From Cetorhinus maximus (taxonomy: Eukaryota), in assembly GCF_964194155.1 (NCBI RefSeq), contig NC_135901.1, positions 3,162,001-3,226,000 of the forward strand: a DNA stretch of 64,000 bases, written 5' to 3'. The notes beneath the pieces were generated by a model. That model was not told the origin of the DNA, made no database searches, and saw only the letters and a program-made list of their open reading frames with translations. Shown here piece after piece: positions 1-64,000 of the stretch; position 1 is the stretch's first letter, and each line of letters begins with the position of its first letter. The position numbers and the translations under genes are program-made.

Positions 1-107
1 ACATTCAAAGGCTGATGATATTCAGGTCCTGATGAATCGACTGACTCTGAGAGGTGTTGATTTGATGTTTGGTTAGTTTTCTATGCAAATCATCTCCTTC
101 TAATATC
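1..107 (-). other. 5' part of the terminal exon of a ZNF gene whose finger array lies left of the window
   Basis: Reverse complement reads cag|gatattagaaggagatgatttgc...gattcatcaggacctgaatatcatcagcctttgaatgt. This is the acceptor plus leader seen at 11627, 47900, 59111 and 61906. Confidence 0.75.
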
Positions 108-479
108 CTGCAGAAAGAGTTGACAGTGTCAGTATCGCTATAAGTTCATGTTAGAAATTCAAAACAGACAATTCTAGTTTCTAGTTTTCTCTCTCTGTTC
201 TTCCAAACAAGTGATCTAAATCAAACTAAAAGGAGCCCCAAAAGGCAAAAAAGCAAATGGAATTTTCACAATTAAACCACAATGTTAATTGCAGTGACTA
301 TGAGACACTCTGCAAGCTGAGGGGCCCACTGTTTGTAGAAGGCATCAACCATATGGATGGACACTGCATCCTCGCTGGCCCTGGCCACCAGGGGACAGGC
401 AAGACCATAGAAGACTGACGCGCTGCCCGGAAACAACAAATCCCGGGCACTGGGACCCAGTTGGGAACAGATTCATCCC

Positions 480-860
480 TGCAGCCCCGCCCACTCCCTG
501 TTGTGTCACCATGACGTTTGTGCATGCGCTCAACCCCGCTCAACCAAAATGGCGGCCGTTAATTTGAGCTTGTTCGGAAAAAAGAACCGGGCTGCAAACG
601 GGAGTATCTCAGGGTCTTATTCGAGGTTTGGAGCCTTTACAAGATGTTTAGAAATCCTCCCCGTCCTCCCGCCGCCTCCATCGATCTCTCCGTGTTTTCA
701 TTTCCTTACCAGCTTGAAGATAAGACAGACAAAAGACTCCGCATCGCCATTATGGTGCATGCTCCAAACACTGGGCGGTACTGCGCCTGCGCACTGCTCT
801 CCTCTGGTGGGGAATAGGGGACAGTCACCACCGCAGGCGATGCTGGGTAAAGTCCTCGCC
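480..860 (-). promoter_or_regulatory. CpG-rich ZNF promoter/first exon for the gene off the left edge
   Basis: GC box gccccgccc (~484), NRF1-like gcatgcgc (~522) and tgcgcctgcgca (~782), YY1 aaaatggcggc (~546), minus-strand donor ctg|gtaagg (~709). Similar to promoters at 12150-12300 and 34620-34760. Confidence 0.7.
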
Positions 861-1236
861 ATCGAATGGCCTAATTGGTGAATCGTGAATCCTTTTTTTT
901 GCAACGATGTGGGGATTGGGGCGAGTGTTGGGCAGTCAATAAAATTCGCAACCAAATTATACAGAAGCCCAAGTGCACAGAACCTCCATTATCCACCAAA
1001 AAGAAGGGAATTGATGGTGAATTGCAAATCCCCCAAAGTTTTACCAAAACAGCAGCAATGACGCGGAATCCAATACCTCCAGTCAAATGTGAACTCAGCA
1101 GATGGGGTGACTGAGTGAATCCTTTCAGTGAGTAACTGTCAGGATTGTCGTCTTGTGGATATTCCTGGTAGTGTATTTTTAGTTATACTGTCACACACCA
1201 ATAACACAGAGAAACCTGGAAACAGGCTGCAGCTCC

Positions 1237-1690
1237 TTTTTTTTCATTCATCACAGGATGTGGGTGTCACTGGCAATGCAGGCATTTATTACCATCCCTA
1301 ATTGCCCTTGAGAACGTGATGGTGACCTGCCTTCCCAAACCGCTGCAATCCAATTGAATTTTACTTTCTCTGAGCGGTTTTCACATGACCAAGTGGCTTA
1401 TGCACCATTAAGCACATTGCTGTTGGTCTGGAGTCACCTGAAGACCAGATGAGGCTGGGATGGCAGATTTCCGCTCCTCGAGGATGTCAGGGGACCAGTT
1501 GGACTTTTGTAACAATGCATTCGTTTCATAATCACTGATAACAGCTTTTATAGTAGGTTTTTATTCCAGATTTATCGAATTAATTGAATTTAAAATCTCT
1601 AATTGTTGTGATGGGATTTGAACTCACATCTCCAGATCATTATTCCCTCTCGATTAGTAATCCAGTAATGTAACCACTAAGTCTGGGCAT
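1237..1690 (-). mobile_element. Degenerate tRNA-derived SINE with LINE-type 3' tail
   Basis: Tail ...ctcaagggcaattagggatggtaataaatgc...acatcctgtgatgaatgaaaaaa on the minus strand; body similar to the SINE at 2716-2960. Confidence 0.65.
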
Positions 1691-1998
1691 GTCATCAGAA
1701 TGCTTGAATTCAGATTGACAAACAGGTGCTGTACTCAGAGCTACACCAGGGAGGCCCTTCACATGGGACCAAAGGAAACTTTTCAAAGACAATCTCAAGG
1801 CCTCCATGACATTCTGTTCTATCAACATAAACACTTGGGAAGCAGATTCCCAATCACCTCCAAAATGGTGATTCATCATCCAAAAACGTTTCAATCAACA
1901 AGAGCAGCCACTGAGAGAGACAAACAGCGAGGGCAGCTGCTCGTGTCAACAATCCACCACCAACTCCACAGGCTGACAACCCCCATGTCCTCACTGAT

Positions 1999-2230
1999 AA
2001 AAAACAAAAAACTGCGAATGCTGGAAATCCAAAACAAATACAGAATTACCTGGAAAAACTCAGCAGGTCTGGCAGCATCAGTGGAGAAGAATAAAGTTGA
2101 CGTTTCGAGTCCCCATGACCCTTCAACAGTTCTGCTGAAGGGTCATGAAGGACTCGAAACGTCAACTTTATTCTTCTCCGCCGATGCTGCCAGACCTGCT
2201 GAGATTTTCCAGGTAATTCTGTTTTTGTTT
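1999..2230. mobile_element. Palindromic pair of Penelope-type pseudo-LTR repeats with degenerate hammerhead motifs
   Basis: Near-perfect inverted arms ~2031-2128 and 2132-2230. Each arm reads ctg(c/t)tga-agggtc..gactc-gaaa-cgtc-aact. Confidence 0.6.
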
Positions 2231-2524
2231 CCCATGTCCTCACTGTTGGGAGAGCCTGCAAGGCTAAAATAGGGCTCATTAGTCGTTTGTGAACCCACAG
2301 CTAACACTGACATCTCACTTCCGCCCAGTCATCGACAAGAAAGAATCATCCCTGACATGAGGGATTGTCAATGGATAACCACAATGTTATCTTCTTTATC
2401 TGCGGATCGGATGTCGGTTACGCAATTGCAGCAGCAGTTAACAGCCTCCTGTGAACTCCTCCATGTGATATCTTAGTGCAGATTTTCAACAATTTATTTT
2501 GAGTGTGTTTATGTTAAATGAGTA

Positions 2525-3315
2525 AATACTGATTTTATAAACCAATTGTTAGGCCTCAGTTGGAGTGCCATATTCATTTCTGGGCATCACACTTTAAACA
2601 GGATTTCAAAGCCTTAGAGGTGATTTACTAGAATGGTACCAAGGATAAGAGGCTTCAGTTATATGGAGAGACTGGAGAAACGGGGATTGTTTTCCTTGGA
2701 GCAAAGGGTCAAAAATGGAGGTGGTGGCATTGTGGTATTGTCACTGGACTAGTAATCCAAAGACCCAGGAAAATGCTCTGGAGACTGGGTTCGAATCCCA
2801 CCAAATCTCATGATGACCATGAAGTCCTTATCAAATGTCATAGAAACCCATCTGGTTCACTAATGTCCTTTAGAGAAGGAAATCTGCCATCCTCACCTGG
2901 TCTGGCCTGCATATGACTCCAGACCCACAGCAATATGGTTGACTCTTAAAATGCCCAGAACTGACACCACATGGACTGCAGCAGTCTGAAAGAAAAAAGA
3001 TGCAATAGCAGTTTTCAAAATCATGAACGGCTTTGACAAACTAAAGAAAGAGGAAGGGTCTCCAGTGGCAGAAAAATAGCTAATCAGAGGACACAGATTT
3101 CAGAACATCTTTTTTAAGCAGTGTGTTTTTGTGATCTGGAATGCACTGCCTGAAAGGGTGCTGCAAGCAGATTCAATAGCAACATTCTTGGGAGAATTGA
3201 ATAAATAGTTGAAGAGAAGAAATATCCAAGTCTAGGAGTAAAGAGCAGAGGAGTGGGACTAATTCGATGGCTCCACTAATGAGCTGGTACAAACATGATG
3301 AGCTGAACACCTTCC
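2525..3315 (+). mobile_element. Old CR1 LINE 3' fragment interrupted by a SINE
   Basis: gttaggcctcagttggagtg...ttcagttatatggagagactggagaa...tggaatgcactgcctgaaagggtg matches the CR1 ORF2 C-terminus of better-preserved copies in this window. Confidence 0.6.
2716..2960 (+). mobile_element. tRNA-derived SINE
   Basis: A-box-like tggcattgtgg, B-box ggttcgaatccc (~2788). Body cccatctggttcactaatgtcc...gactccagacccacagcaat recurs at ~8560-8830 and ~38650-39030. Confidence 0.75.
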
Positions 3316-6300
3316 TTTAGCCCCTGTACCATCTGAAGACAGTGGCAGATGATGCTACCCAGAATGCTTCAGGTGGTAGAATATGGCCCAACAACATCAA
3401 CAGGGATGCAACACTCAGATTTTTCTCCGTTTCTTTCGTGAAGGTGCTGTGTGATGGTGAGGTTCAATCCCAGTCTGTTTACCCTCCTGTACCCTGCCAA
3501 GTGGTAATTCTGAGCTTATGATCCTATACTGTGAGCTATAATAACGGTATTTTATTCAAGAAACAAGTTTTCAGACCAAAGGCTGAATTGCAGTGTGACT
3601 TATATGAGGAAATTCACATAGAGACTAAATAATCAAGTTAAAAACATGGAAATGTGACAATCAAATACCGGAAACAGGTTCCAATTTAAAACTGGCAGGA
3701 AAAATATTTCCAATGATAATAATAAAATTGGACACCAGAAATGAAATAAAAGGCAGGTTATTTTCTGATAATAACAGTGGCAGAGTATAAGTGTAACAAT
3801 GACACACACGGTCTGATACAGTAAGAGTGCACATGGGGCCCGAAGGAAGAACAGCAAAGGTTTGGCTCTCTTTGAGTGTAACAAATACAGTGTTTGTTCC
3901 AATAATAAGAGTCAGGCTGCAGTGTGTTAGTGAATTCATCATTGGATCCAATGTGATGATAATACAGTCAGTACCTAGTGCACCAAAACCAAAGATTGGG
4001 TCTCATATAGCAGTGCGAGCGAGTCATGGTCTATTGATATAATATGATATCAATGTGTTGCCTAATCCCTAATAACAGAGCCAAGGATCAATGCAATGTG
4101 AATGGGATGGGTTGAGTGTAATAACACAGACACGGTCTATTGGAATATGAACTGACGCCAACATTGACTAATTGGTGGCACTCTCACCCAAAGTCAGAAG
4201 GATGTGGGTTCAAGCCCTCTCCAGAGACCCAACCACATCATCTAAACTGATGCGCCTGGTGTCATTATAAATGGGAGTCTCTGTTCTTTTGCTGGCTATT
4301 TTCTTAGACTCAGAAGGAGTGAAGGGAATGACAGACGGGACAATTCTGGGCAGTTGCTCCATCCAGCAAGGCAGGGATTTCTGGGACATGATTGCAGGTT
4401 TGAGGTGTCCGCCCACTCATTAAAAAACAACCTCTTCCTCTTTGGGTTTGTGAAGGGAGTTATGACAGCAGCACGCGAGACCGACTAGAGTCTGGTGTAA
4501 AAATAATCACAAAGGCCAATTCCAGTTCTTAATAACAGAGGTGGCTTTAACTACAGGTAATCTTACATTAAGGGAGACAAGAGGCCGAATAAAGATTCGA
4601 TTGTAATAGGAGGACAAGGTGTAAGGAAGCAATGATATTTGGGTGGCTGTGTTATAGTGAGTGTCACAGGGAGGTATGTGATAAAATAGGAGTGGAAATA
4701 TCATGACAGAGATACGTGTGACTGACTCCACCTGACTGAGAGCTGTTATACCCAAGGGGAGGGTAATGACGACATGGGGAACTCCAGAGATTTCTGGTAT
4801 CTGAGGTGACAATGGTGCATCTGTTAGAGGAACTGAAAAGAACCGGTTCCTTCTCACCCTTGCCTGCAGTTCCCGAGTTACACAGACACACAGGAAACAG
4901 ATTTGACAGCTCGTCGAAACCAACGTTTTAAATCTTCTGTTTGAGACACATTATGATTGAAAAGATCAAATGTTAAAACCTCAGGAGAGGAAAATTCAGA
5001 ATGTCATAAAGATGAGTGAACCATCCAATTAGTCCCATTCACTACAACTCTGCCAATTATTCCCTCTTCAAGTATTGATCCAATTCCCTTTGAAAATTGC
5101 TAACATATCTGCTTCCAAACCCCTGTCAGTATGTGCATTCCAGGTCACATCAAATCACTGCGTAAAAATGTTCTCCTTATCACTCCCTCCGGGTCTGTTG
5201 TCAAATATCTTAAATCTCTGAGTCCTCTGATTACAAACCTTCCTGCTCCTGGAAACAGTTTCTCCCTTTCGACATTATTACCAATCCTTCCTCATTTTGA
5301 ACATCTCCATTAAATTTCCCCCTAAGCTTTTCTGATCTAAGAAGGACAACCCCTGTTTTTCCTGCTCAAAAGAAGAGTGATGTTGGACTGGAAACCTTAA
5401 ATCTGTTTCTCTGTCCACAGATGCTGCCAGACCTGCTGAATTTTTCCAGCATTTTCTGCCTTTCGCCATTTTTCCTTCTTTAATCAATCAAAAACCCTTC
5501 ATGATATTGAACATCTCAATTAAACAGGAACACACTGACATCGAGAGAGATATAGTGGAAAGGAGAGACATAAACTGAGAGAAAAACTGAGACACTTAGA
5601 AAAACAGAAAGATGAGGTGGTGAGAGATAAAGCTGAGAAATAGAGGAAGCAAGGAATACAGAATGATATGAGAGAATGATATAAAATGGAAAGGAGCAGG
5701 CTATCAGTTCCTGGCTATGGAGAGCAGAGGGAACTCAGTTACTGATCCACAGACACGGCCACATATGTCCGGGAATGGAGACTCTGAACAGAAACAACAG
5801 GCTTATTTGTAAATGTCACCGCAATGTAATCTGTGTGACTCTGCCCTGACTCTCTGGCCAGATATAGGCCGCCTTGACAGATGTTCTTACCCGACTGTAG
5901 CCCCTGGATTTATTTTCTGCTCAGAAGTGAGATGTGTGGTTAGGAACCAGCAGCAGAGAAACAGGAAGTTGTGTTTCCTGAGAATGAAACAGCAGGTGTT
6001 AGTTTCATGTTATCTCCGAGAACAGTCTTCCTGCCTGTGAGGGTGACTCACTCTGACAGCATCAAAAAGAACCACACAGATTGCTGCCAGTCTCAGCATT
6101 ACATTCACCTCCATTCCCAATTTAAAGATTTAAACATATGAGCTTATTTGGGGTTTTACCATATTCACTGAAGGGGAAAACAAGCTGATGGTTATCCTTG
6201 GGAGAAATAAGGGGAAATTATATAAAATGAATAATTTTGCCCAAAAACAGTTATCAGAAAATAGGAGAGTTAAAGTGAATCGAGGCCTGTCTGAGAGTGA

Positions 6301-6502
6301 GAGAGTGAAACAGAGAGAGAGGGGAATGACTCTCTGTACGTTGAGCACTGCCTCAGACAGAGAAGAGAGGCTAAGTGAGGTTAAGTGTGTTAATTTTTTT
6401 CTCTCTCTCTGAGAAATAACCTAAGTGAGCTTAGGTGCTCTCTGAAACAGAGAGATTAAGTGACTCGGTATCTGAGAGAAAGAGGAGAGAAGTTAAGTGA
6501 AA

Positions 6503-6670
6503 TAAAAGCAAAATATTGTGGATGCTGAAAATCTGAAATAAAAACAGAAAATGTTGGAAAAACTCAGCAGGTCTGACAGTATCTGTGGAGAGAGAAACAG
6601 AGTTGACGTTTCGAGTCCGTATGACTGAAGACGATCATACGGTCTGAAGAAGAGTCATACGGACTCGAGA
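6503..6670 (-). mobile_element. Penelope-type short repeat (same family as 1999-2230)
   Basis: ggaaaaactcagcaggtctgacag...gttgacgtttcgagtccgtatgac, plus a partial inverted copy ctgaagaagagtcatacggactc. Confidence 0.55.
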
Positions 6671-6905
6671 GTTGAAGTGAGTTTGTGGACAGATGTGCTC
6701 ATATTGGTAATTGAATGGTCAATGTGAGATTGTTTTCTAAACAGCAGCACCCCAGAGAATGGGTTCCAGATAATTGTCAGTGCTATGAAAAGATTTGCAA
6801 AGATATTACATTTGGAATAAATGGAAATAAAGGACTAAAATACTTGCTGGGGATAATTACTTCAGGAAATACATTGCAAACGTGAAGAATGATGCGTTCA
6901 CAATC

Positions 6906-7970
6906 AGACACATAGACACAAGAACAAAGAAGAAAAGGACAGCACAGGAACAGGCCCTTCGGCCCTCCAAGCCTGCGCCGATCATATTGTCTGTCAACTA
7001 AAACATTTTGCACTTCCGGGGTCCGTATCCCTCTATTCCCATCCTATTCATGTATTTGTCAAGTTGCCTCTTAAAAACCACTATCATACCTGCTTCCACC
7101 ACCTCCTCTGGCAGCGAATTCCAGACACTCACTACCCTCTGCGTAAAAAACTTGCCCTGCACATCTCCTCTAAAGTTTTCTCCTCTCACCTTAAATCTAT
7201 GTCCCCTAATAATTGACTCTTCCACCCTAGGAAAAAGCTTCTATCTACTCTGTCCATGCCACTCATAATTTTGTAAACTTCTATCAAGTCGCCCCTCAAT
7301 CTCCGTCGCTCTAGTGAGAACAATCCGAGTTTCTCCAACCTCTCCTCATAGCTAATAACCTCCAGACCAGGCAGCATCCTGGTAAACCTCCTCTGCACCC
7401 TCTCCAATGCCTCCATATCCTTCTGGTAATGTGGCGACCAGAATTGCACGCAAAATTCCAAGTGTGGCCTAACCAAGGTTCTATACATTTGCAGCATGAC
7501 TTCCCAGCTTTTATACTCAATACCCCTGCCAATGAAGGCAAGCATGCCATATGCCTTCCTGACTACCTTATCCACCTGCGTTGCCACTTTCAGTGACCTG
7601 TGGACCTGTACACCCAGATGCCTCTGCCCGTCGATGCACTTAAGGGTTCTGCCATTTACTGTATAATTCCTGCCTGTATTAGACCTTCCAAAATGCATTA
7701 CCTCGCATTTGTCCGGATTAAACTCCATCTGCCATTTCTCCGCCCAAGTCTCCAACCGATCTATATCCCGTTGTATCCTTTGACAATCCTCTTCACTATC
7801 TGCAACTCCTCCAACCTTAGTGTCGTCTGTAAACTTACTAATTAGCCCAGTTACATTTTCCTCCAAATCATTTACGTATACTACAAACAGCAAAGGTCCC
7901 AGCACTGATCACTGCGGAACACCACTAGTCACAGCTCTCCATTCAGAAAAGCACCCTTCCACTGCTACCC
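6906..7970 (-). mobile_element. 5'-truncated CR1 LINE (RT C-terminus and 3' UTR)
   Basis: ORF 7186..7905 GPLLFVVYVND..SKFTDDTK..WQMEFNPDKC..LVRPHLEFCVQFWSP; frameshifted tail FFTQRVVSVWNSLP (6998..7225). Confidence 0.92.
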
Positions 7971-8554
7971 TCAAGTGTGTGTGCGCACACACTCACACAC
8001 ACCATTTTGTGTTGAGCTGGTTTCAGTTGTGCCTGTTAACCAGAAGATAGATTTTTAATTGGATACCATTAGGATCCTGCAGCAGTCCATTCGACTGAGG
8101 AGACAGTTCTAGATTCTGTCTGACACTATCAGTGGGTCAGGTGGAAGCTAAATAGAAAATCCTGCAGGAAAAATAATCCTTAACATTAAAAATCAATCTG
8201 AGCAATTGACTCAGTACTACACCAGTGTGAATTAGTAAACTTTAACACAACAAGTTTTATCACTAAGTAGTGTAAAGTACAGTGCACTAATGCTCACCTT
8301 TAGTCTTGCCCCTCAATCCTAGTTAATCACTGGGAGATTGTTACAAGATTCACCCCATCCTTTCGACACAAATATTACCCACATAACACTTGAGTCATTA
8401 GAAATTGATGTGTGCTTCACTGTCCTTTTAAATATACTTCACTCCTACCAGCCTTTAATGATCAAAAACATAACAGGGTTATTAGCTGCTGATAGCTGTC
8501 AATGGGATTAAATTTATGCTTGAAATGATTAAATCCTCACATGCAAAACATATT

Positions 8555-8830
8555 TTGTTTTATTCTTTGATGGGATGTGGGTGTCACTGGCAAGGCCAAC
8601 ATTTGTTGCCCAACCTTAACTGTCCTTGAACAAAGTGGCTTCCTCAGTTATTTCAGAGGGCAATTAAGAGTTAACCACATTGCTGAGGGTCTGGCCTCAC
8701 ATGTAGGCCAGACCAGGTGAGGATAGCAGATTTCCTTCCATAAAGGACATTAGTGAAGCAGATGGGTTTTTACAACAATCAATGATAGTTTCATGGACAC
8801 TATCACTGAGACCAGATTTCAATTGCAGAT
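8555..8830 (-). mobile_element. SINE 3' half
   Basis: Reverse complement of the SINE body at 2845-2950 plus the shared tail. Confidence 0.65.
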
Positions 8831-10101
8831 TTTGAATATCATGATGAGGTTAGAAGTCTGGTCAATATGCTCAGGTTCTGAAGGTGAAATCCACAATTTA
8901 GAGATTCTAAAATCAGTGTTGCCACTGTAACCAAACTGCTACTGAAATGTTTAAGGAGCTAAGGTGACATTTTACATCTACAGTTTGACCATAACATTGG
9001 TTAATACCGTTACTGTTAAACTTCCAGATAATTCCACAAACAGCAACTTCAAGCAGAAGGAGCAGAATAAACGAGATGGAGAGAAACACGAGAGCCCACA
9101 GGCGAGGACCACATAGAGCAGGTTCACACACCCAGGGACGGGCTGGGTTGCCGTGCCTGGGGGTGGGGCGGGTTCACACACCCAAGGCTCACCGGGAATG
9201 ATCAGAATAAGGAAACCGCCCAGAAAACTACCAATAGGAATCTTCAGCTGAACACATCACTCATTCTTAAAGGGACGAAAGGGGTCCTGACACTGTGAAG
9301 TTAAAGGGGCAGACACAGCTTCAGCCTTCTCTCTGTTACCTTTCTGATAGTTAAAGGCTGGTAGGAGTGAGGTATATTTAAAAGGACAGTGTGTGGGAAG
9401 CACACATCAATAAAACTGGGAATTCTTGGACATACGCTGCAGGTCGTTCTTTTTCTGGGAATCAAACTGTTGTATTATTGTCACAGCAGTTAACAGCCTC
9501 CTGTGAACTCCTCCAGCTTCTAGTTTAATGCAGATTTTAACCCAATAAATTTCAGCATGTTTCGATTCAGCGACTCGGGACTGACACACAAACACGTTGA
9601 AACATTTTAGAATTATTAAGAACCATTTTCCGTCTGGAAACTTAAACTTGCTGTTTCACTTTCAGTCAGGAACAGATCACAATTTTACACCAACCTTTGA
9701 TTTGGCAGCACGTTTCCAGCATTCACCGTTGTTCTTCCTGACTCTAAACCCAGTTGTAAAAGAGCCTTCTGTTCTGTGTCTAGGAGCTCTGAACCATGGA
9801 AGAGAGCAGCTGGGACACATTTCTTACACACCTCAGGATTCACCCACATTGGGATTGTGCCGTCAGTGAAGAAAGATGAGAAAGACCAAAGTGTTGTTTG
9901 GGGGTCCCTCAGTGTGACCCTGATGGACTGTGTCCAGGCTGAAGTTCTGTTCCTACCGTAAGATCCTCCCCCAGATTGTCCTTTCTGACTCCAGCCAGGT
10001 GGCGTTAAACACTCAGGTGGGGAAAAACAAAAATATACAAACAAAGCTGATTTATTTCACATTTATTCAGAATATTGAACCTCATCATCAGGTCAGGACA
10101 G

Positions 10102-11265
10102 TCAGAATGAACATGGTTCAGTCCTGGTATGATTAACAGCATCAACAGGAGTAGAATCCAAACCTTGCAATCGCTTGTGAATCCACTGGTGTGTTCGCAG
10201 GTGTGATGACTGAGTGAATGCCTTTCCGCAGGCATTACAGGTGAACGGCCTCTCCCCACTGTGAACTCGCTGGTGTTTCAGCAGATAGGATGAATGAGAA
10301 AATCTCTTCCCACACACAGAGCAGGTAAATGGCCTCTCCCCACTGTGAATGCTCTGGTGTGTCAGCAGGTTGGATAACTGAGTGAATCCCTTCCCACACA
10401 CAGAGCAGGTGAACGGCCTCTCTCCAGTGTGTACTCGCTGGTGATTCAATAGGTTGGATGACCGGGTGAATCCCTTCCCACACACGGAGCAAGTGAATGG
10501 TCTCTCCTCAGTGTGAACCTGTTGGTGTGTCAGAAGGTTAGATGAACGAGTGAATCCCTTCCCACAGTCAGAGCAGGTGAACGGTCTATCCCCCGTGTGA
10601 AGTTGCTGGTGTATCAGAAGGTTGGATGAATTAATGAATCCCTTCCCACAGTCAGAGCAGGTGAACGGCCTCTCCCCAGTGTGAATTCGCTGGTGATTCA
10701 GTAGGGCAGACGGACGGCTGAATCCCTTCCCACAGTTGGTACAGGTGAATGGCCTCTCTCCAGTGTGAGTATATTGATGTGTTAGCAGATCCTTTTTGCT
10801 TTTAAAGCTCTTGTCACAGTCAGAACAATTAAAAAGTTTGTTATCAGAGTGAACAAGTTGATGTGTCAGAAGGTGGGATGACTGAATGAATCCCTTCCCA
10901 CACACGGAGCAGGTGAACGGCCTCTCCCCAGTGTGAATACGTTGATGTACCAGCAGATCTTTTCTGCATTTAAAACTCTTCTCACAGTCAGAACATGTAA
11001 ACGGTCTCTTATCAGTGTGCACAAGTTGGTGTGTCACAATGTGGGATGACCGAGTGAAGTCCTTCCCACACACAGGGCAGGTGAATGGCCTCTCCTCAGT
11101 GTGAACTCGCTGGTGTGTCCGAAGGTTGTACAAATGGGTGAATCCCTTCCCACAGATGGAGCAGGTGAACGGTCTCTCCCCAGTATGACTGCGCCGATGA
11201 ACTTCCAGTTGGGATGGGAAATTGAATCCCTTCCCACAGTCCACACATTTCCATGGTTTTTCCAT
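10102..11265 (-). CDS. C2H2 zinc-finger protein, 13 fingers, type B
   Basis: 387-aa ORF of tandem CxxC..HxxxH fingers with TGERPF linkers. Kozak accATGg, acceptor at 11627, polyA aataaa ~10051-10056. Confidence 0.93.
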
Positions 11266-11889
11266 GGTGTGGGGGTCCTTGTCTCTCTCCAGGTTGGACG
11301 ATTAGTTGAAGCCTTGTCCACACACAACACGTGAACAGTTTCTCCCCACTGTGAATGGTGAGATATTTTTGCAGACTGTGTAACTGCTTAAAGTTTTTTT
11401 CAAAGTCAATTCACTGGAACACACTCACTCGGGTGTGTGTGTGTTGAGGCTTTTCCAGTCATACAGATGTTTGAAATCCTTTCCCAAAGACAGATTAGAC
11501 AAACATTTCTCCTTCCACATTCAAAAGTTGATTATATTCAGGTCCTGATGAATTCAGTGCCTCTGACAGATCTTGATGTGATGTTTGCTTTGCGTTTTCT
11601 GTCTGCCAGTCACCTCCGTTTAATACCCTGTAAAACGAGTTTACAAAAGTCATCACTTTAAATCCAGGACTGAAATTCAGAACAGACAATTGTAGTTTCT
11701 ATGGAACATTTATTCCTCTCTTGTTCCCCCAAAGCTGTAAATCTCCGTCCCACACACTCTCCTTCCTCCCTGGGCTGAAATCCAAACCCATCTCACCATC
11801 TCCACCATTTCTTTCCTCCACTCCCAGTTTTCTCCCTCCCTCTCCTCTGCCTGGGTTCAGTTCTCCAGCTCCTGTGTCTCTGATTCAGG

Positions 11890-12330
11890 GTCTCAGGCGG
11901 GACCCCAGCTGCCGTCGGGCGGGACACAGGAGGGGGGACCCTCCCGGGTGTGTCTTACCCGGACCCTGAGTCCGTCCCGCCAGTTTCTGAGCCCCCGGGG
12001 GGCCCGCGGTCTCCCCGCAGTTTCTGAATCTCCCGCTCCGGAGCCTCTTCCCCTGAAGCCGGCGCTGTCACCGGGAAGAAGCCCCGGAGCTGCAAACACG
12101 GGTGATGGAGGCTGTGATCCGGGATTGCGGCCTACACCGGGTGTTTCTGGATCCTCCCCACCCCGGCTCCCAGAACCGCTCCTCCCTCCGCCTCAGCGAA
12201 TCTCACCCGCGTCTCCCGCACTCCCAGGGCTCTGAGCAAACTGACACTGCGCATGCTCCAGGTATCATCAGCATTGCGCCTGCGCGTTGGGCTCCTGCAC
12301 AGTGACTAGGGCACTTTCACACACGCAGGA
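11890..12330 (-). promoter_or_regulatory. CpG island/promoter and 5' exon(s) of ZNF 10102..11265
   Basis: High CpG density; NRF1-like tgcgcatgct (~12249) and tgcgcctgcgc (~12275); minus-strand donors cgg|gtgaga (~12206) and cgg|gtaaga (~11958). Confidence 0.75.
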
Positions 12331-13089
12331 GATTGTGGGTATCGGCAGTGCCATTGAAACACAAAATAGAGAACGAAAACAATTTTCTGATACCCAATTG
12401 TGAACAAATAAAAAGAAAAATCACACGCAAATCCTAGTAAATGGGTGCTCTGCCATGTTCCATTTCTAGAAGTGATTTAAACATATTTCAAGCCAGCTCA
12501 AACGTGTTAAGGGCAAGTCATGTTCAACTAACTTGCTGTAAATTCTTTACAAATGCCCATTCCCTTTCCTTCTGCTGTATAATGGAAGTTCCGTGCATTG
12601 GTGTTTCTTTATCATTTGGTTCTGATCTTTATTGATTGGTCTACGGTCAAAGTTTCAATCCCATAACCACAAAGTAATCACAAAAAAAATATTTTCCACT
12701 CACAATTACCCAGCACCCCAGCAGATGGGATTCTGCATTGCGACTGGAGGAGCTCCTGCCCACAGATTCTGCCTCCGACAAAGGTTGTTCTTATAGTGGC
12801 TGTCCCTGTGATTGATTTTTTGCGGGTTTTTCTGGGATAAAATTGCCCATTGCCCCCGTACAGTTGGAACCCTGGTTCTGAAATACTGTCCGTATGATTT
12901 TAAGGCTTCCTGGAATAATGCACCGATGGAAATCTGCAATAATCCATGGTCCCATCTGAGTTGCAGATTTTAATGTGATTGTCCAATCTAGAAAAAATAT
13001 CATTTCACCCCTTTAAACCTGATTCAGCTGATCCCCTCCACACATACTGCAAAAGATTATCTTTGAGATCAGCTGTTCCTTTATAGTCT

Positions 13090-13195
13090 GTAAGAAATAC
13101 AAAAAATTCTGGAAAAATTCAGCAGGTCTGACAGCATCTGTGGAAAGAAACACAGAGTTAATGTTTCGAGTCCGTATGACTCTTCTTCAGAGTCT
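13090..13195 (-). mobile_element. Penelope-type short repeat with minimal hammerhead motif
   Basis: Minus strand: gact-CTGAAGA-a-gagtc-atacg-gactc-GAAA-catt-aact, then ...cacagatgctgtcagacctgctg. Confidence 0.55.
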
Positions 13196-13489
13196 GTGTT
13201 ATTCTGAATTATGACATTCTCCTGAACCTGTCCTAACCCTTCTGCCAGTTCACTTATTGGAAACAGGGACTCTCCTTGTTTTAATGTTAACACGCCATGT
13301 CTCCCCAGTTATTCATTTAAGTCAGCCCATGAATTGTTTGAGCATTGTTTCATCATGTTCCCACATTTCATCAACAAATGTTGAAACGTATGCTTCACAC
13401 CCACAGGGTTTCATCTGTTTAAAGCCACAAACAGAAAGGTCCAGTTTTCTCCTGGAGGTTGAGACAAATCAGCTTTCAAAATGATGCAG

Positions 13490-13910
13490 GGTTTCAGCCA
13501 ATGAGGGACATCCGGATTCAGCCCCGCCCCTCATTCACTCCGATTGGTTGTAGGATCACACGCTCACGATCGGACCTACAGCTCCGCCCCCTCTTCCTAT
13601 TGGTCCGGAGTTTCCGTCAATCCACCCGGCACAGTGATCTGGAGCAGGCGCAGTGTGTGTAATGGCGGTGAACAGAAGCTTGTTTGTCGGATCCACAGGA
13701 GGTAAGATAAAGAGCGGAGTGGAGGGAAAAATAGAGCCGGTGGGTGGATGGGGAGGGTTCGTAAGCACTCGATGCGGCTCTGAACCCAAAGTAAGAAACT
13801 ATCTGTGGGGCGAAGGCTGCGGGATCGCGTCTCCAGCAAAAGGCCCGGGTTAACGACCGCCATCTTGAGCGGGGTTAATGTGTAGCATGGCGCATGCGCA
13901 GTCATTCCTG
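13490..13910 (+). promoter_or_regulatory. Promoter/first exon of ZNF 14770..15891
   Basis: CCAAT boxes (~13498, 13543, 13599), GC boxes, gcaggcgcag, YY1 aatggcgg and cgccatctt (~13858), NRF1 gcgcatgcgc (~13890), donor gag|gtaaga (13701/13702). Confidence 0.75.
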
Positions 13911-14769
13911 TCAGCAGGAGGAGAGAATGTTGTGCATTTCTATCCTGGACTGACGGGGATGGGTTTTGGAAACTCCTTTTACAGGGGATTGGAAGGGGAG
14001 GATTTACACACAGCAAACTCCAAGCAAAGATCACATTAAGATCTGACTCGAGTCACTCGATTCATCAGGACCTGGATATTATCAGTCTTTGAGTTTAAGC
14101 ATTGAGTTCCAGGTCATTAACACTCAATGTGTGAAATTTCTTCCTCACATTCCCCCTGTAGATCTTACCCTAAATCTTAAATCTGTGTCTGTGATACTTT
14201 TATGATTAGCTAATACCTTATGTTTTTTTCATTCATTCATAGGATGTGGGCTTTGCTGGATGGGCCAGCATTTATTGCCCATTCCTAGTTGCCTTTGAGA
14301 AGGTGGTGGTGAGCTGGCCCTTCTAGGTGGTGGAGGTTCAGGGTTTTGAGTTTCTGTCAAACTTCTGGTTGAGTTGTAATCCCTCTTTTTCAACCCTTCC
14401 CTCTCCCACCCCAACCCTTCTCTCTCTTCCTGTCTTCTCCCATCGAGGTGCCTTGTGTAGGCCCAGACTGGGTGGCAGATTCTCTTCCCTGAAGGACATC
14501 AGTGAACCAGTTGGGTTTTTATGACAATCCAGCAGTTTTCATGGTCACTTTTCCCTGGTGCCGGCCCCACAAATTACCAGATTCATTCAGCTCAATTTCA
14601 CAACCTGTTTTTGTGGGTTCTCTCTCACTCCTTTTTCTTTGTTTTAAATCAATTTCACAGGGTATTAGAAGGGGAGGATTTGCAGCTGGGAAACTGAAAC
14701 CAAACATCACATCAGGATCTGACAGAGTTGCCCAGCTTGTCGTCACCCAGATATCATCGGAAGTTGAAC

Positions 14770-15891
14770 ATGGAAGGAAAAAGCACCGTTCACAGTGGGG
14801 AGAAACCGTACACGTGTTCTGTCTGTGGACGAGGCTTCAACCGATCATCTAATCTGTTGAAACATAAATGCAGTCACAACAGGGAGAAACTGTGGAAATG
14901 TGGGGACTGTGGGAAGGGATTTAATTACCCATCAGAGCTGGAAAATCATCAACGAATTCACACTGGGGAGAGGCCATTCACCTGCCCTGAGTGTAGGAAG
15001 AGATTTACTTGTTCGTCCAGCCTGCTGAAACATCGGCGAGTTCACACTGGGGAGAGGCCGTTCACCTGCTCCGAGTGTGGGAAGGGATTTGCTCGGTCAT
15101 CCACCCTGCTGACACACCAGCGAGTTCACACTGACGAGAGACCTTTCAAATGCCCAGACTGCGGGAAGTGCTTTAAAAGTCCCCGGGAACTGACTGCCCA
15201 TCAACGTGTTCACACTGATGAGAGGCCATTCAGGTGCTCGCACTGTGGGACTGGGTTCAAGACATTATTTCACCTCACTGTTCACCAGCGAATTCACACT
15301 GGGGAGAGCCCATTCACCTGCTCCAAGTGTGGGAAGGGATTTGCTAACGCATCCACCCTGCTGAATCACCAGAGTGTTCACACTGACGAGAGACCTTTCA
15401 AATGTCCAGACTGTGGGAAGTGCTTTAAAAGTTCCGGGGACCTGATGATCCATCAACGTGTTCACACCGATGAGAGACCGTTCAGGTGCTCTCACTGCGG
15501 GACTGGGTTCAGACAATCATCTCAACTCATTGTACACCAGCGAATTCACAATGGGGAGAGACCATTCACCTGCTCAGAGTGTGGGATGGGATTCACTTGC
15601 TTATCCATCCTGTTGACACACCAGCGCACGCACACTGGGGAGAGGCCATTCACCTGCTCTGAGTGTGGGAGGGGATTCACAACCACATCCTCCCTGCTGA
15701 GACACCGGCGAGTTCACACTGGGGAGAGGCCATTCAGCTGCCCCGAGTGTGGGAGGGGATTCACAACCACATCCTCCCTGCTGAGACACCGGCGAGTTCA
15801 CACTGGGGAGAGGCCATTCACCTGCCCCGAGTGTGGGAGGGGATTCATAACCTCATCCAAACTGCTGAAACATCAGCGAGTTCACAAGTGA
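14770..15891 (+). CDS. C2H2 zinc-finger protein, 13 fingers, type A
   Basis: First in-frame ATG is 14770 ([14 protein letters not shown]); the ORF-track start at 14728 is a TTG. Acceptor tttcacag|g at 14661; polyA aataaa ~15996. Confidence 0.92.
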
Positions 15892-16079
15892 TTGGGTTTT
15901 TCTGTTAATCACATCCATGACTGAACTGTGTCCATTTGGTCTGTTTCTGCTGATGTTAATAAACTCCAGTCCAATTAATATTCTGGATAAAGTCAAATAA
16001 ATCAGCTTTGTGTTAAACTTGCACTGTGTTGAGTCTTTTTAATATCTCTAACACAAATTAGTTCCTTTTGAAGTGCTCT

Positions 16080-17910
16080 CCCTCTCCTCTGTCTCCTTCA
16101 TCCACACCTCCAACAACAAGTGTGAGGAGCTCATGGAACTTCTTTGTCACTAAGATTGAGACAATCCGATCAGCTGCTTCCCTCCTTCCACTGGCCCACC
16201 GGGCCAAACTCTTTCTAAAGCTTCCCCCCTGCCCCTTGCCCTGAACCTGTTTTTCTCCCGTTTCGCCCCTCTCCCACTTCTTGCCCTCTCAGAGCTCATC
16301 TTGTCAATGAGACCTGCCTTCTGCTGCCTTGACCCTATTCTCACGAAACTGCTGACCATCCATTTTCTCTATGTTAGCTGATATTGTTAACGGTTCTTTC
16401 TCTTATCTGTCCCTCTTGCCTTAAAATCCACCACCATCACCCTCCTGAGAAGAAACAAACCTTTATCCCACCATCTTTACAAACTACCACCCCATCTCCA
16501 AACTCCCTTTTCTCCACAAAGTCCTTGAACTTGGTGTCCCCCAAGGATCTATCCTTGGCCCCTCCTATTTCTCATCTACCCGCTGCCACTAGGTGACATC
16601 ACCCAAAAGCACCGTGTTAGTTTTCACATGTACACTGACAATGCCCAGCTCTACCTCACCACCATCCCTCTCCATTCCTCCACTGTTACTAAATTATCAA
16701 ACTGTTTATCTGACACCAAGTACTGAATGAGCAGGAATTATCTCCAATCAAAATTTGGGAAGACCAAAGCTATTGTCTTCAGTCACCACTTTGAATTGTC
16801 AAGGAACTATCAGATTTTTTTCTGATATTATTGTGGGATATTGTGAAACAAGCTTATGGTTCTGTGTGTGTGTGGCTAATTTAATTAACTAAAGACAATT
16901 AGACTGCAAGGTTTAAATTATCAAAGGAGTGAGGTGTAAAAGAAGCATTTGAAATGGGGATGAGTGAGCTGGAATGAGGTCTCAGTGGATAAGGTGTGAA
17001 GGTAATTTATATGTTTAGATAAAGAAGGAGTTGTTTGATTTTCAAAGGGATGGTGTAATGTTTACAACTGACAAGATAAGTCAGGCAAAGTGATTGCATT
17101 CGTTTTTCCCAGAAGTGCTGACCATAATAACAACGTGAAAGATTTTTATATTCTGGGAAAAGTAACTTTGAAAGAGAAACAATGGGATTTACAAATCAAA
17201 AGGTATAAAATATATTTAAAGAAGGATGGAAGGTTGTGTGGGGTATGGCCATGTGAGAACTTGAAAGGTGCAACGTGTGAAACAGACTTGGGGGGGGGAA
17301 AAGCCTCAAGCTACCCTCCAGAAGTTTGCTGTTCCAGTAACCAAGGTTGTGTTAAAAGCCGTTGGAATTTCACTGTCGAGTGGGTGCTTGTGGCAATAGT
17401 CTGAATGTCTTTATAAATTAGGAATCTATTTGGGCTGTTGCCTTAAAGGAAGTGTGTAGTTGGTAGTCTGGTTAAGTATGAATTTTGCGAAATGCTATAA
17501 GATTAAGTAACTGTGTAACCGTGATTTTGTGTGTGTGTGTGCTTAAGTTTTTTCTTCTTTTGTTAATAAATACTTTAAATTAATCTTTAAAATCTCTGAA
17601 GGTGGCCGTGGACTCATTACTTCTGACTTCAGTGCACAAGCCTCCTTGTAATAAATGCAAATAGAAAAATCATTGTGATAGTTTGGCCAAGTCTCCCTTG
17701 TGGATTTGATCAGCCTGGAAAATTCTGTTCCATAACGGCCGTGTGCATCCCTCTCCCTGGGAACTGTCTGAGGCTCAGCCACACTGTTCACAATCCTGGT
17801 GTCAGATTTAACCCCAAGATAAGTTTCTGACCACATATCCGCACCATCACTAACACCAGATATTCAATCTCCATAATGTCGCCTGTCTCCACCCCACCCC
17901 AGCTCACATG
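16080..17910 (+). mobile_element. L2-type LINE fragment split by an LTR-like insertion
   Basis: ~16565-16660 translates LFLIYPLPLGDITQKHRVSFHMYTDNAQLYL (YADDTQLY-like RT motif). L2-like sequence resumes at ~17740. Confidence 0.7.
16797..17737 (+). mobile_element. Probable solo LTR
   Basis: ~940 bp interrupting the L2; starts tgtc, ends ...ccataac, aataaa near the 3' end, no coding signal. Confidence 0.4.
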
Positions 17911-17914
17911 AGAC

Positions 17915-18305
17915 ACTTGCCTTTATTAACCGAGACACAGAATATAAGAGCGAGGAGGTTATGTTGGAGTGTATACAATGTGAGTTAGGCCACAGCTGGA
18001 GTCCTGTGTGCAATTCTAGTCACCAAACTAGAGGAAGGATGTGATTGCACTGGAGAGGGTGCAGAGGGGATTCACCAGGATGTTGCCTGGGCTGGAGCGT
18101 TTCAGCTATGAAGAGAGACTGGATAGGCAAGGGTTGTTTTCCTTCGAGCAGAGAAGGCTGATGGGGGACCTGATAGAGGTGTACAAAATTATGAGGGGCA
18201 TAGATCGGGTAGATAGGAAGAAACATTTCCCCTTAGCGGTGGTGTCAATAACCAGGGGGCATAGATTGAAAATAAAGGGCAGGGGGTTTAGAGGGGATTT
18301 GAGGA
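17915..18305 (+). mobile_element. CR1 LINE 3' fragment
   Basis: ORF 18041..18346 ALERVQRGFTRMLPGLERFSYEERLDR..TRGH. Confidence 0.85.
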
Positions 18306-18624
18306 ACCAGCAAGATCCCACAACTAATCTGATAATGAGCAGATAATCTGTATTTGTGATGTTGATTTGAGTGTGGAAGGGGATGTGTAAAGAGCTGGTC
18401 ATTGTATAGAGATGTGAACCAAGGAAATGGTACCTGTGTGTAATAGTGACACAGCCTTGTGTTCACACTCAGAACAATACACATATATCCTTGTGGTTAT
18501 GGTTTGAACAGGGCAAGATGACGAATATGGTGAACAAGTTAAATATAAATATCTCCAGTGTAGCTGCAGCTTCTTAGATCAGAGCTGGGGAGAAGAGAGC
18601 TCCGAATCCACTGCATTATCTTCC

Positions 18625-18950
18625 CATTGGAGAGGTTGTGCAGTCAGTAGTTTAGTGGGAATAGTGTCAATGGAGCAGGAGGTGTGTCTCATGGACAAGA
18701 TGAGCTCTGAGAGGGCATGAGGGGAGGTGGGAGAGAAACTAGAGGAAGATGTGAGTTCAGAGCTCAGTATAAGGGGAACTTTAGGGGAGGTTTGGCCCAG
18801 TAGGTTAGGGGAAGGGAGGGAAACAACAGAGGCAGCCGGTTGGATTGTCTCAATTTTAGTGACAAAGAAGACCATGAGCTGCTCCTCCATGAGCACTTGT
18901 TGGGGGTGAGGATGGAGGAGACAGGGGAGAGGGAGAGCAATTCAAAAGGA
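18625..18950 (-). mobile_element. L2-type fragment, inverted paralogue of 16080-16360
   Basis: Reverse complement matches 16080-16360 (gagctcatgg..tttgtcactaa..gagacaatcc..cagagctcatcttgtc). Confidence 0.7.
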
Positions 18951-19140
18951 GCTAACACGTTAGAGATATTAAAATGACTCAACATATTGTGTAATTTAAA
19001 ACAGAGCTGATTTATTTAACTTTTATCCAGAATATTAATCCCTATAACTGGGCTGGAGTTCATTTACATCAGCAGAAATAAACTAGGAACGTAGTTCAGT
19101 TCTAAGTGTGATTAACAGCAAAATTCAAGCACTATAAGTT

Positions 19141-19412
19141 TTTTTACTTATTCGTTCATGGGATGTGAGTGTCGCTGGTGTCACTGGCTGGGCCAGCATT
19201 TATTGCCCATCCCTAATTGCCCTTGAGAAGGTGCTGGTGAGCTGCTTTCTTGAATCACTGCAATCCATGTGGAATAGGTACACGCACAGTGCTGTTAGGA
19301 AAGGGGTTCCAGGATTTTCTTCCAGTGACAGTGAAGGAATGGCGATAATAGTTCCAAGTCAGGATGGCGTGGGGCTTGGTGGAGAACATGAAGATGGTGG
19401 CGTTCTCATGCA
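19141..19412 (-). mobile_element. 5'-truncated LINE tail inserted at the end of the ZNF ORF
   Basis: Same tail family as 29778-30050 and 46742-47000; abuts the last His-Lys codons. Confidence 0.75.
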
Positions 19413-20113
19413 TCTTTGTGAACTCGCTGGTGTCTCAGCAGGGTGGATGAGTGAGCAAACCCCTTCTGACATACGGTGCAGGTGAATGGCCTCTCCCCAG
19501 TGTGAACTCGCTGGTGCTCCAGCTGGTTGGATAATGTAGTGAATCCCTTTCCACACAAGGAGCAGGTGAACGGCCTCTCACCAGTGTGAATGCGCTCGTG
19601 TGTCAGCAGGTTGGCTAACTGAGTGAATCCCTTCCCACACTCGGAGCAGGTGAATGGCCTCTCTCCAGTGTGAACTCGCTGGTGTACAGTGAGGTCAGAT
19701 AATTGCCTGAACCCAGTATGGCACCGAGAGCACCTGAATGGCCTCTCATCAGTGTGAATACGTTGATGGCGCATCAGTTCACCAGAACTTTTATAGCACT
19801 TCCCACAGTCTGGGCATTTAAAAGGTTTCTCGTCAGAGTGAACTCGCTGGTGAGCCAACAGGTTACATGACAGAGTGAATCCCTTCCCACACTCGGAACA
19901 GGTGAACGGCTTCTCCCCGGTGTGACTGCGCCGATGAGATTCCAGCTGAACTGGAAAATTGAATCCTTTCCCACAATCCCCACATTTACAGGGTTTCTCC
20001 TCAGTGTGACTGCGCTTGTGTCTCGACAGGTCAGATGATCGGTTGAAGCCTCGTCCACACACAGAACATGTGTACGGTTTCTCCCAACTGTGAACGGTGT
20101 TGTTTCCTTCCAT
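19406..20113 (-). CDS. C2H2 zinc-finger protein, 8 fingers, type A
   Basis: ATG at 20113 ([14 protein letters not shown]), 8 intact fingers, acceptor at 20222. The last codons and the stop come from the LINE insert. Confidence 0.9.
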
Positions 20114-20649
20114 GTTCAAAATCCGACAATATTCAGGTTACGATAAATTGTGCAACTCTGTTAGATCCTGATGTGATGTTGGGTTTGAATTTCCTGACTG
20201 TAAATTCTTCCCCTCTAATATCCTGTGAAATTGATTTAAAACAGAGAAAAGGGAGTGAGTGAGAGAACCCACAAAGGCAGATTGTGAAATTGAGCTGAAT
20301 GAATCTGGTAATTTGTGGGGCCGGCACTAGGGAAAAGTGACCATGAAAACTGCTGGATTGTCATAAAAGCCCAACTGGTTCACTAATGTCCTTCAGGGAA
20401 AGGGATCCACCATCTCATCTGGATCTGGACTCGGGCTTCTAAGAGAGAACAGGCAGACATTGAGATGTGGGAGCATTAGGGGGCAAAGGAGAGGGATTTT
20501 GTATATCCACAACTCAACCTAAACTTTGACAGAAACTTCCAAACCCTCAACTTCTACTATCTGTAAGGACCAGAGAAGCAGGTGTATATGAAAACCATCA
20601 CTTCCAAGTTCCCCTCCAAGTTGAAACCGTCTTGACTTGTCTGACTCCT

Positions 20650-21430
20650 AGTACTGGATGAACAGAAATTTCCTCCAGTTAAATATCGTGAAGACCAAAG
20701 ACATTGTCTTCAGTCCCCGTTCTAAACTATTCCATAGCCACTGACTTCATTCCTCTCCCTGGCAACTGTCCCAGGCTGGACTAGACTGGGCACAATCTCA
20801 GTGTCATGTTTCCCCCCAGCTGATCTCCTGACCACAGAACACCGCCTATTTCCACCTCAGTAACCTCACCTGCTTTTCCCGAGTCAGCTAATCTGCTTCT
20901 GAAACTATCATCCACTCCACTCCCTAAATTTGACTATTCTAATTCATCCCACATTCAACCTCTCTGTAAAGCTGAGATCATCCAAAACTCTGCTACCCTT
21001 CACTGCTCTGCTCACTGAGCTACTTAGGCTTCAGGTTGAGCAGTGCTTCAAATCTTAAAACTTTCATCTGTTTCCAAATCTCTCCAAAGCTTTGCCCACC
21101 CCTATTTCTGTCATCTCCTCCAGCCCCACAGTCCTCTGAGATCTCTGTGCTCATCTAATTCCAATCTCTTCAGCATCCCCATTTTCAGTTCCTTCAGTGT
21201 TTGTGGCTGGGCCAAAGGCAAAAACTCACAATATCCCTCATGAAATCTCTCCACCTCTGTAACTTACTTTCCTCATTAAGACACTCCTTCAAACCTACCT
21301 CTTTGACCAAACTTTTGACTTTCTTCCCTGATATCTCCGTGTGTCTCGGTGTCAGATGTTGCTTTGTAAAACTCCCATAAAACACCCTGGAATGTTTGGT
21401 TACATCAAAGGCACTATATAAATGAAAGTC
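20650..21430 (+). mobile_element. L2-type LINE 3' fragment
   Basis: Similar to 16720-16790 and 37960-38650; ends with tail aaaggcactatataaatgaaagt. Confidence 0.6.
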
Positions 21431-22200
21431 AATGTTACAGACTTGGACACATATCACCATTATAAATGTAAGTCAATGTTACAGACTAGGACACATATCA
21501 CCGTTATAAATGTAAGTCAATGTTACAGACTAGGACACATATCACCGTTATAAATGTAAGTCAATGTTACAGACTGGGACACACATCACCATTATAAATG
21601 TAAGTCAGTGTTACAGACTGGGACACACATCACCGTTATAAATGTAAGGCAGCGTTACAGACTTGGACACACATCACCGTTATAAATGTAAATCAATGTT
21701 ACAGACTTAGACACACTCACCATTATAAATGTAAGTCAGTGTTACAGACTGGGACACACATCACCGTTATAAATGTAAGTCAATTACAGACTGGGACACA
21801 CATCACCGTTATAAATGTAAGTCAGTGTTACAGACTGGGACACACATCACCGTTATAAATGTCAGTCAATTACAGACTGGGACACACATCACCGTTATAA
21901 ATGTAAGTCAGTGTTACAGACTGGGACATACATCACCGTTTAAATGTAAGTCAGTGTTACAGACTGGGACACACACACCGTTATAAATGTAAGTCAGTGT
22001 TACAGACTGGGACACACATCACCGTTATAAATGTAAGTCAGTGTTACAGACTGGGACACACATCACCGTTATAAATGTAAGTCAATGTTACAGACTGGGA
22101 CACACATCACCGTTATAAATGTAAGTCAATGTTACAGACTGGGACACACATCACCGTTATAAATGTAAGTCAGTGTTACAGACTGGGACACACATCACTG
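21417..22200. repeat. Minisatellite, 44-bp unit, about 18 copies
   Basis: Unit tataaatgtaagtcagtgttacagactgggacacacatcaccgt; period 44 (21461 to 21505); no unique spacers. Confidence 0.95.
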
Positions 22201-22419
22201 TTGCTTCATCACTGGATGAAGATCCTCTCAGTCTTTACCTAACAGTTTTGTGGAAGCCCCTTCACCACACGGGCTGCAGCGGTTCAAGAACAAAACCCAC
22301 CATCAATTTCTCAACAGGTAACTGGGGATTGGCAATATGAGCTGCCTTGCTACTGACTCCTATAAGCCCATCATAAATTAAAAGTATCTGCCTGTGTGAA
22401 ATGGATTAACAGCTCCGAC

Positions 22420-22850
22420 AGGAATCCTTGTTCCTCCCGCTCCCGGCCGCTCCCATTCATACTCCAGGAGCCGCGCTCACTCTCACTGAGGCTGCGCATG
22501 CTCCGCGCAGACAGGCGGCTTCCGGGGGCGGAGCCTTCCTGCGCCTGCGCGTTACGGCCCTTCTGATGGAGATAGGGCGTATTCACTCCCGCGGAGCATT
22601 CTGGGTCTCCTTATCCGCCATCATTCAAAAAGCGTCCGGAGGGTGAGAAGTCTGTTCCAGTAATTTTGATACAATCCGTTCTTTACACCGAGAGGGCCGA
22701 CACTGTTGATGTTTCTGCCAGTGACAGGTCCGGGTTAGCAGCCGCCATCTTTATAGGGATAATGTGCAGCCTGGCGCATGCGCAGCCGCTATCTCTATAG
22801 GGGGCAGAGCGCAGGCGCGGCCATCCTTGGACCGGATGCAGGAAGAAAAG
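22420..22850. promoter_or_regulatory. Bidirectional CpG promoter for ZNF 19406..20113 (-) and ZNF 27252..27755 (+)
   Basis: NRF1-like tgcgcatgct, tgcgcctgcgc and gcgcatgcgc (~22774); YY1 gccgccatctt (22741); GC box; ETS-like cttccgg; + donor agg|gtgaga (~22643). Confidence 0.72.
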
Positions 22851-23329
22851 AGGTTGTGAATTTCTCATCTGGACTCAGTGAAACCTCCCTGGAAACTCCT
22901 TTTACAGGAGTTAGAACAGGAGGATTCCCAAGCGGGAACCTCAAACCAAATATCATGTCATGATCTGACAGTTACTCGATTCATCAGGACCTGAATATCA
23001 TCGTCCTCAGAATGTGGAAGGTGAAATGTCTGTGGGCAAAGATTACAGATATTAGAGAGACTGGGAAACTTTTAATGATCTTTTCAGGTTAAATTTGAGA
23101 CCAATTCCATCGATCTCGTTGGGAATGTTGAAGAATTTTTTGTATGCAGGCAAATTACCTCGTGTGCTTAAATAAACATACTTGGCAGCTAAAGTGGGCA
23201 AACCGTTGAGCTGTGTTATTAGTGAGAGTTACAGTCCCAGTTTTGGGTAAAGTTTGTTGTCCATGTCGCAATTCATTCAGTCCGCTGTGTCCGTGATGAC
23301 CGACTAGTGGTCATCCAGCCAGATCCCAA

Positions 23330-24330
23330 TTTCCAGTTCTTGGTCCGTAGCCTTGCAGGTTACATCACTTCAAGTGTACATCCAAATACCTAGAGCCATA
23401 GAGCTATACAGCACAGAAACAGGCCCTTTGGCCTATCATGTCTGCCCCGGTCATTATCTGCTCTAATCTAATTTTCCAACACTTGACCCGTAGCCCTGTA
23501 TGCTATGACGTTTCAAATGTTCATCTAAATACTTCTTAAATGTTTTGAGGGTTCACACCCTTTCAGGCAGTGAGCTCCATATACCCCCCACCCTCTGGGT
23601 GAAAAGATTTTTCCTCAAATCCCTCTAAAGCTCCTGCCCCTTACCTTAAATCTATGTCCCCTGGTTATTGACCCTCCACTAAGGGGGAAAGTTTCTTCCT
23701 ATCTACCCTATCTATGCCCCACATAATTTTGTTCACCCCAATCAGGTCCCTCCTCAGCCTTCTCTGTTCTAAGAAAAATAACCCCAGCCTATCCAGTCTC
23801 TTCATAGCTGAAACATCCAACCTAGGCAACATCCTGGTGAATTTCCTCTGCACCCTCTCCAGTGCAAACATATCCTTCCTACAGTGCGGCGACCAGAACT
23901 GCATACACTACTCCAGATGTGGCCTAACTAATGCTTTATACAGCTCCATCATAATGTCCCTGCTCTTGTATTCAATGCATTGACTAATAAAGACAAATAT
24001 CCAATATGCCTTCTTAACCACGTTATACACCTGTCCTGCTGCCTGCAAGATCTATGGACATGCACACAAAGGTCCCTCTGATCCTTTCTACTTCCTAAAG
24101 TCCTATCATTCTCATGTACTCCCTTGCCTTGTTAGTCCTCCCAAAATGCATCACCTCACATTTTCAGGATTAAATTCCACTTGCCACTGTCCTGCCCATC
24201 TGACAGCCCATCTATATTGTCCTGTGGTCTAAAGCTTTCCTCCTTGCTATTTCCCACACCACAGATTTTCATTTCATCTGCGAACTTACTGATCATAGCT
24301 CCTAGATTCATGTCTAGATCATTAATGTAC
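23330..24330 (-). mobile_element. CR1 LINE 3' fragment(s)
   Basis: ORF 23665..23904 QFWSPHCRKDMFALERVQRKFTRMLP; FADE-like motif near 24280. Confidence 0.85.
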
Positions 24331-24339
24331 ACTTTTTAA

Positions 24340-26560
24340 ATGTTATGAGGGTTTCTGCATCTACCATCCTTTCAGGCAGCGGGTTACAGCTCCCCACCAC
24401 CCTCTGGGTGAAAAAGAATTCCCTCATATCCCCTCTATACCTCCTACTTCCTTCCCCTCATTATGGACCCCTCAACCAAAGGGAATAGCCTTCCTATCCA
24501 ATCTATCTAAACCCCTCATAATTTTATACATTTCCTTTAAGTCTCCCCTCAACCTCCTCTGTTCCAAAGAAAACAACCCCAGCCTATCCAATCTTACCTC
24601 AGAGCTAAAATTCTCCATTCCTGGCACATCTTCTTATATCCCCCCTGTACTCTCTCTGGTGCGATCACATCCTGTACTGTACACAGCACTCTAGCTCTGG
24701 CATAACTAGTGTTTTCTGCAGTTCAAGCAGAACCTTACTGCTCTTATATTCTATGCCTTGGCTAATAGGGGTAAATATCCTGTAGGCTTTCTCAATCACC
24801 ATATCTTCCTGTCCTGCTACCTTCAGGGATCTGTGGACATGAACTCCAAGATCTCTCTGTTCCTCTACAATTCTCAGTATCCTTCCATTTATCATGTAAT
24901 CCTTTGCCTGGTTTTCCCGACAGCTTTCTTCCTCATTATCAAACACACCACCATTTTTGTATCATCAGCAAACTTCCTGTTCATGTCCATTAGATTGGAA
25001 AATTGCAAATATAACTCCTTTATTCAAAAAGGGAGGGAGACAGAAAGCAGGAGGCTATAGATCAGTTAACCTAACATCTGTCATAGGGAAGATGTTAGAC
25101 GCTATTATTAACGATGTTATAGCAGGGCACTTAGAATAATTCAAGGCAATCAGGAAGAGTCAACATGGAAATCATGTTTAACCAATTTATTGGAGTCCTT
25201 TGAAGGACTCACATGTGCTGCGGATAAAGGGGATGCAGTGGATGTACTGTACTTAGATTTCCAGACGGCATTTGGTAAAGTACCACATCAAAGGTTATTA
25301 CAGAAAATAAAAGATCTTGGTGTAGGGGGTAACATATTGGCATGGATAGAAGATTGGCTAGCTAACAAGAAGCAGAGAGTTGGCATAAATGGGTCTTTTT
25401 CTGGTTGGCAGAATGTAATGAGTGGTGTGCCATAGGGATCAGTGCTGGGGCCACGCCTATTTACAATTTATATAAATGATATGGATGAAGGAACCAAAGC
25501 AATGGTTTCTAAATTTGCTGACAACACAAAGATAGGTAGGAAAGTAAATTCTGAAGTGGACGTAAGGAGGCTACAAAGTGAAATAGATAGGTTAAGTGAG
25601 TGGGCAAAGATCTAAATGGTGAGAGATTGCAGAGCTCTGAGATTCAGAGGGATCTGGGTGTCCGAGTGCATGAACCAGAAAAGGCTGATGTGCAGGTACA
25701 ACAGGTAATTAGGAAAGCTAATAGAATGTTAGAATTTATTGTGATGGAAATTGATTACAAAAGTAGGGAGGTTATGCTTCAGTTGTACAGGGCATTGGTG
25801 AGACCACATCTGGAGTATTGTGTACAGTACTAATCTCCTTACTTAAAGAAAGATGAAAATGCATTGGAAGCAGTTCAGCGAAGGTTTACTAGACTAATAC
25901 CAGGAATGTCTTATGAGGAAAGGCTGGACAGGTTAGGCTTGTATCCACTGGAACTTAGAAGAGTAAGAGGTGACTTAATTGAAATGTTTATGATCCTGAG
26001 GGGTCTTGACAGGGTGAATGTGGATAGGATGTTTCCTCTTATGGGAGAATCTAGTCACCGTTTAAAAATAAGGGGTCGCTCATTTAAGACAGAGATGAGG
26101 AGAAATTGTTTCTCTCAGAGGGTTGTGAGTCTTTGGAACTCTCTTCCTCAAAAGGCAGTGGAAGCAGAGTCTTTGAATATTTTTAAGGCAGAGCTCGATA
26201 GATTCTTGATTAACAAGGGTGTGAAAGGTTATCGGGGGTAGGCAGGAATATGGGGTTGAGGTTACAATCAGATCAGCCATGATCTTATTGAGTGGCAGAG
26301 CAGGCTTGAGGGGCCGAGTGGCTTACTCCTGCTCCTAATTTGTTTGTTCATATTTAGGTCTGACTCAATTATACAAACCAGGAATGAAGGAGCCAATACT
26401 GAGCCCTGTGAAACCCCACTGGAAACAGCCTTCCATTCACAAAATACCACCCATCGACCATCATAATCACTTCCTGCTGTTGAGCCAATTTTGGATTCAA
26501 CTTGTAACTTTCTCTGGGATCCCATGAGTTTTTATTTTTCTGCCCAGTCTGCCATTTGGG
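24340..26560 (-). mobile_element. Older CR1 (24340-24985 and 26350-26560) split by a younger CR1
   Basis: SGVSQGSVLAP at ~26380-26430 continues as KFADDTK at ~24950-24975. Confidence 0.7.
24990..26350 (+). mobile_element. CR1 LINE, RT domain to 3' tail
   Basis: DWKIANITPLFKKG, YLDFQTAFGKVPH, LVRPHLEYCVQ, FSQRVVSLWNSLP; disrupted by stops and frameshifts. Confidence 0.9.
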
Positions 26561-27251
26561 ACCTTGTAGATGTGGAGAGAGAATGTTTCCATTTGTCGGA
26601 GAATCCACAACTAGGAGCCAGAAATACAAGATAGTTACTGATAAATCCAGGAGGGAAATAAGGAGAAATATGTTTACTCAGAGTGGTTAGAAAGTGGAAC
26701 TCACGACCACAGGAAGTGGTTATGGCAAAAAGCTGAGATGATTTCAAAAGGAAACTAGATGAGTACATGAGAGAAAAAGGAATAGAAAGATGAACTGAAA
26801 GACTGAGCTGAGTTAGATGGAATGGAAGGGGAAGCGTGTGGTGTGTAAACACCAGCACACACTAGTTGGTCCAATGGCCTCTTTCTATTCTATATTTTCT
26901 CTTTTTACAGGCATGGAGTGTCAAAGAGAAACTAAAACCAATTATCAAGATTTGTCAGAGCCACTCAATTCATCAGGACCTGAATATCATTGGCCCTTGA
27001 ACGTAGAAGCAGAAATGTTTGTCTGTTCTGTCTGAGGAAAAAATTTCAAGCATCAGCGTGACTGGAAAAGACACCCACACACTCGAGTGAAAGTGTTCCA
27101 GTGCACTGACTGTGGAAAGAGCTTTGACCAGTTACACAGCCTGAAAAAGCATCATACCATTCACAGTGAGGAGAAACTGTACACATGTACTGTTTGTGGA
27201 CAAGGCTTTAATTGATCACCTAACCTGGAGAGACACAAGGACGCCCGCACC

Positions 27252-27755
27252 ATGGGGAAACCATGGAAATGTGGGGACTGTGGGAAGGGATTCAAATACT
27301 CATCCCGGCTGGAAACTCATCGACACACTCACACTGCGGGGAGACCGTTCCCCTGTTCCATGTGCCCAAAGGGATTCGCTCAGTCATCCGACCTTCTAAG
27401 GCACCAAATCACTCACACTGAGGAGAGGCCATTCACCTGCTCCATGTGTGGGAAGGGATTCATTAATTCATCCGACCTTCGGATACACCAGCGAGTTCAC
27501 ATTGGGGAGAGGCCATTCACCTGCTCTGCCTGTGGGAAGGGATTCAGTCAGTCAGCCCACCTGCTGGCCCACCAGAGAGTTCACACTGGGGAGAGACAAT
27601 TCTCCTGCTCCGACTGTGGGAAAGCATTCATCCATTCATCCCATCTGCTGAGACACCAGCGAGTTCACACTGGGGAGAGGTTGTTTACCTGCTCTGAGTG
27701 TGGGAAAGGGTTCACTCAGTCATCCCATCTGGTGAGGCACCAGCGAGTTCACTAG
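27252..27755 (+). CDS. C2H2 zinc-finger protein, 6 fingers, type B
   Basis: 167-aa ORF; accATGg start; acceptor at 26911; polyA aataaa ~27892. Confidence 0.9.
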
Positions 27756-28199
27756 TGACTGCAGGGGTTGGATTCTGCTGTTATTGCTGCAGTTAATCAC
27801 ATCCAGGACTGAACCATGTTCATTCTGAGAGTTGGTGTTCCTTTCTGCCAATAATAATTGCACTGAAGTTTAATATCCTGGTTATATATCAAATAAATCA
27901 GCTGTGTTAAACTCATTGTTGTAGATTTTTGTTTTTCCCACCTGAGTGTTTAACATCACCTGGCTGGAGCTCAGAAAGGACAATCTGGGGGAGGATCATA
28001 CGGCCGGAACAGAACTTCAACCTGGACACAGTCCAGGAGCACGATGACCATCCACACGTCGTTCCTGTTGGATAAAATCAAACACAGCGTTTATTCTCCG
28101 TTTAGTTATCTGACCTTTCCATTTTGTACAGTTTACACTGATCTCCATGGTAACACAGATATTGTGTTTCCTTCTCTCGTTACTGAATACTCAATCTAA

Positions 28200-29770
28200 G
28201 ACTTGTTTCTCCCAATTTATGTAGAACGTCATATGGACCTTCCCAAGTAGCCCCCCACCCGTTTAACAATGTTTTTAACGTGACTTCATCTCCCATCGAA
28301 CAGTTAATGTAACGGGTGGGGTGTTTCTCCCTGGAGGTGTTGAGATGGGCAGCACCATCTTCTCCACTAACTGTAGCAGGGAGAATGCTAAGGTTTGTTG
28401 GAGGTTCTGGAGAAACTGGTCCTGAGTCTGTTGAGTAGCCATGGGGTGTGGGACCCGGTGGGACGCACGATCTGGATTGGCCAATGAGCTGTGACCGGGG
28501 AGTGAACAGGAGTGGAGTGAATGGTCATTAAGACACCAGGTGAGGCAGTGACCCAGCCATTGGGCTTGATCAGATCATCAGCTCCGTTCATGACAGCTTT
28601 TTCAGTGTCGTTTCTCCAGAGTGATTAAACATCTTGACCATCCCACTAGAGTCTGGGTGGTAGGGGATGCGGAAATGTTGTTCCACACCCACAAGATGAC
28701 ACAGCTGCTGTATTGCCTCTGCTGTGAAATGAGAACCATTATCACTCTCTATCCTTTTCAGAAAACTCCATCTGGTAAAGATCTGTTCCCACAAAGTTTT
28801 AGCTGTAGGTGACTGCATCATTTATACAGACAGGGAAAGCTTCAATCCACCATGTAAACATATCTATAACTACCAGGATATATACCGGTCCCTTCCTTTT
28901 ACTGTGTGTAATAGGCCTGTATATGTAACTGCAATGTTTTCCAGGGAACATCATTCAGATGGGACATGTCCATTGGGACCTTTCATTTCACAGGTCTGGA
29001 TTAATTTGGACACAGATGAGACACAGGTTCAGGTGGTGATGGACGTCCTGGTGCATTGAGAACTCAAGGAAAGAGAAACGTGCCCCAATTTGATCCATAA
29101 ACAAAATTAATTATTTTCTAAGACATTAAGGTGTGACCCAATTCAAATTAGAGCCATTCTTGTAATAGGAATGTTGAGGCCACGATCAGATCGCCAATCA
29201 TCTTATTGAATGGCTGAGCAGGCCCGAGTGGCCTACCCCTAATTCATATGTTCGTATCATGTATAATGGGGGGAGACCTTACTGGCTGTGAGTGATGAGG
29301 GAAAGTCTTTCCTATGGTGCCTGGCCTTTTTGGCCATAATCACAATGATTGTATTTTGGGTGGATCACAAGGAATCCCCTCTGGAGCAGCTTTCCTACTG
29401 AGTCGGTCAGTCTGGTTATTACCATCACCCTCTTCACTAACCCCTGCTGCTGATGCACCTTCACCTTACAAATAGCAACTTGTCCTGGTCACTTACCAGC
29501 AATATCTCAAATCATTCGGAGTTTGAAATGGTGGGTGAGAGTTTTCCTTTCTGCTGTGGAGAGGCTGTGTTTTTGTTGCCGGAGAAGTAAGTTTACACTG
29601 AGGGAGTTACAAATAAAGGAGCTTTCAGAATAGTTGGTGGTTCTCTCAGTAACGCCTTGAAGGGCTGTGACCATAATAACCTCAGCTTTCTGGGCTAAAT
29701 ATTGTGGTGGGTGTTTAATAGGATACAATGGCTGTCATGGGGAAGTGAAGACACAGCAGGAGTCTGATAC
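28200..29770 (-). mobile_element. Endogenous retrovirus-like pol relic (RNase H and integrase)
   Basis: Integrase motifs YILVVIDMFTWWIEAFP (~28830-28880) and IESDNGSHF..PYHPDSSGMV (28588..28821). RNase H motifs AQKAEVI..YSES (29507..29728) and VAICKVKVH..GNNQTDRL (~29390-29490). Confidence 0.82.
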
Positions 29771-30835
29771 GGTCCTTGTATTTTTTTTATTCATTCATGG
29801 GATGTGGGCTTCGCTGGCTGGGTCAGCATTTTTGCCAATCCCTAGTGGCCCTTGAGAAGGTGGTGGTGAGCTGCCTTCTTAAACCACTGCAGTCCATGTG
29901 GTGTAGGTACACTCACAGTGTTCTTAGGGTGTTCCAGGATTTTGACGCAGTGATAGTGAAGGAACGGTGATATATTTCCAAGTCTGTGACGTGGAGGGGA
30001 ACTTCTAGGGGGAGGTGTTCCCATCTATCTGCTGCCCTTGTCCTTCTAGATGGTAGTTGTCGTGGGTTTGGAAGGTGCTGTCGAAGGAGCCTTGGTGAAT
30101 TCCTGCAGTGCATCTTGTAGATGGTACACACTGCTGCCACTGTGAGTCGATGGTGGAGGGAGTGAATGTTTGTGGATGGGATGCCAATCAAGCAGGCTGC
30201 CTTGTCCTGGATGGTGTCAATCTTCTTGAGTGTTGTGGGAGCTGCACTCATCCAGGCAAGTGGGGAATATTCCATCACACTCCTGATTTGTGCCTTGTAG
30301 ATGCTGGACAGGTTTTGGGGAGTCAGGAAGTGAGTTATTTATCACAGAGTTCCTAGCTGCTGACCTGCTCTTGTAGCCACAGTAGTTATATGGCTAGTCC
30401 AGTTCAGTTACTGGCCAATGGTAACCCACAGTATGTTGATAGAGGGAGATTCAGTGATGGTAATTCCATTGAACATCAAGGAGCGATGGTTGGGTTCACT
30501 CTTGTTGGAGATGGTCATTGCCTGGCACTTTTATGGTGCGAATTTTACTTGCCACTTGTCAGCCCAAGCCTGGATATTGTCCAGGTCTTGCTGCATTTGG
30601 ACATGTATTGCTTCAGTGTCTGAGGAGTTGCAAATGGTGCTGAACATTGTGCAATCATCAGAAATATCCCCAATTCTGACCTTATGATGGAAGGAAGGTC
30701 ATTGACGAAGCAGCTGAAAATAGTTGGGCCGAGGACACTACCCTTAGGAATTCCCGCAGTGAAGTCCTGGAGCTGAGTTGATTGACCTCCAACCACCAAA
30801 ACCATCTTCCTTTGTGCAAGGTATGACTCCAACCA

Positions 30836-33750
30836 TAAGACCATAAGACGTAGGAGAAAAACTAGGCTGTTCAGCCCACCGAGTCTGCTCCGCCATTCAG
30901 TGAGATCATGGCTGATCTGACAATCCTCAACTCTACTTTCCTGCCTTTTCCCCATTACCCTTGATTCCCTTACTGATAAAAATGTGTCTATCACAGCCTT
31001 GAATATACTTAATTATCCAGCCTCTACAGCTCTCTGCGGTAAAGAATTCCACAGATTCACTATCCTCGTATAGAAGATAATTCCTCCTCATCTCTGTCTT
31101 AAATGGGTGACTCCTTGCTCTGAGATTATGCCCTCTGGTCCTAGCCTCCCCTACAAGGGGAAACAACCTCTCAGTATCTACTCTGTTAAGCCCTCTAAAA
31201 ATCTTATACGTTCCAATAAGGTCATCTCTCATTCTTCTAAACCCCAATGAGTACAGGCCCAACCTACTCAACCTCTCTTCAAGAGAAAATCCCTCCATAC
31301 CCGGGATCAACCTCGTGAACCTTCTCTGGACTGCCTCCAATGCCAGTATATTTTTCCTGAGATAAGGGGACAAACTGTTCACAATATTCTAGGTGTGGTC
31401 TAACTCATGCCTTGTATAGTTTTAGCAAGCCTTCCCTATTTTTACTCTCCATTCCTTTTGAAATAAAGGACAACATTCAATTTGCCTTCCCTATTACCTG
31501 ATGAACTGATATGTTAGCTTTGTGGGACTCATGCATGAGCACTCCCAAATCCCTGTGTGCTGTAGCTTTCTGCAGTCTTTCTCCATCTAAATAACATTCA
31601 GCTCCTCTATTCTTCCTGCCAAAATGCATAATCTCACACTTTCCACATTAGATTTCACGTACCAAGTTTTTTTTTCCCACTCACTTAACCTGTCTATATC
31701 CCTCTGTGGATCCTTTGTGTCATCCTCACCACTTGCCTTCCCACCTATTTTTCTGTCATTTGCAAAGTTGGCGATAGTACATTCACTTCCCACATCTACG
31801 TCATTAATATATATTGTAAAAAATTGTGACCCCAGCACTGAACGGAAGTGGCTGCAGAGATAGTGGAGGCATTGGTCGAAATATTCCAGAACTCACTGGA
31901 TTCTGGGAGGGTCCCAGCGGATTGGAAAACGTCTAACCTGATGCCCCTGTTCAAGAAGGGAGGGACTATAGGCTATACGCCAGTCAACCTAACATCTGTA
32001 GCTGGGAAAAAGGTAGATTCCATTATTAAAGAAGAAATAGCAGGACATTTAGAAAAGCTGAACGCAATCAAACAGAGTCAACATGGTTTTGTGACAGGAA
32101 AATCATGTTTGACAAATTTTCTAGAGTTCTTTGACGATGTAATAAGTGGAGTTGATAAAGGGTAACTTTAGTGTATTTAGATTTCCGGAAGGCATTCAGC
32201 AAGGTGTCACGTAAAAGATTATTGCTCATGATGGGAGCTCACGATATTTGGGGGAATTGATTGAGGATTGGTTATCACACAAAAGACAGGGAGTCATGAT
32301 TAATGGGTCTTTTTTCAGGTTGGAAAGATGTAACTAGTGGAGTGCCACAAGGATCAGTCCGAGGGCCTCAATTATTTATGATCTATATTAATGACTCGGT
32401 GGAGGGGGCAGAGTGTAATGTATCCAAACTTGCTGAAGATACAAAATTAGCTGGGAGGGCACGTTATGATGAGAACATGAGGAATCTTCAAGGGGATATA
32501 GATAGGCTGAGTGAGTAGGCAAAAGCTTGGCAGATAGAGTTTAATGTAGGAAAATGTGAGGTTATGCACTTTGGTAGCGAGAATCAAAAGGCAAACTATT
32601 ATTTAAATGGAGACAGACTCCAAAAAAGTGCAGCACAGCAAGATTTGGGTGTTCTTGTGCATGAAACATAAAAAGTTAGCATGCAGGTTCAGCAAGCGAT
32701 TATGAAGGCAAATTGAATTTTGGCCTGTATTGCTAGGGGGTTGGAGTTTAAGAATAGGGAAGTCTTGTTTCAACTGTACAGGGTGTTGGTGAGGCTGCAC
32801 CTGGAGTACTGTGTACAGTTTTGGTCCCCGTATTTAAGAAAGGATATACTGGCATTGGAGGCAGTTCAGAAAGATTCACTCAGTTGATGCCTGACATGAA
32901 GGGGTTGACTTATCAAGAACAGCCAAACAGGTTAGACCTTTATTTATTAGAGTTTAGAAGAATGAGGGGTGATCTTATTGAAACATAAAAAATTCTGAGG
33001 GGGCTTGACAGGGTAGATGTTGAGAAGATGTTTCCACTAGAGGGGGAATCTCGAACTAGGGGACTTAGTTACAGAATAAGGGGTCTTTAAAACCGAGATG
33101 CGTAGGAATGTCTTCTTTCAGAGGGTAATGAATGTCTGGAATTCTCTACCCCAGAAAGTTGTAGAGGGTAGATCACTGAAAGTATTTAAAGAGGAGGGAG
33201 ATAGATTTTTGAAATACCGGGGAGTTGAGGGCTATGTGGAGCTGGCGTGAAAGAGGAGTTGGGGCCTGGAGCAGATCAGCCATGATCTTATTGAATGGCC
33301 TATTCCTGCTCCTATTTCTTATGTTCTTATGATCCATGTGTCACTCTACTAGTTACAGGTCGCCATCCTGAAAATGCGGCCCTTATCCCAACTCTCTGTC
33401 TTCTATTAGTTAGCCAATCCTCTATCCATGCTAAAATACTACCTCCAACACGATGGCCTCTTATCTTAATAAGTGGCCTTATGTCTGGTGCCTTATCAAA
33501 CACCTTTTGGAAATCCAAATATATTACATCCACTGGTTCCCCTTTATCTATCGTGCTTGTTACCTCCTCAAAGAATTGTAATAAATTTGTCAGGCATGAT
33601 TTCCCCTTCATGACGCCTTTCTGACTCTGCTTGATTATATTATGCATTTTTAAATGCTCTACTATTACATCCTTTATAATATACTCTAACATTATCCCAG
33701 TGAGGGAGGTTAAGCTAACTGGCCTTTTTTTTGTCTCCTCCCTTTGTGAA
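30836..33750 (-). mobile_element. CR1 LINE (30836-31840 and 33330-33750) split by an antisense CR1
   Basis: YLDFQKVFDK..VTHGS (ends ~33330) joins VLGSQFFTIYIND (31840 downward). Confidence 0.82.
31842..33329 (+). mobile_element. CR1 LINE, RT to 3' tail
   Basis: PADWKTSNLMPLFKKG, SQHGFVTGKSCLTN, SGVPQGSVRGP; tail ttcttatgttcttat at ~33315-33330. Confidence 0.9.
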
Positions 33751-33862
33751 TACAGTGGAGAGTTTTCCCCCGATTCCCATTGACTCCAATATTCCGAGTG
33801 CTCCTTGATGCCGCACTCAGTCAAATGCGGCCTTGATGTCAAGGGCAGTCACTCTCACCTCA

Positions 33863-34130
33863 TACTGCAACATCACAGGCAACTGGTAGTTGTGAGGCTG
33901 CAATCTTTTAATGCCTTTGCTTTGTAACTCAATAATTCATCTACTCCATCCCACTCGGGATACTCCCTTAACTTGGGCTTTATTAATAATGTCACTATGA
34001 TATGTGGGGTGTGCAGAATTATTGTAATAAACTCTACCAGGTACTCTATGGGCTTAACTAACCAGTGAACGCTTGATATTGGCTCAGGACACTGGGCCAG
34101 TGATCTTTCCACGCAGGTGAATGTGCCTGA
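33863..34130 (-). mobile_element. Probable upstream continuation of the ERV-like pol (connection region)
   Basis: FTCVERSLA..VHWLVKPIEYLV..IILHTPH resembles the RT-RNase H connection and lies in the expected order across the LINE insertion. Confidence 0.45.
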
Positions 34131-34599
34131 GAAGCACCCAACTGAAAAAGCTTTTCCATTCACCTCCTGCATCACTGCAGCGGATATACATTGTTCTGAC
34201 AGTGCCAGCAGGGCTGTGGAATTAATTGGATAGATCTTCCAAAGAGCCAGCACAAGCATGATGGGCTAAGTGATTTTCATCTGTTCTTTTAGAACAGTGA
34301 ATATTCCTCATCCCGTGATGGAAAGAGGAACCAGAGACTATGGGATTGAACGTAGCGAGAATCAGCACCTTCAGGGCAGAAGAGAGACATGGGAACAAGT
34401 GGCAAAAGCTTTAAAAACTCAGTGCATTCCTACAAGAGAGAAGCAGTTTAAATCACTTTGAGCAATTTGAATATGGAAGAGCATCTATTCACGAGGATCC
34501 ATGGGTGTCTTTTTATTTATTGATCTCAATTATTTTCTTTCCCCTCTGGGGATTCAATGGCGCTACTGTTACCCAACATTCCCTACGGTTGTGAATGTG

Positions 34600-35070
34600 C
34601 CCTATTTACACTCCAGTAGCCCAGTACGCAGGCGCAGTGCTGGACTGTATCTGGAGCATGCGCAGTGTCACTTTGATCAGTGTCCTGGATTTTTTTCAGC
34701 GGGTGAGATTCGATGGGGCGGAGTGAGGAATGTAGCCGGGAGTCGGCGTCGAGAGGGAGCGGCGGCATCATAAACACTTGACGTAGGCCGCAAATCGGGA
34801 ATAGGACTCTGCAAATCCCGCGTTTTCAGCTCTGGGGCTTTTTCCCGGAAATAGGCCCAGTTTGATGGTCGCCATATTGGTTCAGTGGCCATCTTGGTGA
34901 CGAAACAGAGCATGGGCGGGGCTTCAGGGCACCTGTGACCAGGAGAGAAAATCATTGGCTCATTGATTTTATTCTCGCGCTGCGCACAGGAGATGGCGAA
35001 TGTCCCGGGTTAATTACCGCCATCGTTTGAAGGGCAATGTGCTGCTGGGCGCACGCGCTGCCATCCTAAC
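34600..35070 (+). promoter_or_regulatory. CpG promoter/first exon, probably for ZNF 40482..41687
   Basis: cgcaggcgcag plus gcatgcgcag (34627-34666), donor gcgg|gtgaga (~34703), GC boxes, YY1-like gccatctt. Homologous to the reverse complement of 12150-12300. Confidence 0.68.
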
Positions 35071-35257
35071 AACATCAGAATAAGAACATCAGAACTCGGA
35101 GCAGGAGCTGGCCTGTCGGCCCATTGAGCATGATGCACCATTCAATGAGATCATGGCTGATCTGATTGTGGTCTTAACTGCACTGCCCGCCCCTTATTTT
35201 GATGCTTAAATGAAAAATTTGTCTAACTCGGTCTCAATTAGTCTTTTGGTAGTAAAG

Positions 35258-36025
35258 AACTTGAGTGTTGCTGAAAAAAGAGACGTGGAAGCTTTTCGTC
35301 TTGTACTCATGGGGGCACTTCGCAAGAATACCAATGTAAGGAAAAACAACCATATATACTGTATATAAAGAGAATGCTGATTGGTTGGCAAGTGGACTCT
35401 GATTGGTAGAGGCGTTGCTATGCAAAATGCACTAGTGATGGTGACTGACAGTTAACTGCAAAGCATTGTTTGAAATTTGAACCAGTTTGACCCTGATTGG
35501 TCAAGGCATTGTCCTGAGGAATGAGTCAGCAAATGGCTGTCACTTATTTTGTTTAGCTGAAACAGGCGCAATGTGTGTATATGTTTTTTCTGTCTGCAAA
35601 GAACAGAGCCCTATAATATATGTAGCTTCCAGTACATGCAAATGCACCACACTGCAAGCCCAACTAAGAATCTTAAATTGGTTGTCAATGTAATTTTTAG
35701 CACACTGACGATTATTTAGCAAATGTTGTCCAATCACGGAATCACATCTAATATTGGACACTGTTTTGAGCTTTGCAAACACAGGCTGGTTGGGTATGGT
35801 CTGTTTGCAATGCTTGGCAGTTAACTGTCAGTCACTATCACTGGTGCATTCTCCATGGCAATGCCTCTACCAATCAAAGCCTACTTGCCAACCAATCAGC
35901 ACTCGCTTTGCATGCAGTATATATAGTTGTTTTCCCCTTATATTGGTATTCTTGCCAGCTGTCCTGTTCAGTGCAAGATGAAAAACTTCAACATGTCCCT
36001 TTTTTTTTTAGCAATACTCAACTTT
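35258..36025 (-). mobile_element. Penelope-like element remnant: GIY-YIG C-terminus, pseudo-LTR and inverted partial pseudo-LTR
   Basis: ORF 35540..35782 DSVIGQHLLNNRQCAKNY..FKIL..LEATYI. 35258-35460 is repeated inverted at 35815-36025, with decayed hammerhead cores at ~35290-35315 and ~35960-35990. Confidence 0.75.
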
Positions 36026-36029
36026 GCAT

Positions 36030-36410
36030 CTATTCAATAACCAGACCTCCACTCCTTGCTGGGGAAGAGAGTTCCACAAACTAATGGATGCCTGAGAGAA
36101 GAAATTTCTCCTCACTTCAGTCTTCCGCATCTCAGTCAAAATTATTGAAAACCTTTATTTTTAAATTGTGCCTCTTTGTTCCATATTCTCCCATGAGGGG
36201 AAAAAGCCCTCTCAGGATCCACCCTGTTAAGTGCCCTCAGAATATTACAGGTTTCAATAAAATCACCTCTCATTCTTCGAAACTCCAATGAATACAGACC
36301 CACCTTGCTCAACCTTTCCTCATGAGGCAAAGCCTCTCATTCCAGGAATCAGCCTAGCAAACCTTCTCTGAACTGCTTCCAATGCAAATATGTCCTTGCT
36401 TAAGTTATCT
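36030..36410 (-). mobile_element. CR1 3' fragment
   Basis: ALEAVQRRFARLIPGM and EERLSKVGLYSLEFRRMRGD. Confidence 0.8.
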
Positions 36411-37959
36411 TGGACCAGGCAGCAGGAGGAGAGAATATTGTGAATTTCTATCCTGGACTGACAGTGATGGAGTCTGGAACCCCTTTTACAGGGGTTAGGA
36501 GGGGAGGATTTACACACAGCAAACTCAAATCAAGAGAAATGTTTGTCTCTTCTGAATTTGTACCTGCATCTGACACTTATGACTTTTGTAATCTCCTTTT
36601 ACAGAGAGCTAGAAGATTTGAAGTCTGTGAGATTTTTCTCTGACTCCAATGCTTCTGATATCTTTCCAGCTGCAGGCTCCAGCAGGAGATTTTAAATTTG
36701 AAAACAGTGAAATTGTTTCAGGGGTGAGTATTATTGAACATTCATCGACAATTTAGAGCTTTTACTGCTGCGCTCTGGTCCCATGTCTCTGAGGCTGGTG
36801 TGGCTCCTTTACTGTGGATCTGAATCCATGTCCATCCATTGCTCTGCTTCACCCCTACCCTTCACAATCACCTCTCTACCGTTGTATGGCTCCATCTGCC
36901 TCTAATGATGGGTGTATTTTAACCATGTTTAGTATTTTACTGTTATTTTCACCAACTGTGTCTAAATGAGGCTTCCACTGCTGCCCATCCCCCCAGCTAT
37001 TCACTGTTGATTTACCAGCTTTATCTTCCCATGGCCAGGAATTATTTTTCCTGCACTAGAGATCATTTCTCTCCCACTTCTGAGCTTATATTGACTGTCA
37101 AATTCTGCTTCATTTGTATTCCCCATAATTCATTCTGTACACCCTGAAATGTTAACTCTTTCTCTTTCCACAGTTACTGCCTGACCTGCTGAGTATTTCT
37201 AGCACTTGCTCTTTTTATTTCAGATTTCCAGCAGCTGCAGTATTTTGGTTTGGTTTTATTGCAGGCATTTCTCACAGAACCGAGTCTGGGAACAGAGATG
37301 AACCAATTAAGAACGGATTTGTATTTGGGTGGGTGTTGATTGGAGAGGTTGGTCCCTGGCCTCCAGTGTTAGTCTTTTTCATGCAGCCATAGAATTACAA
37401 TACAGGAGGCCATTTATCCTGTCATTCCTGTGCTGGCTGTGTGCAACTGCAGATCAGCTAGTCCCACTCCCTGCCCTTTCCTCATAGCCCAGCTTTTTCT
37501 CTTCAGGTACTTATCCAATTTTATTTTCAAAGCCTTTGCTGTATCAGTTTGAGCTGGAGTGGAGATGGAGGAGAAGCTGCTGGGTTTAACCACAAGGACC
37601 CAGCAATTTCCAACGTGAAGTTGTCAAAGGGAGGTAGGTTTTGGGGAAGATGAGGTTGATGAGCAGACACTGGCCATGAAATGTAAAAGATCATTGTTTT
37701 AGGAAAAAATATTTCTGTAGATGCTTTTAATCTACTCTACAAATGCATACTTATAAAATTTATTCTGGGGATTTGGGCGTCACTAACAAGACCAGCAGCA
37801 GATATTTCCCATCCCCAGTTACCTGTGGAGAAGATGATGTTTGACCTTCTTGAACTGCTGCAGTCCGTGTGGTGAAGGTGCTCCCACAATGATGTTAGAT
37901 AAGGAGTTACAGGTTATTCACCAGTGATGAAGAAGAAACAACGATATATGTCCAAATCA

Positions 37960-39230
37960 ATAACAACAATTTGTATTTATATTGCAACTTTAATGTAACA
38001 AAATGTTCCAAGGCATTTCCCAGAAATATTACAAAGCAACATTTGACACTGAGCCACATAAGGAGATATTTGGGCAGGTGACCAGAAGCTTTGTCAAAGA
38101 GGTAGGCTTTAAGGAGTATCTTAAAGGGGGAAATTGAGGTAGAGAGGCAGAGAAGTTTAGGGAGGAAATTCCAGAGCTTACGGCCTAGGCAACTGAAGGC
38201 ACAGCCACCAAAGGTGGAACAGTTAAAATAGGAATGCTCAGGAGGTTGGAATTAGATGAGCACAGATATCTCAGAGGATCATGAGACTGATGGAGGTTAC
38301 AGAGACAGGGAGGGGCCAAGGAGGAATTTGAAAATAAGGATGAGAAATTAAAAATTTAGATTCTTCTTAACCAAGAACCTTTGTCGGTCAGCGGGCACAG
38401 GAGTGATGGGCGAGGAAAACTTGGTGTGAGTAAACACAAGGGCAGCAGAGTTTTGGATAGCCTCAAGATTACAGAGAGGTTGAATGTGGGAGGCTGGCAC
38501 GGAGTGCCTTAGGATAGTTAAGTCTAGAGGTAACAAAGGAATGGATGAGAGTTTCAGCAACAGGTGAGCTGAGACTAGGGCAGAGTTGGGCGAAGTTACT
38601 GAGGTGGAAACAGGCCGTCTGGGTGATGATGAGGATGTGTGGTTGTAAGCTTTTTTCATTACTTATTCATGGAATGTGGGGTTGCTGGCTAGGCCAGCAT
38701 TTATTGCCCATCCCTGATTGCCCTTGTTTAGAGGGCAATTAAGAGCCAGTCACATTGCTGTGGGTCTGGAGTCACACGTAGGCCAGACCAGGTAAGGACA
38801 GCAGATTTCCTTCCCTAAAGGACATTAGTGAACCAGATGGGTTTTTTTTTGTAGTAAAAACCCATCTGGTTTACTACTGTCCTCTAGGGATGGAATTCTG
38901 CCGTCCTTGTACTGGTCTGGCCGACATGTGACTCCAGACCCACAGCAATGTGGTTGACTCTTAACTTAGGGATGGGCAATAAATGCTGGTCTAGCTAGCG
39001 ATGCTCACATCCCATGAACGAATGATTTTAAAAAAGAGCTCATCTTGGGGTGAAGTATTACACTAAAGTTTTGAACAGTCTGGTTCAGCCTCAGACAGTT
39101 GCCAGGGAGAGAGATGAAGTCAGTTGTTAGGGAATGGAGTTTGTAGTAGGGACTGAAGACAACACTTTCAGTCTTCCCAGTATTTATATGAAAGAATTTT
39201 CTGTTCATTCATTACTGGATGTCAGACCAG
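37960..39230 (-). mobile_element. L2-type LINE 3' fragment split by an inverted SINE pair (38650-39030)
   Basis: IQNSAALVFTHTK..PITPV (38348..38659) and INTGKTE (39005..39208); tail near 37965. Confidence 0.7.
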
Positions 39231-39467
39231 TCAGGAGAGTGTGTGACTTCAAGGCGAACTTGGAGAGTTGGTGTTCACATACACCGGCTACCCTGGTCCT
39301 AGGTGCTGGAGGCTAGTGGTTCAGGAGATTTGTCAAAGTTATGGTCGAGTAGTAGTTATATAAAATCCCTCTCCTTCAACTGCTGCCTCTCCTACTTCTC
39401 TCTCTCTCTCTCCTTCCATAGAGACCAGAGTCTTGCATAGGCCCAGTCTGGGTGGAAGGTTCCATTA

Positions 39468-40215
39468 ATAAGAACTAGGAGCAGGAGTAGGTTATTCAGT
39501 CCCTCGAGCCTGCCCCGCCATTCAATACGATCATGGCTGATCTCATTTCGGCCTCAACTCCCGCCCTCTCCCCATAACCATTCAACCCGTTACTAATTAA
39601 AAATCTGTCTATGTCCTCCTTAAATTTATTCAGCGTCCCGGCATCCACTGCACTCTGAGATAGTGAATTCCACAGATTCACGACTTTGAGAAAAGTAATT
39701 CCTCCTCATCTCTGATTTAAATCTACCACCCCTTAGCTTAAAACTATGGCCTCTTGTTCTAGAATGCCCCAGAAGAGGAAACATCCGCTCCACGTCTACT
39801 TTGTCTCTCCCCTTTAGCATCTTATATACCTCAATTAGATCTCCTCTCATCCTTCTAAACTCTAGCAAGTATAGGCCTAAACTGCTCAATCTCTCCTCAT
39901 AAGACAAGTCCCGCATCTATGGAATCAATCTCGTGAACCTCCTCTGAACTGCCTCCAATGCAACTACATCCTTCCTCAAGTAAGGGGACCAAAACTGTGT
40001 ACAGTGCTCCAGGTGCAGTCTCACCAATGCCTTGTACAGTTTCAGCAATACTTCCCTATTTTTATACTCTATTCCCTTAGCAATAAATGCCAAAGTTCCA
40101 TTTGCCTTCCTTATTACCTGCTGTACCTGCATACTAGCTTTCAGCAATTCATGCACGAGGACACCCAGACCCCTCTGCACTGAAGCATTCTGAAGTTTCT
40201 CTCCATTTAAATAAT
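39468..40215 (-). mobile_element. CR1 3' fragment
   Basis: ORFs 39917..40180, 39626..39916 and 39496..39681 give the CR1 ORF2 C-terminus. Confidence 0.88.
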
Positions 40216-40481
40216 AATAATAAATAATAATAATTCCCTGAAGGACATTAGTGAGCCAGTTGGGTTTTTACGACAATCCAGCAGTTTTTATGGTCACTTT
40301 TCCCTGGTGCCGGCCCCACAAATTACCAGATTCATTCAGCTCCATTTCACAACCTGCCTTTGTGTTTCTGTGGGTTCTCCCTCACTCCCTTTTTTCTGTT
40401 TTACATCGATTTCACAGGATATTAGAAGGGGAGGATTTGCAGCCCAATTTATCATAATGTGAATGTCACCGGATTTTGAAC

Positions 40482-41687
40482 ACGGAAGGAGAAAGCACTG
40501 TTCACAGTGGAGAGAAACCGTACACGTGTTCTGTGTGTGGTCGAGGCTTCAGCCAATTATCTGACCGATCAGAACATAAATGCAGTCACAACAGGGAGAA
40601 GCCGTGGAAATGTGGGGACTGTGGGAAAGGATTTAATTACCCGTCTGACCTGAAAACTCATCGGCGCAGTCACACTGGGGAGAGGCCATTCACCTGCTCC
40701 GAGTGTGGGAAGGGATTCACTCAGTCCTCCCACCTGCTGATACATCAACGTGTTCACACTGATGAGAGGCCATTCAGATGCTCTCACTGTGGGATGCGTT
40801 TCAGGCGATCATCTGACCTCACTGTACACCAACGAGTTCACACTGGAGAGAGGCCGTTCATCTGCTCCAAGTGCGGGAAGGGATTCACTCGATCATCCAA
40901 CTTGCTGATACACCAGCAAATTCACACTGGGGAGAGACCATTCACCTGCTCCGAGTGTGGGAAGGGATTCAATCATTCATCTGACCTGCTGCAACACCAG
41001 CGCGTTCACACTGGAGAGAGGCCATTCACCTGCTCTGAATGTGGGAAGGGGTTTACTTGTTCATCAGACCTGCTGACACACCAGCGAGTTCACACTGGGG
41101 AGAGACCATTCATATGCTCCAAGTGTGGGACAGGATTTGCTCGCTCATCCACATTACTGAGGCACCAGCGAATTCACACTGACGCGAGACCGTTTAAATG
41201 CCCAGTCTGTGGGAAGTGTTATAAAAGCTCCAAGGAACTGTTGTCTCATCAACGTGTTCACACGGATGAAAGACCATTCAGGTGCTCTCTCTGCGGGACT
41301 GGATTCAATCAATCATCTGACCTCACTGTACACCAGCGAATTCACACTGGGGAGAGGCCACTCACCTGCACGGAGTGTGGGAAGGGATTCACTCAGTCAT
41401 CCAATCTGCTCAGACACCAGCGAGTTCACACTGTGGAGCGACCGTTTAAATGCTCAGACTGTGGGAAGCGTTATAAAGGTTCCCAGGAACTGATGTCCCA
41501 TCAACGTGTTCACGCTGACGAGAGACCATTCAGGTGCTCTCAATGCGGGATTGGATTTAAGCGATCATCTCAACTCACTGTACACCAGCGAATTCACACT
41601 GGGGAGAGACCGTTCAGCTGCACAGACTGTGGGAAGGGATTCACTCAGTCTTCCGCTCTACTGAGACACCAGCGAGTTCACAAGTAA
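40482..41687 (+). CDS. C2H2 zinc-finger array, 14 fingers, type A; ACG at the usual start position (non-AUG start or young pseudogene)
   Basis: Intact ~400-aa frame. aacACGgaagga replaces aacATGgaagga of the paralogues; in-frame TAA at 40455-40457; acceptor at 40418. Confidence 0.78.
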
Positions 41688-41764
41688 TTACCGTGATTGG
41701 ATTTTACAGCTGGTCACACCAGGACTGGGCCATGTTCTTTGGGGTCTGTTTTTGCTGATGTTCA

Positions 41765-44700
41765 CAGAATCACAGAATTTTAACGGCACAAAAGGAGGCC
41801 ATTCGGCCTATCGTGTCTGCACCAGCTCTGCAAATGAGCATCATGGCCTAGTGCCATTGCCCTGCCTTTTCCCTGTACCCTTGCACATTGTTTTGATCCA
41901 AATAACCATCTAATGCCTTCTTGAATGCCTCAGTTGAACCTGGCTCCACCGCACTTCCAGACAGTGCATTCCAGACCCGAACCACTCGTTGTGTGAAAAA
42001 GATTTTTCTCCTGTCCCACTCGCTTCTTTTGTAAATCACTTTAAATCTGTGCCCTCTCGTTCTTGATCCTTTTACGAGTGGGAACAGCTTCTCCCCGTCT
42101 ACTCTGTCCAGACCCTTCATGATTTTGAACATCTCTATCAAATCTTCTCTTAGCCTTCTTCTCTCCAAGGAGAACAGCCTTAATCTCTCCAATTTATCCC
42201 CATTGCTGAAGTTTCTCATCCCTGGGACTATTCTTGTAAACTCCTTCTGCACTCTCTCCAATGTGTTCACATCCTCCCTATAACATGGTGCCCAGAACTG
42301 TACACAATATTCCAGCTGAGGTCTAGTGAGTGTCTTATATAAATCCAGCATAACTTCCCTGCCCTTGTACTCTATGTCCCTATTAATAAAGCCCAGGGCA
42401 CTATAAGCTTTACTAATTGCTCTCTCCACCTGTCCTGCCACTTTCAATGATCTATGCACATATACACCCAGGTCTTTCTGCTTCTACATCCCCATGTTCT
42501 TCCTACCAAAATGCATCACCTCAAACTTCTCTGCATTGAACTTCATCTGCCATCTATCTGCCCACTCTACCAAGTTGTCTGTCCTCTTGAAGTTCCACAC
42601 CGTCCTCCTTGCAGTCCACAACACTCCCAACTTGCATATCGTCTGCAAACTTTGAAATTGTCCCCTGCACACCAAGATCTAGATCGTTAATATATATCAG
42701 GAAAAGCAAGGGTCCCAATACCAGCACCTGGGGAACTCCACTACAAACCTTCCTACAGCCTGAAAAATATCCATTGACCATTACTCTCTGCTTCCCAGTT
42801 TTCAGCCAATTTTGTATCCACATTGCTGCTGTCCCTTTTATTCCATGAGCAATAACTTTTCTCAGAAGTCTGTTGTGTGACACTGTGTCAAATGCGTTTT
42901 GAAGGTCCATATACACTACATCAACTGCATTACCCTCATTCACCTTTTCTGTTACCTCTTCAAAAAACTCCAGCAAGTTAGTTAAACTTTAGTAATCCAT
43001 GCTGGCTCTCCCTTATCAACACATATTTTTCCATGTGACTACTAATTCTATCCCGAATAATTGTTTCTAGAATCTTGCCCACTACTGAAGTTAAACTGAC
43101 TGGTCTGTAATTGCTGGGCTTATCCTTGCAACCTTTTTGAACAAGGGCATAATGTTTACAATTTTGCAGTCCTCTAGCACCACCCCTGAGTTTAGGGAAG
43201 ACTGAAAGACTATGGCCAGTGCCCCTGGAATTTCTACTCTCACTTCTTTCAATATCCTTGGATGCATCTCATTTGGTCCCAGTACCTTGTCAAGTTTTAG
43301 TACCGATAGTCTATTCAACACTTCCTCCCTATCAATTTTGAACCCTTCAGAGTCTGTCACCATGGCTTGGGTAGCATCTACCTCCTTAGTAAAGACGGAT
43401 GCAAAGTGTTCATTTAATACCTCAGCCATGGCCCCTTCGTCCATGTGTAAATTCCCTTTTCAGTCCCCAATCAGCCATACTCCTCTTTTTATCAACTTTT
43501 TACTATTTATATGCCTGTAGAAAACTTTGGGATTCCCCTTTATGTTGGCTGCCAGTCTCTTCTCATAATCCCTCTTCGCTTCTCTCATGTGCTTTTTCAC
43601 CTCCCCTCTGAACCTTTTGTATTCCACTTGGTTCTCAATTGTATTTTCTACCTGACACCTGTCATAAGTGCACTTTTTCTTTTTATCTGAATTTCAATCT
43701 CCTTTTTCATCCAGAGAGCTCTGGATTTGTTAGCCCCACCTTTCCCTTTAGATGGAATATAGACTCATGGACGTTTACAGCACAGAAGGAGGCCATTCAG
43801 CCCATCATGTCTGAGCTGGTTAACAAAGATCTAACTACACTAATCCCATTTTCCAGCACTTGACCCATAGCCCTGGAGGCTATGGCAACTCAGGTGAATG
43901 TCTAAATACTTGACTGTGCCCGAACCAATTCATTTTTTGAAGGTAGCCCATTGTTCAGCTACAGTTTTTCCTGCCAATCTTTTGTTCCAGTCTATCTGGC
44001 CCAGCTCCATTTTTGTTCCATTGAAGTCGGCTCTTGTCCCATTAATTATTCTTACTCTGGATTGCCTATCGTGCTTTTCTCATCATCATCCTAAAACATG
44101 CAATACAATAATCACTATCTCCTAAATGTTCCCCCACTGACACTTGATCTACTTGGCCAACCTAATTTCCAAGAACCAGGTCCAACAGTGGATTAGACAC
44201 ATACTTCTGGAGAATATTCTCCTGAACACAATTTAGGAACTTTTGTCCCTCTCTGCCCTTTACACTACCACTGTCCCAATCTATATTCGGGTAATTAAAG
44301 TCTCCCATTATAACTACTCTATAATGCCTGCATTTCTCTGTATTTTCCGTGCAGATTTGTTCCTCTACACCCTTCCCGCTAGTTGGCGGTCTATAGGCTA
44401 CACCAAGCAATGTAATTGCACCCTTTTTGCTCCTTAACCCTAGCCAAATTGATTCTGTCCTTGAACCCTCTGGGACATCCTCTTTCTCCAGCACTGCAAT
44501 GCTCTCCTTAACCAATACCGCCACCCCTCATCCTTTCCTTCCTTTCCTGTCTCTTCTGAACACCTTGTACTCGGGAATATTGAACACCCAGTTCTGCCCT
44601 TCCTTGAGCCAGGTCTGTTATTGCCACAACATCACATTTCCACATGGCAGTCTGCACCTGTAACTCCCCAAACTTATTTACTATACTCTGTGCATTACAT

Positions 44701-45335
44701 GCATGCACAATAACCCTGATTTGGCTTTTGTTACTTTCTCCCTTGCCCCGACTTTACCTATTAACTTACTCTTCTCTAAACTAGTACTCTCTGTCCCTCC
44801 CAGTATTTTGTGCACCCTGGTATTCCTCTCTAATATTTTCTCTTGGTTCCTGCACTCCTGCTGAGCTAGTTTAAAGCCCTCCCAACAGCACTAGCAAAAC
44901 GCCCTGCAAGGAGCTCAGTCCCGGCTCTGTTCAGGTGCAATCCATCTGGCTTCTATAGGTGCCATCTCTCCCAGAGCCTGTCCCAGGAATCTAAAGCCCT
45001 CCCTCCGGCACCACTTTTCCAGCCATGCATTCATCTGCCTTATCCTCCTACTTCTGTAATCACTAGCACATGGCACTAGGAGTATCTGGAGGTTACTACA
45101 GCTGAGGTCCTGCTTGTTAATTTTCTACTTAGCTCCCTAAATTCTGATTGCAGGACTAAATCCTTCCTCCCTAAGTCATTGGTACCAATGTGGACCACGA
45201 CCTCTGGCTGATCACCCTCCCCCAGAAGAATGTCCTGCAGCCGCTCTGTGACATCCTTGACCCTGGCACCAGGGAGGCAACATACCATCCTGGAGTCACT
45301 TCTACGGCCACACAAACACCTGCCTGTTCCCCTAA
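41765..45335 (-). mobile_element. Long degenerate CR1 LINE: ORF1 esterase, APE endonuclease and RT
   Basis: SGNH-like CLPGARVKD..VVHIGTNDL (45076..45342); APE NAQSIVNK, YRPP, GDFN (44162..44708); RT YMDLQNAFD, KFADD (42554..42976); C-terminus 41848..42459. Confidence 0.92.
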
Positions 45336-45719
45336 CTTGCATCTTTCTCCAGTTTCTCTCCTATCTTCTATCTCACTCAGAGCTCATCTTGCCTTCTGCT
45401 TCCTTGACACTATTCTCACTAAACTGCTGACCATCCAACTTCCACATTTTAGACGATATCCTTAACGGTTCTCTCTCTCTTTTGGTACTGTCCCTCTCAC
45501 GTTTAAATCCACTGTTGTCTCCCATCATTAAAAAAACCTTCGACCCCACCGTCCTCTCCCTCTCTTTTTGCTGACTTTGCACTTGCTGGTAAACTGTTAG
45601 ATCTTTAATTTTTTTCAAGTTTGGATAAAAGGTTACTGACCTGAAGCATTCACTCTGTTTCCTTCTCCGTAGATATTTGACCTGCTGAGGTTTTCCAATA
45701 GTTTGTTTTGAGGTCGTGC

Positions 45720-46020
45720 GAACATATGAATTAGGAGCAGGAATAGGCCACTCGGCCCCTCGAGCCTGCTCTGCCATTCAATGAGATTATGGCTCATCTG
45801 ATTGTAACCTCATTCCCGTCTAACCCTGATAACCTTTCGCCCCCCCTTGCTTATCAAGAACCTATCCAGCTCTGCCTTAAAAAGATTCAAAGACTCCCCA
45901 CCGCCTTTTGAGGAAGAGAGTTGCAAAGACTCATGACCCTCTGCGAGAAAAAAAATCTCCTCATCTCTGTCTTAAATGGGCCACCCCTTATTTTTAAACA
46001 GTGACCCCTTTAGTTCTAGG
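45720..46020 (-). mobile_element. CR1 3' tail fragment
   Basis: Reverse complement of the tail seen at 26050-26350. Confidence 0.75.
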
Positions 46021-46169
46021 TCGGATTTCCACCTGGAGTGTTACAGTATTTTGTTTTTGGGTCAGAGTGGATCAGTTTTCTCTGCAATGAGACAACAGGA
46101 ACTGTCACCCTGTTCGACATGAAACTAAACTCACTGTTAATTCCTCATCAGTAACAATGTTAAACGCAA

Positions 46170-46241
46170 AGTTTCCAACCGGGATTGAACCGGGGACTTT
46201 CTCATGTAAAGTAAACGTGATAATTACTGCACTGGGGAAAT
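46170..46241 (-). tRNA. tRNA-Val (TAC anticodon), probably a pseudogene
   Basis: Minus strand atttccccagtgcagtaattatcacgtttacttTACatgagaaagtccccggttcaatcccggttggaaac aligns with vertebrate tRNA-Val GTTTCCGTAGTGTAGTGGTTATCAC..GTCCCCGGTTCGA..GGAAAC. D-loop GG is lost and stems are mismatched. Confidence 0.75.
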
Positions 46242-46329
46242 GAGTGTGAATCCCCCCCGGACAGAGGGGAACTGACCATCCATCTCTAGCTCTAATTCCC
46301 AAACAGAAAATGCTGCCAAGAATCAGCAA

Positions 46330-46700
46330 GTCAGGCTGAGTCTGTGGCCGCTCTCAGCGTTTGAAACCGTCACAATGCCCGGGTGATTGACGGAAGCTGC
46401 GGACCAATAGGAAGAGGGGGCGGGACTGGAGGACCGAGCGTCGAGGATGGTCCTCCAACCAATCGGAGTGAATGCGGGGGCGGGACCGGACTGTGACTGA
46501 AGCATGCGCAGTGCGGGTAATGGCGATGGGGAGACGGGTCCACAATGGGTAAAGGGGGGGTTGGCGGGGCGGAGGGAGCGATGGATCCGGCGGGTGGACG
46601 GAGAGGCTCCGGAAACATGTTGTGTAAACCGCAAACCCCGGAAATAAACTGACCGGTTCCCCCCTCCCCCGTTTGCACCGAGCGGGGCCGCAGCTCCCAG
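46330..46700 (+). promoter_or_regulatory. CpG promoter/first exon of ZNF 48254..49012
   Basis: Two CCAAT plus GC-box pairs (46404-46484), NRF1 gcatgcgca (~46502), aatggcg, ETS-like ccggaa. Confidence 0.75.
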
Positions 46701-46741
46701 ATCAATGAAGAGCCGGTTTGTATCAGGCTGGACATTGGTTC

Positions 46742-47220
46742 TTTTATTCATTCACGGGATGTGGGCTTCACTGGCTGGGGCAGCATTTACTGCCCATCCC
46801 TAGTTGCCCTTGAGAAGGTGGTGGTGAGCTGCCTTCTTGAACCGCTGCAGTCCCTCTGGTGTAGGTACACCCACTGTGCTGTTAGGAAGGGATGTTGACC
46901 CAGTGACAGTGAAGGAACGGGATATATTTCCAAGTCAGGAAGGTGAGTGATTTGGAGGGGAACTTCCAGGTGGCGGTGTTCCCATCCAACTGCTGCCCTT
47001 GTCCTTCTAGATGGTAGAAGTCGTGGGTTTGGAAAATGCTATTGAAGGAGCCTCGGTGGATTGCTGCAGTGCATCTTATAGATGGTACACACAGCTGCTA
47101 CTGTTCGTTGGTGGTGGAGGGAGTGAAGGTTTGTGGATGGGGTGTCAATCGAGAGGGCTGCTTTGTCCTGGATGGTGTCAAGCTTCTTGAGTTTTGTTGG
47201 AGCTGCACTCATCCAGGCAT
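46742..47220 (-). mobile_element. LINE 3' fragment (same family as 29778-30835)
   Basis: AWMSAAPTKLKKLDTIQDKAA..LHSLHHQRTVAAVCTIYKMHC plus tail. Confidence 0.85.
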
Positions 47221-48253
47221 TCTTCGCTCCCTCGGCTTGACACATTTATTTGTCTGGCTAAAAGGATGGCCTCTTTCCTAATGTTCACAATTAAAGTGGT
47301 GGATTCCCCAGGAGATGGCTGACATTTGAGGGGACAGTAAAGTAATATAGGACAGAAATATGCCTGGTGTTATTATATGGTATATATTAGATATGTTATT
47401 TATGATTCTGTAATAAAGTTAATTTATTGTTATTTCTAGTCTTGTAACATAGCACTGTAGCTATGTTATATATTTCGAGTCAGTCATTATGGCACAGAAG
47501 GAGTCCATTCAGTAATTCAAATCCATGCTGATTCTCTGTAGAGTAACCCAGTCAGTCCTATTCCCCTTCTATATCCCCGTTCCCCTGCAAGTTTATTTCC
47601 TTCAAGTGCACACCCAGTTTCATTTTCATATCATTGACCATCTCCACTTCCACCACACAGTGAGTTCCATGTCTAGCAGCCTGCCTGAACATTTTCAGGT
47701 CTGTGTCCTGGACAGAAAGCGATGAGCATGATCTGTTAGGTCAGCAGATTGAGATTGGATGGAGAATATGTGGGATCGAGATTGACAGTCTTTGGGGAAT
47801 GAAAGAGGAAAGAATGTTCCATAGAAAGTAGACTTGTGTGTTCTGAATTTCTATCCTGTACTGACAGTGATGACTTTTGTAAACTAACTCCATTTACAGG
47901 ATATTAGAAACGGAGGATTTACAGACAGAAATCGCAAACCAAACATTACATCCAGACCTGACTTGATTTATGGGAGCTCAATATCATCAGCCTTTGAACT
48001 AGAAAGAGAAATGTTTGTTCTGTCTGCTTCAACAGATTTTAAACGTCACTGTGTCTGGAAAATCACCAAGAAGCTCGTGTACACACATGTGCGAGAGTTC
48101 CAATGCACTGACTGTGGAGAAAACTTTAACCAGATACACAGACTGAAGAAACATTGCACCATTCACAGCCAGGAGAGACCGAACACGTGTACTGTTTGTG
48201 GATGAGGCTTCAGTTAAACATCTTACCTCAAGGAATGCAAGGACACCTGAACC

Positions 48254-49012
48254 ATGGAGAAACCATGCAAATGTGGGGAATGTGGGAAGGGATTCCGGTC
48301 CCCATCTGCACTGGAATCTCATCGCCGCATTCACACTGGGGAGAGGCCGTTCACCTGCTCTGATTGTGGAAAGGGATTCACTCAGTTATCCCACCTGCAG
48401 ATACACCAGCGACTTCACACCGGGGAGAGGCCGTTCACCTGCACTGATTGTGGGAAGGGATTCACTAACTCTTCCAATCTGCGGACACACCAGCGAGTTC
48501 ACACGGGGGAGAGACCGTTCACCTGCTCCATATGTGGGAAAGGTTTCAGTGATTCATCCAGCTTGCTGATACACCAGCGAGTTCATACTGGGGACAAATC
48601 ATTCAACTGCTCTGTATGTGGGAAGCAATTCAGTCGATTATGCAACCTTCTGCGACACCAGCGAGCTCACACTGGGGAGAGGCCGTTCACCTGCTCTGAG
48701 TGTGGGAAGGGATTTGCTGATCCATCCATCTTGCAGAAGCACCGGCGAGTTCACACTGGGGAGAGGCCATTCAGCTGCTCCATGTGTGGGAAGGGTTTCA
48801 CTCAGTTAACCAACATGCTGACACACCAGCGAGTTCACACTGGGGAGCGGCCTTTCATCTGCTGTGAGTGTGGGAAGGGATTCAGTGATTCATCCACCCT
48901 ACTGCGACACCAGGGTGTTCACACTGGGGAGAGGCCGTTCACCTGCTCCATGTGTGGGAAACGATTCACTCGGTCATCTCACCTGCTGAGACACCAGCGA
49001 GTTCACCAGTAA
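48254..49012 (+). CDS. C2H2 zinc-finger protein, 9 fingers, type B
   Basis: 252-aa ORF; accATGg start; acceptor at 47900. Confidence 0.92.
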
Positions 49013-49214
49013 TTACAGGGGTTGGATTCTGCTGTGATTGCTGCTGTCAATCACATTCAAGACTGAACCATGTTCATTCTGACAGTTGGTGAAGTGGGAG
49101 GGTCAAAGGGTTTCTTTCTGCTGTACTGGCCAGTCTTACAACTTTGTTTCCAGTGGTCTGGAAGTGCACATTTCCACTGAAATGTTCCACAGAAGCTGAT
49201 GAAGGTCATTTATT

Positions 49215-49470
49215 GCTGCAAAAAGAGACATGCTCTTGAAGTTTTCATATTGCACTTATCAGGACAAACACAAGAACACCAAATTTCAAAGGGAGCAACT
49301 ATTTATACTATGTGAGAAAAGGGTGCTGATTAGTTGGCAAGTCAGTTGCGACTGGTCAAGTCGTTGCCATGGAGAATTCACCAGAAAGCTCGTGACCTCA
49401 GCATTTAGTTGGATTCAAAAATGTTGCAATGCCTGGACATGTCCATTTTGGCTTCAGAGTATCAGAGCTT
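49215..49470 (-). mobile_element. Penelope pseudo-LTR remnant
   Basis: Similar to 35270-35500 and 55960-56280; decayed core ctgataagtgcaatatgaaa. Confidence 0.55.
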
Positions 49471-52062
49471 TATGATGGTCCAATGTCACTTCCCTGCTTT
49501 TTTACTCAATGACCTGGATTTTCAGAGTCAGAAAGACTCACCTACCTTCAAAAATTGTGGGTGGGACCCGGATGCGGAAGTCCCACTCCCATTTTTCACA
49601 GATCCAATTTTTGCCAGTAGGGGACAGGGGCAGGGCTTGATTCACACCCAAGTTGAACCTGAACTCAGCAGAGCCATCTGAACTCAGCACTGAGTTCAAA
49701 CAGGCACCATTTTGCCTTGTGCAAGGGAGTTAACTCATAGTGTGAAAGTCACGACTTTATGGAGTAGACGTAAAGACTCTTGTTGGGTGGATAGGGTCTG
49801 TTTAACTGTCATGATTGAAAGTCTTTTTTAAAATCCCCTGCTCTCCTGACTTCGTCTGCAGCTGTCAGTGTAAGTGAAAAAGATAGTTGGCTGTACAATG
49901 TAGCATCAGTCCCAGCAGTTTCAGTAATTGCTGGCATTTCCCTAAGGGCTATTTATGAATGCTTGGCTGACTTCCAAAACCTACAGTCATCTCAGCAGCT
50001 GTTCTGAGTCCACACTTTGACAACTTAAAGAGACCATTAAGGGTTTAGCTGCCTTTGAAGTGGTATGGACAGAAGTATGTTGGTTTTTATATGAGATTAA
50101 CCAAAAGTTTTGAATAAGGTTGCAAGAATGGGAGTTTTGTTTAAAAATAGTGAAGGCTGTTTTAGATTTTTAGAACTTTATTTTAATTAATCTCAACCTG
50201 GCTCCTGGGGTCTGCCCATAGTGAATAATGTGAGTTGGGATGTAGGGTAAAAGGGGCGATGGGGGATCCATGCCAGGGCAAGAGTTGGCATGAGCGGGCA
50301 TGGAGTACATAAGGGCCTTGGGGTGGAATGGGGGCTTGCAATTGGCTCACTTGCAACTAGTGAGGAGGAATTGTGTTGGGCTGCTGCCCCTGGTGGGTGG
50401 GCAATTATTCCAAATAATCATGTCTATTAATTTATTTTTAAAACATTCTCTTGGCATGTGGGTGCCACTGGCGAGGACCAGAGATTCCAAAAGGTTAGAA
50501 TGCAACTGGGATAAAGTCCCAGAGATGGAGGCAGGCCTTTTAACCAGCCCACCTCAGTGCTCGGGCATCCTGTTAGCCGCCTAAGCTCCGATTCCAGTGG
50601 CACAGCAACCAACTCCATCCATAACCGCCCACCTCAAAGCACCACCCCCCTCCCCCCGCCCCCGAGTGAAGATCACAACATTTGGGAACCTTTAAATCGA
50701 GGCAGGTCCGGCAATTGGAAAATTTCCAGATCCAAGCTACCCACCTCGGTACCCAAGATCCAACCCAAGCTCTCTATTTCTGAAGCTCAAGATCCACATG
50801 CTTTGCTAATTCCTCTCTCACTGTGTCCTGCCACCTTCAAAGATCTCTGCACATGAACCCCCAGGTCCCTCTGTCTCTGCTCACTCTTTGGAACTGTGCC
50901 ATGACATCTGTGTTGCCTCTACCTGTTCCTTCTGCCAAATTACATCACCTCAACTTTCCCTGTATTAAACTCCATCTGCCACTTCAGAGAATGTGAAGGG
51001 GAGATTGAAGTGTTAAACTAAACATACAGAGAAGAGGAGGCACTGATTGCTTTAATATGTCACCCACAATTGAAGATCCTTTAAATGCACATGAGGCTCA
51101 TAGAGCACAGTAGGAGGCAATTGGAGGCTCTTTCCAATTAATCCCATTGCCCTGCAATTTTCTTTTTCTTTCAAGAATCTGTCCAGTTCCCTTTTGAACG
51201 ATACAGTTGAATTTACTTCCAGTCAGTTTTGAGGCAGTGGATTCCAAATCGTAACAACTCGCTGTGTTTTTAAAACAAATAATTCCTCATCTTGTGTGTG
51301 GTGTATTTGGACTTTCAAAAAGCATTCGGAAAGCTGTCAACCAGGAGGTTCATACACAAAATGAGGTCTCAATCCTTATGAATGATCTAGATGAGGGACT
51401 GAGTGTAATGTGTCCAAATTTGCTGACAATGAAACAAGGATTTGCATTTCTATAGCGCCTTTCACAACCACAGGATGTTTCAAAGCCTTTTACAGCCACT
51501 TTTGAAATGTAGTCACTGTTGTAATGTAGGAAACTCGGCAGCCAATTTGCACACGGCAAGGTCCCACAAACAGAAATGTGATAATGACCCAAATGATATG
51601 TTTGTGGTTATGTTGACTGAAGGATAAATGTTGGCCCAAGACACCAGGGATCAAGGCCCGGGAGAGTGGGGTTCAGACAGTGCCAAACAGCAGGGCCTGG
51701 GATGTTATGGGTGGGGGAGGTGAGTAGGTGTGGTCTGGGCTCATTGTTTCAAACAGTTTTGCATCATCCTCACTGAGCAGCCAGAGCTACAAACCTGACA
51801 GACCAGCTTAAAAAACAGATCTGTCAGGCTGAGAGTTCTGATATTTTCGAAGCCAGTCTGTCAGTGTCAGGTCAATTTCACGAGTTGCTGCTGCTGCCTC
51901 GAACTTCAGGCAGCTTTGCAATTCCAATTTTTTTGAAAAGCCTGCCAGGAAACCACAAAGCTGCCCGAAGGTGAGAAGCAGCAGCAGCAGAAACTGAGAG
52001 TTTTCCTGCTTGAGAAATAGTCAGTCAAATCCCTGTAATTTTACAACCAATTGGATGCTGTT

Positions 52063-52415
52063 GTGGGTAGGGGGTGGGGGGGAGGGGTGGGTGGGAGGAA
52101 GGGGGGGCATGTTTAGAGGGGGTTGGGGGAAGTTTGGAGGGGGTTTGGGGGATGTGGGAGGGGGTTTGGGGGATGTGGGTAGGTTGGAGGGGTGGTTGGG
52201 GGTAGGTTTTGAAAGGGGTTGTGGGGAAGTTTGGGAGTTGGGGAAAGTTTGGAGGGGGGTTGAGGGGTAGGTCAAGGTTTGGAGGGAAGTTGGAGGGATT
52301 TGGGGAAGTTTGGAAGGGGTTGGGGGAAATTTGGAGGGAGGTCAGGGAAGTTTGGTGGAGAAGGGGGGATGGTTGGAGGAGTTCAGGGGAGCTAGAGGGG
52401 TTTTGGGGGTAGATT
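52063..52415 (+). repeat. G-rich low-complexity tract
   Basis: Imperfect ggggaagtttggagg-like repeats with many G3-G6 runs. Confidence 0.8.
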
Positions 52416-53269
52416 AGGTACAGATTTGAATTGTTTTTGTAAATGTAGCCACTTTGCTAACATCAGTTGATTGCTCGGTGATTAATTATCTTTAAATAAT
52501 CAGCATTGGGCCTCCACTTTCACCATTGCTACTGTCACTCTGCCCACTGCATGCAGTTATAATGAAAGAAAGACAAAACCTACATTTATATAGCACCTTT
52601 CACAATGTCCTAAATCACTTTCCAGCCAATTCAGCACTTTTGAGTTGTAGTCATTGGTGAAATGTAGAGAATGTTATCTAATGGCGGAGCAGGCTCATGG
52701 GGGCGAATGACCTACTCCTGCTCCTAATACATATGTGTGTATGGAGATAGGTGAGATGAACAGGACTCGATGGCCTTTGTCATCTATAATTATCTTGCGA
52801 ACAGAGGGTGGAATCCTGGCTGGAGTTCTGTTTATTTTGTTGCTGGTGAAAGTTTACTGTGAGCAGGATTTGTGGGATGAGATCACCAGGACAGGAGTGC
52901 AGATTGAGCTCAGAGTGAATCAGTAACCTGTTTTACTGCACATAATTCACAAGAGTCTTTTCCATATACTTCAATCTTATCCTTTTGTCCAGTTACCTGT
53001 TATCCCACTCCATCTTGCTGTTTTTTTCTGAGTTTTTTGAGGTTAGAAATATCGTGATAAAGTTATGGGGCGTTGCAGATATTGAAAATATATTGTGGTG
53101 AGAAGCAGCAATCAGCAGAGTCTTCGGACTTGCTGATGACCAAACAGATACAACTGTGAGCCATTCAGTCTTCGTTCTCTGGCCCCTTAAAAGTTCTGTT
53201 GCACGGAGAAGCCTGAGAGCCTGGAAACAGGAAAAGCACCGGGGCCCAGGATTTCTCTCCCAGTCCCTG

Positions 53270-53520
53270 CTGGAGATAACTCTTCTGCCCTTCTTCGAAA
53301 TAGTGGCTGTGGGTTCTTCTTCGCCCACCTGAGAGGGCAGACAGGGCCTTGGTGTATTGCTCGTCTGAAGGACAGCAGCTCTGACAGTGCAGCACTCTCT
53401 CAGTGCTGGCACCAGGAATGTCAATTTTGATTGTTGTTCTTGGGCCCCTGGATTGGGACTGGAACCAACAACCTTCTGACTCAGAAGTAAGAGTGAGATC
53501 CACTGAGCCACTGCTGACAC
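53270..53520 (-). mobile_element. Deu-domain SINE (SacSINE1-like), 5' part
   Basis: tRNA-like head gtggctcagtgg..ggttccagtccc, then gtgctgcactgtcagagctgctgtccttcagacgag..ctgccctctcaggtgg. Confidence 0.65.
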
Positions 53521-54214
53521 GATAGACAATACAGATTTAGAAAGGGAAAGTTACCCTTTAAAAGCCCCCACCCTTTGCCTCCAGCACCTAAATCTAATAA
53601 TAAAAACCCTAGTATAAAAAACACATACAGGACTGACAAATGTTACAGTGTTGGTTTAGAGCCAAAGTTTCGAGTTCCCATTTGAGTTCCTACGCCTTTC
53701 TGTCTCTCTATTGCGCATGTGAATGACAGCCAGGCGATGGAGCTGAAGGCTCAATGTAGCTGAGAATAACAGGGCTTGTGGCCCAGTTGGGAAACTGCCA
53801 CTGACGTCGCACTAATAGAGAGAGACAGGAAGGTGCTGGAGGAATGACTGGGAAATGGGCCTCCAGCCAATCAGGGAGGGAGAGATGGTGATGTGACCCC
53901 CCCCCCCCCAAGGTTCAGTGCTCCTGTGTCCAAAGTGGGGAGTCATGAGGACAGGGTACAGAGGGGCCAAAAAGAAACCATTTGGATCCAGAACATTGTG
54001 CACATCCTTTTACTCTGGTTGTCTTTGATCCCCAGGTAATTTTGTTTTTTTAAACCATGTTCTGTTACATTAATTTTATCAGTAAAAATATTTGATTTTG
54101 CTGGACTTTTGATTAGATTTATGCACTTTAGGGAAAGTGGGTGAAAGGAATTGGCAGGCTGTTTAACAGAAAGTGAGTCCCTCTAAGGTAATTGGCAAAG
54201 GATCCAGAAGGTGA

Positions 54215-54520
54215 GATGATGGTGGGGGGGTCGAAAACCAGGGGTCACAGTCTGAGGATATGGGGAAGACCATTTAGGACTGAGATGAGGAGAAATTTCT
54301 TCACCCAAAGAGTGGTGAGCCTGTGGAATTCGTTACCACGGAAAGTAGTTGAGACCAAAGCATTGTATGTTTTCAAGGAGTTAGATACAGCTCTTGGGGC
54401 GAAAGGGATCAAAGGGTATGGGAAGAAAGCGGGAGCAGGCTATTGAGTTGGATGATCAGCCATGATCATAATGAATGGCGGAGCCGAATGGCCTACTCCT
54501 GTTCCTAGTTTCTATGTAAA
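54215..54520 (+). mobile_element. CR1 3' tail fragment
   Basis: TRGHSLRIWGRPFRTEMRRNFFTQRVVSLWNSLP. Confidence 0.82.
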
Positions 54521-54974
54521 TTTTATTTTTTTCACACAGCGAGTTGTTCTGATCTGCCTGAAAGCAGATTCAATTATTTATTTCCAAGGTGTAAATATTT
54601 GAAAGGGAAGAATTTGCAGGGCTGTAGGGAAAGAGGAGAGCAGTTGGATGAATCAGAAATTCCTTTCAAAGAGATGGCATGGGCATGATGAGCCAAATGG
54701 ACTCATGCAGCCTGTGAATCTGAGCTTCCTGTCTTTGTGCAGGTTAAAAGGGTCAGATTTCATTTCAGCCTCTTCCTGGTATATATATTTAAAGAGACAA
54801 GTTTCTCTTTAGTTCTGAGGGACCGACATAACAATGTCTCCAATCCTCTGTATATTTAAACATTGAAGATTGCATGGCCAATTGTAGTCAACAGCCTTCC
54901 TGTCGCTCTCTCAGGAGGCAGCAAGAAAGCATTTGACTGCTTAACAATAGCAACCTCCGCTGAACATAATTAAA

Positions 54975-55480
54975 CCACAACAACAAAAACAACCTGCATT
55001 TGTATAGCACCTTTAATCATGTGCTTCACAGGTGCCATTACTAAACAAAATTTTACACCGAGCCACATAAAGAGATGACCAGTAGCTTGGTTTTAAGGAG
55101 TTTCCTAAAGAAGCACAAAAGATCAAGGGGCAGAGAGGTTTAAGGAGGGAATTCCAGAGCATGGGACCCAGGCAGCTGAAGGCAAAGCCCCCAGTTGTTG
55201 TGCAATTGAAATTGGGGATATTGAAGAGGCCAAAATTAGTGAAGCACAGATATCTCAGAGGGTTTTAGGGATGGAGAAGATTACAGAGATGGGGAGAGGG
55301 GGATGTGAGACCATGTGGTGATTTGAAAAAAGGATGCTGGGGAGGGATTTGAAAAAAAAGAGAATTTTAAAATCGAGGTGTTGCTTGAGTGGGAGCCAGT
55401 GTTGGTCAGTGAGCACAGCGGGTGATAGGTGAACGGGACTGAGTGTGAGTTGGGAAACGGGCAGCAGAGTTTGTCGACTG
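54975..55480 (-). mobile_element. L2-type 3' fragment
   Basis: Similar to 37960-38460; tail gtgctatacaaatgcaggttgtt on the minus strand. Confidence 0.6.
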
Positions 55481-55954
55481 AAGAAAACTGGTCCAGTTCT
55501 GTACATTTCCCATTACACTACTTATGTCTAAGATTGAGCTGACATCAAACCTTTCCATTGTGTAATCCGCTGATGTCATCACATTCTATTGTGATGATGT
55601 CATAAGATTACTTTCAGCATTTTTCTGATTATATAATCAGCTGACACCAGACTATATACTTTATTGGGAGTGTGGGATTAGCTGATGCCTGTACAATCCT
55701 TTACCTTTGCGCAGTAAGCAGAAACGATCGTTTGTGTGATTTCATAAATAGAATTTTTAACTACATGTACATAACTTATTTTTCAATACGGAAATGGTCT
55801 GGATCGTGAACATTTACCACTAAAATTAACCAATTTGCTAGCGCAAGCATATGTGACTTTTCAGCCAATTTGTTGTTCTTGTTTACAATAAATTGTTGGG
55901 GAGAAAAAAATGTTATTTCAACCAATCTCCTAATGTTATCAAATCCTTTTAAAT

Positions 55955-56300
55955 ATTTGAATATTGCTGAAAAAAGAGACATGCTGTCAAAGCTTTTCGT
56001 CTTGCACTCATCAGGATAGATGCAAGAATACCAAATGTCAAAGGGAACAACAGTTTAAACTGTCTGAGAAACAGGGTGCTAATTGGTTGTCATGGCATTG
56101 CCATGGAGAATGCACCAGGGAACAGTTACCCCAAGCTTTTGTTCAAATTCAGAAATGGCAAGTCAATTCTGATTGGTTGAGATGTTGCCATGGGGAATGC
56201 ATCAAGGAACAATTGTCCCCTAAACTCCTGTTTAATTAAAAAGGCAAAATGCTTGGAACAAATTCCTTTTGTGTGCAGAAAACAGGGCCCAGTATTTGAA
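55955..56300 (-). mobile_element. Penelope pseudo-LTR remnant
   Basis: Similar to 35258-35610; contains a hammerhead motif. Confidence 0.65.
55984..56019 (-). ncRNA. Minimal type I hammerhead ribozyme motif (Penelope-associated)
   Basis: ctatc-CTGATGA-gt-gcaag-ac-GAAA-agct-TT-gacag: intact core, 2-bp stem II, palindromic AGCT in place of stem III, stem I with one mismatch. Confidence 0.6.
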
Positions 56301-57099
56301 TATGAAAAATCCAGTGCCTGGATCCAGTTTGCATGTTCACTACATCTAATCATTTCTTCCTATGGCCATAGCCTATTCGTGTACCACGTTTTGTTAAAAT
56401 CTATCCATTAGTTTTTAAGATATATTGTTACAGACAGACAGACAAACAAACAGGGATGAAAACATTCTCTGTAAGGACAAGCTGAAAAAATAAACGTTTT
56501 TATTAAGACCGAGGAAGCCTTAGGCTAATCCACAGCCAACAACCTGCTCTGAAAACTCTGCTGATATTTTGACAGCTGTGATAAATTCCACCCCAGCAGC
56601 GTAGACAATCCACAACATTCCAAAGCAATCGCCATTCGAAATAAAACAAACCACAACAATTGAAAAGAAAAAGTCAATTCTCCTGCTCTCCCAATATGAA
56701 CGGATCCTTCAAAAAAATTCCAGGATCCGGAACTACACCAAAGATAGGACAGTTCTTGCATGGTCGGTGTACCAAGTTTCAGTAAATCCATCCATTAATT
56801 TGTGAGATCAATTGTTTACAGACAAACATCTTCAATGGCAGAGATACTCTCAGTACATTGACCAGCCCCAAAATCTACTGTCTGCCAGTATTTCACAGGG
56901 GGAAAGGGGTGGATTCTCAGACGAGTAAGATAAGGCATCCCCTTTAAATAGCCAGTTCCCACAATGTATTCAGTGGCTTCTGGAGGGAAGCAGATTGGTC
57001 CACACTGGGAGTTCTTGCACTGCCCCTCCCCCCAGCCTCAGGTCAGCTGGCTCCTGCTCCTGCTGGACAATCTGCCTGTAAGAATAGGAGCGTGTTGAT

Positions 57100-57560
57100 T
57101 TAAAAATAAACTTGCATTTATATAGCACCTTCCACCACCTCAGGGAGTCTCAAAGTGTTCCACTGCCAATGAAACGCTTTTTGAAATGTGGTCACACTGT
57201 AGGAAACGTGGCAACCAATTTGTGCACAGCAAGCTCCCACAGACGGCAATGGCCAGAGTGTCTGTTTTCACTGATGTTGATTGAGGGATAAATATCAGGC
57301 ACCAGGACACCAGGGGAGATCTCCTCCCCCTCGTGCTCTCCTTCCAATTGTGGCCATTGAATCTTTTACATACACCTGAGAGGGCAGACGGGGTTCTCGG
57401 GTTAATGTCTCACTGGAAAGACGGTCCCTCCGACAGGTCAGCTCTCCCTCATAACTGGCACCGGAGGTGTCAGCCGTGGATTCTGGGGGCTTGAGTCTCT
57501 GGGTTGGGGATTCGAACACAGCACCTCCTGACTCAGAGGTAAGAGTGCGACCCACTGTCA
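57100..57560 (-). mobile_element. Deu-domain SINE (SacSINE1-like), near full length
   Basis: Head gcactcttacctctgagtcaggagg..gttcgaatccc; Deu core gtctttccagtgagacattaacccgag..ctgccctctcaggtg; L2-like tail gtgctatataaatgcaag. Confidence 0.7.
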
Positions 57561-57906
57561 TGCTGTGTTGAATAAAATCATCTCGCTGGTGTTCTAGAAT
57601 GATGGAATGGTTACAACACTGAAGAGAGGCTATTCAGCCCATTGTGTCTGTGCCAGCCCTCTGCAAGAGCAGCGAACATAGTGTCATTCCGCTACCTTTT
57701 CCACATAATCCTGTCAATTTTTCCCCTTCAGATAATGATCCAATTTTCTGTTGAAAACCATGACCGAATCTTCCTCCAAGCCCCTTCATCCCTGGCACCA
57801 TTCTAGTACATCTCCAATCCTCCCCTTCACCAACTGTCAGAATGAACATGGTTCAGTCCTGGATGTGATTAACAGCAGCAATAACGGCAAAACCCAACCC
57901 CTGTAA

Positions 57907-58749
57907 TTACTTGTGAACTCGCCGGTGTCTCAGCAGACTGGATAACTGACTGAAACCCTTCCCACACATAGAGCAGGTGAATGGCCTCTCACCAGTGTGA
58001 ATTCGCTGGTGTCTCAGCAGGGTGGACGAATCTCTGAATCCCTTCCCACATTCAGAGCAGATGGACGGTCTCTCCCTGGTATGAACTCGCTGATGCATCA
58101 CCAGGTTGCATGACTGAATGAATCCTTTCCCACATCCAGAGCAGGTGAATGGCCTCTTCCCATTGTGAACATGTTGGTGTGTCTGCAGGTGGGATAATTG
58201 AGTGAATCCTTTCCCACACTCGGAGCAGATGAAAGGCCTCTCCCCGGTGTGAACTCACTGGTGTGTCAGCAGGTTGGATGACTGAGGGAATCCCTTCCCA
58301 CATGTAGAGCAGATGAAAGGCTTCTCCCCGGTGTGAACCCGCTGGTGTGTCAGGAGGGCAGATGAATCGCTGAATCTCTTCCCACACTCAGAGCAGGTGA
58401 ATGGCCTCTCTCTGGTGTGAACTCGCTGGTGCATCATCAGGTTGGATGACTGAGTGAATGCCTTCCCACACTCAGAGCAGATAAATGGCCTCTCCCCAGT
58501 GTGAACTCGCTTGTGTGTCAGCAGGTGAGATGAATTACTGAATCCCTTCCCACATTCAGAGCAGACGAAAGGCCTCTCCCCGGAGTGAACTCGCTGGTGT
58601 TTCAGCAGGGTGGATGACTGAGTGAATGCTTTCCCACACTCAGAGCAGGTGAAAGGCCTCTCCCCAGTGTGAATGCGTTGATGAGTTTCCAGCGCAGATG
58701 GGGTGCAGAATCCCTTCCCACAGTCCCCACATTTGTACGGTTTCTCCAT
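57907..58749 (-). pseudogene. Type B C2H2 ZNF, 10-finger frame with one premature stop (164-aa truncated product or pseudogene)
   Basis: ORFs 58255..58749 and 57907..58101 share a frame. The only lesion is HQ*VH (TGA at 58257-58255, CGA in most other fingers) in finger 6. Acceptor at 59111. Confidence 0.85.
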
Positions 58750-60099
58750 GGTGCAGGTGTCCTTGTGTCCCTCCAGGTTAACCGCTCAGTTGAAACCTCA
58801 TCTTCACACAGAACGTGTGTACAATCTCTCCCGGCTGTGAATGGCGTAATGTTGTTTCAGACTGTATAACTGTTTAAAGCTCTTTTCACAGTCAGTGCAC
58901 TGGAGCACTGTCACTCAGTTGTCTGTGTCTCATTGCTTTTCCAGTCACACTGATGCTTGAAATGTTTTCCCACAGACAGAACAGGGGAACATTTCTCCTT
59001 CCACATTCAAAGGGCTGATGATATTCAGGTCCTGATGAATCCAATAACTCTGTCAGATCTTGATGCGATATTTGGTTTGAGTTTCCCAGATACAAGTCCT
59101 CTCCTAATATCCTGTAAAAGGAGTTTACAAAAGTTATCATTGTCAGTGCAGGATAAAAATTCACAACACATAATTCTAGTTTCTACGGAACATTCTTTCT
59201 CTCATATTCCCCAGAAGCAGTAGCTCTCTGTCCCACACACAGTCCCTCCATTCTCACTTTGCTGTAACTCCCAAATCTCCTGAAGGTGCCATTTCATGCT
59301 GATCAGCAGATCCATGTGCACTGCTTCCTGTCCAGGGCACAGGGGCCTTTGAAATCATTATGCAGGCTATATATATATGTATACATTACTGGATTTAAAA
59401 TGTGCATAATATACACTGGCATTACTTGATTAAAGATACAGAGAGGATGCAAGGAAGAGCTTTATTTAGGAGCGAATGTGCATGACCTGGAACTCACTGC
59501 CTACAAGGGTGGAGGAACTCGCGATGATCAGTGATTTCAAAATGAAATTGGTGGACACTTGAAGGAAATAAACTTGTAGGAGAACGGGGTAGAGAGGGAG
59601 AATGGGATGGATGGCTCTAGAGAGAGTCAGCATGGACTTGAGTTGCTGAATGCATTCCTGTGCTGTAATGACTCGATAACTGGAAATATATAACGGTAGC
59701 TAGAGTACTATATTACAAGACTAGACATATTTATAAATGAAAGTTATTATCGGTCAACAAAAAATATATCAAATATTTACCATATAAAAACATTCGACAT
59801 ATCTCTGCCCTATATTAGTTTACTGCCAGCTTAAATGTCAGGCATCTCCTGGGGAATCCGCCTATTTTATTGGAAATACTAGGAAAGAGGCTATCCTTTT
59901 AGCCAGACAAATAAATGTGTCAAGCTGAGGGAGTAAAGGGTGTCAATGTCTTTAAGAGAGAGCGAGAGAGAAAGAGAGACCTGGGTCAACCTTTCCACAG
60001 TCTGCACCCTCTTCCTTTCCCTTCAGTTCCTGCAGGTCAACAATTTAAACCCAGAATTAGAAAAGAAATGGAAAGGGGGAGAAAAAGAAAGTGTTTTAC

Positions 60100-60900
60100 T
60101 CACAGATATTTGACACGGGACTGGGGAGAAAGTTTTCGTGTGTGAGAAGCTAAATCCTCATTCAGAGAGAGAAGCAGCATCAGCAGCTTTGCTGGGCAGT
60201 AACGGACAGGTTTAAAAGCTCATTGTCCAACATCCGCATTCAAACAATGGGGGAAGCTCCGTGTCGGCAATGCGACAGTGCCCGCGCTCTGATTGGTTGG
60301 AGGACCATCCACCTTCCGGTCGTCCAGCTCCTCCCATTGGTTAACCTCGGTCCGACCACAATGAGGGAGAGTAACCCGAGCGCGTGTTCGGTGGAGAGAG
60401 TTTGACCATCAAGTCCAGTGCTCTCAATGTGAACTGGGAACGCTCCTCTGAATCATTGTGACGCCTGAATCAGCCAATAGGACTGACTGTGCTCCGCGGT
60501 GACGTCCTCGGGTTCCAGTTTGCAGACCAGGCGCGCGGACACGGTAGCCCCACCCATTGTTCCCCATCCCCCTAACCTCCTCGAGCCAAAGTTTCCAGGC
60601 AACCGGCTGACGGCTCCGGCCAGAGCGAGAAGCCGCTCAGCGAATTCCCCCTCTGTCTACGGCGACTGGCTTCTCCAAAAAGAGATCGAGAGCGACCGCT
60701 GACGGCAGCCGCACTGCGCCTGCTCCGGACAGAAAGCGCTTTCTGCGCCTGCGTGCTGGGCTGCCAGCTATGGGAGTGGGGAGGGGACTGTGTAAAATGT
60801 CTTCTCATTTTCTTCCAATGCAATTTGATTTTAAACGGCACAGCATTTGTGTTTAGGTTCATAAACATTAAAACTTCTTCCTCGGTCCAACATCTGTGAG
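60100..60900. promoter_or_regulatory. Bidirectional CpG promoter for ZNF 57907..58749 (-) and ZNF 62266..62940 (+)
   Basis: CCAAT boxes (~60292, 60336, 60474), CRE-like tgacg (~60459, 60500), tgcgcctgc twice; matching donors atct|gtgagtaaa at ~60103 (-) and ~60896 (+). Confidence 0.75.
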
Positions 60901-62265
60901 TAAATCACTTTCTTTCCTTCCCCTGGGAAGTACAGAGAGTTGTGGGACTCTGTAACTGGAATTAGTGCCAAATATGCTGAGGGGGGAAATGCTGGTGATT
61001 TTGTGGACCAGGCTGATGCTCCAGCTGTTTAAAGTCATATTTATCCGGTCTATTGAAATGCTATTTGTCTGTTAATGCAGGCTTCATTTATGTTGAATTT
61101 AGTTTGATTGTTACCGGCATCGTTTTTAAAAAATAAAACCTTGTCCTTCTGTTTATTCCGTTGGGGTTGTCTGGGAATTTGTATATTTTAAGGTTATTGG
61201 TTTCCACAGGGATCGTAACAACAGAGAAATGTCTAGTTATTTATTATTCTGTATTAAAGTTCATTTATTATTATTTCTAGTCCTGTAATAATACTGTAGC
61301 TGCATTATATATTTCCGGTCATAGACTCATTACAGCACAGATGGTGTCCAATTGGAAACTCAGATCCATGCTGACATTCTGTAGAGTAATCCAGTGAGTC
61401 CCATTCTCCATCTGTATCCTCGTTCCCCTGAAAGTTTTTCTTTCAACTCCCTATCCAATTTCATTTTGAAACCATTGATCATCTCCGGTTCTGCCATCCT
61501 CATAGGCATCGAATTCCAGGCCATGACTACTCGCTGTCTAAATAAAGTTCTTCCTCAAATCCCCTCTGTATCGCTAATCAAGTATTACAATCTTTTTGGC
61601 TCCTTCAGGAGAATTGGGAGTGTATAAATGAGATATAACAGAGTGAGAATGAAGGGAGTAAAAACAGAAAATGGTGCAAAAAACTCAGCAGGTCTGGCAG
61701 CATATGTGGAGTGAGAAACAGAGCTAACATTTTGAATCTGTCTGAACATTCCTGAGAGCTCAAAATGCAGGGAGCATGTTGGGAATGGAGATTTACAGCT
61801 TTTGGGGAATGAGAGGGGAAAGAATGTTCCATAGAAACTAGAATTGTCTGTTCTGAATTTCTATCGCAGACTTTCTGTGATGACTTTTGTAAACTCCTTT
61901 TACAGGACGTTAGAAGGGGATGATTTGCAGTCAGAAAGCTCAAACCAAAGGTCACGTCAAGATCTGGCAGAGCCACTCGATTCATCGGGATCTGAATATC
62001 AGCAGCCTTTGAACCTAGAAGAAATATTTGTCTGTTATGTCTGCTTCAAAGTATTTGAAACATCAGTGTGACTGGAAAAGCACCGATTCTCACACACCCG
62101 AGTGAGTGTATTCCAATGCACTGGCTTTGGAAGGAGCTATGAACTGTTATACAGTCTGAAGAAACATTGCAGCTTTCACAGCCGGGGAGACCGCACAGGG
62201 GTTGTGTGTTTGAGCGAGGCTTCAACTGATTGTCAAACCTGGAGAGACACAAGGGTACTCGCACC

Positions 62266-62940
62266 ATGGAGAAACCATGGAAATGTAGGGATTGTGGGAA
62301 GGGATTCCGATGCCCGTCTGCATTGGAAATTCATCAACGCAGTCACACTGGGGAGAGGCCATTCACCTGCTCTGAGTGTGGGAAGGCATTCAGTGGTTCA
62401 TGGCAGCTGCACGCACATCAGCGAGTTCATGCAGTGGAGAGGCCATTCACCTGCTCTCAGTGTGGCAAGAGATTCAGTGATTCATCAACCCTGCTGAGAC
62501 ACCAGCGAGTTCACACTGGAGAGAGGCCGTTCACCTGCTCTGAGTGTGGGAAGGGATTCACCCAGTTATCCAACCTGCTAACACACCAGGAAGTTCACAC
62601 CGGGGAGAGGCCATTCACCTGCTCTCATTGTGGGAAAGGATTCACTCGGTTATTCAACTTGCAGACACATCAGCGAGTCCACACCGGGGAGAGGCCGTTC
62701 ACCTGCTCTGTGTGTGGGAAGGGTTTCACCCAGTCATCCAACCTGCTGCTACACCAGCAACTTCACACTGGGGAGAGGTCATTCCTCTGCTCTCAGTGTG
62801 GGAAGGGATTCACTCGATTATCCAGCCTGCAGAGGCACCAGCGAGTTCACACCGGGGAGAGGCCTTTCATCTGCTCTGTGTGTGGGAAGGGATTCACTCA
62901 GTCATCCCATCTGCAGACACACCAGCGTGCTCACAAGTGA
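62266..62940 (+). CDS. C2H2 zinc-finger protein, 8 fingers, type B
   Basis: ATG at 62266 in accATGg (ORF-track start 62230 is a TTG directly after a stop); acceptor at 61906; aataaa ~63135. Confidence 0.92.
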
Positions 62941-63414
62941 TCACAACGATTGGATTCTGATCTTATTGCTGCTGTTAATCACATCCAGAACTGAACCATG
63001 TTCATCCTGACAGTTGGTGAAGTGGGAGGATCCCTTTCTGCTGGACTGGCCGGTCTCACAACTTGGTTTCCAGTGGGCTGATGCTCTTTGAGGCTTGTTG
63101 CGAATATCTATTGCACATTTCATATGGATCATAAAATAAAATGCTGTATGGATGGAAAAAGATATTCATGCATTTCTGTTTGGAATCGCCCAAAGCATGC
63201 CACGTTGCCATGGAGATGGGCTGTTGGAGTTAGAAGTTTAATTTATCTGGGTGTTTCCCACAGAAGGCAGTTGCACATCTGGGCTTGTGTATTTTGCAGC
63301 TCACTTGGAGTTGGTGAGGGAAAAGAAGCTGGAAGATTTGCCTGGCTTGGAGCTAGAGGATGAAATCTACAGTGGCCCTCCCAGTGAAAGGCCTTGTGGT
63401 AGAAAGCAGTTAAT

Positions 63415-64000
63415 CATATGAATTAGGAGCAGGTGTTGGCCATTCAGGCCTGTGAGCCTGCTCAGCCATGTGATAAGATCATAGCTGATCTGATTGAGGC
63501 CCCAACTCTACTTTCCTGTCTACCCCCATAATCTCTGATTCCCTGTCAATCAAGAATTAACTCAACCTCAAAATTATTCAGTAGCCTCCACTGCTTTCTG
63601 GTGAAGAGAATTCCACAATAGACGACCCTGTGAGAAGACAAATTTCTCCTCATCTCTGTCCTAAATGGGAGACCCCTTATTTTTAAACAGTGGCCCCTAG
63701 TTGTCGTCTCTCCCATAAGGAGAAACATCCTCAGCCTCCGAAGTGGCCGGGAGGCACAGATTTGTTTCAGCTCAAAAGGAGGCCATTCAGCCCATCGTGA
63801 CTGCACCGGCTCTTTGAATGGTCATTTGATTTAGAGCCGCTCTCCCGCCTTCTACCTATAAACCTGCATGTTCTTCCTTTTCCGATAACAGTCTAATTCC
63901 CTTTTGAATGCTTCAATTGAACCTGCCTCCACCACACTCCCAGGCAGTGCATTCCAGACCTTAACCACTCACTGCGTGAAGAAGGTTTTCCTCGTGTCAC
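63415..64000 (-). mobile_element. Two CR1 3' tail fragments
   Basis: TRGHCLKIRGLPFRTEMRRN; 63780-64000 matches the CR1 tail at 41795-42010. Confidence 0.8.

What the first reader, a model, noticed from the sequence alone, without database searches (positions are those of the whole stretch)
10102..62940. KRAB-less ZNF family with a conserved lead finger: candidate effector module of a shark TE-control system
Seen: all eight arrays are almost only fingers, yet each keeps one distinctive finger first (type B) or second (type A): [152 protein letters not shown]. Pro at helix +1 (7/8), Glu at +5 (7/8) and Trp before KC (5/8) are conserved, while -1/3/6 vary. Known: +1 and +5 are not canonical base-contact positions, and tetrapod KRAB-ZNFs and cyprinid FiNZ-ZNFs couple a fixed N-terminal module to variable arrays to repress TEs. 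Inference: this finger may be a cofactor-docking module replacing KRAB in a fast-evolving family embedded among TEs.
Basis: partly seen in the sequence, partly recalled or inferred. Interest (0 to 1): 0.72.

Follow-up and report, generated by a model that had tools for sequence, protein, structure and literature searches.

The report
Shark zinc-finger genes' fixed lead finger
A shark chromosome carries an estimated three thousand zinc-finger genes with no known silencing domain, and nearly all keep one chemically odd finger at the front while their other fingers are lost or reshuffled; that finger is likely a contact point for a partner protein, but no partner and no role against transposons has been shown.

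Summary
Observation confirmed and extended. In 1.66 Mb of this genome, 144 of 168 finger arrays carry the lead finger, never behind an ordinary finger; Pro+1 with Glu+5 occurs in 112 of 131 lead fingers, 0 of 1,288 other family fingers and 0 of 1,057 non-shark fingers. About 3,000 copies are estimated on contig C24; sharks and a ray share it. Correction: it is finger four of an older array whose first three fingers are now dead leader or deleted. No in-frame upstream domain is possible through the shared splice acceptor in 136 of 144 genes. The whole finger is no more constrained than others (dN/dS 0.42 against 0.41-0.52), but +1, +5, Trp and Lys are, its helix is acidic, and it was never cleanly deleted (0 of 44) whereas the finger before it was (17 genes). 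Against a pure docking module, positions -1, +3 and +6 evolve faster than neutral. Partner, repression and transposon targeting are untested; repeat density on C24 equals other chromosomes. The scan noted this family and finger before in this and other shark genomes.

The parts
10102..11265 (-). g1 coding region, type B, 13 fingers, 387 aa from a strong-context ATG inside the old inter-finger linker
   Evidence: many near-identical copies on C24
11185..11268 (-). g1 lead finger unit (class B)
11269..11627 (-). g1 untranslated leader: splice acceptor at 11627, spacer and three dead fingers (H, J, L)
   Evidence: neutral evolution
12001..12400 (-). g1 CpG island with promoter-type motifs (inferred promoter and non-coding first exon)
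13502..13885 (+). g2 promoter module (GC boxes, CCAAT, NRF1-like and YY1-like motifs; names recalled) and first-exon donor near 13700; shared by at least 17 of 68 genes
14661..14769 (+). g2 splice acceptor and spacer, in-frame stop at 14695
   Evidence: one contig of run X9 begins at 14659 with 281 unmatched letters before it
14770..15891 (+). g2 coding region, type A, 13 fingers (G finger, lead finger, 11 more), 373 aa
14878..14961 (+). g2 lead finger unit
19406..20113 (-). g3 coding region, type A, 8 fingers, 235 aa; acceptor at 20222
19922..20005 (-). g3 lead finger unit
26911..27248 (+). g4 acceptor, spacer and dead fingers
27252..27755 (+). g4 coding region, type B, 6 fingers, 167 aa; lead finger 27249-27332 has Ser at +1
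40482..41687 (+). g5 type A array, 14 fingers; start site reads ACG, no in-frame ATG before the lead finger (40590-40673, Lys at +5): probable pseudogene or non-AUG start
47900..48250 (+). g6 acceptor, spacer and dead fingers
48254..49012 (+). g6 coding region, type B, 9 fingers, 252 aa; lead finger 48251-48334
57913..58749 (-). g7 type B array, 10 fingers, in-frame TGA in finger 6 (164 aa product); lead finger 58669-58752
58753..59111 (-). g7 acceptor, spacer and dead fingers
61906..62262 (+). g8 acceptor, spacer and dead fingers
62266..62940 (+). g8 coding region, type B, 8 fingers, 224 aa; lead finger 62263-62346

Best explanation
These are finger-only C2H2 genes of a chromosome-sized shark family, and their single, position-fixed lead finger is a selectively kept, chemically atypical finger that likely offers a small contact surface (Trp-Lys hairpin edge, Pro+1, Glu+5) to a partner protein while the fingers behind it are predicted to read DNA. 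Shown: position, signature, site-specific constraint, acidic helix, retention when neighbours are lost, no in-frame upstream domain. Inferred: that the constrained residues form one surface, that a protein binds it, and that the finger still sits weakly on DNA (its -1, +3, +6 change fast but stay among small or aromatic residues). Not shown: the partner, repression, or transposon targets.
For: Position: first lead finger preceded only by the ancestral H/J/L/G fingers or nothing in 144 of 144 arrays; single copy in 139 of 144, while classes A, C, D, E, F repeat and shuffle. Signature absent from 1,288 family and 1,057 non-shark fingers. On a tree built from the dead leader (pooled dN/dS 1), +1 0.2, +5 0.2-0.35, Trp 0.05-0.35, pre-Cys Lys 0.02-0.05; pairwise in intact genes +5 0.28 (0.13-0.47) against 0.98-1.82 in classes A, C, D, E, and +1 0.15 against 0.33-0.66. 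Helix -2..+6 net charge -0.75 against +0.36 to +0.95; R/K/H/N/Q at -1 in 3% and at +6 in 5% against 70% and 46% in class A. Clean deletion of the preceding G finger in 17 genes (7 label changes on a weakly supported tree, at least 3 with supported sister pairs) against no clean deletion of the lead finger in 44 G-led arrays. The signature is no N-terminal cap by origin, since the finger was fourth in the ancestral array and is second in type A. Present first or second in gene models of Rhinoraja, Pristiophorus, Stegostoma, Heterodontus and two Scyliorhinus species, and with one His lost in Heptranchias. Precedent for one finger of an array docking a chromatin protein: Kipferl ZnF4 and Rhino (PMC11245307, passages).
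Against: Whole-finger dN/dS 0.42 (0.37-0.48), no lower than 0.41-0.52 in other classes. -2, -1, +3, +6, +10 run at 2-3 times neutral; -1, +6 and +10 exceed at least 99.7% of 332 neutral non-CpG columns, the pattern of a DNA-reading finger (9 of 120 neutral codons also score above 1, many at CpG sites). Glu+5 retention 74 of 82 is only at the 95th percentile of neutral codons, and Pro/Glu are kept as often in broken genes (77 and 76 of 84) as in intact ones (63 and 59 of 66). The internal D class is equally atypical (Lys-2 42 of 42). One open-frame array (C37) has a decayed lead finger and three annotated proteins (P0125, P0140, P0155) lack it. Recognisability across sharks proves little: the dead leader, with the same stop codons, is as recognisable in Pristiophorus, Heterodontus and Carcharodon models. 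No partner known; no coordinates were available to test whether the residues cluster.
Confidence: 0.45

Rival explanations
1. The lead finger is an ordinary, weak DNA-reading edge finger. It keeps its identity because the 5' end of a tandem array escapes the unequal crossing-over that homogenises internal repeats, and its Pro, Glu and Trp are kept only for fold stability (helix-start Pro, i to i+4 Glu-Arg bridge; recalled structural rules).
For: Whole-finger dN/dS like others; fast -1/+3/+6; backbone-type Lys, His+7, Arg+9 and the TGE(R/K)P linker retained; first repeats of the Prdm9 array form their own group and evolve differently (PMC3890296, passages); in type B the ATG lies in this finger's linker, which by itself ties it to the gene.
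Against: Ordinary fingers fold without these residues and almost never carry Glu+5; the true first finger of type A (G) lacks them and is often deleted; in type A the ATG does not depend on the lead finger, yet it was not cleanly deleted in 44 arrays.
Confidence: 0.35
2. One reading: the finger replaces KRAB, recruits a corepressor, and the family silences transposons in sharks.
For: Same architecture evidence as the best explanation; family size about 3,000 and birth-and-death pattern (80 of 144 genes broken) resemble KZFP and FiNZ clusters (PMC10547256, passages); only 1 KRAB match among 150 scored candidates in the genome, on C34.
Against: No target, expression-timing or repression data; repeat density on C24 not raised; KRAB and FiNZ are separate exons with a conserved domain, whereas five helix positions here diversify.
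Confidence: 0.15
3. An unrecognised upstream exon supplies the real effector domain and the lead finger is incidental.
For: The exon begins at a phase-1 acceptor followed by a 37-codon spacer, like the KRAB-ZNF last exon (the KRAB comparison is recalled); 8 of 144 genes are open from acceptor to lead finger; no transcript junction could be read.
Against: In-frame stops or shifts block the path in 136 of 144 genes; none of the 150 best spacer-plus-H matches that is free of stops lies in a frame long enough to reach the array; gene models with a translated spacer have unrelated N-termini, and the five scanned against Pfam (P0120, P0121, P0130, P0137, P0152, plus P0157) show only finger families or none; no family-wide conserved segment other than promoter and intron remnants within 4.5 kb upstream of 64 intact genes.
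Confidence: 0.05

Closest known systems
Cyprinid FiNZ-ZNF family (Wells et al. 2023, PMC10547256; passages read)
   Same: Lineage-specific, clustered, hundreds to thousands of tandem C2H2 genes with one fixed N-terminal element and a variable array; KRAB absent.
   Different: FiNZ is a 28-aa non-finger domain on its own exon and knock-down derepresses TEs; here the fixed element is itself a C2H2 finger inside the array exon, and no TE effect is known.
Tetrapod KRAB zinc-finger proteins
   Same: Tandem arrays with TGE(R/K)P linkers, birth-and-death clusters, last exon opening with a spacer.
   Different: No KRAB in any of the genes; one KRAB match in the whole genome, elsewhere; upstream frame closed by stops.
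Drosophila Kipferl (ZAD-ZNF) ZnF4 binding the Rhino chromodomain (PMC11245307; passages read)
   Same: Precedent for one C2H2 finger within a DNA-binding array serving as a protein dock in TE-related chromatin.
   Different: Single gene with a ZAD domain and a proven partner; no sequence relation tested; no partner known here.
First repeat of the PRDM9 finger array (PMC3890296; passages read)
   Same: An array's first unit forms a class of its own and evolves apart from the rest.
   Different: That unit is not predicted to be a functional finger; this one keeps all four zinc ligands (36 of 36 intact type-B genes).

Membership tests
KRAB-ZNF | KRAB-A box N-terminal to the array | tested here: not met
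   Pfam scan of g1 and g2 shows finger families only among the rows listed; PF01352 matches once in G000, on C34; upstream frame closed in 136 of 144 genes
KRAB-ZNF | Tandem C2H2 array with TGEKP-type linkers in a birth-and-death cluster | tested here: met
KRAB-ZNF | TRIM28 recruitment and repression | not testable with these tools
   no assay data
FiNZ-ZNF | 28-aa acidic FiNZ domain on a separate upstream coding exon | tested here: not met
   no FiNZ profile was available, but any upstream coding exon is blocked by stops in 136 of 144 genes and no conserved upstream coding segment was found
FiNZ-ZNF | Accelerated change at base-contact positions | tested here: met
   pairwise pN/pS 1.2-1.7 at -1, +3, +6 in classes A, B and C; 2-3 times neutral in the lead finger
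FiNZ-ZNF | TE derepression on knock-down | not testable with these tools
   none
SCAN-ZNF | SCAN domain upstream of the array | tested here: not met
   none of the 150 listed PF02023 matches (of 4,987 candidates) lies on C24; upstream frame closed
Effector-type fixed N-terminal module (works like KRAB or FiNZ) | One copy per gene at a fixed N-terminal place | tested here: met
   139 of 144 single copy, 144 of 144 ahead of the variable array
Effector-type fixed N-terminal module (works like KRAB or FiNZ) | More constrained than the fingers of the array | tested here: inconclusive
   whole finger no (0.42 against 0.41-0.52), four sites yes
Effector-type fixed N-terminal module (works like KRAB or FiNZ) | Binds a cofactor and acts when tethered | not testable with these tools
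   needs IP-MS and reporter assays

The most novel reading that the evidence does not exclude
Sharks and rays run a third, independent vertebrate ZNF silencing system: thousands of genes on one chromosome in which an effector was lost or never present, three front fingers died, and a single C2H2 finger inside the array became the cofactor dock, so that a finger itself does the job of KRAB or FiNZ.
Probability: 0.2. Interest if true: 0.85.

Novelty: new variant of a known kind. Interest (0 to 1): 0.55.

Why it matters
Cartilaginous fishes are reported to lack KRAB-box gene families (PMC8455134, passages) and to hold PRDM9 as the only KRAB-related gene (PMC11603059, passages), so how they use or police a large ZNF repertoire is open. 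This family gives a concrete handle: one 28-residue unit, four residues to mutate, and a natural neutral control (the dead leader). If it docks a corepressor it is an independent solution to the KRAB problem; if not, it is still an undescribed chromosome-scale gene family (not found in full-text searches; supplements of Wells 2023, which may count shark ZNFs, were not read).

Tried and rejected
Homodimer prediction of the lead finger with zinc: no verdict (score 0.06, mark 0.32, alignment not used); no evidence either way. Sequencing-run search: no RNA holder listed; the runs laid are guessed RNA, contigs only, from related sharks at 85% likeness: they cover the finger exons and the dead leader in all four, but joints were swamped by finger repeats, so first-exon splicing remains unread. 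Homologue search with g2 residues 1-70 was swamped by generic ZNFs (6 of 120 listed were chondrichthyan); spacer region alone as a single query found nothing. ESM Atlas and PDB gave only generic C2H2 proteins; no solved finger with this signature was shown. Literature on +1/+5 backbone contacts: nothing usable; PMC7293014 (passages) says only that positions 1 and 5 are minor contributors to specificity. Rejected: stop read-through of the dead fingers (frameshifts differ between copies, pooled dN/dS 1); TE enrichment of the cluster; conversion from neighbouring A fingers as the cause of +6 variation (Thr+6 occurs with lead-type residues behind it); cross-species similarity as proof of selection (dead leader equally recognisable). 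Single-column ML rates above 5 are saturated on a near-star tree and were replaced by column diversity and a site dN/dS scan. The first iqtree codon run finished only class B (omega 0.47).
Full report
Observation. The eight arrays and the eight quoted fingers are present as described. Pro+1 7 of 8, Glu+5 7 of 8, Trp 5 of 8. Six genes look intact; g5 lacks the start ATG and g7 has a stop in finger 6. The window is G000:C24:3162001-3226000 of a 4.0-Gb genome; all named close relatives are sharks and rays.

Scale. 116 of the 150 best matches to the g1 lead finger lie on C24, from 0.5 to 64.8 Mb; most others are on small unplaced contigs. Twenty evenly spaced 10-kb samples of C24 hold 10 lead fingers, 18 samples from other large contigs none, which gives about 3,300 copies on C24 (Poisson range about 1,600-6,000). 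Of 144 genes examined 64 are open from the lead finger on and 80 are broken: birth and death.

Anatomy. I read 1.664 Mb (window, flanks and 15 further blocks chosen near search hits). Clustering of 857 fingers by nucleotide distance gave distinct classes, which were then used to label 1,838 fingers in 168 arrays. All eight window genes share a splice acceptor 190-380 nt before the lead finger. Behind it lie a 37-codon spacer and, in type B, three dead fingers (H, J, L) with two shared TGA stops (53 and 64 of 82 genes) and varied frameshifts; the type-B ATG sits in the old linker six codons before the lead finger. Type A deleted H and J, kept L as a live finger (G) and starts earlier. A third type (17 genes) also deleted G cleanly. 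So the 'lead' finger is finger four of the ancestral array. The stops are old: gene models from Pristiophorus and Heterodontus end at the H stop and one from Carcharodon at the L stop. Each gene has a CpG-island promoter module whose first exon shows no conserved frame.

No upstream domain. Only 8 of 144 genes are open from acceptor to lead finger, some in a non-ancestral frame. None of the stop-free matches among the 150 best to spacer-plus-H lies in a frame longer than 147 codons. Proteins that contain the translated spacer (26, 36) have unrelated N-termini, several plainly translated promoter or intron. No family-wide conserved segment other than promoter and intron remnants lies within 4.5 kb upstream of 64 intact genes. 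KRAB matches once in the genome, on C34; none of 150 listed SCAN matches is on C24. Direct transcript proof is missing: contigs of four guessed-RNA runs cover finger exons and leader, and one begins at the g2 acceptor, but no junction was readable.

Position and signature. The first lead finger is preceded only by H, J, L, G or nothing in 144 of 144 arrays; 139 have one copy, five have two or three (tandem duplication at the front or adjoining genes). Of the 24 arrays without one, 17 are fragments lacking a 5' end and 7 hold a damaged remnant; one of these (C37) is an open frame. Pro+1 with Glu+5: 112 of 131 lead fingers, 0 of 1,288 other family fingers, 0 of 1,057 fingers in 114 non-chondrichthyan ZNFs. 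The finger stands first or second in gene models of a ray and five shark species, and with one His lost in a sixth.

Selection. Whole-finger pairwise dN/dS in intact genes is 0.42 (0.37-0.48, n=60), against 0.41-0.52 for classes G, A, D, C, E, F; Cys and His were required for inclusion in all classes. The dead leader gives an internal neutral control on the same tree (82 type-B genes; pooled 1.0). Against it +1 scores 0.2, +5 0.2-0.35, Trp 0.05-0.35, pre-Cys Lys 0.02-0.05, while -2, -1, +3, +6 and +10 score 2-3. The control is noisy: 17 of 120 neutral codons fall below 1 and 9 above 1 at p<0.01. Tree-free column diversity agrees: second positions of +1 and +5 are below 99% of 332 neutral non-CpG columns, those of -1, +6, +10 above 99.7%. 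Plain retention is more modest: Pro 77 of 82, Glu 74 of 82, against a neutral median of 77% and 95th percentile of 90%. In other classes +5 is free (0.98-1.82; class F 0.64, G 0.87). The fast positions vary within a narrow chemistry: -1 is Tyr, Ser, Cys or Phe in 53 of 60, +6 Thr, Ile or Ser in 52 of 60, and the helix is net acidic. The preceding G finger was deleted cleanly several times (7 label changes, at least 3 with supported sister pairs; backbone weak); the lead finger never in 44 G-led arrays, where the start codon does not depend on it.

Mechanism. The best reading is a finger that is needed once, at the front of the DNA-reading array, for something ordinary fingers do not do: likely a protein contact through Trp, Lys, Pro+1 and Glu+5, with weak residual DNA contact (0.45). 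A history-plus-stability reading is close behind (0.35): array ends escape homogenisation (Prdm9 first repeat, PMC3890296 passages), and the internal D class shows that atypical conserved fingers are not confined to the front. The strong KRAB-replacement and TE-silencing claim has no direct evidence (0.15): repeat cover on C24 (0.24) equals that elsewhere (0.26), RT-like cover 0.11 against 0.09.

Known systems. It works architecturally like FiNZ-ZNF and KRAB-ZNF clusters (PMC10547256 passages; no mention of sharks in its main text) but fails membership of both. Kipferl ZnF4 is a precedent for a docking finger (PMC11245307 passages). Cartilaginous fishes are reported to lack KRAB-box families (PMC8455134 passages; PMC11603059 passages). 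Four full-text searches listed no paper on this family or finger; supplements were not read. Earlier notes of this scan describe the family in this genome and the finger and dead leader in other shark genomes; they are not independent evidence.

Verdict. Real, family-wide and specific feature; new variant of lineage-specific tandem ZNF expansions; function as a cofactor dock plausible but unproven. Interest 0.55.

Noticed in passing
window 11269-11627 (-), 47900-48250 (+) and all type-B leaders: An in-frame ATG just before dead finger H (52 of 82 genes) would open a 15-codon upstream frame ending at the shared TGA; about ten copies among 150 hits stay open for roughly 130 codons through H and J to the second TGA. 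Possible uORF control or mere inheritance.
   Followed up: partly
window 15130-15297, 19670-19837 and across C24: A fixed two-finger module (classes D then C) recurs inside type-A arrays; D has an invariant Lys at -2 and Ser/Glu at -1/+3, as atypical as the lead finger.
   Followed up: partly
window 13964-14044, 22892-22966, 36478-36534: Extra copies of the acceptor and spacer start lie between promoter and true acceptor of g2, g4 and g5; possible non-coding middle exons.
   Followed up: no
window 46370-46675, 60201-60800: Promoter modules that look two-way: one between head-to-head g7 and g8, one at g6 with the CCAAT/GC block on the opposite strand and no partner gene.
   Followed up: no
L122-L131 (C24 18.76 Mb) and proteins P0056, P0122, P0131: A broken histone H2B match lies among the ZNF genes, 39 tRNA-like hits occur in 1.66 Mb, and Pristiophorus gene models fuse histones to the family spacer, so the family interleaves with histone genes there.
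   Followed up: no
L081 (C34:9123034-9123144): The only KRAB match in the genome, an isolated exon; probably PRDM9 (inferred from PMC11603059, not checked).
   Followed up: no
genome-wide: 4,987 SCAN-like candidates scattered over all large contigs, many with stops; probably retrotransposon capsid relics.
   Followed up: no
window 10102-10176, 27753-27790, 49010-49045, 62938-62975: Most arrays end with a stop followed by the same short in-frame tail; g1 has Arg in place of the stop and translates the tail.
   Followed up: no
L046 (C24 31.354 Mb) and L090 (33.684 Mb): Lead finger tandemly triplicated or duplicated at the front of two otherwise intact-looking arrays.
   Followed up: no
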